NCBI GenBank assembly: GCA_964016885.1
Contig: OZ024744.1
Location: forward strand, 34,286,001 to 34,350,000
Reading direction: 5' to 3'
DNA length: 64,000 nt
Source: Eledone cirrhosa
Lineage: Eukaryota
The stretch's first letter is position 1; the number at the start of each line of letters is the position of its first letter. The translations under genes were made by a program, and so were the position numbers. This document shows positions 1 through 64,000 of this stretch, in pieces. A model generated the notes under the pieces. That model worked only from the letters and a program-made list of their open reading frames with translations. It made no database searches and was not told the origin of the DNA.

Positions 1-3000
1 GAACTGAGATAACACACCTTATCTCAGCGTCTAACACTAGAGATGTATTACAGTGTTGTTCAGAGTTAACACCTCTTATCTCAACGTCTAACTCTGGAGA
101 TGTATTACAGCGTTGTTCTCTACCAGTGAACTGAGAGCACACCACTTATCGCAGTTTCTAATAATAGAGATGTATTACAGTGTTATTAACTACCAGTGAA
201 CTGAGGTACCACCCCTTATCTCAGCTTCTAATACTAGAGATATATTCCAATGTTAACTGTTCACTACCAGTGAACTGAGATAACACCCCTTATCTCAGCT
301 TCTAATACTAGAGATATATTACAGCGTTAACTGTTCACTACCAGTGAACTGAGGTAAGACCCCTTATCTCAGCTTCTCATACTAGATATGTATTACAGTG
401 TTGTTCACTACCAGTGAACTGAGATAACACGCTTTATCTCAGCTTCTAATACTAGAGATGTATTACAGTGTTGTTCACTACCAGTGAACTGAGATAACAC
501 CCCTTATCTCAGCGTCTAACACTTGAGATGTATTACAGTGTTGTTCACTACCACTAAACTGAGATAACACCCCTTATCTCAGCTTCTAATACTAGAGATG
601 TATTACAGTGTTGTTCACTACCAGTGAACTGAGATAACACCCTTTATCTCAACTTCTAACACTAGAGATGTATTACAGTGTTGTTCACTACCACTGAACT
701 GAGATAACACCCCTTATCTCAGCTTCTAATACTAGAGATGTATTACAGTGTTGTTCACTACCAGTGAACTGAAATAACACCCCTTATCTCAGCGTCTAAC
801 ACTAGAGATGTATTACAGTATTGTTCACAACCATTGAACTGAGATAACACCCCTTTCTCAGTTTCTATTACTAGAGATGTATTACAGTATTGTTCACTAC
901 CAGTGAACTGAGATAACACCCCTTATCTCAGCTTCTAATACTAGAGATGTATTACAGTGTTAGCTGTTTCACTACCAGTGAACTGAGGTAACACCCCGTA
1001 ACTAGCTTCTAATACTAGAGATGTACTACAGTGTTAACTGTTCATTAACAGTGAACTGAAATAACACCCCTTATCACAGCTTCTAACACTAGAGATGTAT
1101 TACAGGGATGTTCACTACCAGTGAACTGAGATAACACCCCTTATCTCAGCGTCTAACACTAGAGATGTATTACAGTGTTATCTGTTCACTACTAGTGAAC
1201 TGAGGTAACACCCCTTATCTCAGCTTCTAATACTAGAGATGTATTACCGTGTTCTTCACTACCAGTGAACTGAGATAACACCCCTTTCTCAGTTTCTAAT
1301 ACTAGAGATGTATTACAGTATTGTTCACTACCAGTGAACTGAGATAACACCCCTTATCTCAGCTTTTAATACTAGAGATGTATTACAGTGTTAACTGTTC
1401 ACTATCAGTGAACTGAGATAACACCCCATATCTCAGCTTCTAATACTAGAGATGTATTACAGTGTTGTTCACTACCAATGAACTGAGATAACACCACTTA
1501 TCTCAGCTTCTAATACTAGAGATGTATTACAGTGTAAGCTGTTCACTACCAGTGAACTGAGAGCACACCCCTTATCTCAGCTTCTAATACTAGAGATGTA
1601 TTACAGTGTTAGATGTTCACTACCAGTGAACTGAGATAACACCCCTTATCTCAGCTACTAATTCTAGAGATGTATTACAGTATTAACTATTCACTACCAG
1701 TGAACTGAGGTAACACCCCGTATCTCAGCTTCTAATACTAGAGATATATTACAGTGTTAACTGTTCATTAACAGTGAACTGAAATAACACCACTTATCTC
1801 AGCATCTAACACTAGAGATGTATTACAGTGTTATCTGTTCACTACCAGTGAACTGAGGTACCACCCCTTATCTCAGCTTCTAATACTAGAGATATATTCC
1901 AATGTTAACTGTTCACTACCAGTGAACTGAGATAACACCCCTTATCTCAGCTTCTAATACTAGAGATATATTACAGCGTTAACTGTTCACTACCAGTGAA
2001 CTGAGGTAAGACCCCTTATCTCAGCTTCTCATACTAGATATGTATTACAGTGTTGTTCACTACCAGTGAACTGAGATAACACGCTTTATCTCAGCTTCTA
2101 ATACTAGAGATGTATTACAGTGTTGTTCACTACCAGTGAACTGAGATAACACCCCTTATCTCAGCGTCTAACACTTGAGATGTATTACAGTGTTGTTCAC
2201 TACCACTAAACTGAGATAACACCCCTTATCTCAGCTTCTAATACTAGAGATGTATTACAGTGTTGTTCACTACCAGTGAACTGAGATAACACCCTTTATC
2301 TCAACTTCTAACACTAGAGATGTATTACAGTGTTGTTCACTACCACTGAACTGAGATAACACCCCTTATCTCAGCTTCTAATACTAGAGATGTATTACAG
2401 TGTTGTTCACTACCAGTGAACTGAAATAACACCCCTTATCTCAGCGTCTAACACTAGAGATGTATTACAGTATTGTTCACAACCATTGAACTGAGATAAC
2501 ACCCCTTTCTCAGTTTCTATTACTAGAGATGTATTACAGTATTGTTCACTACCAGTGAACTGAGATAACACCCCTTATCTCAGCTTCTAATACTAGAGAT
2601 GTATTACAGTGTTAGCTGTTTCACTACCAGTGAACTGAGGTAACACCCCGTAACTAGCTTCTAATACTAGAGATGTACTACAGTGTTAACTGTTCATTAA
2701 CAGTGAACTGAAATAACACCCCTTATCACAGCTTCTAACACTAGAGATGTATTACAGGGATGTTCACTACCAGTGAACTGAGATAACACCCCTTATCTCA
2801 GCGTCTAACACTAGAGATGTATTACAGTGTTATCTGTTCACTACTAGTGAACTGAGGTAACACCCCTTATCTCAGCTTCTAATACTAGAGATGTATTACC
2901 GTGTTCTTCACTACCAGTGAACTGAGATAACACCCCTTTCTCAGTTTCTAATACTAGAGATGTATTACAGTATTGTTCACTACCAGTGAACTGAGATAAC

Positions 3001-6000
3001 ACCCCTTATCTCAGCTTTTAATACTAGAGATGTATTACAGTGTTAACTGTTCACTATCAGTGAACTGAGATAACACCCCATATCTCAGCTTCTAATACTA
3101 GAGATGTATTACAGTGTTGTTCACTACCAATGAACTGAGATAACACCACTTATCTCAGCTTCTAATACTAGAGATGTATTACAGTGTAAGCTGTTCACTA
3201 CCAGTGAACTGAGAGCACACCCCTTATCTCAGCTTCTAATACTAGAGATGTATTACAGTGTTAGATGTTCACTACCAGTGAACTGAGATAACACCCCTTA
3301 TCTCAGCTACTAATTCTAGAGATGTATTACAGTATTAACTATTCACTACCAGTGAACTGAGGTAACACCCCGTATCTCAGCTTCTAATACTAGAGATATA
3401 TTACAGTGTTAACTGTTCATTAACAGTGAACTGAAATAACACCACTTATCTCAGCATCTAACACTAGAGATGTATTACAGTGTTATCTGTTCACTACCAG
3501 TGAACTGAGGTAACACCCCTTATCTCAGCTTCTAATACTAGAGATGTATTACAGTGTTGTTCACTACCAGTGAACTGAGATAACACACCTTATCTCAGCT
3601 TCTAACACTAGAGATGTATTACAGTGTTAACTGTTCACTACCAGTGAACTGAGATAACACCTCTCATCTCAGCGTCCAACACTAGAGATGTATTACAGTG
3701 CTAGATGTTTACTACTAGTGAACTGAGATAACACCCCTTATCTCAGCGTCTAACACTAATGATGTATTACAGTGTTAACTCTTCACTACCAGTGAACTGA
3801 GGTAACACCCCTTATCTCAGCTTTTAATACTAGAGATGTATTACAGTGTTAACTGTTCACTACCAGTGAACTGAGATAACACCCCATATCTCAGCTTCTA
3901 ATACTAGAGATGTATTACAGTGTTGTTCACTACCAGTGAACTGAGATAACACCCCATATCTCAGCTTCTAATACTTGAGATGTATTACAGTTTTGTTCAC
4001 TACCAGTGAACTGAGATAACACCCCTTATCTCAGCGTCTAACACTAGAGATGTATTACAGTGTTATCTGTTCACTACTAGTGAACTGAGATAACACCCGT
4101 TATTTCAGCTTCTTACACTAGAGATGTATTACAGTGTTGTTCACTACCAGTGAACTGAGATAACACCCCTTATCTCAGCTTCTAATACTTGAGATGTATT
4201 ACAGTTTTGTTCACTACCAGTGAACTGAAATAACACCCCTTATCTCAGCGTCTAACACTAGAGATGTATTACAGTGTTGTTCACTACCAGTGAACTGAGA
4301 TAACACCCCTTTCTCAGTTTCTAATACTAGAGATGTATTACAGTGTTAGATGTTCACTACCAGTGAACTGTGATAACACCCCTTATCTCAGCGTCTAACA
4401 CTAGAGATGTATTACAGTCTTGTTCACTACCAGTGAACTGAGATAACACCCCTTATCTCAGCTTCTAATACTAGAGATGTATTACAGTGTTGTTCACTGC
4501 CAGTGAACTGAGAGCACACCAATTATCGCAGTTTCTAATACTAGAGATGTATTACAGTTTTAGATGTTCACTACCAGTGAACTGAGATAACACCCCTTAT
4601 CTAAGCTTCTAATACTAGAGATGTATTACAGTGTTAGATGTTCACTACCAGTGAACTGAGATAACACCACTTATCTCAGCTTCTAATACTAGTGATGTAT
4701 TACAGTGTTAGATGTTCACTAAGAGTGAACTGAGGTAACACCCATTATCTTAGCGTCTAACACTAGAGATGTATTACAGTGTTAACTGTTCACTACCAGT
4801 GAACTGAGATAACACCCCTTATCTCAGCTTTTAATACTAGAGATGTATTACAGTCTTAACTGTTCACTACCAGTGAACTGAGATAACACCCCATATCTCA
4901 GCTTCTAATACTAGAGATGTATTACAGTGTTAGATGTTTACTAATAGTGAACTGAGTTAACACCCCTTATCTCAGCTTCTAACACTAGAGATGTATTACA
5001 GTGTTAACTGTTCACTACCAGTGAACTGAGATAACACCCCATATCTCAGCTTCTAATACTAGAGATGTATTACAGCGTTGTTCACTACCAGTGAACTGAG
5101 ATAACACCACTTGTCTCAGCTTCTGATACTAGAGATGTATTACAGTGTTGTTCACTACCATTGTACTGAGATAACAGCCCTTATCTCAGCTTCTAATACT
5201 AGATATGTATTACAGTTTTGTTAACTACCAGTGAACTGAGATAACACCCCTTATCTCAGCTTCTAATACCAGAGATGTATTACAGTGTTAGCTGTTCACT
5301 AGCAGTGAACTGAGATAAAACCCCTTATCTCCGCGTCTAACAGTAGAGATGTATTACAGTGTTGGTCACTACCTGTGAACTGAGATAACACCCCTTAGCT
5401 CAGCGTCTAACACTAGAGATGTATTACAGTGTTAACTGTTCACTACCAGTGAACTGAGATAACACCCCTTATCTCAGCTTCTAATACTAGAGATGTATTA
5501 CAGTGTTAGATGTTCACTACCAGTGAACTGAGGTAACACCCCTTATCTCAGCTTCTAATACTAGAGATGTATTACAGTGTTAGATGTTCACTACCAGTGA
5601 ACTGAGATAACACACTTTATCTCAGCGTCTAACTCTAGAGATGTATTACAGTATTGTTCACTACCAGTGAACTGAGATAACGTCCCTTTTCTCAGCTTCT
5701 AATACTAGAGATGTATTACAGTGTTGTTCACTACCGGTGAACTGAGGTAACACCCCTTATCTCAGCTTCTAATACTAGAGATGTACTACATTGTTGTTCA
5801 CTACCGGTGAACTGAGGTAACACCCCTTATCTCAGCTTCTAATACTAGAGATGTATTACACTGTTAATTGTTCACTACCAGTGAACTGAGATAACACCCC
5901 TTATCTCAGCTTCTAATACGAGAGATATATTACAGTGTTGTTCACTACAAGTGAACTGAGATAACACCCCTTATCTCGGCTTCTAATACTAGAGATGTAT

Positions 6001-6055
6001 TACAGTGTTGTTCACTCTCAGTGAACTGAGATAACACCCCTTATATCAGCTTCTA
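1..6055. repeat. Tandem satellite, 70/74-bp monomer (~84 copies, runs off window start)
   Basis: Monomer CCAGTGAACTGAGATAACACCCCTTATCTCAGCTTCTAATACTAGAGATGTATTACAGTGTT(AACT)GTTCACTA is repeated head-to-tail with no unique spacers. Period is 70 bp (e.g. 481/551/621), or 74 bp with a 4-nt insert. Confidence 0.97.
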
Positions 6056-6611
6056 TGGTGCGTCCTCCAAACCCCACAGTGGTGCCTGGCTCCATGCTCT
6101 GCCCTTCTTCTCCACTGGCACGCAGCTAGACAACCATAGCCTGCGAATCGGAGTTTCCCTGAGGCTCGGCTTCCGGATCTGCCAGCCACACCAATATCGC
6201 TGTGGTTCCACGGTGGACTATTTCGGGCTCTACCTTCTTTCCTGTCGCCACAGTGCCGGCCGCATTCCACGACATACTGCCCTCAACGAGGTCATTAAGT
6301 ATGGCTTGGACGCTGCAGGCTTCCCTTCCCAGCACGAGCTGGGGCTGGATCGAGGGGACGGCAAAAGGCCAGATGGCATGACCATCTGTCCGCGGCCCCA
6401 GGGCTACCTCCTTACTCACCACCATAGGCACTGAGCTGGCCAGCCGTAGGTGCGAGCCCCGCGAGTTGAAGTGGCTTTTACGCCTTCTCCATTCTGACCG
6501 CCGGGGCTGTGGGTGAGCCCCATCGCGTACCAATACATTAGTTAAATACCATTCTTTCATCTGATACAACACAATAAAGTTTTTGTCTCATATATTAAGT
6601 AGAGTGAATAC
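6056..6611 (+). mobile_element. 3' fragment of a CRE-clade RLE non-LTR retrotransposon inserted into the satellite
   Basis: Translation gives LRIGVSLRLG..C..H.LSC..SAGRIPRH.ALNEVI..GLDRGDGKRPDG (zinc knuckle + PD nuclease) and EPREL.W..AFSIL. It splits one monomer between TTCTA and ATACTAGAG. Confidence 0.8.
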
Positions 6612-6818
6612 ATACTAGAGATGTATTACAGTGTTAACTGTTCACTACCAGTGAACTGAGAAAACACCTCTTATCTCAGCTTCTAACACTAGAGATGTAT
6701 TACAGTGTTAACTGTTCACTATCAGTTAACCGAGGTAACACCCCTTATCTCAGCTGCTAACACTGGAGATGTATTACAGTGTTAACTGTTCACTACCAGT
6801 GAACTGAGGTAACAACCC
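6612..6818. repeat. Last ~3 satellite monomers, continuous with the LINE stop codon
   Basis: Same 74-bp monomer as 1-6055. Confidence 0.95.
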
Positions 6819-7033
6819 TTATTTTTCAACTGCCCTCCGGAGTATTGGAGCTGTTCCAAACAATGCTGTTTTTGTTGTAAGTGTTCCATCCATATGGCAA
6901 TCCCTATTTGTTTAATGTACTTCTCAAGAACGTTACTCACTGTTCCCAAGTCTTCAACTATTATTAGTATTACCACCACCTTGTTCACTGACCACAGCTG
7001 CTTAACCTCCCAAGTTAACCCGTTTTGTCTATC
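6819..7033 (-). mobile_element. C-terminal fragment of an R4/Dong-type RLE LINE (third family); its 3'UTR is the satellite
   Basis: Minus strand reads LTWEVKQLWSVNKVVVILIIVEDLGTVS..HLQ(fs)KTALFGTAPILRRAVEK*. This is homologous to LKWEVKRIW..VIPIVIGALGTIS..LQKACLLGTARTLRYVL at 37016-37705. TAA is at 6819-6821. Confidence 0.88.
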
Positions 7034-7139
7034 ACCCCCCCCCCCCCTCCTTCTTGATCACATATATTTTTATCAGCTAGACGGACTATATCTATGATCC
7101 AACACTGTTTGCTTTTTTCTCAATTAATACAAAATATGT

Positions 7140-7870
7140 GACACCTGTCCAGTGGTAAACGGCCAACTCTCGGAACCGTTCAGCATCATGAGCTCATTGC
7201 GGCAAGGTTTTCCTCTCTTGTCTTTGCTGTATGTATTGATTCTCGAGCCACTACTACACAAATTGGAGGCGTTGAGAGGTATCCCACACGAATTAGGGTA
7301 GGGAAAATCTTTGTCAGCCAATGCCAACAACGTTACCGTAAGGGTGTCGAACATCAAACATATGGAGATGGCCGGCACTGCTCTCGAGGAATACGAAGCG
7401 ATAACAGGAGCAGAAATATAACAGGAATATTCAGTGGGCCTGCGTCACGGCACCTGGAGAGACAAGCCCATGCCGCTCAACAACGTCGCCTGGCGCTGGA
7501 ACACACGGACCGGTTATATTTCTCGGGGTCTAGTTTGGTCGAGACCTCCAAATGGACAAATACTGGGATGAAATTACGAACAGAGTGGCCATTCTCACCC
7601 AGAAATGTGCCAAGAAGAAGTTATCCCCGAAAGGCCGGGCAGAAGTGGCGAACACGTACATCGCGTCCGTCATCTACTAGTGACTGACCGTCGAGCCTTC
7701 TCCTGGTTCACGTCTAATCGAACTTTCGCTTCTTGTGGAAGGGACGCGGACCAATGGTCAGGTGGTGGTGGTGGACTGGACATACCGTGGCTGATGATGC
7801 GCAAACATGTGATCAGGCTATGCCATTTCCGGCTTTACTTCGACGGTGAACAGGTGTGGCCATCGTTTGC
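7140..7870 (+). mobile_element. Degenerate Tx1/L1-clade RT fragment
   Basis: VNGQLSEPFSIM..RQGFPL, GTALEEYEAITGA, GRAEVANTYIASVIY and GLDIPWLMMRKH match ORF2 of the Tx1 copies at 50-62 kb. Many stops and indels. Confidence 0.88.
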
Positions 7871-8179
7871 TTTATCTATCTATCTTTTTCTCTCCTACTT
7901 TCTATCTGGGTTATGATTGTAATTTAAATATCTAACCCTATCACAAATTATGTCATTCTGATTCGGTTTTGACATTATATTAAGGCTACAGGTGTCTGTG
8001 GAATACTCAGTCACTTGCACGTTAATTTCACACATCGAAAACCAGTAATTCAAACAACTGCATGTTACTCATCGTCGAAAGTGACGGAAGATCCAATATT
8101 CATTGGCACCACATTTCGTTAACCAAGTGTTCGTCATGCTGTGGAAAAGCAATATCATATAAAAATTGATAAGGAATGC

Positions 8180-8373
8180 CACGCACACGCTCACACACAC
8201 ATACACACACTGAGCAACATATACATACATAAGCATACGTACACACATACATATGCAGATAGATAAGCATACTCACGCGTACAAATATACAAACATCTAC
8301 ACACAACTGCATACGATTATATACACACAAACATATACATAAATGTATATACACAAAAAAGGTCACAAAAACA

Positions 8374-8421
<48 letters not shown>

Positions 8422-8630
8422 CACAACTATACACACACAAATATGTATATACACAAATATATACCCACAAATCTTTACACACAAACACGTCCTCACAATT
8501 ATATACACACAAACATATGCACATAAATATGTGCACACAAGTATGTGCATACACACACACATGCACTAAAGTGTCACACACATACACGCACTGAAACACC
8601 TACATGATATATACACACATACGCGTACAT
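8180..8630. repeat. (CA)n/(TA)n microsatellite region
   Basis: Dinucleotide runs visible directly. Confidence 0.9.
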
Positions 8631-9128
8631 GAAGGCATTAGCTGGAGAAATCTTTACTCAAAAACAGCAGCCAACAAATGCAGATTCTCAACAGATGAGT
8701 TGAACATTCCACCGGATATTAAAGAACACAACTCAACATGTTTTTGTTTTTGACTTGGTTTTTGCTTTTGCATTATTAATTTCGACGACCGTAAACCATA
8801 TAATGATCGCAATGTACTCCAGTATTTCTTATAATAAATATATAAAGAAATAAAGAATCAAAGAAGAAATTAATTAATAAATATACAGAGCTATAATAAA
8901 TTTGAGCAATCGCAATACAATGATCTTACTTCTCATTTGGCTCACCCATCAGTTGTAATGTAACTGAATAGTTCCCCCCCCCTCACACACACACACTCTA
9001 TCTTTTCCTTCCTGTGCTAGCCCCGCCTTTCTGTCACACATCAACTCACTCTTTATTCATCTCTTATATTTTACATTCGTCTCCTTCTACGTACGACGGT
9101 TTTTCATTTTATTTTCGTTTAACTGACA

Positions 9129-9275
9129 TACGTACGTCGACTGAAAAGTTCATAGGCTGACTATGAAGGAGTGATGTTAAACCTGTGGAATTTTGCATGC
9201 ATTAATTTCAACTCTTCTTATTAATAACTACATTGTTTCTTTCCAGGGACTATGTTGAAATATAAACCTCATTTG
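9129..9275 (+). mobile_element. Left half of a mariner-type MITE, truncated by the hAT insertion
   Basis: CTGAAAAGTTCATAGGCTGACTATGAAGGA..AAACCTCATTTG matches the complete MITE at 25989-26184. The match stops at the hAT end. Confidence 0.75.
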
Positions 9276-9603
9276 TAGTGGCGTAACTAGCTTTTAAAGC
9301 CAGGGGTGGGGGGCAAATTCGATCTAAATTCCATACGCTCATTTCCATCGGCTGCAAGGAAATATGTTCATACACGCATATAGAATAGATAATAATTTAT
9401 AATAGAGTAAACAGCATCATAGATTACAGAGTTAGCATGTTCCGTGAAAACTTTATTAACTGCGAAGAGGGTGGTCTATCTTCAGAAAAAAACAACATCC
9501 AATAAAACTAGTTTTGCAATCGATTATTCACCAACAAAAATTCGTATGTACAACAAATCGTCCATCTAAAACTTTACTTTCTCATTCGAACACATCAATT
9601 TTT

Positions 9604-12450
9604 CTACAGTTCTAATTTGGGATGTTTTACTTTAGAAAATTTTTCAATCACGATGCTGAAGTCAATTTTTTCAGCCAGTTCTCGCTCTATGTACATCATT
9701 GCCAAAGCATTCAACCGCTCTTCACTCATGGTACTACGCAAATAATTCTTTATCAGTTTGAGCCTGCTGAAGGTTCGCTCAGTCTGCGCCGAGCTAACCG
9801 GAATAGTTATGAACATTTTGTATAAGGTAAACACGTTCGGATAGGCTCTATCTAAGTCATTAGAAATCATAAACGGAACGATCTCAGAACTCGATATGGA
9901 TTTATCTAAACACACTTCCTTGTAAAAATCTTTGAATGATAAATACTCGTCGAAGATAGTGTCATTTTCGATGTCACCCTCGTAGAATTTCACAAGATTA
10001 TCGATTCTCTCTCTATTGCATGTGTCGTCGTCGTCGAAGTGCGCCGGTATCAAGCACGAAAAATCCTTCACTAGACCGTGCAAGTCGGCAAAAGGTTCGT
10101 TAAAGCTACTAATGATTCTATCTAAGATAGTGAAATAAACGTCCCGTTTAAAATGCTGACTCATCGTCTCATGGGGTTCGTCACTGGCATTTTCGTCATG
10201 AAAACGCTTCTTTTTTCTTTTCCGTTTTTCTGTTGTAAATTCTGGTTCAACTTGACATTGCTCGGCGAGATTTTTAGCGTCTGATAATGTTCGGTCAAAA
10301 TATTCATTTGAGCGGATTTCTTCAATTTCTTTTACTACACTTTTAATCATGACGTCCGCAGAATATAAGTCGAAGCCTCCTTCTGCAAATATTGTGAAAC
10401 AGAATGCAGCTTTTTAAGTAAATTCTGAAAAAACTTCAACATGAAAATGAATTCAAACTTGCTCACATTTAGTAGCAAACCTCTGGCCTCGGCTAATACT
10501 TTCGGAGCAGTGTTGTGAACATCCCACTTATTATCCTCTCTAGTGCACTTCTTACTGCCGATAAGTTGTTAATGGTAGCCTCTACAGCCTGAATGTGACT
10601 AAACCAGCGCGTATCTGAGAGTCTTTTTAATGTTAATACTGTTGAAGTCAATAGTTTTTCTTGTTCTTCTTCGAGGATTTTCAGCCTTGGCAAGCTTGAT
10701 GTTAAGAAAACATACAGGCTCTCCAATATACCAACAAATAATTTACCATCCACTGACGATTGGCTAGCATCGATTAACACCAGGTTCAGGTTATGAGCGC
10801 AACAATGGACGTAAACAGCTTTCGAAGAGCATCCCTCTTTAACTCTAGCCTGAAGCCCAGAAATACGGCCGGACATATTCGACGCTCCGTCGTAAGCTTG
10901 TCCCCTAATATATTGAGCATCCAAGGATAGATCCTAGAAAAGAACTTTCACAAACGTATCGTAAAATGATTCAGTGGCTGCTGTTCATAAAACGACAGGA
11001 AATGCTCCTGTGTGTGGCCACTTTTCGATACATATCGCAGTGACACAGAGCATTGATCCTGATGCGAAATGTCTATTGTGGAATCGACGATGACTGAATA
11101 GTATTTTGCCGCTTTCAGTGTGAGCCCCGCGAGTTGGAGTGGCTTTTCCAGCGCATCTCCCTTGCCATCCTCCGGGGAAACGCCTTCTCCATTCTGTCCA
11201 CAGAGGCTGTGGGTGGGCCCCATCGCGTACCGATACATTAGTTAAATACCATTCTTTCATCTGATACTTCCGTGATTATTTGTTGAGTACATTCGTTTGC
11301 CAGGCATTCTATGAATCCGTTTTGTAATTTTGGACTTAAGTACATAGACTGTCTTTTAATGCGCCCGGGCAAGAATAAATGGCTTTTCAAGATCGTATCA
11401 TACTTGGCCATCAATTTCAACAATTCAATAAAGTTTCCTTCATTTTCTGATTTGGCGCCAAGTCCAGCATATTCCCTGTGACCTCTGAAGGCCAGGCCTT
11501 GTTTTGCGAGAAATAACGTACAATCAAGCAATCGCCTCAATATCTGGCGATTTCGTTCAATTCGCTTCTTCTCTTCATGGATGAGGTTATCGATCACTGT
11601 TTTATCTGCGTCCAAACGATATTTTGTCATGAAGTATTGCTTTTGTGCATTGATGTGAATGCACTTTTCTCATGCTTGGCAATTTTTTCGATTCCCTTTT
11701 TGAAGTTTGCCATCCCACACTCTGGATTACCCCAAGTCTTCGAGTAAGATTCGGCATTTTTATCAGCAAACAGCCAGCAACAAAAGCAATATAGTCTGTT
11801 GGTTTCAGGAGAGTATACTAACCAGTGTCGGTCAACTTTATGGATTCCAGCACACTTTCTCTTGTACCAACTGATGTTGAATTTTCTGTGGTTCGAGTCG
11901 AGAAAGAAATCATCAAAATTATCTTTCAATCCTGGCTGACAAGGACCAAAGGCCATGAGGGCACGAATTAGAGGTGTCGTCAATGGTCTGTCCTCGAAAT
12001 GTTTCGGGTCGCTTGGTTACTTCTCTTGTAAATTCAACATGCATTCTACTGGCTCATACTCTGGGATTTGTTTTGCCAATGTAGTTTCCTCTGAATCATT
12101 TTTATTTTCAGATTCCGATACAGCCATTTTTCCCTCTATTGAGTTCGGATCCCCAGTTGGAACTACATCTTCAGTGACTACGACGGTTGTTGAGATAGTC
12201 GATGGATCTGAGGCATCTTCGACGTCAGGTTCTCCTGACTCTCCAGTGCTTTTCTGTTTCTCCAGTTCATCTGACCAGACCGACTCGCCGGAAATTCCGG
12301 CAGTTACGTTGCTTTGGGATGCGTCACTACGTATTGACGAAGACTGTTGACTTTTCAGAAAACTTGTGATTAGATGACATTTCCGTGGCAGCTTGTCTAG
12401 CTTCTCTCCTCTTTGTTGTTCCAGTTTTGTAAGTTTTTTTTAGGCAGCAT
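9604..12450 (-). pseudogene. Frameshifted hAT transposase
   Basis: Starts MLPKKTYKTG. Motifs: TTF zinc finger WLVYS..YCFCCWLF..HEKS; LAKQGLAFRGH..EGNFIELL; VDSTIDIS; GQAYDGASNMSG; HCCAHNLNL; DTRW; hATC PVSSAQTERTFSRLKLIKNYLRSTMSEERL. Split over at least 5 ORFs. Confidence 0.93.
11116..11264 (+). mobile_element. 5'-truncated CRE-clade LINE 3' end inserted antisense into the hAT transposase
   Basis: Encodes EPRELEWLFQRISLAILRGNAFSIL (typical CRE/RLE C-terminus) and matches 6450-6567. Removing it restores the transposase frame IITEV-KAAKYYS. Confidence 0.85.
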
Positions 12451-12474
12451 TGTTAATGAGCACTATATTGACAC

Positions 12475-12814
12475 TGTTTTCCAGTGGCTTTGTATTTAAA
12501 AAAAATTCTTCCTTTTTCTTTTTTTCTTCTATAAGTCTTTAAGTGCCGAAATAGCTTGTGATTAGAAAGACACTTCACTTACCGCATTTCTCTGGTCCTG
12601 GCAAAGTCGTTAGCTGGTTTTCCTCTCTTCCACGTGTGTACAATCCAGCTCGCCGATCGCAGCCTCAAATGGCACGTCTGTCTCAGTCCGATGACCGCCG
12701 TAGAAGAGAGAGAGGCCTCTCAAGCTGACGTCACATCTGCTCGCCCTTCCGGTCGAGCACGCTTCCGGTCAAGCACGCCCAACCTCCAGCTACTACACAC
12801 CACACCATACCCAC
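12475..12814 (-). promoter_or_regulatory. 340-bp GC-rich promoter/first-exon-like segment flanked by 20-bp direct repeats
   Basis: AATGAGCACTATATTGACAC occurs at 12455-12474 and 12815-12834. Inside are TGACGTCA (CRE/ATF), two CTTCCGG (ETS) and a minus-strand ATGCG|GTAAGT donor. Confidence 0.4.
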
Positions 12815-14189
12815 AATGAGCACTATATTGACACACTTGGAATAATGTAATTTGCTTGATTTGATATTCAACACCGAAGAATGTAAAACACGTCAAATAA
12901 TCGACGAAAAACAAAACACAGAGCAAAAGTTCAAGAAATGTCGCAAATACCAAATTGTTCTAAAATGTGACTAATGATAAAAAGTAACAACATAAATAAA
13001 AAATATTATATATATTTTTCCTATATATACACACAATATATAGATAGATATATTTGTGTGTATATACTCATGCATAACTATACTTTTAATTAAATATTAG
13101 GTTAAAAACCTGAGTATCGAGAATAACATAAGCATGTATTACAACATTTCAAACAAATAGAATAATATAGAATTTAGATATCAAATCATTTATTTATATT
13201 TACAAATCAAAGAATATAATAATCGGTTTTTAATGAGATCCCTGTGATTGATGCAAGGCTACCAATTTGTCAATGTTTGGTGTGAAAGCCGTTAGAGAGA
13301 GTCGTAAATCACCTCTTCTTTCTATATCAAGACGATTTTGACTTTTTGAAAGCAGATGCATCACCTGACTCAACTAAATAAGATGTGGGGAAAGCAAGTA
13401 AAAAGAATTTAACGTTTTTATTCGACGGAATATTGTCTACACTTTTTTTTAGATGCAGTTGCCATTTTATAACATCAAAATACAACAATTCTTTTGGTCA
13501 CTGGACTCAGGAATGTCACGACAGAAGTTTGTGGAAGTTACACAAATATTTTAATATATTTTAGCAGAGCAATCCTTATTTATATCTTTTACATTTACTT
13601 ACATCTCAATATAACATGGCTAAAATTCAAATTTTGCAATGAGAAGAAAACGGTCAAATGAACTAGATACATCGCACTGTCCACCACCACCACAATAACG
13701 TCTACATTCTCTCCCCACCATCACATGTCATTACCCTATCTAGACTAAAGTCATCGACCTGTTGTCAAACTCTCTACTCTCTGTTGAATGTGTATATATA
13801 TATATATATATATGTATGTATATGTGTGTATATACATCACTCAGTCAAACGACTAGATTTCAACCCCAACATCTACAACAACAACAACACCGGCACTAAT
13901 GTTTACAGCAACAACAGCTTCAGAATGAACTGAAATGAACATTTACAACAACAGCGGCATCAAAACATAAAAAAAGGAAGGGAAAAGAAAAGAAAAGAAA
14001 AGAAAAGAAAAGAAAAGAAAAGAAAAGAAAAGGGAAAATAGGGGAAAAAAAAAAAAAAAACTCAAAATAACAAAACACACACACAGGCACACAACACAAC
14101 AACAACATCAACTGCCACCACCACCACCGCCACCGCCGCCGCCATCACCATCACCAGCGACCGGGCCTTAAGAAAACAACTTTAATAAT

Positions 14190-14340
14190 AATTTTTCTGC
14201 TTTTGGCACGGATCCAGCGACTGGTCCAGCGCATCACTGGTACTCTCTTTTGTTGACTCCGTGGGGATGAAAGGCAAGGTTGACTTCGGCGGGATTTAAG
14301 CTCAGAGCGTGGAGGGCCATAGCTCTATGCTGTAAAGCAA
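14190..14340 (-). mobile_element. Degenerate tRNA-derived SINE (same family as 26551 and 28779)
   Basis: Reverse complement contains CTGAGCTTAAATCCCGCCGAAGTCAACCTTGCCTTTCATCC..AGTACCAG..GTGCCAAAA. Confidence 0.75.
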
Positions 14341-14969
14341 TTATAATAATACTGGACTGTAATACGAACGGCTTCAACTATACAAACTCTTGAAAGTCAA
14401 CAGTTGACATAATCTTGTAATCTTGTATCAGTAATGACGGTAATATATATATATGTGTGTGTGTGTGTGTAAGTGAGTAGAGTAGCGTATGTGTGTTTGT
14501 TTGTATGTATGTGTTGCTGTGTGCGCGCATATGTATGCGTGTGTGTGTATGTCGTACGTATAAGTGTCAATAAGTGAGTTTTTTTTTTTTTTTTTTTTCT
14601 TTTCGCGGGGACATAGAAATAATCGGGCTGGATGCCCGATCGCGCAGTTAAACCACTGGGAGTGAAGGACCCCTAGCCCTTGTCCGGGCATTCTTCTAGG
14701 AGAAGGCATCTCAGGAAACTGGGTTAACTCCGATATAAAACCTGCGGCTCAGGAGCTACCGATGATGTTGATCTTTTCTTCTTTTCGGGTTATAGCTACT
14801 GTCGCTCAGAGAGTGGGATTGGCTCAGTGCACAATCTTTCCTCACTTTAAAAATATTCGTCACGCACAGGCATTGCACGAGTGCATTAATAATTATTAAT
14901 AGTGTACTATAATAAATTATTATTATTATTATTACTATTATTATTACTTTTTTTTTTTTTCAAAATTCA

Positions 14970-17900
14970 ATGATGTTCCAGAACAATGTAAAAGAGATAA
15001 TTGGCAATTTAGGTTCTGGAACAAAAAAGATCATTGGCAATAAGGGCAGGGGCCCCAAGTTATCACAGCCTGGGCCCGCTCGTCATCGTGCCATAGAGCC
15101 AAACAAGGCATTTAGTCTTGGCTGCTGGAACGTACGGACGCTGCTTGACAGGGATTCCTTGGAGCGTCCTGAACGAAGGACCGCTCTTGTTGCAAAGGAG
15201 CTTCGACGTTACGATCTTGACATCGTGGCTTTATCTGAGACGAGGTTAGCTGGAGATGGTCATCTTACGGAATTTTGTGGAGAATATACATTCTTCTGGA
15301 AAGGAAGAGATGAAGGAACCAGAAGAGAGGCTGGGGTAGGATTTGCTGTTAAGACTGTACTTGTGAATAAATTAGAAGAATTCCCAGTAGAGATTAGTGA
15401 GCGTCTTATGTCCATGAGAGTTCCGCTGGACAAAGGAAGATATGCTACCCTGGTGAGTGTGTATGCTCCAACTATGAATTATGTCGATGAAGAAAAACTG
15501 TCCTTTTACCATGCCTTGAAAGGTGTTCTAAGAAATATCCCTCAGGCAGACAAAGTCATCGTGCTTGGTGACTTTAATGCTAGAGTGGGTAGGGATTTTA
15601 ACACATGGAATGTAATCGGAAGGCATGGGGTGGGAAAGTGTAACGGCAATGGTATGCTCCTGCTGCAGATGTGTGAGGAGCTGGATCTGTGTGTTACCAA
15701 CACCATGTTCCAACAAAAGAACAAATTCAAGACCACATGGATGCATCCTGCATCTAAGGAATGGCATCTTTTGGACTACGTCCTAGTCAGGATGCGTGAC
15801 AGACAGGGTGTGCAGTGTGTTCGTGTTCTTCGTGGAGCTGAGTGCTGGACGGACCACCGCCTGGTACGCGCAAAAGTGAAACTAATCACCAAACGTAAAA
15901 TCCGGGCTCCTGGTGTTACCCTGCCCAAAAGATTGAATGCTGCTCGTCTTAAGGATAAAAATGTGAAGAGGACATTGGAAGAAGAGATGCAGGCTGCAGA
16001 TCTTGGTGAGGATTGGCCGACCCTTAAAAAGTCGGTTTATGATGTGGGCAGGCGTTTTCTGGGATTGGTGCAGAGAAAACATCAGGACTGGTTTAATGAG
16101 AATGATGTACATATAGAAGACTTGTTGGCTGATAAGAGGCGTGCTCTGTCACGCTACTTGACGGCAAAACCACAGGAGAGGAATATGTTGCATGAGGAGC
16201 TCAGGGATGTAAAATCACGTGTTAGGCGGAGTCTTTCTCAGATGAAGGATCAGTGGTGGAGTGAGAAGGCTGGTGAGATACAAACTGCGTCTGATTCCAA
16301 TAACACAAAGCTGTTGTACAGTCTTTTGCGTGAGGTTTATGGACCGTCTTCTTCTTTGGTGACACCGCTTCGCAGCAAGGATGGCAAAGAACTTCTTCGT
16401 GACTCACAGGGAATTCTACGAAGGTGGCGAGAGCACTTTGATGATCTTTTGAATCAGCCGTCTGTCGTCAGTGAAGATTTCCTCAATCTCATTCCAGAAA
16501 GTCCTGTGAAAGTAGCTCTCGCAGAACCTCCGACGCTTGTGGAGGTTGCAGTGGCTATTTCGAAGCTGAACAGTGGAAGATCTCCAGGTATGGATGGCAT
16601 ACATGCTGAGCTCCTACAATATGGTGGTGAGAGACTCCTGCAACATCTGCACTCTTTGTTGGAAGGATATGGGCTAATGAATCCGTACCTGAGGACTGGA
16701 GAGATGCAGTAATGGTGGTCTTGTACAAGGGAAAGAGTAACAGGAATGATTGTGGGAACTACAGAGGTATATCATTGCTTTCTGTCGTAGGGAAAGTTTT
16801 ATGTAGGGTGCTTCTGGACCGTCTGCTGACACACATTGCAGATTGTGTTCTTCCTGAAAGTCAATCTGGTTTTCGTGCTGGACGCGGCACTACTGATATG
16901 ATCTTCTCAGCTAGACAGCTCCAGGAGAAGTGCATTGAACAAGGCTTGGATCTGTATCAGGTTTTTGTCGATTTGACAAAGGCTTTCGATACTGTCAACA
17001 GAGATGCATTATGGAAGGTTCTCCAGAAACTTGGTTGCCCTGATAAGTTCCTTGCTTTAGTTAGGTCTTTCCATGACGACATGAAGGCTTGGGTTAATGT
17101 CGGAGCCTATCTCAGTAAAAAATGGAGTGAAACAGGGGGATATTCCAGCACCGACCCTGTTTGCCATATACTTTGCAATGGTTTTCTGTATTGCATTCAG
17201 GAATTGCGAGCATGGTGTTTACATCCGATATCGAACCTCAGGCAGCATATTTAACATCAGGCGCTTTGCTGCGAAGACAAAGGTATTTACATCAATCATA
17301 AGAGACCTCTTGTATGCAGATGATTGCGATCTTGTAGCGCACACAGAGAGTGATATGCAGCACATTTTGAATGCATTTTCTGACGCTTGCCCTGCCCTGG
17401 GTTTGACTGTCAGTCTCAAGAAAACCGTCGTCATGTACCAACCTGCCCCCTAGTAAGCAGTACACTGAACCAAACATCTATGTGTATGGCAAACGACTTG
17501 GAGTGGTTGATCAGTTTGTCTACCTGGGAAGCACTGTCAATCGATACAGCAACCTTGACAGTGAAATCTCACTTAGGATTAGGAAAGCAAGTGATGCTTT
17601 CGGAAAGCTAGAAAGGCGACTCTGGGGTCGGCGAGACATATGCAGGAGGACAAAGGTAAAGGTGTACAGGGCATGTGTACTCTCTTGTCTTCTTTATGCT
17701 TGCGAGACCTGGGTCACATATCGACACCACCTTAAGCAATTGGAGCGTTTCCATCAGATGTGTCTCAGACGGATCCATGGCGTTCACTGGAGGGACCACA
17801 TCAGTGATGTCGAGATTTTGGAAAGCTCTATGTGTGACAGTATAGAAGTTCTTGTGCTTAAGCAACGACTCCGTTGGAGTGGTCACCTTGCCAGGATGAA

Positions 17901-18477
17901 GGATTCTAGAATACCAAAACAACTCTTCTATGGAGAGTTGGTTAAAGGAAAACGACCGCCATATAAACCAAAAAAGAGGTATAAGGATTCCTTGAAAGCC
18001 TCTCTGAAAGACGCTAACATCTCTGCTGATACATGGGAAAATTATGCTGCTGATCGTAATAAATGGAGAAAGACTGTATATGAGGGAAAAGTTGCCTTTG
18101 AGGCATCTCGAATCGCACACGAGAAAGTAAAGCGGGATGTGAGGAAGGGCATTGCTGTTGCACTTCCAGACGGCGAGGGTCCTCCTATGGTGCTGACATG
18201 CAGCGTCTGTGCGAGACTCTGCCTATGACATCTTCGCAGTCATAAAGTAAGACCAGTGGTTGACTACCAGGCTGCTGTTGGAGATGCTACTCATCATGCT
18301 TGCCAAAAATGTGGTAGAGAATGTAAATCAGCAGGAGGGCTCAAGCGACATGCAAAAGTACACGAACTCCAACCACAGCCGACTATTCCCAGTGAATGTT
18401 TTGGTTGCCGACTCTGTGCAAAACATTTTTGATCATTGGCTGGGCTAAAAAGCCACATTCGATCGCAGCACTGTTAG
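14970..18477 (+). pseudogene. RTE ORF: APE endonuclease + reverse transcriptase + C-terminal C2H2 zinc fingers, disrupted
   Basis: Motifs: GCWNVRTL, ALSETR, GDFNARVG, LDYVLV, TDHRLV; NYRGISLL, FVDLTKAFD, GVKQG, LYADD; RLRWSGH; CQKCGRECKSAGGLKRHAKVH. Frameshifts near 16.7 and 17.1 kb, stop at 17451. Confidence 0.93.
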
Positions 18478-18605
18478 TTGCTATCGTGTGTGTGTGTGTG
18501 TAGATATGCTTATGTGCGTGTGTGTGTATATATATGTGAATATGTATATTATTATTGTTGTTGTCGTTATTATTATTATTGCTATTATTATTATTATTAT
18601 TATCC

Positions 18606-18644
18606 TGTCCCCTACATGTCGGCCCTTGTGGCTAATAAATGAAA

Positions 18645-18646
<2 letters not shown>
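18606..18646 (+). mobile_element. 41-bp Tx1-type 3'-terminal stub inside (ATT)n
   Basis: TGTCCCCTACATGTCGGCCCTTGTGGCTAATAAATGAAATC(ATT)n is the exact reverse complement of 63446-63486. It resembles the Tx1 3' end CCCTTGTGGTTAATAAAGAAATC(ATT)n. Confidence 0.75.
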
Positions 18647-18694
<48 letters not shown>

Positions 18695-18883
18695 GTTATT
18701 AATGTATGTGTGTGTGTATGTGTGTGTATGTGTATGTATGTGTGTATGTATATATGTATGTATATATATATATATATATATATATTTCTTTTTTAAATTT
18801 TTTATTTATTTATTTATTATTATTATTATTATTTTTTTTTTCTCGTGCAATGGCCATACTCGATAACGAGGGGGCAGCCATCA

Positions 18884-19148
18884 TGTATGTATGTATGTCT
18901 GTATGTATGTTTTGTATGTATATATGTATGTATGTATGTATGTATGTTTTGCATGTATGTATATATGTATGTATGTTTTGTATGTATGTATGTATGCATG
19001 TATGTATGTATGTATGTATGTATGTATGTATGTATGTATGTTTTGTATGTATGTATGTATGTATGTTTTGTATGTATCTATGTATGTATGTATGTATGAA
19101 TGCATGTATGTATGTATGTATGTATGTATGTATGTATGTATATTTATG
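18884..19148. repeat. (ATGT)n microsatellite, tail of the RTE element
   Basis: Tetranucleotide repeat directly after the RTE 3' end. Confidence 0.9.
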
Positions 19149-19149
19149 T

Positions 19150-19757
19150 CAGGTCACCAGTTGGTGCTACTGGTAACATGTATCCCAGTACAACCTGTCT
19201 CATGGTCGGGTCGTTGGCGACTAAACTGGCAACCCCACCAAGGTTTCTTGGTGAGGAGGTTGACTTTGGACATCCTGCGGGACTAAAAACAAAACCTGTC
19301 AAAGGGCAAAGGAGCTCTTAAGAGTCAATGGCCATCCAAAATCACCGGGAGAGATGACCCCTTAGCCTTTGTCAAGGCAGAATTCTAGGAGAAGGAAAAC
19401 TCTGATATAACACCTGCAGCTCTGATGGTATCCAATGATGTTGACTTGTTCTTCTTTTTGGTAAATATCATCTTGGTTAAGAGAGTGGGACTGGCTTTGT
19501 GCAGTGCCTTTACTCACTATAAAAGCTTCACGGCACAGGCATTGCTTTGTATCTGGACATCTCTCTGCACTTGTCGTCACATGGTACCATGGGCCCAGCA
19601 CTATGTGTCAATAATTGTCACAAGTGTAGTGTTTGTACCAGAGTTTTCAAGTCGCTGGCTGGACTAAAAAGTCACACTCGTTCAGCGCATCGGTAGGGGT
19701 TCTCCTACATGGATATAAAGTAGTGGCCGTACTCGAAAACGAGTTGGCAGCCACCAT
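19150..19757 (+). mobile_element. Non-autonomous bipartite RTE derivative (5'UTR fused to 3' end)
   Basis: 19355-19545 aligns to the RTE 5'UTR at 14665-14876. 19615-19757 encodes the last zinc finger CSVCTRVFKSLAGLKSHTRSAH and the RTE 3' terminus, then ATGT repeats. No APE/RT lies in between. Confidence 0.78.
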
Positions 19758-20604
19758 GTATGTTTTGTATGTATGTATGTATCATTTACGTCTTAGCCGC
19801 TACACAATCATTGGACATACTAAAAGTAACATTCAAAATCTCCTTCAAATAACATGACATTGTCTCGAATAAGATAACCCAACTCTCGATAATGTAGTCA
19901 TACATATTGATGTGACACAATGGTCAGAGCTGCAATGTCTTCGATTATGCATCTGTTCGATTAGGATTGATTTCTTTTAAATAACCAGTCACCGTCGTGA
20001 AAATAGAAAAAAATACGCATTGAATTTGAATAATGCAGTGCTACATTCCCATAGAAAGACGAGATGGTCGTTTCAGGAACGTCTTTGATCGTACGACTGC
20101 TGCTGATGTGAGACTAACTGAATCAACAACAACAACAAGATCTTCACCTTCAGAACCAAGTATGTTACTCCGTACATATTCTACATATTAATTTCAAAGA
20201 GATCGATAACTTGAAGTTGCTAAATCATTCGATGCGAATACATATTAAAAATCATAAACTATGACACTATTGAATTAAAATTGATTGATGACAGCATTTG
20301 AGAAGTAATCAATAAGAAGTCATCGATTAGAGTAAAATATCGTTATAATATCGTGCATAATATCGTGTATAATATCGTGCACATATATGTAAATGCATGA
20401 TGTTTTTTTAATTTTTATATTTTTTAACCAAGTAAATTGAGCTCGTTTTCTCATATATCAATAAAAATCATAATTAATATTTTCCTCTTTAAATTCTGAC
20501 CTTATAATGAACATTGGAAAATGTGCCTAGAGAAATATGGGATGGTCATGGATGGAAAGCCTTTAATAACGTGTTCTGCTTTATCTGACTTAAATTGGAG
20601 CTAA

Positions 20605-21322
20605 TCAACATCCGTGAGCTAATGCTGAGCGCCTCTGTGGGCAGTTTTTGTCATCAGAATCCCACATGGTGCGAACATTCCAACATGCCAGTTTAAAACT
20701 TCTCGCTTTTGTAATTATTATCTTGTTTCTACCGCTGGCCGTGGTGAGCCAGCCAGATGAGGGTGACACAAGCTTTTTTAGACCACCTTTTCTAGGCCCG
20801 TCTCCTTGTGAAGCAAGCAGTGCTGTCCCTGCAGAGAGCTGCTTGATCACCCAGAGTGCTGCCGAATACTGCTGTTGTCTCGTTCAGCAGACAACCCACC
20901 CATATATCTGAGCTGCCTACATGCGGAGTTGAGACTGCAACTTCCTGTCGGTTCGCCCCTTCTCCATCGCTGTAGAACTTTTGAACAACTACTTCCCGCT
21001 TGCGCTCAGTGATTTTTAAGTGAGAATCAGTGCGCGCAAACTGATCCATCTCTTTAGAACATGGAGTCCTTTCACAGTGGCTTAGCATGCTGAGATGACT
21101 GGAGCGACTGTCAGTCTGTAGATTTTACATCAGAGTGTCCTTCTCCTAGCCTCTGGTCCAAAGGCCTGTAGAAGCAGGAGGTACCACAGGAAGGTGTTGC
21201 TGGAGAGACAGTTGAGAAGGAGAGGTCACATGCATGTACGTACTGCAAGCTGTAGACACAGCAGCCACTTCCCTTGGAATGGAGAGACTCTGCAATTGCA
21301 TCACTATACTTAACCACCCACC
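20605..21322 (-). mobile_element. 5' portion (UTR + APE N-terminus) of a second RTE family
   Basis: FKLACWNVRTMWDSDDKNCPQRRSAL. The UTR motifs CTAGGAGAAGG and CTCACTTAAAAAT are shared with the other RTE 5'UTRs. Confidence 0.82.
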
Positions 21323-21618
21323 TCGAGTAAATTCTCAGATTATAATATATCGATAATCTATATATGAAAAATGGAGCTTAAACAAGGTGCTTACTTATTT
21401 TGGTGGTGGAGATGGTGGTGGTATACGTCGTCGTCGTCCTTAAATTTTTTCTGCTAATTTTTGTAGAAAGATATGTTAAAACAATAAAATATTTGAATTT
21501 TTTCATCTTTGCTATTTGTACATAATTATGTATGTGCTCTTGTATCACTACTTTCATACAACTCGTAGGACATATCATTGTGGAACTACATCGAGTTTGA
21601 CATGACTCTTTATTTACC

Positions 21619-21676
<58 letters not shown>

Positions 21677-21739
21677 GTAAAATAAGAAAATTATAAAATT
21701 ATAAAAAAATTATAAAATTGACTTACTTACTAAAATATC

Positions 21740-21821
21740 ACTTCCAACTAATTAGTTTCTGGAATGGAGTAAATATATTTTCCGAAGAATATACAGAAAA
21801 GCATTCCGTCGTCAGGAAAGT
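21740..21821 (-). ncRNA. Minimal type I hammerhead ribozyme-like motif
   Basis: Minus strand ACUUUC-CUGACGA-cGGAAUG..CAUUCCa-GAA-ACUAAUUAGU-U-GGAAGU. Stems I and II form and stem III is palindromic. Confidence 0.6.
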
Positions 21822-22281
21822 CTCTTTTCATGTAAGTTTCCAGGCATAGCGAGGACTCTGGAAACTTATTAAAAAAATAATTCAGTGGAAAGGAAATAGC
21901 GAAGCGTGGACTGAAATCCTAGCCATTGAGAAAATCACTGCCTCTACGTCTGTGGCAAATTCAAAAAGAATCAATCACGTGACATCGAGGCCAATCAGTG
22001 GAAAGCGAGTTGTTAATAAGACAGCGGCCTGCCTACTACTATAGCAGCAGTCATGGCCAATATTGCTCGACAAATGAATTGGAGATAATTATAAAGAATT
22101 TATATCTAGTAACATTTATATACATACAGATGCATATCAATGCTAGCAAATATATAGGTTTTGTCTTAGTAACATTGTGGTTCAATGCATGGGGTTGCAG
22201 AACAATAATATGAGAGACGTAAGATAAGAAAATTACAAAATTATAAAAAAATTATAAAATTGACTTACTTACTAAAATATC

Positions 22282-22363
22282 ACTTCCAACTAATTAGTTT
22301 CTGGAATGGAGTAAATATATTTTCCGAAGAATATATAGAAAAGCATTCCGTCGTCAGGAAAGT
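22282..22363 (-). ncRNA. Minimal hammerhead ribozyme-like motif (copy 2)
   Basis: Same core as 21740-21821. Confidence 0.6.
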
Positions 22364-22435
22364 CTCTTTTCGTGTAAGTTTCCAGGCATAGCGAGGACTC
22401 TGGAAACTTATTAAAAAAATAATTCAGTGGAAAGG

Positions 22436-22484
<49 letters not shown>

Positions 22485-22487
22485 AAC

Positions 22488-22606
22488 GAGTAGGACCCCG
22501 ACGGCTGAGTTCAAGCCGTTTCGACGGCTAGACTAAATGAAAATTTTTCATTTAGTCCAGAATTAGCCGTCGAAACGGTTTGAGCTCAGCCGTCGGGGTC
22601 CTACTC
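22488..22606. repeat. Fold-back palindrome, probably derived from a Penelope-like end
   Basis: GAGTAGGACCCCGACGGCTGAG..CTCAGCCGTCGGGGTCCTACTC; contains CGAAAC; flanked by (TA)n. Confidence 0.8.
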
Positions 22607-22691
22607 ATTTTTATTACCCATTCTACTACCCTAAGTATTGAGTACTTTGGTGCGTTATGGTCCACCTGGTTCCTTACCACATTTCCTTCGT

Positions 22692-22734
<43 letters not shown>

Positions 22735-22738
<4 letters not shown>

Positions 22739-22934
22739 GTAGAACACTGGAAGGTAATATCCGTAGTGGTAGAGCACTCAGTCCATGGGACGAGTTAGGT
22801 AGAAGTGGTTACACAATAGTTAGTTCACCATACCGAGAACAATTGTTTCACCTTAACGGATCCTCGCTGAGGATCCGCTAAGGTGAAACAATTGTTCTCG
22901 GTATGGTGAACTAACTGTTGTGTAACCACTTCTA
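22735..22934. repeat. Penelope-like end with 135-bp fold-back palindrome (22800-22934)
   Basis: Near-perfect inverted repeat with a GCT loop. The right arm carries CTGAGGA-TCC..GGT-GAA-ACAATTGT-T. Related to 29240-29380. Confidence 0.8.
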
Positions 22935-23452
22935 TATATATATAAATACAAATTTTATTACAGCATTAACGAAGCTTTAGTTTGCGGCCAAGCTAACGAA
23001 TGCAAATTCGGTATGTAGCTTTAGCACTCGAATGGGAATAGTACCCCAGAGAAATAACAATACGTTTAGACAGCTTAGCAAATCAAATATAGCGATCGGC
23101 AGTCCAGCCGCATTACCATAACAACGAAAAGATTTTAGACTGACATGATTCCAGTTCCTCAGTGAAATAACAACCCAACCAGGAACTGGGCATATCAGAG
23201 TATTGACAAAGTTAAACACCTCAACAACATGTGTACTCATCTCTACCACACTAATTCGGACTGCCTGAAGAGGTCACAGCCAAAAATGGCTGTCACTGAA
23301 ATATATATAGCAGTAATAAACGAAGCCAAATTTTAAATATTTGACTTATTTATTTTATTTTACATTACTCCGGAGTAACCAAACCAACCTGTGCACTTCG
23401 TCGAGTGCTCCAATCTGCATACTGAGGTGTTGGTATACAACCAACATATACT

Positions 23453-23511
<59 letters not shown>

Positions 23512-23678
23512 AATTAATATCTAGTAACATATATATACATACAGATGCATATCAATGCTAGCAAATATATAGGTTTTGTCTTAGTAACATTGTGGTTCAA
23601 TGCATGGGGTTGCAGAACAATAATATGAGAGACGTAAAATAAGAAAATTATGAAATTAACTTATTTACTAAAATATCA

Positions 23679-23758
23679 CTTCCAACTAATTAGTTTCTGG
23701 AATGGAATAAATATATTTTCCGAAGAAAATACAGAAAAGCATTCCGTCGTCAGGGAAG
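23679..23758 (-). ncRNA. Minimal hammerhead ribozyme-like motif (copy 3)
   Basis: Reverse complement of the motif at 24252-24331. Confidence 0.6.
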
Positions 23759-24251
23759 ACTATTCTCATCTAAGTATCCAGGCAAAGCGTGGACTCTGGA
23801 AACTTATTAAAAAATAATTCAGTGGATAGAAAATAGCAAAGCGTGGACTGAATTCCTAGCCATTGAGAAAATCACTGCCTCTGCGTCGGTGGCAAATTCA
23901 AAAAGGATCAATCACGTGACATCGAGGTCAATCAGTGGAAAGTGGTTTGCTATATATATGTTACTAGATATTAATTCTTTATAATTATCTCCAAATTATT
24001 TGTCGAGCAATATTGGCCATGACTGCTGCTATGGTAGCAGGCAGGCCGCTGTCTTATTAGCAAACCACTTTCCACTGATTGACCTCGATATCACGTGATT
24101 GATTCTTTTTGAATTTGCCACCGACGCAGAGGCAGTGATTTTCTCAATGGCTAGGAATTCAGTCCACGCTTTGCTATTTTCTATCCAGTGAATTATTTTT
24201 TAATAAGTTTCCAGAGTCCACGCTTTGCCTGGATACTTAGATGAGAATAGT

Positions 24252-24331
24252 CTTCCCTGACGACGGAATGCTTTTCTGTATTTTCTTCGGAAAATATATT
24301 TATTCCATTCCAGAAACTAATTAGTTGGAAG
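24252..24331 (+). ncRNA. Minimal hammerhead ribozyme-like motif (copy 4)
   Basis: CUUCC-CUGACGA-cGGAAUG..CAUUCCa-GAA-ACUAAUUAGU-U-GGAAG. Stem I is CUUCC/GGAAG; putative cleavage triplet GUU. Confidence 0.62.
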
Positions 24332-24377
24332 TGATATTTTAGTAAGTAAGTTAATTTTATAATTTTCTTATTTTACG

Positions 24378-24451
<74 letters not shown>

Positions 24452-24548
24452 TGAATAAAAACAAAGAAACAGTTCCTTATATTAAAAAATTCATATATAT
24501 ATATATATTGTTATACTTTGGGAGGGTCATGTTGCCAATTCAGAAACG

Positions 24549-24616
<68 letters not shown>

Positions 24617-24830
24617 TGACGCCATATATATATTAACTATGGAGATATAAAAGACACAGAAGCGAAAACCAACCAAACAGTGAATGTGTTCTGTTACTAT
24701 TTCTGGGAATATTATTACAACAATATGAACCCCACCCCACCCACCCCACCCCCAAGTATAAAAATATATATATAAATATATATATATATCAAGTAAGAAT
24801 ATTTTCGAAACAGCGAGTGGGTTTGAGATT

Positions 24831-25031
24831 ATTAGAAATGTAATTTATCGCCGTATTTTGACTAAAGGAATTAAAGAAATTATTTAGCCTAATAGTTGGG
24901 TTAAGAACCCTCGGAGAAATGGAAAAAGATGAGTATCTTTTTCCATTTCTCCGAGGGTTCTTAACCCCACTATCAGACTAAATAATTCTTTAATTCCTTT
25001 AGTAAAAATACGGCGATAAATTACAATTCTA

Positions 25032-25033
<2 letters not shown>
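24831..25033. repeat. ~200-bp fold-back palindrome in (TA)n
   Basis: ATTAGAAATGTAATTTATCGCCGTATTTT..AAAATACGGCGATAAATTACAATTCTAAT; centre near 24930. Confidence 0.85.
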
Positions 25034-25065
<32 letters not shown>

Positions 25066-25238
25066 TTATATATATGTAAAAGATATCCTTTTTTACAAAA
25101 TCAAAATATCACATAGGTGGAGAAGTTAAAAACACCTCTAGAATACAGAATACATGTCGTCGTTGCCGCCTTTAACCCTTATAGATGGCAGAGAACACTG
25201 CCAAGGACGGACAGATTCTACTCCATGAAATCACTAAA

Positions 25239-25308
<70 letters not shown>

Positions 25309-25404
25309 TGTATGTATGTAAAAGGTAAACAGAAATAACAACACGATCAGTACAGTATATGGAAGGGATATATTAGGTTAACGCTTGATATAGCAGGAAG
25401 AGGG

Positions 25405-25440
25405 TTTTGACGTTTCGGACGCTAGTCCTTCATCAGAAGA
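25405..25440 (-). ncRNA. Minimal hammerhead-like core from a Penelope-like end
   Basis: Minus strand UU-CUGAUGA-aGGAC UAGC GUCC-GAA-ACGU-C-AA. GUC triplet present; stem I is weak. Confidence 0.5.
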
Positions 25441-25519
25441 AAGAATGAGAAATAAGATAGATTGTGGGGACGAGAGAGAGAGAGAAAAAGAGAGAGAGAG
25501 AGAGGGAGAGAGAGAGAGA

Positions 25520-25567
<48 letters not shown>

Positions 25568-25988
25568 AATGTGGTGGATGTATTTTAATCACAATATATG
25601 TAAATAACATCACAATGAGCATAAATTACAATACTCGTACATTAATGATCAACTAATTTACCATCAATCCGACAGGCTTGAACTATATACTTCCGTATTT
25701 TAATTTGCATGGCTGCATTTTATCTGACGATGTGGTATAATATTCTGATCTCTCATAATTGCCAAACAGACGAACTTCTTGACCTTTCACCTACGCTAGC
25801 GCGCTTCATTACTCCACATAAAACAAAGGTTGGTAAACAAAAAAGAAAGCATTAATAAACAGCATTAATAACACAAAACAATGCTGCAATTAATCAGAGC
25901 TAACATACTCGTATGTTAAAAAGAAAAAAAAAACGCATTCTCTCTAATTGGTAAAGGAAAATAATTATCGGTCCAAGTTTCAAACATA

Positions 25989-26184
25989 CGAGGGTGGCTG
26001 AAAAGTTAAAGTTCATAGGCTGACTATGAAGGATTGATGCTAGCGCTGTGAAATCTTGCACACATTAATTTCAACTATTCTTTAAAATCTAATAACTGCA
26101 TTGCTTCTTTCCAAGGACTAAACCTCATTTGGTCATTCCAGGAGAGTATCTTGGTCAGCCTATGAACCTTTCAGCCAACCCTCG
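25989..26184. mobile_element. Tc1/mariner-type MITE
   Basis: TIRs CGAGGGTGGCTGAAA..TTCATAGGCTGAC / GTCAGCCTATGAACCTTTCAGCCAACCCTCG, with TA target duplication on both sides. Confidence 0.85.
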
Positions 26185-26550
26185 TATCATTAACGTCACA
26201 GTTAAACAAAGCATGAATCACATTGTAACTGGCTACAACTATAGAATGAGCCAAAATTCAGCCATTTTATCCACAAAAGATAGATCCACGAAAGCGTTTT
26301 AAAATGTGGGGGAAAGATGAATGTGTGTGCGTAAGTGTATGTGTTTTCGTGTGCGTGTGTGTGTGCATTTGTATTTATATAGTTGATTCGAAGAAATATG
26401 GTATTTTTTTCGAATCAGCCATGTGTAAACATGGATGGTTCGGCGAGTAGTGAACAAGAAGAGACAGCTTATCTCATATAATTTGAACTAAGTTGGGAAC
26501 GAAACGGTAGCCAATATATCTTCTGTTATATTGTTATTCTGTAATTAATA

Positions 26551-26744
26551 GGGCGGTGAATTGGCAGTATCGGTAGAGGGACGGACGCCATGCTTTGACG
26601 CATAGAGTTACGGCCCTTGCCATTCTGAGTTCAAATGCCGTCAAGGTTAACTTTGCCTTTCATCCTTACGGAGTCGATAAAATAAAGTACCAGTAATACA
26701 TTGGGTAATTGCTGGCCTTGTGCCAAAAGTAGAAACAGTTATTA
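26551..26744 (+). mobile_element. tRNA-derived SINE with 11-bp TSD
   Basis: A-box-like TGGCAGTATCGG and B-box-like GAGTTCAAATGCC. TSD TGTAATTAATA at 26540-26550 and 26745-26755. Confidence 0.88.
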
Positions 26745-28177
26745 TGTAATTAATATATATTTAGCTGTGCTACGGTTTATAGAGCTCACTCTTTAATTCT
26801 TGGTCAAGATATGTACACACACCAGACCTGTCTACTCTCTCCGTCGGACGGAGAGATCACCCCGTTTTCGCTCATTTCTCCCCGTCTCCCGTTTTTCTGA
26901 AAATGGGTATAGCTTTCATTACGTAAAGAGTTCCCATTTTGCCTCATTTCTCCCTATTTTGGAGAATTTTTTGTCATGGTACTCCCCATTTGGGTTTTTC
27001 GAGGCTGGAAGGTCCAACACATACACCTTTACGCTAGGCCTCAGAGAGATGCATTACTGGACCTTAAAGGTCAGAGTTTTATACAAATTTGTATAATTAA
27101 ATTAAATAGATAATAGTTCCTGCTATCCATAAATAAATAGCTAAACAGCTTTGTCATGTAGCAGCATTGTAGAAATGTCCAAGGTGGTCACATTATTTAG
27201 TGTGGGTGAGTGTCGACTGTGGATTAGAAAATGCCGGCTTAGTAAATTTTTTAGTGTGGTCAGAACATGGCGTGTGAGAAACTTGGTTCACCAGCCTGCT
27301 AAATTATAAATATAAATATTCATTTGGGTGAACTGGGTGCATATATAAGTGAAGAAAGAGCGCAACGTAGAACTATCGCACTACATTAAACCACCAGATG
27401 GCGGCACTGTTTTAGGTGGTATTTGAGAGCAGAATGTAAAGGCCGTGGAACATGTAAGAAACATTTATTTTATTTAAATTTCTTTGTTCAAAATGAATAA
27501 CCGAAATGTATTTCATATTTGTTTCAATTTTTTATTATACGTAGTGTTGAGTACAAATGTTTATTATACAGCTAATTACTCCACCGATGAATGCATATTA
27601 TACAAAATAGAGTGGCGACTTCAAATAAATCCTGTAAATAGTGTTTGCCTATATCACCCTTCATGGGCAGAATGATAAGAGCACTTACCTTCTGATGTAC
27701 GACAAATTAACTGTGACAATATAAAACCAATCTGGTACAATGAGAATAGTAATATATTTTTCACTTTAGTGTACAATGAGAATAGTAATATATTTTTCAC
27801 TTTAGTTTAAATTTCCACTGCAATTATACTTTCATTAGATTTTCTAATATTGGCTGTGTTGTACATAATATTATTAATTAATTAATTACGTAACCAATAA
27901 ATGTACATTATGCAAATTAGACTGGTCATTTCAGTTAAGTCTTAGCTTGTGTAGCGTTGGAATATAGGTTTCTTAAGATAAGTGTAACTTGTCTTCTAAA
28001 GAAAATTCAATTACCCGTAAACTATGTAAGACAATCTCTTGTTTTCCACACACACACACACACATATTAACCCACACACATCCTTTCATCCGCTTTCTGC
28101 TTTTGTTTCCTTCTTTCTCTCTCTAGAGCTACTCCTTCTGTAGTTTCCTACGTTTAACTCCCACATACACACTCATC

Positions 28178-28530
28178 ATGACTACCACTGCTACAATTAC
28201 TACAACTACTACCATAACTACTACCACCACCACCACCATCACTACCACCACCACCACTACCACCACCACCGGTACAACCACCATCAGAACAAACCACAAT
28301 TATTACCACACCACAACCCCCACAACCCCCACTGCAATTATTACCACTATCACCACCGTAGCCACTACAATTATTACCACTACCATCACCACCACACCAC
28401 AACCCCCACTACCACCATTACAATTATTACCACTATAACCACCACCACCACCACCTCCATCAGCAGCACCACCGCCACCAACACTACCAGAGCCCTCACC
28501 ACTGCCACCTACAACAATAACAACAATACA
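28178..28530. repeat. (ACC/ACT/ACA)n degenerate trinucleotide microsatellite
   Basis: Low-complexity triplet run. Confidence 0.85.
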
Positions 28531-28778
28531 CAATATTTATTAATGTGACTCTAACTAATCAATAATCTCTGCTGTTCTCTAATACGTGATTAATTTGATT
28601 ATCTTGCACTTCTGATTAATTAATTATATTCTGTCGAGCTCATTGATACGTATTCATACACTCATGTATGAATTCGTATGAGTGCACACACACACGCACC
28701 CACACAGTTATCACGCACATATATAAATACACACGTATGATATGTATCTATAAATATATGAACACACACTATTATATA

Positions 28779-28955
28779 GGGCGGTGGATTGGCAGTATCG
28801 GTGCCAAGCTTTGAAGCGTAAGGTTACCTCCCTTTATGATCTGAGTTCAAATCCCGCCGAGGTTAACTTTGCCTTTCATCCTTACAGGGTCGATAAAATA
28901 AAGTACCATTAATAAACTGGGATAATTGCTGTCTTTGTGCCAAAAGTAGAAACAA
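28779..28955 (+). mobile_element. tRNA-derived SINE (same family)
   Basis: GGGCGGTGGATTGGCAGTATCGG..GAGTTCAAATCCCGCCGAGGTTAACTTTGCCTTTCATCC..GTGCCAAAAGTAGAAAC; flanked by ATTATATA. Confidence 0.88.
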
Positions 28956-29239
28956 TTATATATATATATATATATATATATGAAAACATGGCGTGCTGCG
29001 TGGTTGCAAATGGGTTTCATATGAATAAATTAGTCCTTCATCAGTGATCTTCCACTCTTCATTGGTATTTCATCGCTTTAAAGACCATATACATCCGGTT
29101 GGTGCGAGCAACGGCTAAAGAAAATTGTTGAGACACGTAAATAAGGGGAACGAGCGAGACAGTAAACAAACAAAGATGGTAATGCAACGAAAAGTGAGGA
29201 AGAAGGAATCAAGTCCCTGAAATCGATATATATATAATA

Positions 29240-29380
29240 GTAGAACACTGGAGGGTTATATCCGTAGTGGTAGAGCACTCAGTCCATGGGACAAGTTTAG
29301 TAGTAGTAGTTCCACAACAGTTAGTTCATCATTACTGAGTATACTTGTTCTCGGTAATGATGAACTAACTGTTGTGGAAC
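29240..29380. repeat. Second copy of the 22735 element, folded back at a different point
   Basis: Shares GTAGAACACTGGA..GCACTCAGTCCATGGGAC; palindrome at 29309-29380. Confidence 0.75.
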
Positions 29381-30324
29381 GTATTTTGGCGGGGGTCCAA
29401 AAACATAACGAAACGCAATCTTCGAGATATGTGGCAAGCGCTCAATGGACTAAAAGAAGACCAGAGCAATTAACATACGATATAAAGGCCAGATAAAATG
29501 AAAACTGGTCGTGAAGCCATCAGCCACAGAGTAAAAAAAAACGAAGCAAGCTAGAGAGGTTAACAAAAGAATTTACCTGGATTTACGTGATTACCCCACG
29601 TGTTTACCCTATATATATATACACACACACACACACGCACACATACATATATATATTAAAGTGGAAGCGAAGAGGCAGTACAAATGTTATTATTAGTTTC
29701 ACGCTTGAGAGTGGTGGGTGGGGTCTTGGGCATGAAGAGAGTTCTGAGGGTGTGTGGGGGAGGGGGGGGGAGAAATTAAAAAAAAATAGTTTAAAAAGGG
29801 GGCGGGGTGAGAGAAACGGGAGGAAAAGGAAGTGTTTGGAGAGTAAAAAAATTAAAATTAAAAGAAACAAGTGGTGAAAGGGTTGTGAGGCGTGTAGGGG
29901 TGGTGGTGGTGTGTATGTGTATATGTGTACGTGTGTGTGCGTGTGTATGTGTGTAGGTGTGCGTGTGTGTGTGTGTATGTGTGTAGGTGTGTGTGTATGT
30001 GGATGTGGATGTGAATGTGAGAGTTGGGTAAAAAACGAGGTTCCATGTTCGAGTAATAGGAGAAACCGGTGTGTACATGGGGTGGGGTGTGTGTCGGTGT
30101 GTGTGCGCGCGCGTGCGTGTAGATGAAGAGGGCGTCAGAGGGAATGGGGGAGAGGGGGCGTGTGGAGTCCGGAGGTTGAGTGTGTGTATGTGGGGATACG
30201 CACCTATGTGGGTGAATGTATGTGTGATGGTGTGTGTTCGTGTGTGTATGGTGAGGGGGAAGGTGTGTTTGAGGGGGTGTTAGTAACATTAGTGGTGGGG
30301 TGGTCAAATGTATATGTGTGGGTG

Positions 30325-33300
30325 GGGAACGCCCCTCAACGTCTCCAGTTTGTGCAGTAATGGCTCGAGAGTCAATACGTACAAGAGGGACGAGAGGGGA
30401 CATCCTTGGCGGACCGAGCGCATGATGTTGAACGGTTCCAAAAGGTGACTGTTCACTCTCACCACAGAGCAGATGTCGCTGTGCATGGCAGCGATCCAGC
30501 CTCTGAAGACGGGCCCAAAGCCAGCCGCCCTCAGGACTGCCGCTAGGTAACGATGGTCGACCCTATCGAAAGCTTTCGACTGATCTAAATTGATCAAGGA
30601 CCCACCCGTGCAAGGTTCCCTAGCTACCCTCTCTACGATGTATCGCATGAGGTGGAGGTTGTCGTTGATGGATCTGTCGGGAATGGCGCATGTCTGCGCC
30701 TCTTCCACCAGACCACTAACGACAAGCGCCAACCTCTTTGCTAGCACCTTGGCCAAATTTGTGTTTAGCAGAGTTATGGGCCTGAAATTATCTATGTTAT
30801 CCCCCTTGTTCAGATCCTTTCTCAGCAGTGCCACCGCTCCTTGGCTCACAGAGCTGGGAATTCTCCCGTTCTGTTGCCAGTTGCAGTAGACGTCCGCCAA
30901 GAGGCCTCCGAACAAGTCTGGCATATGTACGTAAAGTTCATAGGGCAGACCATCCAAACCAGGCGATTTACCCCTTGTGCAACCAGTCATTGCCTTCCGT
31001 ACTTCAGCGGCTGTTATCGGCTTTTCGCAACACTCCGCCTCGGTGGCCGAGAGCCGCAGCAGTCCGTCGAGGTAGACACTAAAGTCCATCCCTCGACCCA
31101 GCCCACCGCTGCCCCCGAACAGCTTAGCGAAGTGTCGCTGAAAAGCTTCACACATTTGCCCGGGATCGAGTAGTATGCGCCCGTCGTGGTCCACCAAAGA
31201 CCGGATCGTGGGTTTGTTGCCACGACTCGCCTCCGCCACTCGGGCCCATTGAACGGCTTTCGTTCCCTCGTGTCTGAGAGCACGCACCCTAGCTCTGACA
31301 ACGCAGCCTTCGTGCTTTGCATTGAAGAATTGGTCAAGGGCCAATTTCGTCGCAAGCACGTCGGTCGCAATGCCTTTGCTAAGCGCCTCGTCTAATTTTC
31401 TAACTAGTTCTTCCTCTGCTCTATCTTTCTCTATTGCTAAAGCCTTACTAAACCTAATGGATTCTATTCTAATCGCTATTTTCAGAGCAAACGACCACTT
31501 GTTGTTGACGATGGCCCCCGTCAACGCCCGCTTAACTAGTTCGCTAATCCGGTCTCTGTAGGCCTTGCGCGCTGGTAAGGACGCGTTTAGCTTCCAGTAG
31601 CCTGGTCCTCGTCTATGAAGCCTATCTAAGACACAGATCACGAATTTGTGGTCCGTGTAGCTGACTATCTTGAATTGTGGACAGCCTATGCTAGTCCTAT
31701 CTATTTTCCTACAAAATACTCTATCTAGATATGATCTGGATGACCCTATGCGATTTGTCCAAGTCCACATTGACACATTCGGGAAATCCAATCGGTACCT
31801 GTCAGACAGTTCAAAACGCCTGAGCATGTTGGAGAGGCTCTTGCACCCTCCACCCCTATCCGCTAATCCCACACAGTCCCAGCGTGCATCTAAGATCCCG
31901 TTCCAGTCGCCCACTAACACTAAAGAGCGGGACGTTCCAAGAAAGGTCTCCAGACGCCGGAAGAAATCAGGCCGCCCTGCTCCTGTCGGGACATAGACGG
32001 CCACTAGCCTGAAAGCTTGCCCGTCTCCGCTGGTCACGTCCAGCACCACCAACTTACCCTCTGGGTCCAGGAAGATGGCCCGTATGACGACTTCCAAACC
32101 TCTCCGAAAAAGCACAGCAACTCCCCCCCCCCCCCGATCCAGGACGGCTGGAAGATGCGTACACATCGTAGCCGCCGAAGATCGGTGCAAAGGCCCGTGC
32201 TTCGGAGATTCTGGTCTCGCTGATGGCCACTACATCTATGTTTAGTGACCTGAGGTCGTTGAGCAGGCGACCCTGCTTCCATGACGACCCCAAACCACGC
32301 GCATTTATGCTGCCTATTCTGAGTGAGGTCATGTTTAAAATGGAGTGGAAAAGATGGGAAAGACCACTTACCGTACTTTTCGTAGAGGAAGGATGGTTTC
32401 TCCATCCCTTTTCACTTGATCGTCTGGTGAAGGGACCGTTGAATCGTCCCTTCGGCTGGTCGTCGGCTCTTCTATGAGTATGTCCGAATATACTCTCCGG
32501 TTGAGAGTCCCCCCCCCCCCTAGGTCTCTGAAATCACCAACTGTGTTGGGGAATTTCGTTTTGTTGTTTGTGTATTGTTTCTGTGCTATTTTTACCAGTC
32601 TTATGTTCGTTGGCGTTTTGATTGGTGCGGTATTATGTAGTCGTGCTGTGAAATGTCTGTGTGTTCAATTATGTAAGTCATTAGTTTCTTGTTGTGTGTA
32701 TTTATTGCCGTGCATTTGTTTTTCTGGGGGTGGGGTGGGGTTCTGCTATTTTCTTGTCGTTGTTGCTGGGTGTGTGTGCTTTGTTGTTGTGTTTGCGATG
32801 TTGGTGCTTGTGGTGGTGGTGTTGAAGGTGTTGTTGTTGGCGGTGGGGTTGTCGCCGGTGGTGATGGTGGTGCTAGTGTGGGTGGTGATGATGTTGGTGG
32901 TGTTACTGCTGTGAGTCTCTTTGCAGTAGCCTTTACCCTTTTTTCATTTCTTTCCTCCTTTTCGAAGGCGACGATGCACTGCTTCTGCGTTTGTGCCTTC
33001 TTACGACCTTTTGCCAACCCTCTCCCACCTCACACTCCATGTCTGATTCTGTGAGGTCGGGGAGGGGTACCAGCTCCACTCTTTCACTTGTTGTTGGTGG
33101 TGTTTGCAGTGGAGTCTCTGTTGCAGCTGCATTTGGTATTACTGTTGTTGTTGTTAATACTTCCACTGCTGCTGCTGTTCTTGATTTCCGTGGCGTGGGT
33201 ATGGATGCCACGGACCTATCGTTCCTGGTTGCCGCTTGTCCTGTTGCAGGTAGCCGTGGAGCCGGTTTCGGAAGGAGGGGGGTTTTCTCCTTTCTCAGGG

Positions 33301-34686
33301 TCTTCTCGTTGCAGAAGGCCCTGAGGTGAGTCTTCAATCCACAGCGAAAGCATTTTGGGCGTTTGCCCTCAACACTTATGGGCAGTTGAGTGCCGTTATC
33401 GAAGTCTATCACATCCGGGATAGCTTCGATGCACTCCTGGTTGGTTTGGATTAACATCTCAATGGAGGTGCCGACCCAATCTTCTCTTACTTTTTTCTGT
33501 ACTTGCAGTACAGTTGTTTTGTCCTCGATTCCGACGAGGGCAGACGCGGCCAGCCAAGAAGGGGCCATCCCGGGGTGGCACGTGGGTCAGTTTGACCCTC
33601 ACAATTTTTTGCCCGCAGTAGGAGGGCACCAACACCATTTCCTCGCTCCTTAGGGGCACTAAGGATTCAGCCTTTGCCTCCTGGGGTGTGGCAAAAAGCA
33701 CGTCTACGGTGGCATATTTCTTGCCTCGGGTGATGTGCGTTTTCCGCTGCCACACAGACCCTAAGGCTTTTTGTATTTGAGCCTCTGTGGCTCTTTCAAC
33801 CCTACGGGATTTTGTGCTTACTGTACGGTACGTGACCGTACAGTGCTGTTGAGTTTCGAAAACATTTTCGGCTGCCTTGCAGATTGCTCGGTGTCCGGTT
33901 TTCGTCACCATCTTCTTCGCTTCCTCTAATTGCTTATTTGTTATGAGGATGGTTTCCAGGTTCTTTGCGATACCTGCAAACGAGATTGGTTTTTCTTTGC
34001 TGCTGTTGTTGTTGTCGTTGTCGTCAGAGCTGCTGTTACTTTTGTTGTTGCTGCAGGTACTACGACTACTGCCGCTGTTGCTGAGGTTGTTGTTGTTGTT
34101 TCTGCTGCTGCTGCTGATGTTGTTGTTGTTGCTGCTAATGCTGTTGTTGTTTATGCTGCTGCTGATGCTGTTTCGGCTGCCACTGTTGTTTTCCTTGTCA
34201 CTGTTGCTGCTGTTATTACGGCTGCTACTGCTATTATTCATGACGTCAGACGAATAAAATGGGTTTTCGTATTTACCGCACACCTTTTTCGTCGTTGTCG
34301 TCGTCGTCGTGGAGAAATGTTGCACGCTTTGCACGTGATTTTTCTTTGCTGGCGTCGCTTGCGAAAGAGAAGGGAGGGAGAGAGACAATCTTCTCTCTGC
34401 TGTAGTGACGATTGAGGAAGAAGAAGACGGAATGAGTGGGAGTGACCTATGAAAATTCTTTTTGGTAGCCATGTTTTTTTTTGTTTCAAATAAATATTGG
34501 GCATAAAACCCCAATAAGCGGTTATTTAACCCCGAAGGGCCAAATAACGGGCAGAAAGACCCCTCTCACGAGGAGGAGGGTGTTTTTGTCTACAATTTGG
34601 TTAAAGTTTTAAACAATTTACAATTGTTATAGCGGTCAAAATTTACAATACCTTACAGAGCCGAGCTTCCGTCAACCATAGCATTC
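30325..34686 (-). mobile_element. Tx1/L1-clade LINE copy A: intact 5' end, 3'-truncated, frameshifted ORF1/ORF2
   Basis: Aligns to copy E from the 5' end to the RT motif LEPLLHKLETLRGVP. 5' flank is (ATT)n. Confidence 0.93.
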
Positions 34687-34710
34687 AATAATAATAATAA
34701 TAATAATAAT

Positions 34711-36791
34711 GATTTCTTTATTAACCACAAGGGTTTACATAAAGTAGACATTAAGGACAGTGCAGGACAATACAGGACGGTACACATGGGCATTTCTGCG
34801 TGTAAAAAACAAAAACAGAGGATGTAACAAAAAATAACAATGAAAAATTCCCCAATAGGGGGGAGACTTCGGAGGGACATTTGTGGAGAAAGCCCAGTAA
34901 AAGGCCACAATGACCCTGACCACCAAGGCAAGTGCCCTCTTCCAGTTTTCCACCTTTAATTTACAGATATATACTCAGAGTAGGCCCATTCACTCGGGCC
35001 ATTCTTGCTTCTCTCACCCATCTTTCAACAAAATGTTGGGAAGAGAGCACTTCCCTCTCTACTCTGATTTTCCTTTTCAAATGAAATTTGAAAAAGTCAA
35101 TCAGAGCATCACCGAAGAGGTAAGTGCTCGTCTTCAGCCCTTTCAAACGTGTCCACCATACTATCTCTTTCGCCATGGCCACCAGACAGATAAAAACTTC
35201 CTGCCCTTCCCGGCTAAAGGAGGAGGGCGGGGCAATCCTCACGATGGACTCAGATGATAGCCGGATCCGTCCTAAACGCGACAGCAGGTGTTCGACATAA
35301 ACCCACAAGTCAGCAATTTTCGGACACTGGACGAGTGCGTGCAGGACGGTTTCGTCGCCCTGCGCGCATCTCGGACATACCCGGCTGACGGCACCTCCAT
35401 GCCTGTAGAGTTTATCCCGAACTGGCAAGGCTCCTCGGTAGCACTGCCAGGCCAGAGATTTCTGGAAGTTGTCCATAGGCCCTGGCCCGAAAGTTCTTCC
35501 GAAGAGATTGGCTAGTTGATTTTCGTCGACGCCTAGAGTTTCCCCAAGTACGTCGTCGCTCTTCCCCTCCACTAATCCTCTATAGAACGCCGAGGTGGAG
35601 TTTCCACCAATCACATTGCCCGATTGGTCGAGGGCTGTGAGCGCCTGAAGACATTCCAGTCTCCAGGCGCTCCCTCTCGGTCTTCGCTTGACCCAGGACT
35701 GCAGCTCCGTCAAGGAAACGAGCTGGGGAAATACGTGTCTAGCAAACGGCGACCACACCTGATCACCGTCGAGGAAGAGGTGGAGATGTCGTAGCCTGAG
35801 CGCGTGCATGCGCATCATCAGCCACGGCATGCCCAGCCCTCCACGTAGCGGGTGTTGACAACAGATGGACCGCCTGACCATCGGAGCGCGTCCCTTCCAC
35901 AAAAAGCGAAAGAGCAAACGCTCCAGCGCAGTCAGGCGAGGCTTAGGACAAGGTACGACGGTCAGGCGGTAGCAGATGACAGACGCGATGTACGCGTTAG
36001 CCACCTCCGCTCGACCTTTCAGGGATAGCTTCCTCTCCGCCCATTTCTGGGTGAGAGAAGCCACCCTGCTCGTCACCTCGTCCCAGTTTTTGTCCGCCTG
36101 GAGGTCCGGACCGAACCAGACCTCTAGCAATTTAACCGGTCCGTCCGTCCAGCGTCCGACGACGCTGTTGGACGGCATGGACATGCCTCTCCAGGTGCCG
36201 ATCTGCAGGCCCACTGACTTTTCCTGGTTGATCATTGCTCCTGTCACCGCTTCGTATTCTCTTAGTGTAGTACCGATCGCCTCGATGTGTTTGGCGTTCG
36301 ACACCACTACGGTGACATCGTCCGCATATGCTGACACGGATCTTCCGCATCCTAGTTCGCGCGGGACGTCCCTCGACGTCTCCAGTTTGTGCAGTAATGG
36401 CTCGAGAGTCAATACGTACAAGAGGGACGAGAGGGGACATCCTTGGCGGACCGAGCGCATGATGTTGAACGGTTCCGACAGGTGACCGTTTACTCTCACC
36501 ACAGAGCAGATGTCGCTGTGCATGGCAGCGATCCAGCCTCTGAAGACGGGCCCAAAGCCAGCCGCCCTCAGGACTGCCGCTAGGTAACGATGGTCGACCC
36601 TATCGAAAGCTTTCGACTGATCTAAATTGATCAAGGACCCACCCGTGCCAGGTTCCCTAGCTGCCCTCTCTACGATGTATCGCATGAGGTGGAGGTTGTC
36701 GTGGATGGATCTGTCATGAATGGCGTATGTCTGCGCCTCTCCCACCAGACCACCAACGACAAGCGCCAACCTCTTTGCTAGCACCTTGGCC
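34711..36791 (-). mobile_element. Tx1 copy B: 5'-truncated (RT C-half + zinc knuckle, ORF 34961-36784 open)
   Basis: LDQSKAFDRV, QGCPLS, YADD, CPRC..H...C. (AAT)n on both sides. Confidence 0.95.
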
Positions 36792-36870
<79 letters not shown>

Positions 36871-36874
36871 TACT

Positions 36875-37780
36875 GTACTGAAGGAGGGGACAGTAGGCCA
36901 GGGGATATCCAAGGAGGAAATAACATCAAGGAGGAAGAGCAGCCTTAAGGGAAAATCCCTTCATAGTACCTTCTTTGAGAAAACTGAATTTAGAGATCCA
37001 CAGACATGGAACTGGTTGAGAAGAGGAGACCTCAAAAAGGCTACAGAAGGAATGCTAATGGCTGCGCAGGAGCAGGCCCTCAAAACGAAGTGGTTGAAGC
37101 ACCATATCTACAAGGAGGAGGCTAGCCCACTGTGCAGGATCTGTGGAGAGAGAGAGGAGACTGTGGCTCACATTGTGTCCGAGTGTAAACACCTAGCCCA
37201 GACCCACTATAAGGGCTGGAGACACGATGTGATGGGCAGGGTGATCCACTGGCACCTGTGCAAAGTAAACAATCTACCACATTCTGAGAAATGGTATGAG
37301 CATAGGCCAGAGGCGGTGATGGAGAACAGTCAGGTGAAGGTGCTGTGGGATTTTAGGATACAGACGGACAAAAAACTGGAACACAATAGACCTGACCTGG
37401 TGGTTGTGGACAAAGAAAAAAGATCGTGCCTGATTGTGGATGTGGCCTGCCCGTTCGACACGAGAGTGCAAGAGAAGGAGAGGGAGAAAATTAACCGATA
37501 CCAGGACCTAAAGTGGGAGGTGAAAAGGATTTGGAACTGCCATGAAGTCAAAGTGATCCCGATTGTCATAGGCGCACTGGGGACTATCTCCAAAGGTTTC
37601 CAGGGATGGTTAAAGAAAATCGGCCCCTTCACGCTTTTTGGAACGCTTCAAAAGGCATGCTTGCTTGGAACAGCAAGAACCCTCCGATACGTCCTGAATA
37701 TCTGAGGCTGCAGGTAGTGGCTTGATATTCAATCCAACGGACTTTCCAGTTAACCAACATCAATGACTGAGATTCAAGGA
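36875..37780 (+). mobile_element. R4/Dong-type RLE LINE family A, 5'-truncated
   Basis: CRICGEREETVAHIVSEC zinc knuckle, RHD, NRPDLVV, VDVACP, IGALG, LQKACLLGT. Flanked by (AAT)n. Confidence 0.92.
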
Positions 37781-37808
37781 ATAACAATAACAATAATAAT
37801 AATAATAA

Positions 37809-40800
37809 GTAACACTTCGAATCCCAGGGTTGGGGCGGAATCACTGACAACAGAACAAATTAAAGAAAGGATCGAAAAAGTGGAGGGAGTGCATGCTCAA
37901 GATGAAACTCAAATTGAAAACAATGAGATCGTAAATGATAAAGAAATGAATGAGAATGAACTTGCCAACTTGAAGGATCAAATTATGATCGAATGGATGA
38001 AAATGAAAGAATCTGACATGGGGCAACGAGACGCCCTCCCTAAGATCCAGAACTCCAAACAGAACCAAAAGATAATACACAAGACTAACATAATTCTCAA
38101 AAATATTATAATCACAAACAAACTAAACATTACTGATTTAAATCATCTCTATTATGCATCGGCTAAAGTCACCACTCACTTATGTGGAGTGAAATTGAAA
38201 AAACAAAGGAATTCCCACAAGAAATCTACTTGGCAAGAGAACATCAATCGCCAAATAAACCTTCTCCGATCTGACATAGAAATTTTAACAAACTATAAAG
38301 TAGGTGAACATGTTAAACAAACTAAACTTAGAAAATTGAAAAGAAAGTACAGTATAAAATCAACAAGTGACATAGACATGCTGATAGAAACAATCAAGCA
38401 AAAAGTGTCGGCCAAAGCTGCTTGTATAAGGCACTTTGAAAAACGATCTAGATTCTATGAATGACAATAATATGTTCAAAAACAACCAAAGAAACCTCTA
38501 CAGAAAAATTGGTAAGTCAACAATAACTGCTAAATCAATACTACCCAAGGAGGAAGTGCAAGAATTCTGGGAAAAGATCTGGGCCGAAGAAAAAGTACAT
38601 AATATACATGCCCCATGGATAGACAGACAAATGAAAGATACAGCTCACCTTGAGGAACAAATATGGGAAAATATAACAGTTGAACAGTTGCGTTTGGCTC
38701 TTAGAAAAACCAGCCAATGGAAATCCCCAGGAAAAGACAAGATACACATTTTTTGGATAAATGCCTTCACAGAGTCTCATGAGCTGTTAGCCCAACTTTA
38801 CAATGAAATAGTTAAGGAGCCAGAAAAGATACCATCATGGCTAGTTAACGGCATTACATTCCTGCTTCCGAAGAATGATGAGACAAACAATCCCAAAAAT
38901 TACAGACCGATAACTTGCTTGACCACAATGTATAAAATGTTAACATCAGTCCTAACTGAATATACATAAGACCACCTGATAACAAATGACCTATTTCCCA
39001 TTGAGCAGAAAGGGTGTAAACGAGGCTCATATGGCTGTAAGGATCAGCTTTTGGTTAACAAAATGATACGGGAAGATTGTCATAATAGACACAAAAATCT
39101 ATCAATTGCTTGGATAGATTATAAAAAAGCATTCGATAGTTTGCCACACAGTTGGATTGAAAAATGTTTAGAGATTTTCAAAATATCTCCTGTTGTCAGG
39201 AGGTTTTTGTCATTCAGTATGAAGACATAGAAAACGACACTCCTTTTGAATAGTGAAACAAAATCACTGGAAGCTGGAGAAGTTAATATTAATTGTGGAA
39301 TTTTTCAGGGTGACTCTTTATCACCGCTTTTATTTTGCATCACACTTATACCATTAAGTAAAATGCTCAATGAAACAAAACATGGATATAAAGTCTATGA
39401 CAAAACCATTAATCACTTGTTCTACATGGATGACCTAAACTATTTGCAAAAAATGATGAACAATTGCAAGGGCTATTATCCACTGTGGAGCAGTTCAGTG
39501 ATGACATTAAAATGGAGTTTGGACTAGATAAATGCGCCAAAGCAACGTTCACCAGAGGAAAGCTGCTGAAAAGTTCAGACTTTAATCTTGATCGGGGGAA
39601 TGTGATAAGAGAACTTGATCAAGAGGAAACTTACAAATATCTAGGTGTTTGTGAAGGAGACGGAATCAAGCACTCGACAATGAGGGAAAGGATAAGGAAG
39701 GAATGTTACCGCAGAGTAAGAGCAATCTTAAGAACGGAATTGAATGCAAGGAATAGGATCGATGCCATAAACACGCTTGCCATACCAGTAGTAACCTACA
39801 GTTACAATGTCATCAACTGGTCAAGCACAGAGATCCGTAGGCTCGATACAAAAATTCGAAAATTCTTAACCATGCACAGAATGCATCACCCTAAGGCAGA
39901 TATAGATAGAATATATCTCCCTAGGAAAGAAGGAGGACGTGGGTTAATCCAGTTAGACATTGCGTTGAAAACTGCAACAATTGGATTATCTACATATCTA
40001 AGGGAATCACATGATTGGATGATCAAACTCGTTTTGAAACACGAAAGCATCAAAAGATCATACTCCATTACAAAAGATGCACAAAGATACAGTAATGGAC
40101 TACAAATTTCAGAAGTCCCATTTACTGCTGAAATGGAAAACACAGAAAAAGCAAAGCAGGTAAAAGTAACTGCAATGAAAGAACTGCTACAGAAACTGGC
40201 TAAGAAATGGCAAGAAAAGCCTCTGTATGGAAAATACCCAGAACGAGCTAACAATCCTGATGTTAACAAAACTTTAACCCATCAGTGGATGGCATCCTCT
40301 GGACTGAAATCGGAGACTGAAGGACTGATTATATCAGCACAAGATCAGTGTCTGCCAACAAAAAATTACCAAGCCAACATAATAATAAATGGATGCAGCC
40401 CATTATGCCATGTATGTAAAAAACAACCAGAGACCATTGACCATATAATTTCAATGTGCAGTCCTATAGCTCCAACCGAATACCTAAACAGGCATGACAG
40501 AGCTGCACAATACATACATTGGATAATGTGTAAGTATTTTGACCTGCCCCATCAAAAGAATTGGTGGGAGCATCAACCACCTCCCATACTTGAAAAAGAT
40601 CACATCTCAATCTTGTGGAACTTTAGCATCCAAACAGACCGAAAAATAGATGCAAATAGACCTGATATAATATTGAAGGACTTTAAAAAGAGGGTATGCC
40701 TGCTAATTGATATGTCCATTCCAATAGACAAGAATGTAACTATAAAAACATTTGAAAAATTGAGCAAGTATAAGGACCTGGAGATAGAAATTGGAAAAAT

Positions 40801-41116
40801 GTGGAAATTGAGAACTAAAACAATACCAGTGGTTGTAGGCGCTCTAGGAATGATACCTAAGGGGTCTAATGATTACTTATCGCAAATCCCAGGAAACCCG
40901 CGTATAGGAGAAATACAAAAGATAGTACTAATGGGAACTGCCCATATACTAAGGAAGATTCTGTCAATATAAGTACATCACAAGTCTAAACACTAAAGAT
41001 GCATGTGTGAGTATGTATGTTCTTTCTTGAACATGGCGGATATTGTTGTCTCTTGAGGTCACTGGTTGTGACTTGGTGATAACTCGTATGAACATAAAGC
41101 AAGATAAATGCAACTG
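37809..41116 (+). mobile_element. R4/Dong-type RLE LINE family B, 5'-truncated, disrupted ORF
   Basis: KSPGKD, NYRPITCL, IDYKKAFD, GIFQGDSLSP, FYMDDL, EGGRGL, CHVC..HIISMC, NRPDII, VVGALG. (TAA)n tail. Confidence 0.93.
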
Positions 41117-41135
41117 TAATAATAATAATAATAAT

Positions 41136-44100
41136 GATTTCTTTATTGAAAACCACACAAAATACGACGGCCACCCTGACCACCAGGGCAAGCGCCCTCT
41201 CTCAATTTTTCCATCTCTCAAACTACAGACGTATATTCAGAGTGGTCCCGTTCACTCGGACCACTCTCGCTACATTCACCCACCTTTCAACAAACTTGCT
41301 AGAAAGCAGCATTTGCCTCTCCACCCTGATTTTCCTCTTCAAGTGAAACTTGAAAAAGTTAATTAAGGATTCGCCGAAGAGCAAAGTGTCTGTCTTTAAC
41401 CCTTTTAACCTTGTCCACCACACAATCTCTTTCGCCATGGCCACCAGGCAGATGAAAACCGCCTGCCCTTCATCCTCGAAGGAAGACGGCGAGACCATCT
41501 GCACAATGGACTCAGTTGACAACCGGATCAGTCCTACACGCGACAGCAACTGTTCGACATAGCTCCACAAGTCAGCAATGCTCGGGCACTGAACGAGTGC
41601 GTGTACGACGGTTTCGTCGCTCTGCGCGCATCTCGGACAGGCTCGGCTGACGGCACTTTCGTGCCTGTAGAGCTTATTTCGAACCGGCAGCCCTCCCCGG
41701 TAGCACTGCCAGGCCAGGGATTTTTGGAAGTTATCCATAGGCCCTGGGCTGAAAGTTCTCCGGAAGAGAGCAAACAGCTGATCTTCTTCGACGCCCAGGA
41801 TCTCTCCGAGAACGTCGTCGCTCTTCCCCTCCACTAGTCCTCTATAGAACGCTTAGGTGGATGTTCAGCCGATACTGGCGCCCAGCTGGCAGAGGGCAGT
41901 GAGCGCCTGGAGAAATTCCAGTTTCCAAGCGCTATCCCTCGGTCTTTTCCTGACCCAGGACTGCAGCTCCGTCAAGGAGACGAGCTGGGGGGGGGGGGAA
42001 CGTGCCTGGCGAACGGCGTCCACACCTGTTCACCGTCAAGGAAGCACCAGAGATGTCGCAGCCTCGGCGCATGTTTGCGTATCATCAGCCATGGCATGCC
42101 CAGTCCTCCACGCAACGGGTGTTGACAGCAGATGGATCGTCTGACCATGGGAGCGCGTCCCTTCCACAAAAAGCGGAAGAAGAGGCGCTCCATTTTGGTG
42201 AGAATTGGGCCGGGGCAAGGGACGACGGTGAGGCGGTAACAGATGACGGATGCGATGTACGCATTCTCCACCTCTGCCCGGCCTTTCAGAGACAGCTTCC
42301 TCTTGGCCCATTTCTGGGTGAGGGAGGCCAACTTGCTCGTCACCTCGCTCTAGTTTTTCTCCATCTGGAGGTCCGGTCCCAAACAGACCCCGAGAAATTT
42401 AACCGGTCCGTCCGTACAACGCCCCACGTCGCTGTCGGACGGCATGGACTTGCCTCTCCAGGTGCCGAGCTGCAAGCCCACCGACTTTTCCTGGTTTATC
42501 TTTGCTCCTGTCACCGCTTCGTATTCCTCGAGAGCAGTGCCGAGCATCTGGACGTGTCTGGTGATCGACACCACCACGTTGATGTCGTCGGCGTATGCCG
42601 ACTCGGATTTCCCGCATCCTAGTTCGCGTGGGACACCCCTCAGCGCTCCCAGTTTGTGCAGTAACGGCTCGAGAGCCAATATGTACAAGAGGGACGAGAG
42701 GGCACAACCCTGGAGGACCGAGCGCATGATGCTGAACGGCTGTGACAGGTGACCGTTCACCCTCACAACTGAGCAGATGTCGCTGTACATCGCAGCTATC
42801 CAACCCCTGAAAACGGGCCCGAAACCGGCTGCCTCGAGGACCGCCGCCAGGTACCGATGGTCGACCCTATCGAATGCTTTGGATTGATCCAAGTTGATCA
42901 GAGCCCCACCCGTGCCAGTTACTTAACCACCCTCTTTATGATGTATCGCATGAGGTGGAGGTTGTCGTGTATGGATCTGTCCGGAATGGCGCCTCTCCCA
43001 CCAGACCTTTGACGACAAGCGCCAACCTCGTTGCTAACACATTGGCCAAAATCTTGAACTCTGCGTTTAGCAGGGTTATGGGTCTGAAGTTATCGATAAC
43101 ATCCCCCTTGTTCGGGTCTTTTCTCAGCAGCGCCATCGCTCCCCGGATCACAAAACTGGGAATGCTCCCGTTCTGCTGACAGTTGCAGTAGACGTCTGCC
43201 AAGAGGTCATCGAACAAGTCTGGCATAAATGCATAAAGCTCGTAGGGCAGACCATCCAAACCTGGCGATTTTCCCCTCGTGCAATTAGCCATAGCTTCCC
43301 GTATTTCATCGGCTGTTATTGGCTTATCGCAACACTGTGCTGCGGTCGTCGAGAGCCGAGGCTGTCCGTCGAAGTATGCACTGAAGTCCATGCCCCGATC
43401 CGGCCGCCGCTGTTCCCGAACACTTCAGCAAAGTGCTGCTGAAAAGCTTCACACATCTGCTCGGGTTCGAGCAACACGCGCCCGTTTTGGTCAGATAAAG
43501 ACCGAATTGTGGCTCTGTTGCCACGTCGTGCCTCTGCCACCCGGGCCCATTGGACGGCTTTTGTCCCTTCGTGTTTCAGGGCACGCGCTCTAGCTCTGTC
43601 AACGCAGCCTTCGTGTTTTGCGTTGAAGAATTGATCGAGTGCCAATCTCGCCGCAAACACGTCGGTTGCGATGCCTGTCCTAAACGCTTCTTCTAGCTTT
43701 CTGACTAGCTCTCCCTCTACTCTATTTTCCTCTATCACTACTCCTTTGCTAACCTAATCGACTCTACTTTAATTGCCCTTTTCAGGGCGAACCACCACCA
43801 GTTGTTGGCGATCGCTCCCGCCAACGTCCGCTTACCTAATATAACTAATACGCTAATCCGGTCTCTGTAGGCTTTGCTTGCCGGGAAAGACGCGTTCAGC
43901 TTCCATTAACCGGGTCCTTGTCTATGAAGTCTGTCTATGTCGATCTCACAGATCACAAATTTGTGGTCTGTGTAGTCGACTATTTTAAATTGTGGACAAC
44001 TTATACTAGCCTTATCTAGTTCTCTGCAGAATACTCTATCTAGATACGATCTGGATGACCCGATACGGTTTGTCCAAGTCCACATTGGCACATTCGGGTG

Positions 44101-46977
44101 ATCCAGTCGATACCTGTCAGACAGTTCAAAACGTCTGAGCAGGTTGGTCAGGCTCTTGCACCCTTCTCCCCTATCCACTAGTCCCACACAATCCCAGCGT
44201 GCATCCAAGATACCGTTCCAGTCGCCCACTAACACTAAAGAGCGGGACGTTCCAAGAAAGGTCTCTAGACGTCTGAAGAAATCTGGCCGCCCTGTCCCTG
44301 TCGGGGCAGAGACGGCTACTAGCCTGAAAGCGTTGCCTTCGGTGCCGCTTACGTCCAGCACCACCGACTTACCTTCCTGGTCCAGGAAGATGGTCCGTAT
44401 GGCGAGACCCAAGCCTTTCCGAAGCAATACAGCCCACCCCCCGCTCCCGGACGGCTCGGAGATGCGTACACCTCGTAACCGTCGAAGATCGGTGCGAAAG
44501 CTTGCGTTTCGGAGATTCTCGTCGCGCTGATGGCCACCACATCTATGTTTAGTGACCTGAGGTCGTTAAGCAAGTGACCTTGCTTCCAAACCGAGCTCAA
44601 GCCACGCACGTTTACACTTCCGATCCTGAATACGGCCATGTTGGGTGAGGAACGGGGCAAGTGAGAAAGGATCACTTACCTTGACCGTCTGGTTGAATCG
44701 TCCCTTCGGCTGGTCGTCGGCTCTTCTGTGAGTATATCCGAGTATACTCTCCGGTTGAGTGTCCCTCTTAGGTCTCTGAAATCACCAACTGCGTTGGGGA
44801 ATTTCATTTTGATGTTTGTGTATTGTTTCTGTGATATTCTTACCAGTCTTATGTTGGTGTTTTGATTGGTGCTGGTATTATGTAGTCGTGCTGTGAAATG
44901 TCTGTGTTCAATTATGTAAGTCATTAGTTTCTTGTGTGTATTTATTGCTGTGCATTTCCTTTTCTGGGGGTGGGGTGGGGTTCTGCTATTTTCTTGTCGT
45001 TGTTGCTGGGTGTGTGTGTTTTGTTGTTGTGTTTGCGATGTTGGTGCTTGTGGTGGTTTTGTTGAAGGTGTTGTTGGCGGTGGGGTTGCCGCCGGTGGTG
45101 ATGGTAGTGCTAGTGTGGGTGGTGATGGTGTTGGTGGTGTTGCTGCTGTAAGTCTCTTTGCAGTAGCCTTCACCGTTTTTTCATTTCTTCCCTCCATTTT
45201 CGAAGGCGACGATGCACTGCTTCTCGTTTGTGCCTTCTTGCGACCTTTTGCCATCCCTCTCCCACCTCACACTCCATGTCCGATTCTGTGAGGTCAGGGA
45301 GGGGTACCAGCTCCACTCTTTCACTTGTTCTTGTTGGTGGAGGTTGCAGTGGAGTCTCTGTTGCAGCTGCAGTTGGTATTACTGTTTTTGTTGTTAATAC
45401 TTCCACTGCTGCTGCTGTTCTTTATTTCCGTGGCGTGGGTATGGGTGCCACGGACCTATCCTTCCTGCGTGCCGCCTGTCCTGTTGCTGGTAGCAGTGGA
45501 GCCGGTTTCGGTAGGAGGGGGGTTTTCTCCTTTCTCAGAGTCTTCTCATTGCAGAAAGCCCTGAGGTGAGTCTTCGCCCCACAGCGAAAGCATTTCGGGC
45601 GCTTGCCCTCAACACTTATAGGAAGTTGAGTGCCGTTATCGAAGTCTATCATCCGGGATAGCTTCGATGCACTCCTGGTTGGTTTGAAATAACATCTCAA
45701 TGGAGGCGCCGACCCAATCTTCTCGTACTTATTTCTGTACTTGCAGTACAGTTGTTTTGTTCTCGATTCCGATGAGGACAGACGCGGCCAGTAAAGTAGG
45801 GGCAATCCCGGGGGGGGGGGGGGGGACGGGACGACTTGTGTCAGTTTGACCCTCACAATTTTTTGCCCGCAGTAGGAGGGCACCAACACCATTTCCTCGC
45901 TCCTTAGGGTTACTAAGGATTGAGCCTTTGCCTCCTGGGGTGTGGCAAAAAGCACGTCCACGGTGGCATATTTCTTGCCTCGGGTGATATGCGTTTTCCG
46001 CTGCCGCACAGACCCTAAGGCTTTTTGTATTTGAGCCTCAGTGGCTCTTTCAACCCTACGTGATTTTGTGCTTACTGTACGATACGTGACGGTACAGTGC
46101 TGTTGGGTTTGGAAAAATTCTTCAGCTGCCTTGCAATCTGTTTTCGTCATCTTCCTTGCTTCCTGTAATTCCTCATTTGTTATAAGGATGGTTTCGAGGT
46201 TCTTTGCGATACCTGCAAACGAGATTGGTTTTTCTTTCTTGTTGTTGTTGTCGTCAGAGCTGCTGTTACTTTTGTTGTTGCTGCTGGTACTACGACCGTC
46301 GCCACCGCCGTTGCTGTTGTTGTTGTTGTTGCTGTTGTTGTGGCTGCTGTTGTTGTTACTGTTGCTGCTGCACTGTTGTTGTTTATGCTGCTGCTGATGT
46401 TGTTGCGGCTGCTACTAGTATTTTCCTCGCCACTTTGCTGCTGCTACTGTTATTACGGCTGCTGCTGCTATTCTTCATGACGTCAGACGAATGAAATGGC
46501 TTTCCGTATTTACCGCACACATCTTTCGTCGTCGTGGAGAAATGTTCCACGATACGCGCGTTCTCTTGATGAAGAACGCTACGAGAAACTACATTTTTAT
46601 TTTTATTTAATGGCTTCGCTTGCGAAAGAGGCGACAGAGGCGACACCACATTTAGAGAAGGGAGGGGGAGAGACAATCTTTTCTCTGACGTAATGACGAT
46701 TGGGGAAGAAGAAGACGGAAGGAGTGGGAGTGACTTGTGAAAATTTCTTTTTTGTAGCCATGTTTTTTTTACGGTTTAAAATGAATATTGGGCACAAATC
46801 CCCAATAACTGGTTATTTAACCCCGAAGGGCCAAATAACGGACAGAAAGACCCCTCTCACGAGGAGGAGGGTGTCTTTATCTACAATTTGGTTTAAGTTT
46901 TAAACAATTTACAATTGTTATAACGGTTAAAAATTACAATACCTTACAGAGCCGAGCCTCCGTCAACCATAGCATTC
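41136..46977 (-). mobile_element. Tx1 copy C: full-length, degenerate, divergent ORF2 and shorter 3'UTR
   Basis: Same 5' end as copies A/E/F. Fragmented ORF1 (44676-46761) and ORF2 (41223-44639, starts MAVFRIGSVNVRGL). Flanked by (AAT)n. Confidence 0.92.
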
Positions 46978-46995
46978 AATAATATTAATAATAAT

Positions 46996-49344
46996 GCATT
47001 CTTTATTAACCACAAGGGTTTACACAAAGTAAGACATTAAGGACAGTACAGGACAATACAGGAAATAGAGGACGGTACATATGGGCATTTCTGCGTGTAA
47101 AAAAAATCACAAAACCAGAGGATGTAACAAAAAAAGAAACAATGAAAAATTCCTCAACAGGAGGGAGTCTTCCGAGGGCCATCGGGGAGAAAGCCCATTA
47201 AAAAAAGCCATGGTGACCCGGACCACCAGGGCAAGTGTCCTCTCCCAGTTTTCCACCTTCAATTTACAGACACATACTCAGAGTAGGCCCATTCACTCGG
47301 GCCATTCTTGCCTCTCTGATCCATCTTTCAACAAAATGCTGGGAAGAGAGCACCCCCCTCTCTACCCTGATTTTCCTCTTCAAATGAAATTAGAAAAGAT
47401 TAATCATGGCATCACCGAAGAGGTAAGTGCTCGTCTTCAACCGTTTAAGACGTGTCCACCATACTATCTCTTTCGCCATGGCCACCAGACAGATAAAAAC
47501 TGCCTGTCCTTCCCGGCTAAAGGCAGAGGGCGGGGCAATCCTCACGATGGACTCAGCTGATAGCCGGATCCGTTCTACACGCGACAACAGGTGTTCGACA
47601 TAAACCCACAGCAATGATCGGACACTAGATGAGTGCATGCAGGACGGTTTCGTCGCCCTGCGCGCATCTCGGACATGCCCGGCTGACGGCACTTCCATAC
47701 TTGTAGAGTTTTACCCGAACTGGCAAAGCTCCTCGGTAGCACTGCCAGGCCAGGGATTTCTGGAAGTTGTCCATAGGTCGTCGCTCGAAAATTCTTCCGA
47801 AGAGATTGGCTAGTTGATTTTCGTCGACGCCTAGAGTTTCCCCAACTACGTCGGCGCTCTTCCCCTCCACTAATCCTCTATAGAACGCCAAGGTAGAGTT
47901 TCCACCGATCACATTGCCCGATTGGTCGAGGGCTGTGAGCGCCTGAAGACATTCCAGTCTCCAAGCGTTCCCTCTCGGTCTTCGCTTGACCCAAGACTGC
48001 AGCTCCGTCAAGGAGATGAGCTGGGGGAAAGACGCGTCTAGCAAACGGCGACCACCCCTGATCACCGTCGAGGAAGAGGTGGAGATGTAGCCTGAGCGCG
48101 TGTCTGCGCATCATCAGCCACGGCATGCCCAGCCCTCCACGTAGCGGGGGTTGACAGCAGATGGACGGCCTGACCATCGGAGCGCGTCCCTTCCACAAAA
48201 AGCGAAAGATCAAACGCTCCAGCGCAGTCAGGCGAGGCTTAGGACAAGGTACGACGGCCAGGCGGTAGTAGATGACGGACGCGATGTACGCGTTAGCCAC
48301 CTCCGCTCGACCTTTCAGGGATAGCTTCCTCTCTGCCCATTTCTGGGTGAGAGAAGCCACCCTACTCGTCACCTCATCCCAGTTTGTGTCCGTCTGGAGG
48401 TCCGGACCGAACCAGACCCCTAGCAATTTAACCGGTCCGTCCGTCCAGCGCCCGACGACGCTGTTGGGCGGCATGGACATGCCTCTCCAGGTGCCGAGCT
48501 GTAGGCCCACCGACTTATCCTGGTTGATCATTGCTCCTGTCACCGCTTCGTATTTTCTTAGTGTAGTGTCGATCGCCTCGATGTGTTTGGCGTTCGACAC
48601 CACTACGGTGACATCGTCTGCATGTGCTGAGACGGATCTTCCGCATCCTAGTTCGCGCGGGACCCCCCTCAACGTCTCTAGTTTGTGCAGTAATGGCTCG
48701 AGAGTCACTACGTACAAAGGGACGAGAGGGGACATCCTTGGCGGACCGAGCGCATGATGTTGAACGGTTCCGAAAGGTGACCGTTCACTCTCACCACAGA
48801 GCAGATGTCACTGTGCATGACAGCGATCCAGCCTCTGAAGACGGGCCCAAAGCCAGCCGCCCTCAGGACTGCCGCCAGATAACGATGGTCGACCCTATCA
48901 AAAGCTTTCGACTGATCTAAATTGATCAAGGGCCCACCCGTGCCAGGTTCCTTAGCTACCCTCTCTACGATGTATCGCATGAGGTTGAGGTTGTTGGGGA
49001 TAGATCTGTCGGGAATGGCGCATGTCTGCGCCTCTCCTACCAGACCAACAACGACAAGCGCCAACCTCTTTGCTAGCACCTTGGCCAAAATCTTGAACTC
49101 TGTGTTTAGCAGAGTTATGGGCCTGAAATTATCTATGTTATCCCCCTTGTTCGGATCCTTTTTCAGCAGCGCCACCGCTCCTCGGCTCACAGAGCTGGGA
49201 ATTCTCCCGTTCTGTTGCCAGTTTCACTAGACGTCCGCCAAGAGGCCTCCGAACAAGTCTGGCATATGTACGTAAAGTTCATAGGGCAGACCATCCAAAC
49301 CAGGCGATTTACCCCTTGTGCATCCAGTCATTGCCTCCCGTACT
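46996..49344 (-). mobile_element. Tx1 copy D: 5'-truncated, frameshifted
   Basis: Aligns to the 3' 2.35 kb of copy E. The 5' junction is AATAAT. Confidence 0.93.
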
Positions 49345-49350
49345 AATAAT

Positions 49351-50111
49351 GGGAGTGGTTAAAAAGAGGAGACCTTAAAAAGGTTACAGAAGGAATGCTA
49401 ATGGCTGCGCAAGAGCAGGCCCTCAGAACGAAGTGGGTGAAACACCATATTTACAAGGAGGAGGCTAGCCCACTGTGTAGGATCTGTGGAGAGAGAGAGG
49501 AGACTGTGACTCACATTGTATCCGAGTGTAAACATCTAGCCCAGACTCACTATAAAGGCTAGAGACCTGATGTGATATGCAGGGTGATCCACTGACACCT
49601 ATGCAAAGTAAACAATTAACCACGTTCTGAGAAGTGGTATGAGCATAAGCCAGAGTCGTTGATAGAAAACGATCAGGTGTAGGTGCTATGGGATTTTAGG
49701 ATACAGACGGACAAGAAACTGGAACACAATGGGCCTGACCTGGTGGTTTGGGACAAGGTAAAAAGATCGTGCCTGATTGTAGATGTAGCCTGCCCATTCG
49801 ACACGAGAGTGCAAGAAAAGAAGAGGGAGAAAATTAACCGATACCAGGACTTAAAGTGGGAGGTAAAAAGGATTTGGAACTGCCATGAAGTCAAGGTCGT
49901 CCCGATTGTCCTAGGTGCACTAGGTACTATCTCAAAGAGTTTCCAAGGATGGTTAAAGAAGATTAGTCCAGCCCCGCTTTTTGGAACACTTCAAAAAGCA
50001 TGCTTGCTGGGAACAACAAGAACCCTCCGATACGTCCTGAGGCTACAGGTAGCGGCTTGATATTCATTTCAACAAACTTTCCAGTTAAATAACATCAATG
50101 ACTAAGACTCA
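49351..50111 (+). mobile_element. R4/Dong family A, older degenerate 5'-truncated copy
   Basis: Aligns to 37010-37780 with stops; (AAT)n tail. Confidence 0.9.
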
Positions 50112-50176
<65 letters not shown>

Positions 50177-50437
50177 TTTCTTTATTAACCACAAGGGTTT
50201 ACATAAAGTAGACATTAAGGACAGTGCAGGACAATGCAGGACGGTACAAATGGGCATTTCTGCGTGTAAAAAAAACAAAAACAGAGGATGTAACAAAAAT
50301 AACAATGAAAATAACAATGAAAAATTCCCCAATAGGGGGGAGACTTCGGAGGGACATTTGTGGAGAAAGCCCAGTAAAAAGCCACAATGACCCTGACCAC
50401 CAAGGCAAGTGCCCTCTCCCAGTTTTCCACCTTTAGT

Positions 50438-53400
50438 TTACAGATATATACTCAGAGTCGGCCCATTCACTCGGGCCATTCTTGCTTCTCTCACCCATCT
50501 TTCAACAAAATGCTGGGAAGAGAGCACTTCCTTCTCTACTCTGATTTTCCTTTTCAAATGAAATTTGAAAAAGTCAATCAGAGCATCACCGAAGAGGTAA
50601 GTGCTCGTCTTCAGCCCTTTCAAACGTGTCCACCATACTATCTCTTTCGCCATGGCCACCAGACAGATAAAAACTGCCTGCCCTTCCCGGCTAAAGGAGG
50701 AGGGCGGGGCAATCCTCACGATAGACTCAGATGATAGCTGGATCCGTCCTAAACGCGACAGCAGGTGTTCGACATAAACCCACAAGTCAGCAATTTTCGG
50801 ACACTGGACGAGTGCGTGCAGGACGGTTTCGTCGCCCTGCGCGCATCTCGGACATGCCCGGCTGACGGCACCTCCATGCCTGTAGAGTTTATCCCGAACT
50901 GGCAAGGCTCCTCGGTAGCACTGCCAGGCCAGAGATTTCTGGAAGTTGTCCATAGGCCCCGGCCCGAAAGTTCTTCCGAAGAGATTGGCTAGTTGATTTT
51001 CGTCGACGCCTAGAGTTTCCCCAAGTACGTCGTCGCTCTTCCCCTCCACTAATCCTCTATAGAACGCCGAGGTGGAGTTTCCACCGATCACATTGCCCGA
51101 TTGGTCGAGGGCTGTGAGCGCCTGAAGACATTCCAGTCTCCAGGCGCTCCCTCTCGGTCTTCGCTTGACCCAGGACTGCAGCTCCGTCAAGGAAACGAGC
51201 TGGGGAAAAACGCGTCTAGCAAACGGCGACCACACCTGATCACCGTCGAGGAAGAGGTGGAGATGTCGTAGCCTGAGCGCGTGCCTGCGCATCATCAGCC
51301 ACGGCATGCCCAGCCCTCCACGTAGCGGGTGTTGACAACAGATGGACCGCCTGACCATCGGAGCACGTCCCTTCCACAAAAAGCGAAAGAGCAAACGCTC
51401 CAGCGCAGTCAGGCGAGGCTTAGGACAAGGTACGACGGTTAGGCGGTAGCAGATGACAGACGCGATGTACGCGTTAGCCACCTCCGCTCGACCTTTCAGG
51501 GATAGCTTCCTCTCCGCCCATTTCTGGGTGAGAGAAGCCACCCTGCTCGTCACCTCGTCCCAGTTTTTGTCCGTCTGGAGGTCCGGACCGAACCAGACCC
51601 CTAGCAATTTAACCGGTCCGTCCGTCCAGCGCCCGACGACGCTGTTGGACGGCATGGACCTGCCTCTCCAGGTGCCGAGCTGCAGGCCCACTGACTTTTC
51701 CTGGTTGATCATTGCTCCTGTCACCGCTTCGTATTCTCTTAGTGTAGTGCCGATCGCCTCGATGTGTTTGGCGTTCGACACCACTACGGTGACATCGTCC
51801 GCATATGCTGACACGGATCTTCCGCATCCTAGTTCGCGCGGGACTCCCCTCAACGTCTCCAGTTTGTGCAGTAATGGCTCGAGAGTCAATACGTACAAGA
51901 GGGACGAGAGGGGACATCCTTGGCGGACCGAGCGCATGATGTTGAACGGTTCCGACAGGTGACCGTTCACTCTCACCACAGAGCAGATGTCGCTGTGCAT
52001 GGCAGCGATCCAGCCTCTGAAGACGGGCCCAAAGCCAGCCGCCCTCAGGACTGCCGCTAGGTAACGATGGTCGACCCTATCGAAAGCTTTCGACTGATCT
52101 AAATTGATCAAGGACCCACCCGTGCCAGGTTCCCTAGCTACCCTCTCTACGATGTATCGCATGAGGTGGAGGTTGTCGTGGATGGATCTGTCGGGAATGG
52201 CGCATGTCTGCGCCTCTCCCACCAGACCACCAACGACAAGCGCCAACCTCTTTGCTAGCACCTTGGCCAAAATCTTAAACTCTGTGTTTAGCAGAGTTAT
52301 GGGCCGGAAATTGTCTATGTTATCCCCCTTGTTCGGATCCTTTCTCAGCAGTGCCACCGCTCCTCGGCTCACAGAACTGGGAATTCTCCCGTTCTGTTGC
52401 CAGTTGCAGTAGACGTCCGCCAAGAGGCCTCCGAACAAGTCTGGCATCTGTACGTAAAGTTCATAGGGCAGACCATCCAAACCAGGCGATTTACCCCTTG
52501 TGCAGCCAGTCATTGCCTCCCGTACTTCAGCGGCTGTTATCGGCTTTTCGCAACACCTCGCCTCAGTGGCCGAGAGCCGCGGCAGCCCGTCGAGGTAGAC
52601 ACTAAAGTCCATCCCTCTACCCGGCCCCCCGCTGCCCCCGAACAGCTGAGCGAAGTGTCGCTGAAAAGCTTCACACATTTGCCCGGGATCGAGTAGCATG
52701 CGCCCGTCGTGGTCCACCAAAGACCGGATCGTGGCTTTGTTGCCACGACGCGCCTCCGCCACTCGGGCCCATTGAACGGCTTTCGTCCCCTCGTGTCTGA
52801 GAGCACGCACCCTAGCTCTGACAACGCAGCCTTCGTGCTTTGCATTGAAGAATTGGTCAAGGGCCAATTTCGCCGCAAGCACGTCGGTCGCAATGCCTTT
52901 GCTAAGCGCCTCGTCTAATTTTCTAACTAGTTCTCCCTCTGCTCTATTTTTCTCTATTGCTAAAGCCTTACTAAACCTAATCGATTCTATTCTAATCGCT
53001 CTTTTCAGAGCAAACCACCACTTGTTGTTGACGATGGCCCCCGTCAACGCCCGCTTAACTAGTTCGCTAATCCGGTCTCTGTAGGCCTTGCGCGCTGGTA
53101 AGGACGCGTTTAGCTTCCAGTAGCCGGGTCCTCGTCTATGAAGCCTATCTAAGTCAAGCACACAGGTCACGAATTTGTGGTCCGTGTAGCTGACTATCTT
53201 GAATTGTGGACAGCCTATGCTAGACCTATCTATTTCCCTACAAAATACTCTATCTAGATATGATCTGGATGACCCTATGCGGTTTGTCCAAGTCCACATT
53301 GGCACATTCGGGAAATCCAATCGGTACCTGTCAGACAGTTCAAAACGCCTGAGCAGGTTGGTGAGGCTCTTGCACCCTCCACCCCTATCCGCTAATCCCA

Positions 53401-53857
53401 CACAGTCCCAGCGTGCATCTAAGATCCCGTTCCAGTCGCCCACTAACACTAAAGAGCGGGACGTTCCAAGAAAGGTCTCCAGACGCCGGAAGAAATCAGG
53501 CCGCCCTGCTCCTGTCGGGGCATAGACGGCCACTAGCCTGAAAGCTTGCCCGTCTCCGCTGGTCACGTCCAGCACCACCAGCTTACCCTCTGGGTCCAGG
53601 AAGATGGCCCGTATGGCGAGATCCAAACCTCTCCGAAAAAGTACAGCAACTCCTCCACCGGATCCAGGACGGCTGGGAGATGCGTACACATCGTAGCCGC
53701 CGAAGATCGGTGCGAAGGCCCGTGCTTCGGAGATTCTGGTCTCGCTGATGGCCACTACATCTATGTTTAGTGACCTGAGGTCGTTGAGCAGGTGACCCTG
53801 CTTCCATGACGACCCCAAGCCACGCGCATTTATGCTGCCTATTCTGAGTGAGGTCAT
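50438..53857 (-). CDS. Tx1 ORF2p: APE endonuclease, reverse transcriptase, C-terminal CCHC (1139 aa)
   Basis: SINARGL, ISETR, GDWN, YLDRV, TDH; PGYWKLN; KSPGLDG; FRPITLLN; DQSKAFDRV; QGCPLS; YADD; CPRCAQGDETVLHALVQC. Confidence 0.96.
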   Translation of the reverse strand: MTSLRIGSINARGLGSSWKQGHLLNDLRSLNIDVVAISETRISEARAFAPIFGGYDVYASPSRPGSGGGVAVLFRRGLDLAIRAIFLDPEGKLVVLDVTSGDGQAFRLVAVYAPTGAGRPDFFRRLETFLGTSRSLVLVGDWNGILDARWDCVGLADRGGGCKSLTNLLRRFELSDRYRLDFPNVPMWTWTNRIGSSRSYLDRVFCREIDRSSIGCPQFKIVSYTDHKFVTCVLDLDRLHRRGPGYWKLNASLPARKAYRDRISELVKRALTGAIVNNKWWFALKRAIRIESIRFSKALAIEKNRAEGELVRKLDEALSKGIATDVLAAKLALDQFFNAKHEGCVVRARVRALRHEGTKAVQWARVAEARRGNKATIRSLVDHDGRMLLDPGQMCEAFQRHFAQLFGGSGGPGRGMDFSVYLDGLPRLSATEARCCEKPITAAEVREAMTGCTRGKSPGLDGLPYELYVQMPDLFGGLLADVYCNWQQNGRIPSSVSRGAVALLRKDPNKGDNIDNFRPITLLNTEFKILAKVLAKRLALVVGGLVGEAQTCAIPDRSIHDNLHLMRYIVERVAREPGTGGSLINLDQSKAFDRVDHRYLAAVLRAAGFGPVFRGWIAAMHSDICSVVRVNGHLSEPFNIMRSVRQGCPLSSLLYVLTLEPLLHKLETLRGVPRELGCGRSVSAYADDVTVVVSNAKHIEAIGTTLREYEAVTGAMINQEKSVGLQLGTWRGRSMPSNSVVGRWTDGPVKLLGVWFGPDLQTDKNWDEVTSRVASLTQKWAERKLSLKGRAEVANAYIASVICYRLTVVPCPKPRLTALERLLFRFLWKGRAPMVRRSICCQHPLRGGLGMPWLMMRRHALRLRHLHLFLDGDQVWSPFARRVFPQLVSLTELQSWVKRRPRGSAWRLECLQALTALDQSGNVIGGNSTSAFYRGLVEGKSDDVLGETLGVDENQLANLFGRTFGPGPMDNFQKSLAWQCYRGALPVRDKLYRHGGAVSRACPRCAQGDETVLHALVQCPKIADLWVYVEHLLSRLGRIQLSSESIVRIAPPSSFSREGQAVFICLVAMAKEIVWWTRLKGLKTSTYLFGDALIDFFKFHLKRKIRVEKEVLSSQHFVERWVREARMARVNGPTLSIYL

Positions 53858-53892
53858 GTTTAAAATAGAGTGGAAAAGATGGGAAAGACCAC

Positions 53893-55986
53893 TTACCGTA
53901 TTTTTGGTAGAGGAGGGATGGTTTTTACATCCCTTTTCACTTGATCGTCTGGTGAAGGGACCGTTGAATCGTCCCTTCGGCTGGTCGTCGGCTCTTCTAA
54001 GAGAATGTCTGAATATACTCTTCGATTAATGGTTCCTCCTAGGTCCCTGAAATCACCAACTGCGTTGGGGAATTTCGTTTTAATGTTTGTGTATTGTTTC
54101 TGTGCTATTTTTAGCAGTCTTATGTTAGTTGGCGTTTTGATTGGTGCTGGTATTATGTAGTCCTGTTGTGAAATGTCTGTGTGTTCAATTATGTAAGTCA
54201 TTAGTTTCTTGTTGTGTGTGTTTATTGCCGTGCATTTGTTTTTCTGGGGGTGGGGTGTGGTTCTGCTATTTTCTTGTCGTTGTTGCTGGGTGTGTGTGTT
54301 TTGTTGTTGTGTTTGCGATGTTGGTGCTTGTGGTGGTGGTGTTGAAGGTGTTGTTGGCGGTGGGGTTGTCGCCGGTGGTGATGGTGGTGCTGGTGTGGGT
54401 GGTGATGGTGTTGGTGGTGTTGCTGCTGTGGGTCTCTTTGCAGTAGACTTTACCCTTTTCTCATTTCTTTCCTCCCTTTTCAAAGGCGACGATGCGCTGC
54501 TTCTGCGTTTGTGCCTTCTTGAGACCTTTTGCCATCCCTCTCCCACCTCACACTCCATGTCTGATTCTGTAAGGTCGGGGAGGGGTACCAGCTCCACTCT
54601 TTCACTTGTTGTTGTTGGTGATGTTTGCACTGGAGTCTCTGTTGCAGCTGCATTTGGTATTGCTGTTGTTGTTGTTAATATTTCCACTGCTGCTGCTGTC
54701 TTTGATTTCCGTGGAGTGGGTATGGGTGCCACGGACCTATCGTTCCTGGTTGCCGCTTGTCCTGTTGCTGGTAGCCGTGGAACCGGATTCGGGAGGAGGG
54801 GGGTTTTCTCCTTTCTCAGGGTCTTCTCGTTGCAGAAGGCCCTGAGGTGAGTCTTCGATCCACAGCGAAAGCATTTCGGGCGTTTGCCCTCAACACTTAT
54901 GGGCAGTTGAGTGCCGTTATCGAAGTCTATCACATCCGGGATAGCTTCGATGCACTCCTGGTTGGTTTGGATTAGCATCTCAATGGAGGAGCCGACCCAA
55001 TCTTCTCTTACTTTTTTCTGTACTTGCAGTACAGTTGTTTTGTCCTCGATTCCGACGAGGACAGACGCGGCCAGCCAAGAAGGGGTCATTCCGGGGGGGA
55101 CGTGGGTCAGTTTGACCCTCACAATTTTTTGCCCGCAGTAGGAGGGCACCAACACCATTTCCTCGCTCCTTAGGGTCACTACTGATTGGGCCTTTGCCTC
55201 CTGGGGTGTGGCAAAAAGTACGTCTACGGTGGCGTATTTTTTGCCTCGGGTGATGTGCGTTTTCCTCTGCCACACAGACCCCAAGGCTTTTTGTATTTGG
55301 GCCTCTGTGGCTCTTTCCACCCTACGGGATTTTGTACTTACTGTACGGTACGTGACCGTACAGTGCTCTTGGGTTTCGAAAAAATTTTTCGCTGCCTTGC
55401 AGATTGCTCGGTGTCCGTTCTTTGTCACCATCTTCTTCGCTTCCTCTAATTCCTCATTTGTTATGAGGATTGTTTCCAGGTTTTTCGCAATACCTGCAAA
55501 TGAGATTGGTTTTTCTCTGCTGTTGTTGTTGTCGTCAGAGCTGCTGGTACTTTTGTTGCTGCAGGTACTACGACTACTGCCTCCGCCGCTGTTGCTGTGG
55601 TTGTTGTTGGTGTTGCTGCTGCTAATGCTGTTGTTGTTTATGCTGCTGGTGATGCTGTTGCGGCTGCTACTGTTGTTTTCATTGTCACTGTTGCTGTTGT
55701 TATTACGGCTGCTACTGCTATTATTCCTGACGTCAGACGAATGAACTGGGTTTTCGTATTTCCCGCACACCTGTTTCGTCGCTGTCGTCGTCGTCGTGGA
55801 GAAACCTTGCACGCTTTGCACGAGACTTTTCTTTTCTTTCGTCGCTTGCGAAAGAGAAGGGAGGGAGAGAGACACATTTAAAGAAGGGAGGGAGAGAGAC
55901 AATCTTCTCTCTGCTGTAGTGATGATTGAGGAAGAAGAAGACGGAATGAGTGGGAGTGACGTATGAAATTTCTTTTTGGTAGCCAT
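53893..55986 (-). CDS. Tx1 ORF1p, gag-like (697 aa from first ATG)
   Basis: Start MATKKK (AACATGG). CFRCGSKTHLRAFC zinc knuckle. S/N-rich N-terminal and P/T-rich C-terminal regions. Confidence 0.92.
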   Translation of the reverse strand: MATKKKFHTSLPLIPSSSSSIITTAERRLSLSLPSLNVSLSLPSLSQATKEKKSLVQSVQGFSTTTTTATKQVCGKYENPVHSSDVRNNSSSSRNNNSNSDNENNSSSRNSITSSINNNSISSSNTNNNHSNSGGGSSRSTCSNKSTSSSDDNNNSREKPISFAGIAKNLETILITNEELEEAKKMVTKNGHRAICKAAKNFFETQEHCTVTYRTVSTKSRRVERATEAQIQKALGSVWQRKTHITRGKKYATVDVLFATPQEAKAQSVVTLRSEEMVLVPSYCGQKIVRVKLTHVPPGMTPSWLAASVLVGIEDKTTVLQVQKKVREDWVGSSIEMLIQTNQECIEAIPDVIDFDNGTQLPISVEGKRPKCFRCGSKTHLRAFCNEKTLRKEKTPLLPNPVPRLPATGQAATRNDRSVAPIPTPRKSKTAAAVEILTTTTAIPNAAATETPVQTSPTTTSERVELVPLPDLTESDMECEVGEGWQKVSRRHKRRSSASSPLKREERNEKRVKSTAKRPTAATPPTPSPPTPAPPSPPATTPPPTTPSTPPPQAPTSQTQQQNTHTQQQRQENSRTTPHPQKNKCTAINTHNKKLMTYIIEHTDISQQDYIIPAPIKTPTNIRLLKIAQKQYTNIKTKFPNAVGDFRDLGGTINRRVYSDILLEEPTTSRRDDSTVPSPDDQVKRDVKTIPPLPKIR

Positions 55987-56200
55987 GTTTTTTTTGTTTA
56001 AAATGAAATTTTGGGTACAAAACCCCAATAACTGGTTATTTAACCCCGAAGGGCCAAATAACGGACAGAAAGACCCCTCTCACGAGGAGGAGGGTGTCTT
56101 TATCAACAATTTGGTTCAAGTTTTAAACAATTTACAATTGTTTTAACGGTTAAAAATTACTATACCTTACAGAGCCGAGCCTCCGTCAACCATGGCATTC

Positions 56201-56245
<45 letters not shown>
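56201..56245. repeat. (AAT)15 linker between copies E and F
   Basis: Perfect trinucleotide repeat. Confidence 0.95.
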
Positions 56246-56247
<2 letters not shown>

Positions 56248-56507
56248 TTTCTTTATTAACCACAAGGGTTTACATAAAGTAGACATTAAGGACAGTGCAG
56301 GACAATGCAGGACGGTACAAATGGGCATTTCTGCGTGTAAAAAAACAAAAACAGAGGATGTAACAAAAATAACAATGAAAATAACAATGAAAAATTCCCC
56401 AATAGGGGGGAGACTTCGGAGGGACATTTGTGGAGAAAGCCCAGTAAAAAGCCACAATGACCCTGACCACCAAGGCAAGTGCCCTCTCCCAGTTTTCCAC
56501 CTTTAGT

Positions 56508-59500
56508 TTACAGATATATACTCAGAGTCGGCCCATTCACTCGGGCCATTCTTGCTTCTCTCACCCATCTTTCAACAAAATGCTGGGAAGAGAGCACTTC
56601 CTTTTCTACTCTGATTTTCCTTTTCAAATGAAATTTGAAAAAGTCAATCAGAGCATCACCGAAGAGGTAAGTGCTCGTCTTCAGCCCTTTCAAACGTGTC
56701 CACCATACTATCTCTTTCGCCATGGCCACCAGACAGATAAAAACTGCCTGCCCTTCCCGGCTAAAGGAGGAGGGCGGGGCAATCCTCACGATAGACTCAG
56801 ATGATAGCTGGATCCGTCCTAAACGCGACAGCAGGTGTTCGACATAAACCCACAAGTCAGCAATTTTCGGACACTGGACGAGTGCGTGCAGGACGGTTTC
56901 GTCGCCCTGCGCGCATCTCGGACATGCCCGGCTGACGGCACCTCCATGCCTGTAGAGTTTATCCCGAACTGGCAAGGCTCCTCGGTAGCACTGCCAGGCC
57001 AGAGATTTCTGGAAGTTGTCCATAGGCCCTGGCCCGAAAGTTCTTCCGAAGAGATTGGCTAGTTGATTTTCGTCGACGCCTAGAGTTTCCCCAAGTACGT
57101 CGTCGCTCTTCCCCTCCACTAATCCTCTATAGAACGCCGAGGTGGAGTTTCCACCGATCACATTGCCCGATTGGTCGAGGGCTGTGAGCGCCTGAAGACA
57201 TTCCAGTCTCCAGGCGCTCCCTCTCGGTCTTCGCTTGACCCAGGACTGCAGCTCCGTCAAGGAAACGAGCTGGGGAAAAACGCGTCTAGCAAACGGCGAC
57301 CACACCTGATCACCGTCGAGGAAGAGGTGGAGATGTCGTAGCCTGAGCGCGTGCCTGCGCATCATCAGCCACGGCATGCCCAGCCCTCCACGTAGCGGGT
57401 GTTGACAACAGATGGACCGCCTGACCATCGGAGCACGTCCCTTCCACAAAAAGCGAAAGAGCAAACGCTCCAGCGCAGTCAGGCGAGGCTTAGGACAAGG
57501 TACGACGGTTAGGCGGTAGCAGATGACAGACGCGATGTACGCGTTAGCCACCTCCGCTCGACCTTTCAGGGATAGCTTCCTCTCCGCCCATTTCTGGGTG
57601 AGAGAAGCCACCCTGCTCGTCACCTCGTCCCAGTTTTTGTCCGTCTGGAGGTCCGGACCGAACCAGACCCCTAGCAATTTAACCGGTCCGTCCGTCCAGC
57701 GCCCGACGACGCTGTTGGACGGCATGGACCTGCCTCTCCAGGTGCCGAGCTGCAGGCCCACTGACTTTTCCTGGTTGATCATTGCTCCTGTCACCGCTTC
57801 GTATTCTCTTAGTGTAGTGCCGATCGCCTCGATGTGTTTGGCGTTCGACACCACTACGGTGACATCGTCCGCATATGCTGACACGGATCTTCCGCATCCT
57901 AGTTCGCGCGGGACTCCCCTCAACGTCTCCAGTTTGTGCAGTAATGGCTCGAGAGTCAATACGTACAAGAGGGACGAGAGGGGACATCCTTGGCGGACCG
58001 AGCGCATGATGTTGAACGGTTCCGACAGGTGACCGTTCACTCTCACCACAGAGCAGATGTCGCTGTGCATGGCAGCGATCCAGCCTCTGAAGACGGGCCC
58101 AAAGCCAGCCGCCCTCAGGACTGCCGCTAGGTAACGATGGTCGACCCTATCGAAAGCTTTCGACTGATCTAAATTGATCAAGGACCCACCCGTGCCAGGT
58201 TCCCTAGCTACCCTCTCTACGATGTATCGCATGAGGTGGAGGTTGTCGTGGATGGATCTGTCGGGAATGGCGCATGTCTGCGCCTCTCCCACCAGACCAC
58301 CAACGACAAGCGCCAACCTCTTTGCTAGCACCTTGGCCAAAATCTTAAACTCTGTGTTTAGCAGAGTTATGGGCCGGAAATTGTCTATGTTATCCCCCTT
58401 GTTCGGATCCTTTCTCAGCAGTGCCACCGCTCCTCGGCTCACAGAACTGGGAATTCTCCCGTTCTGTTGCCAGTTGCAGTAGACGTCCGCCAAGAGGCCT
58501 CCGAACAAGTCTGGCATCTGTACGTAAAGTTCATAGGGCAGACCATCCAAACCAGGCGATTTACCCCTTGTGCAGCCAGTCATTGCCTCCCGTACTTCAG
58601 CGGCTGTTATCGGCTTTTCGCAACACCTCGCCTCAGTGGCCGAGAGCTGCGGCAGCCCGTCGAGGTAGACACTAAAGTCCATCCCTCTACCCGGCCCCCC
58701 GCTGCCCCCGAACAGCTGAGCGAAGTGTCGCTGAAAAGCTTCACACATTTGCCCGGGATCGAGTAGCATGCGCCCGTCGTGGTCCACCAAAGACCGGATC
58801 GTGGCTTTGTTGCCACGACGCGCCTCCGCCACTCGGGCCCATTGAACGGCTTTCGTCCCCTCGTGTCTGAGAGCACGCACCCTAGCTCTGACAACGCAGC
58901 CTTCGTGCTTTGCATTGAAGAATTGGTCAAGGGCCAATTTCGCCGCAAGCACGTCGGTCGCAATGCCTTTGCTAAGCGCCTCGTCTAATTTTCTAACTAG
59001 TTCTCCCTCTGCTCTATTTTTCTCTATTGCTAAAGCCTTACTAAACCTAATCGATTCTATTCTAATCGCTCTTTTCAGAGCAAACCACCACTTGTTGTTG
59101 ACGATGGCCCCCGTCAACGCCCGCTTAACTAGTTCGCTAATCCGGTCTCTGTAGGCCTTGCGCGCTGGTAAGGACGCGTTTAGCTTCCAGTAGCCGGGTC
59201 CTCGTCTATGAAGCCTATCTAAGTCAAGCACACAGGTCACGAATTTGTGGTCCGTGTAGCTGACTATCTTGAATTGTGGACAGCCTATGCTAGACCTATC
59301 TATTTCCCTACAAAATACTCTATCTAGATATGATCTGGATGACCCTATGCGGTTTGTCCAAGTCCACATTGGCACATTCGGGAAATCCAATCGGTACCTG
59401 TCAGACAGTTCAAAACGCCTGAGCAGGTTGGTGAGGCTCTTGCACCCTCCACCCCTATCCGCTAATCCCACACAGTCCCAGCGTGCATCTAAGATCCCGT

Positions 59501-59927
59501 TCCAGTCGCCCACTAACACTAAAGAGCGGGACGTTCCAAGAAAGGTCTCCAGACGCCGGAAGAAATCAGGCCGCCCTGCTCCTGTCGGGGCATAGACGGC
59601 CACTAGCCTGAAAGCTTGCCCGTCTCCGCTGGTCACGTCCAGCACCACCAGCTTACCCTCTGGGTCCAGGAAGATGGCCCGTATGGCGAGATCCAAACCT
59701 CTCCGAAAAAGTACAGCAACTCCTCCACCGGATCCAGGACGGCTGGGAGATGCGTACACATCGTAGCCGCCGAAGATCGGTGCGAAGGCCCGTGCTTCGG
59801 AGATTCTGGTCTCGCTGATGGCCACTACATCTATGTTTAGTGACCTGAGGTCGTTGAGCAGGTGACCCTGCTTCCATGACGACCCCAAGCCACGCGCATT
59901 TATGCTGCCTATTCTGAGTGAGGTCAT
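56508..59927 (-). CDS. Tx1 ORF2p (1139 aa)
   Basis: Same as the copy E protein except GLPQLS vs GLPRLS. Confidence 0.96.
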   Translation of the reverse strand: MTSLRIGSINARGLGSSWKQGHLLNDLRSLNIDVVAISETRISEARAFAPIFGGYDVYASPSRPGSGGGVAVLFRRGLDLAIRAIFLDPEGKLVVLDVTSGDGQAFRLVAVYAPTGAGRPDFFRRLETFLGTSRSLVLVGDWNGILDARWDCVGLADRGGGCKSLTNLLRRFELSDRYRLDFPNVPMWTWTNRIGSSRSYLDRVFCREIDRSSIGCPQFKIVSYTDHKFVTCVLDLDRLHRRGPGYWKLNASLPARKAYRDRISELVKRALTGAIVNNKWWFALKRAIRIESIRFSKALAIEKNRAEGELVRKLDEALSKGIATDVLAAKLALDQFFNAKHEGCVVRARVRALRHEGTKAVQWARVAEARRGNKATIRSLVDHDGRMLLDPGQMCEAFQRHFAQLFGGSGGPGRGMDFSVYLDGLPQLSATEARCCEKPITAAEVREAMTGCTRGKSPGLDGLPYELYVQMPDLFGGLLADVYCNWQQNGRIPSSVSRGAVALLRKDPNKGDNIDNFRPITLLNTEFKILAKVLAKRLALVVGGLVGEAQTCAIPDRSIHDNLHLMRYIVERVAREPGTGGSLINLDQSKAFDRVDHRYLAAVLRAAGFGPVFRGWIAAMHSDICSVVRVNGHLSEPFNIMRSVRQGCPLSSLLYVLTLEPLLHKLETLRGVPRELGCGRSVSAYADDVTVVVSNAKHIEAIGTTLREYEAVTGAMINQEKSVGLQLGTWRGRSMPSNSVVGRWTDGPVKLLGVWFGPDLQTDKNWDEVTSRVASLTQKWAERKLSLKGRAEVANAYIASVICYRLTVVPCPKPRLTALERLLFRFLWKGRAPMVRRSICCQHPLRGGLGMPWLMMRRHALRLRHLHLFLDGDQVWSPFARRVFPQLVSLTELQSWVKRRPRGSAWRLECLQALTALDQSGNVIGGNSTSAFYRGLVEGKSDDVLGETLGVDENQLANLFGRTFGPGPMDNFQKSLAWQCYRGALPVRDKLYRHGGAVSRACPRCAQGDETVLHALVQCPKIADLWVYVEHLLSRLGRIQLSSESIVRIAPPSSFSREGQAVFICLVAMAKEIVWWTRLKGLKTSTYLFGDALIDFFKFHLKRKIRVEKEVLSSQHFVERWVREARMARVNGPTLSIYL

Positions 59928-59962
59928 GTTTAAAATAGAGTGGAAAAGATGGGAAAGACCAC

Positions 59963-62056
59963 TTACCGTATTTTTGGTAGAGGAGGGATGGTTTTTACAT
60001 CCCTTTTCACTTGATCGTCTGGTGAAGGGACCGTTGAATCGTCCCTTCGGCTGGTCGTCGGCTCTTCTAAGAGAATGTCTGAATATACTCTTCGATTAAT
60101 GGTTCCTCCTAGGTCCCTGAAATCACCAACTGCGTTGGGGAATTTCGTTTTAATGTTTGTGTATTGTTTCTGTGCTATTTTTAGCAGTCTTATGTTAGTT
60201 GGCGTTTTGATTGGTGCTGGTATTATGTAGTCCTGTTGTGAAATGTCTGTGTGTTCAATTATGTAAGTCATTAGTTTCTTGTTGTGTGTGTTTATTGCCG
60301 TGCATTTGTTTTTCTGGGGGTGGGGTGTGGTTCTGCTATTTTCTTGTCGTTGTTGCTGGGTGTGTGTGTTTTGTTGTTGTGTTTGCGATGTTGGTGCTTG
60401 TGGTGGTGGTGTTGAAGGTGTTGTTGGCGGTGGGGTTGTCGCCGGTGGTGATGGTGGTGCTGGTGTGGGTGGTGATGGTGTTGGTGGTGTTGCTGCTGTG
60501 GGTCTCTTTGCAGTAGACTTTACCCTTTTCTCATTTCTTTCCTCCCTTTTCAAAGGCGACGATGCGCTGCTTCTGCGTTTGTGCCTTCTTGAGACCTTTT
60601 GCCATCCCTCTCCCACCTCACACTCCATGTCTGATTCTGTAAGGTCGGGGAGGGGTACCAGCTCCACTCTTTCACTTGTTGTTGTTGGTGATGTTTGCAC
60701 TGGAGTCTCTGTTGCAGCTGCATTTGGTATTGCTGTTGTTGTTGTTAATATTTCCACTGCTGCTGCTGTCTTTGATTTCCGTGGAGTGGGTATGGGTGCC
60801 ACGGACCTATCGTTCCTGGTTGCCGCTTGTCCTGTTGCTGGTAGCCGTGGAACCGGATTCGGGAGGAGGGGGGTTTTCTCCTTTCTCAGGGTCTTCTCGT
60901 TGCAGAAGGCCCTGAGGTGAGTCTTCGATCCACAGCGAAAGCATTTCGGGCGTTTGCCCTCAACACTTATGGGCAGTTGAGTGCCGTTATCGAAGTCTAT
61001 CACATCCGGGATAGCTTCGATGCACTCCTGGTTGGTTTGGATTAGCATCTCAATGGAGGAGCCGACCCAATCTTCTCTTACTTTTTTCTGTACTTGCAGT
61101 ACAGTTGTTTTGTCCTCGATTCCGACGAGGACAGACGCGGCCAGCCAAGAAGGGGTCATTCCGGGGGGGACGTGGGTCAGTTTGACCCTCACAATTTTTT
61201 GCCCGCAGTAGGAGGGCACCAACACCATTTCCTCGCTCCTTAGGGTCACTACTGATTGGGCCTTTGCCTCCTGGGGTGTGGCAAAAAGTACGTCTACGGT
61301 GGCGTATTTTTTGCCTCGGGTGATGTGCGTTTTCCTCTGCCACACAGACCCCAAGGCTTTTTGTATTTGGGCCTCTGTGGCTCTTTCCACCCTACGGGAT
61401 TTTGTACTTACTGTACGGTACGTGACCGTACAGTGCTCTTGGGTTTCGAAAAAATTTTTCGCTGCCTTGCAGATTGCTCGGTGTCCGTTCTTTGTCACCA
61501 TCTTCTTCGCTTCCTCTAATTCCTCATTTGTTATGAGGATTGTTTCCAGGTTTTTCGCAATACCTGCAAATGAGATTGGTTTTTCTCTGCTGTTGTTGTT
61601 GTCGTCAGAGCTGCTGGTACTTTTGTTGCTGCAGGTACTACGACTACTGCCTCCGCCGCTGTTGCTGTGGTTGTTGTTGGTGTTGCTGCTGCTAATGCTG
61701 TTGTTGTTTATGCTGCTGGTGATGCTGTTGCGGCTGCTACTGTTGTTTTCATTGTCACTGTTGCTGTTGTTATTACGGCTGCTACTGCTATTATTCCTGA
61801 CGTCAGACGAATGAACTGGGTTTTCGTATTTCCCGCACACCTGTTTCGTCGCTGTCGTCGTCGTCGTGGAGAAACCTTGCACGCTTTGCACGAGACTTTT
61901 CTTTTCTTTCGTCGCTTGCGAAAGAGAAGGGAGGGAGAGAGACACATTTAAAGAAGGGAGGGAGAGAGACAATCTTCTCTCTGCTGTAGTGATGATTGAG
62001 GAAGAAGAAGACGGAATGAGTGGGAGTGACGTATGAAATTTCTTTTTGGTAGCCAT
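59963..62056 (-). CDS. Tx1 ORF1p (697 aa)
   Basis: Translation matches copy E ORF1. Confidence 0.92.
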   Translation of the reverse strand: MATKKKFHTSLPLIPSSSSSIITTAERRLSLSLPSLNVSLSLPSLSQATKEKKSLVQSVQGFSTTTTTATKQVCGKYENPVHSSDVRNNSSSSRNNNSNSDNENNSSSRNSITSSINNNSISSSNTNNNHSNSGGGSSRSTCSNKSTSSSDDNNNSREKPISFAGIAKNLETILITNEELEEAKKMVTKNGHRAICKAAKNFFETQEHCTVTYRTVSTKSRRVERATEAQIQKALGSVWQRKTHITRGKKYATVDVLFATPQEAKAQSVVTLRSEEMVLVPSYCGQKIVRVKLTHVPPGMTPSWLAASVLVGIEDKTTVLQVQKKVREDWVGSSIEMLIQTNQECIEAIPDVIDFDNGTQLPISVEGKRPKCFRCGSKTHLRAFCNEKTLRKEKTPLLPNPVPRLPATGQAATRNDRSVAPIPTPRKSKTAAAVEILTTTTAIPNAAATETPVQTSPTTTSERVELVPLPDLTESDMECEVGEGWQKVSRRHKRRSSASSPLKREERNEKRVKSTAKRPTAATPPTPSPPTPAPPSPPATTPPPTTPSTPPPQAPTSQTQQQNTHTQQQRQENSRTTPHPQKNKCTAINTHNKKLMTYIIEHTDISQQDYIIPAPIKTPTNIRLLKIAQKQYTNIKTKFPNAVGDFRDLGGTINRRVYSDILLEEPTTSRRDDSTVPSPDDQVKRDVKTIPPLPKIR

Positions 62057-62270
62057 GTTTTTTTTGTTTAAAATGAAATTTTGGGTACAAAACCCCAATA
62101 ACTGGTTATTTAACCCCGAAGGGCCAAATAACGGACAGAAAGACCCCTCTCACGAGGAGGAGGGTGTCTTTATCAACAATTTGGTTCAAGTTTTAAACAA
62201 TTTACAATTGTTTTAACGGTTAAAAATTACTATACCTTACAGAGCCGAGCCTCCGTCAACCATGGCATTC

Positions 62271-62318
<48 letters not shown>

Positions 62319-63421
62319 TAAAAAGAAATGGATAGGAAGACTAGGAAGCTATTGACTATCTACAACATGTTCCACAAGAGGAGTGATGTCGATAGACTCT
62401 ACTTAAGGAGATCTGAAGGTGGAAGAGGTCTTATCGGCATAGAGGACTGTGTTCAGATGGAGAAAAACAACCTACACAAATACGTGACCTATAGTAAGGA
62501 GCCAATGCTCAGAACAGTACTGAAGGAGGGGACAGTAGGCCAGGGGATGTCCAAGGAGGAAATAACATCAAGGAGGAAGAGCAGCCTTAAGGGAAAATCC
62601 CTTCATAGTACCTTCTTTGAGAAAACTGAATTTAGAGATCCACAGACATGGAACTGGTTGAGAAGAGGAGACCTCAAAAAGGCTACAGAAGGAATGCTAA
62701 TGGCTGCGCAGGAGCAGGCCCTCAAAACGAAGTGGTTGAAGCACCATATCTACAAGGAGGAGGCTAGCCCACTGTGCAGGATCTGTGGAGAGAGAGAGGA
62801 GACTGTGGCTCACATTGTGTCCGAGTGTAAACACCTAGCCCAGACCCACTATAAGGGCTGGAGACACGATGTGATGGGCAGGGTGATCCACTGGCACCTG
62901 TGCAAAGTAAACAATTTACCACATTCTGAGAAATGGTATGAGCATAGGCCAGAGGCGGTGATGGAGAACAATCAGGTGAAGGTGCTGTGGGATTTTAGGA
63001 TACAGACGGACAAAAAACTGGAACACAATAGACCTGACCTGGTGGTTGTGGACAAAGAAAAAAGATCGTGTCTGATTGTGGATGTGGCCTGCCCGTTCGA
63101 CACGAGAGTGCAAGAGAAGGAGAGGGAGAAAATTAACCGATACCAGGACCTAAAGTGGGAGGTGAAAAGGATTTGGAACTGCCATGAAGTCAAAGTGATC
63201 CCGATTGTCATAGGCGCACTGGGGACTATCTCCAAAAGTTTCCAGGGATGGTTAAAGAAAATCGGCCCCTTCACGCTTTTTGGAACGCTTCAAAAGGCAT
63301 GCTTGCTTGGAACAGCAAGAACCCTCCGATACGTCCTGAATATCTGAGGCTGCAGGTAGTGGCTTGATATTCAATCCAACGGACTTTCCAGTTAACCAAC
63401 ATCAATGACTGAGATTCAAGG
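62319..63421 (+). mobile_element. R4/Dong family A, 5'-truncated, young (ORF 62328-63347 open)
   Basis: RSEGGRGL, CRIC..H...C, RPD and GALG motifs. Near-identical to 36875-37780. (AAT)16 upstream. Confidence 0.93.
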
Positions 63422-63445
63422 AATAACAACAATAATAATAATAAT

Positions 63446-63486
63446 GATTTCATTTATTAGCCACAAGGGCCGACATGTAGGGGACA
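63446..63486 (-). mobile_element. 41-bp Tx1-type 3' stub inside (AAT)n
   Basis: Exact reverse complement of 18606-18646. Confidence 0.75.
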
Positions 63487-63505
63487 ATAATAATAATAAT
63501 AATAA

Positions 63506-64000
63506 CACAAGATCAGTGTCTGCCAACAAAAAATTACCAAGCCAACATAATAAAAAATGGGTGCAGCCCATTATGCCGTGTATGCAAAAAACAACCAGAG
63601 ACCATTGACCATATAATTTCAATGTGCAGTCCTATAGCTCCAACCGAATACCTAAGCAGGCATGACAGAGCTGCACAATACATACATTGGATAATGTGTA
63701 AGCATTTTGACCTGCCCCATCAAAAGAATTGGTGGGAGCATCAACCACCTCCCATACTTGAAAAAGATCACATCTCAATCTTGTGGAACTTTAGCATCCA
63801 AACAGACCGAAAAATAGATGCAAATAGACCTGATATAATATTGAAGAACTTTCAAAAGAGGGTATGCCTGCTAATTGATATGTCTGTTCCAATAGACAAG
63901 AATGTATCTATAAAAACATTTGAAAAATTGAGCAAGTATAAGGACCTGGAGATAGAAATTGGAAAAATGTGGAAATTGAGAACTAAAACAATACCAGTGG
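63506..64000 (+). mobile_element. R4/Dong family B, 5'-truncated, runs off window
   Basis: Aligns to ~40338-40832; preceded by (AAT)n. Confidence 0.92.

Follow-up and report, generated by a model that had tools for sequence, protein, structure and literature searches.

Several LINEs of the L1/Tx1 group, which combine an APE-type endonuclease with a reverse transcriptase (RT), are bordered on both sides by the microsatellite they occupy, namely (TC)n for Kibi, (TTC)n for Koshi and (TTCC)n/(TTTC)n for the crocodilian Tx1 elements (PMC4494074, PMC3812793). The choice of microsatellites by APE-type LINEs has been described as not well understood (PMC3812793), and a target preference has been recognized when it concerns more than 20% of flanks (PMC4494074). 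Dong, a member of the R4 clade reported from B. mori, A. gambiae, B. glabrata and an ostracod, has (TAA)n as its sense target, as described in insects, molluscs and cnidarians (PMC7998251, PMC3812793, PMC3774820). TRAS1 and SART1 of B. mori, both R1-clade APE elements with poly(A) tails, offer a precedent for a tandem repeat shared by two families: they enter telomeric TTAGG in opposite orientations, and their endonuclease (EN) sets the site (PMC7265360). In crocodilians, a Tx1 family (Tx1-Mar) has been proposed to mobilise SINEU, with which it has a target in common (PMC4494074). As for octopods, the repeat annotation of Octopus vulgaris reports L1-Tx1 (13 families) and Dong-R4 (5 families) as abundant and recently active, so consensus entries for the families described below probably exist; the word 'target' is absent from its main text and the one supplement searched, which describe no microsatellite specificity or nesting (PMC13282606).

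In the genome of Eledone cirrhosa, thousands of copies of two unrelated LINE kinds occupy the AAT repeat, facing opposite ways and piled into nests. One kind is a Tx1-like APE family (hereafter Tx), which differs from Kibi, Koshi and the crocodilian elements in that its targets, (ATT)n and, in a sister clade, (ATCT)n, are not pyrimidine-only, that its host is an invertebrate, and that its target is also that of a family with a restriction-like endonuclease (RLE). The latter kind has the single ORF of Dong (RT, CCHC, C-terminal RLE) and differs from it in nothing essential, being represented here by two families. Unlike TRAS1 and SART1, the two kinds carry unrelated nucleases (APE and RLE), the microsatellite is interstitial and the tails are the repeat itself. 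Compared with SINEU and Tx1-Mar, the tRNA-type SINE of this genome has approximately 25 nt in common with Tx and a looser target. No ATT- or ATCT-specific Tx1 was found in the literature searched, and catalogues such as Repbase and Dfam may list one. What we consider new is the ATCT-preferring sister clade with its change at a hairpin tip, and the stem-loop common to a major SINE and Tx.

A mixed LINE nest in the 64-kb window

Twelve LINE insertions were mapped between positions 30326 and 64000 of the window, the whole 64,000-nt stretch of DNA that was analysed. Six Tx1-like copies and a stub lie on the minus strand and five Dong-like RLE copies on the plus strand, as follows.

14961..18860, plus: RTE-like LINE outside the nest, with a short ATT array in its 3' region; source of the empty-site test
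18604..18646, plus: Tx stub of the same kind as 63446..63485, in the array of the RTE-like LINE; its sense flank is again (ATT)n
30326..34686, minus: Tx1-like copy A, 93% to E, complete at the 5' end but lacking 1.7 kb at the 3' end
34687..34710: (AAT)8, separating the 5' end of A from the 3' end of B
34711..36794, minus: Tx1-like copy B, 5'-truncated, 98% to E
36792..36869: (AAT)26, head-to-head junction, both elements truncated
36873..37806 (element to 37781), plus: Dong-like family 1, 5'-truncated, (AAC/AAT)n tail
37807..41134 (element to 41117), plus: Dong-like family 2, 5'-truncated, (AAT)6 tail
41135..46977, minus: Tx1-like copy C, older subfamily, ~83% to E, ORFs broken
46999..49344, minus: Tx1-like copy D, 5'-truncated, with just TAATAAT on its 5' side, 93% to E
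49349..50174 (element to 50112), plus: Dong-like family 1, 5'-truncated, 88%, then (AAT)21
50175..56200, minus: full-length (6,026 bp) Tx1-like copy E, in which ORF1 and ORF2 are open
50175..50200, minus: Tx 3' end, 4-bp stem, CUUGU loop, AATAAA, then (ATT)n
50438..53857, minus: ORF2 of E, encoding 1,139 aa with APE endonuclease, RT and zf-RVT
53258..53284, minus: endonuclease beta-hairpin, ~residues 192-200, Ile194 at the tip
53893..55986, minus: ORF1 of E, encoding 697 aa with low complexity at the ends and a single CCHC knuckle
56246..62270, minus: Tx1-like copy F, full length, differs from E at 4 sites
62320..63445 (element to 63423), plus: Dong-like family 1, 5'-truncated, tailed, (AAT)16 on its 5' side
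63446..63485, minus: 40-bp Tx stub, the 3' end of a further Tx subfamily with ATT tails, flanked by AAT left and right
63506..64000, plus: Dong-like family 2, 5'-truncated, extends beyond the window

The first-pass annotation had read strictly opposite orientations in this region, and the insertion map bears this out. Its statement that every junction is an AAT repeat was accurate for the runs at the junctions it listed, but the one at 49345 amounts to about two units (TAATAAT) and the run at 46978 has imperfections. Copy A, which lacks its 3' 1.7 kb, has no AAT at its left end (30326). To the right, the nest runs on for approximately 5.5 kb with unchanged polarity, through the rest of the last Dong-like copy, another Dong-like copy and a minus-strand Tx relative (L353). 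The two Dong-like families of the window are 37-41% identical to each other in amino acids, and none of their 5' ends, where the HDV-like ribozyme of the R4/Dong clade would be sought, lies within it. Copies E and F, which differ at 4 of 6,026 sites and by at least 20 from the other young copies compared, are likely a local duplication. Searches of the window with Rfam and ARAGORN gave no match.

Anatomy and affinity of the two LINE kinds

Tx has the layout of the Tx1 clade, with two ORFs and an ORF2 that joins an APE endonuclease, an RT and a C-terminal zinc motif. The endonuclease has the L1-type EN fold (TM 0.81-0.82) and retains the catalytic residues. ORF2 is no more than ~30% identical to Tx1-named proteins. 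In a quick RT tree of 50 rows, composed without Repbase reference families, Tx grouped with sequences from Argonauta and with unnamed relatives at 43% in a separate lineage (support 97), which joined the Tx1-named proteins at an SH-aLRT of only 80. Taken together, these comparisons weakly suggest a Tx1 placement. Relatives from metagenomes (55 loci) were mostly 21-33% identical, with uninformative flanks. RNA-binding domains and a CCHC knuckle are marks of Tx1 ORF1; our literature search returned no paper that supports such domains as Tx1 marks. The Tx ORF1 had no match in Pfam, one CCHC was seen by eye, and its ESM features reached 0.91 to ZCCHC3-RBD/CCHC clusters.

The Dong-like elements have the R4/Dong anatomy, with a single 1,141-aa ORF (L160) containing an RT and a CCHC (RT and zinc by Pfam) and, after the RT, a PD-(D/E)xK endonuclease whose motif was recognized by eye. 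At the N-terminus, where R4/Dong elements have a Myb/SANT-like domain and lack zinc fingers, Pfam gave no match to such a domain and no zinc finger was seen by eye. The sense target of both families is (TAA)n. Since no named Dong occurred among the best 120 of 821 matches, whose names were uninformative, the label 'Dong' is based on anatomy and target. AAT was present on the 5' side of all 14 family 1 copies truncated within 1.5 kb (by eye) and of 12/16 family 2 copies. One Dong-like copy (L158) sits in non-repeat DNA.

Repeat flanks, polarity and empty sites across the genome

Across the genome, exact 5' ends of full-length Tx copies numbered 2,369, of which 2,291 (96.7%) were preceded by (ATT)3 and none by (AAT)3 in that phase. 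The background, taken from evenly spaced DNA totalling 400 kb, is 0.068% of positions (547/799,280) after a 9-nt ATT-phase run, so this enrichment is far above chance, and it exceeds the 20% used to define a preference (PMC4494074). The enrichment and fixed orientation anticipated from the window therefore hold genome-wide. In a C1-ordered sample of 70 copies, the 5' ATT was found in 47/47 copies reaching the 5' end, across two 5' UTR/ORF1 types. The repeat had also been claimed for the 5' side of randomly truncated copies, which proved true at the internal junction of 10/22 but not of the remaining 12 (two next to other triplets, six directly abutting an antisense Dong, four other), and copy D has just TAATAAT. 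Target specificity is thus not strict, as TTC, ACT and boundary insertions also occur.

It is very improbable that the 5' (ATT)n belongs to the element RNA, through upstream read-through or template jumping, rather than to the target. The phase of the full-length junction is constant (ATT, then G) and 10 of the 30 best full-length matches come after another Tx 3' end, as such an origin would allow; however, ATT also stands at random internal truncation points, the flanks hold locus-specific interruptions, two unrelated 5' ends have the same flank, and the array is already present at empty sites (see below).

At the 3' end, 11/70 copies had fewer than three perfect ATT and none of the 70 had poly(A). 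Copies L074 and L064 pass directly into TTC or other DNA, with 23 and 12 ATT on their 5' side, and in these two and L040 the tail match is 3 nt only. Mismatches are tolerated at the junctions, where short microhomology extends into the end of the element (L101, L111). Neither an empty allele nor an RNA end turned up in contigs of four sequencing runs, in which one loose end at the Tx 3' end was (AAT)8.

On contig C1, along which element density is uneven, 45 of the 47 Tx-Dong pairs at most 12 kb apart were antiparallel (6.1 pairs under a shifted null), and the antiparallel share fell to about half beyond 30 kb. Mixed nests were of pure polarity in 27/30 cases against 11.3 expected; three were impure, and L079 and L108 have a same-strand Dong beside the nest. 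Together with the 5' phase, these counts extend the opposite orientation from the window to the genome. In all 10 tandem Tx pairs that could be compared (last 1.2 kb), a copy other than the neighbour was the closest relative, and an origin of most nests by tandem duplication was rejected, E/F excepted. Near-random insertion, with nests produced by selection sparing junk regions and by recombination between flanking repeats, could appeal to the closeness of E and F and to the variable density along C1. It leaves the exact ATT/G junctions and the fixed polarity unaccounted for, and the 10/10 result and the decay of polarity with distance also contradict it, so that this reading is quite improbable and largely refuted. 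Twin priming, in which Tx and Dong both extend from one break, was rejected: 24/47 full-length copies also adjoin an antisense Dong (by eye), the same neighbour as in the six truncated copies, and array deletion suffices.

The RTE-like family provided natural empty sites. Its ATT array was empty in 25/30 copies, filled in four and missing in one, and all four insertions had the predicted orientation; the array was thus present before insertion, in line with targeting. At C1:57.08-57.10 Mb, three distinct copies (95.9% and 97.5% alike) have one common 42-nt imperfect spacer as their upstream flank. The proposal that each tail regenerates the target stood in part: the repeat does grow with insertion (duplicated spacer, filled against empty arrays). 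Since the Tx tail amounts to a single ATT in three copies outside arrays, target duplication and slippage seem to supply more of the new repeat than a long RNA tail does. Many arrays are probably seeded by SINE tails.

The ATCT sister clade, the SINE and strand choice

A derived sister clade of Tx prefers (ATCT)n, and no Dong-like C-terminus was found beside its copies. The beta-hairpin of the endonuclease is constant across the ATT families, though neighbouring residues are just 67% alike, and altered in 12/12 ATCT segments, with Ile replaced at the tip by Ser in most ATCT copies. This change maps to a single branch and therefore counts as one event. The hairpin matters in the EN of TRAS1 and R1Bm (PMC1919474), and EN swaps redirect TRAS/SART targeting (PMC7265360). 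Judging from hairpin conservation, the APE domain itself may be sequence-specific.

The major tRNA-type SINE and Tx have a 3' stem-loop in common, with a compensated stem; it is based on covariation in six hand-picked rows, and single-sequence folds of 3' ends were no better than shuffles (z -1.1 to +0.6). All 10 SINE target duplications found (25 copies with a 5' end) were at bare ATTAT, consistent with a loose nuclease. From the shared 3' sequence, Tx is the candidate partner that mobilises this SINE, which counts 48 3' ends per 400 kb.

In these arrays Tx reads (ATT)n and Dong reads (AAT)n. We consider it probable that this is because the two prime reverse transcription from nicks in opposite strands, and their insertions likely split and partly duplicate the array, causing nests to grow. 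On an array already in place, as at the empty sites, the Tx endonuclease would favour a TpA step on the strand that reads (AAT)n, the beta-hairpin helping to pick the repeat. The RNA end (CUUGU stem-loop, then a few AUU transcribed beyond AATAAA) would then pair with the nicked primer, so that poly(A) would not be copied. The RLE would prime from the (ATT)n strand, as known for Dong. The target repeat is duplicated on insertion at single loci, and new arrays may be seeded and lengthened by SINE tails and slippage.

It seems to us rather unlikely that Tx instead encodes a loose TpA nickase, tail annealing alone setting specificity and polarity (AUU to the (AAT)n strand, AUCU to the (AGAT)n strand). 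The bare ATTAT at which SINE duplications begin, the mismatch-tolerant junctions with microhomology, the ATA core common to the ATT and ATCT bottom strands and the help of annealing in SART1 priming (PMC7265360) would fit. However, the tail match is only 3 nt in L074, L064 and L040, the long 5' ATT of the first two is unpairable with the RNA, the hairpin is conserved within ATT families and different in ATCT, and the SINE-Tx partnership is itself conjectural.

Extending the strand-splitting reading, we tentatively suggest, as a possibility short of even odds, an undescribed octopod Tx1-like radiation on microsatellites, on ATT opposite Dong and later on ATCT with the hairpin-tip change. The dominant tRNA-SINE would be mobilised via the CUUGU stem-loop, and its tails would give rise to ATT arrays for both LINE clades to expand, a three-party feedback making much of the long AAT repeat and TE hotspots. 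The LINEs of this genome would extend the Tx1 list by two targets and present a case in which unrelated nucleases divide a single repeat between its strands. They would also suggest how LINE hotspots and long AAT arrays arise in octopods, and point to a likely partner LINE for a SINE whose copies, extrapolated from C1, number some 10^5. Intact and very young copies of sister families that differ in target (ATT or ATCT) occur here together with a single candidate residue and naturally empty sites, so that nuclease and RNA annealing can be directly tested against each other by swaps. AAT/ATT arrays occur approximately once per 25 kb.

Opposed insertions in the window and genome-wide

Self-comparison, an ORF scan and a domain scan identified 12 LINE insertions within window 30326-64000, with the Tx-like elements (Tx; six copies and a stub) on the minus strand and the RLE elements (five copies from two families, Dong 1 and Dong 2) on the plus strand. 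The AAT that the first-pass annotation placed at every inner junction is present throughout, weakly at 49345 (TAATAAT) and 46978 (interrupted). The left end of copy A is a deletion and lacks AAT. Copies E and F span the full 6,026 bp and keep both ORF1 and ORF2 open; since they are closest relatives over that length (4 differences, against 20 or more to other copies compared), they likely represent a local duplicate.

The nest is real and its pattern extends genome-wide. Exact 3'-end 30-mers occurred 3,430 (Tx), 4,063 (Dong 1) and 3,610 (Dong 2) times in the 3.0-Gb assembly. The anticipated ATT enrichment of Tx 5' flanks was found: 2,291 of 2,369 occurrences of the Tx 5' 26-mer lie immediately downstream of (ATT)3, compared with 0.068% of positions preceded by a 9-nt ATT-phase run across C1, another contig of this genome, sampled as 40 10-kb stretches at even spacing. 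In the single phase examined, (AAT)3 preceded none of the 2,369. ATT was also upstream in 30/30 best full-length Tx matches, across contigs.

For an ordered sample we took the first 77 Tx 3' ends on C1 and mapped all but seven, which belong to tandem arrays, leaving 70 (classes assigned by eye). The 5' end was reached in 47/70, an unusually high share of full-length copies, with ATT at all 47 (one interrupted). Of these, 38 were of the E type and nine of a second type that shares the ORF2 but differs in 5' UTR and ORF1. These nine (L066, element 1640-7500 on its own sense strand, and eight further copies) follow E from its position 2260 onward, so that ORF1 has apparently been swapped in front of one ORF2. 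The 22 5'-truncated copies had ATT (10), TTC or ACT (2) or other DNA (4) on the 5' side, or adjoined antisense Dong with no repeat between (6). On the 3' side, at least three perfect ATT units were present in 59 of the 70 copies and at least one in 66, and poly(A) in none. Among Dong copies truncated within 1.5 kb, 5'-side AAT was found in 14/14 (Dong 1) and 12/16 (Dong 2, with AAG in two more). One off-target Dong 1 copy (L158) is located in non-repeat DNA and apparently accompanied by a ~80-bp duplication.

The polarity and clustering results concern a single contig, C1, as far as 81.9 Mb, and young copies with exact matches there: 90 Tx ends and, for the two Dong families, 85 and 100. Tx-Dong pairs no more than 12 kb apart numbered 47 (shifted-null mean 6.1, maximum 24) and 45 were antiparallel, in agreement with the opposite orientations first noticed in the window. 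Dong 1-Dong 2 (34/36) and Tx-Tx (15/15) pairs were parallel, and orientation bias vanished past 30 kb. Multi-element nests held 163 of 275 ends, against 20.8 under a uniform null that ignores regional density, and polarity was pure in 27 of 30 mixed nests (11.3 expected).

The repeat as a pre-existing target

An RTE-like LINE family (window 14961-18860) carries a short interrupted ATT array close to its 3' end, where GT, AT, ATT, T-rich and ATGT repeats follow one another in a fixed series common to its copies. The empty-site comparison supported targeting: the array was empty (3-9 units) in 25 of the 30 best copies. Of the other five, one had no array and four were filled by:

the window's Tx stub, sense
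a truncated Tx relative, sense
a Dong, antisense
a SINE, sense, with duplication

Units number 6+16 in the filled array of the window and 7 in the most similar empty copy; slippage could have contributed to the extra units. Three different Tx copies lie inside this family's array at C1:57.08-57.10 Mb (first versus third 95.9% identical over full length, second versus third 97.5% over 1.2 kb). An interrupted 42-nt flank precedes the first of them and is found again behind both the first and the second. We read these repeats as the result of successive insertions that duplicated the target; an alternative is unequal exchange involving filled alleles. In 10/10 comparable pairs (last 1.2 kb), tandem Tx neighbours were not mutual closest relatives.

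Of 16 arrays of at least 5 units in random stretches, nine touch a recognised element end, six of these a SINE 3' end. A further repeat family with a different stem-loop and an (ATT)n end (L018, L020, L103, L120, L269) is also a Tx landing site.

Endonuclease, SINE and ATCT-ending families

In target-primed reverse transcription, the (AAT)n strand serves as primer for an (ATT)n-reading element, the (ATT)n strand for an (AAT)n-reading one. The modelled Tx APE endonuclease (EN) is confident (pLDDT 90), best matches L1 EN (TM 0.81-0.82) and retains the catalytic residues. AATAAA lies 6 nt upstream of the Tx tail but insertions carry no poly(A), suggesting that reverse transcription primes within read-through AUU of Tx RNA. 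Two copies at the 3' edge of an array (L074, L064) are preceded by 12-23 ATT units and followed by a single one. This pattern suggests that array choice involves DNA recognition, not pairing alone, and that Tx RNA contributes little tail.

The abundant ATT-tailed SINE, presumably tRNA-type, occurs in the window (26591-26745, 28771-28979) and at many loci. Of its 48 3' ends in 400 kb, 38 end in ATT and none in AAT. Target duplications were found in 10 cases (9-18 bp), each starting at ATTAT. The last 25 nt of the SINE can be aligned with Tx 3' ends; the alignment centres on a CUUGU loop and its 4-bp stem, in which 3/4 pairs differ on both sides (six chosen rows). Mobilisation by this Tx-like lineage seems likely; the loose SINE target counts against a strict nuclease.

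Two Tx-related families from random stretches have (ATCT)n at 3' ends and often at truncation points, less strictly there than ATT families (20 loci each). Sister Tx-like families preferring (ATCT)n are seen in the L282 and L269 families and at L336-L351; copies at L338 and L349 have unbroken ORF2 alignments. All 14 ATCT rows grouped as one clade (99) in a quick RT tree of 34 rows and 241 columns, nested within ATT families (join 93), so the ATCT target is likely derived. An EN hairpin aligning to the L1 loop is identical among ATT families otherwise 67% alike there, and its tip is altered in 12/12 ATCT segments (Ser 11, Gly 1). As this reflects one evolutionary event only, a link to retargeting is a lead. 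An old plus-strand Tx-like RT fragment followed by a short ATCT run lies at window 7155-7871.

Relatives and known systems

The closest named ORF2 match was an Argonauta protein (73%), pointing to an octopod as the likely host, and a large sister lineage (P0002-P0069, ~43% identity) appeared in metagenome assemblies. Tx1 membership of the Tx-like families is probable, if weakly supported, and Dong membership of the RLE families rests on anatomy and target. Microsatellite-linked Tx1 targets include those of Kibi, Koshi and crocodilian families (PMC4494074), a list of microsatellite targets assigns TAA to Dong (PMC3812793), and (TAA)n Dong insertion is known from insects, molluscs and cnidarians (PMC7998251, PMC3774820). 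Opposite insertion directions and EN swapping are described for TRAS1 and SART1 (PMC7265360), and a role of the EN hairpin for TRAS1 and R1Bm (PMC1919474). In octopus, L1-Tx1 and Dong-R4 are active, with no target analysis given in the portions available (PMC13282606, PMC8967140). Neither an ATT-specific Tx1 nor a partner for the SINE is named in the accessible parts of PMC4640811, PMC4758252, PMC3747384, PMC4824008 and PMC5753468; such a Tx1 may still be in print or listed in Repbase or Dfam, as the search covered the open literature. Microsatellite targeting by LINEs here is real, genome-wide and partly new. It combines cross-clade, antiparallel use of one repeat by Tx and Dong with a probable ATT-to-ATCT retargeting event and a probable partnership with the SINE.

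Other repeats in the window were:

63-6055 and 6614-6822, 74-bp satellite, ~83 copies
9604-10413, minus strand, hAT transposase dimerisation domain fragment
21622-25034, clustered nested inverted repeats and palindromes, (AT)n-bounded, MITE-like
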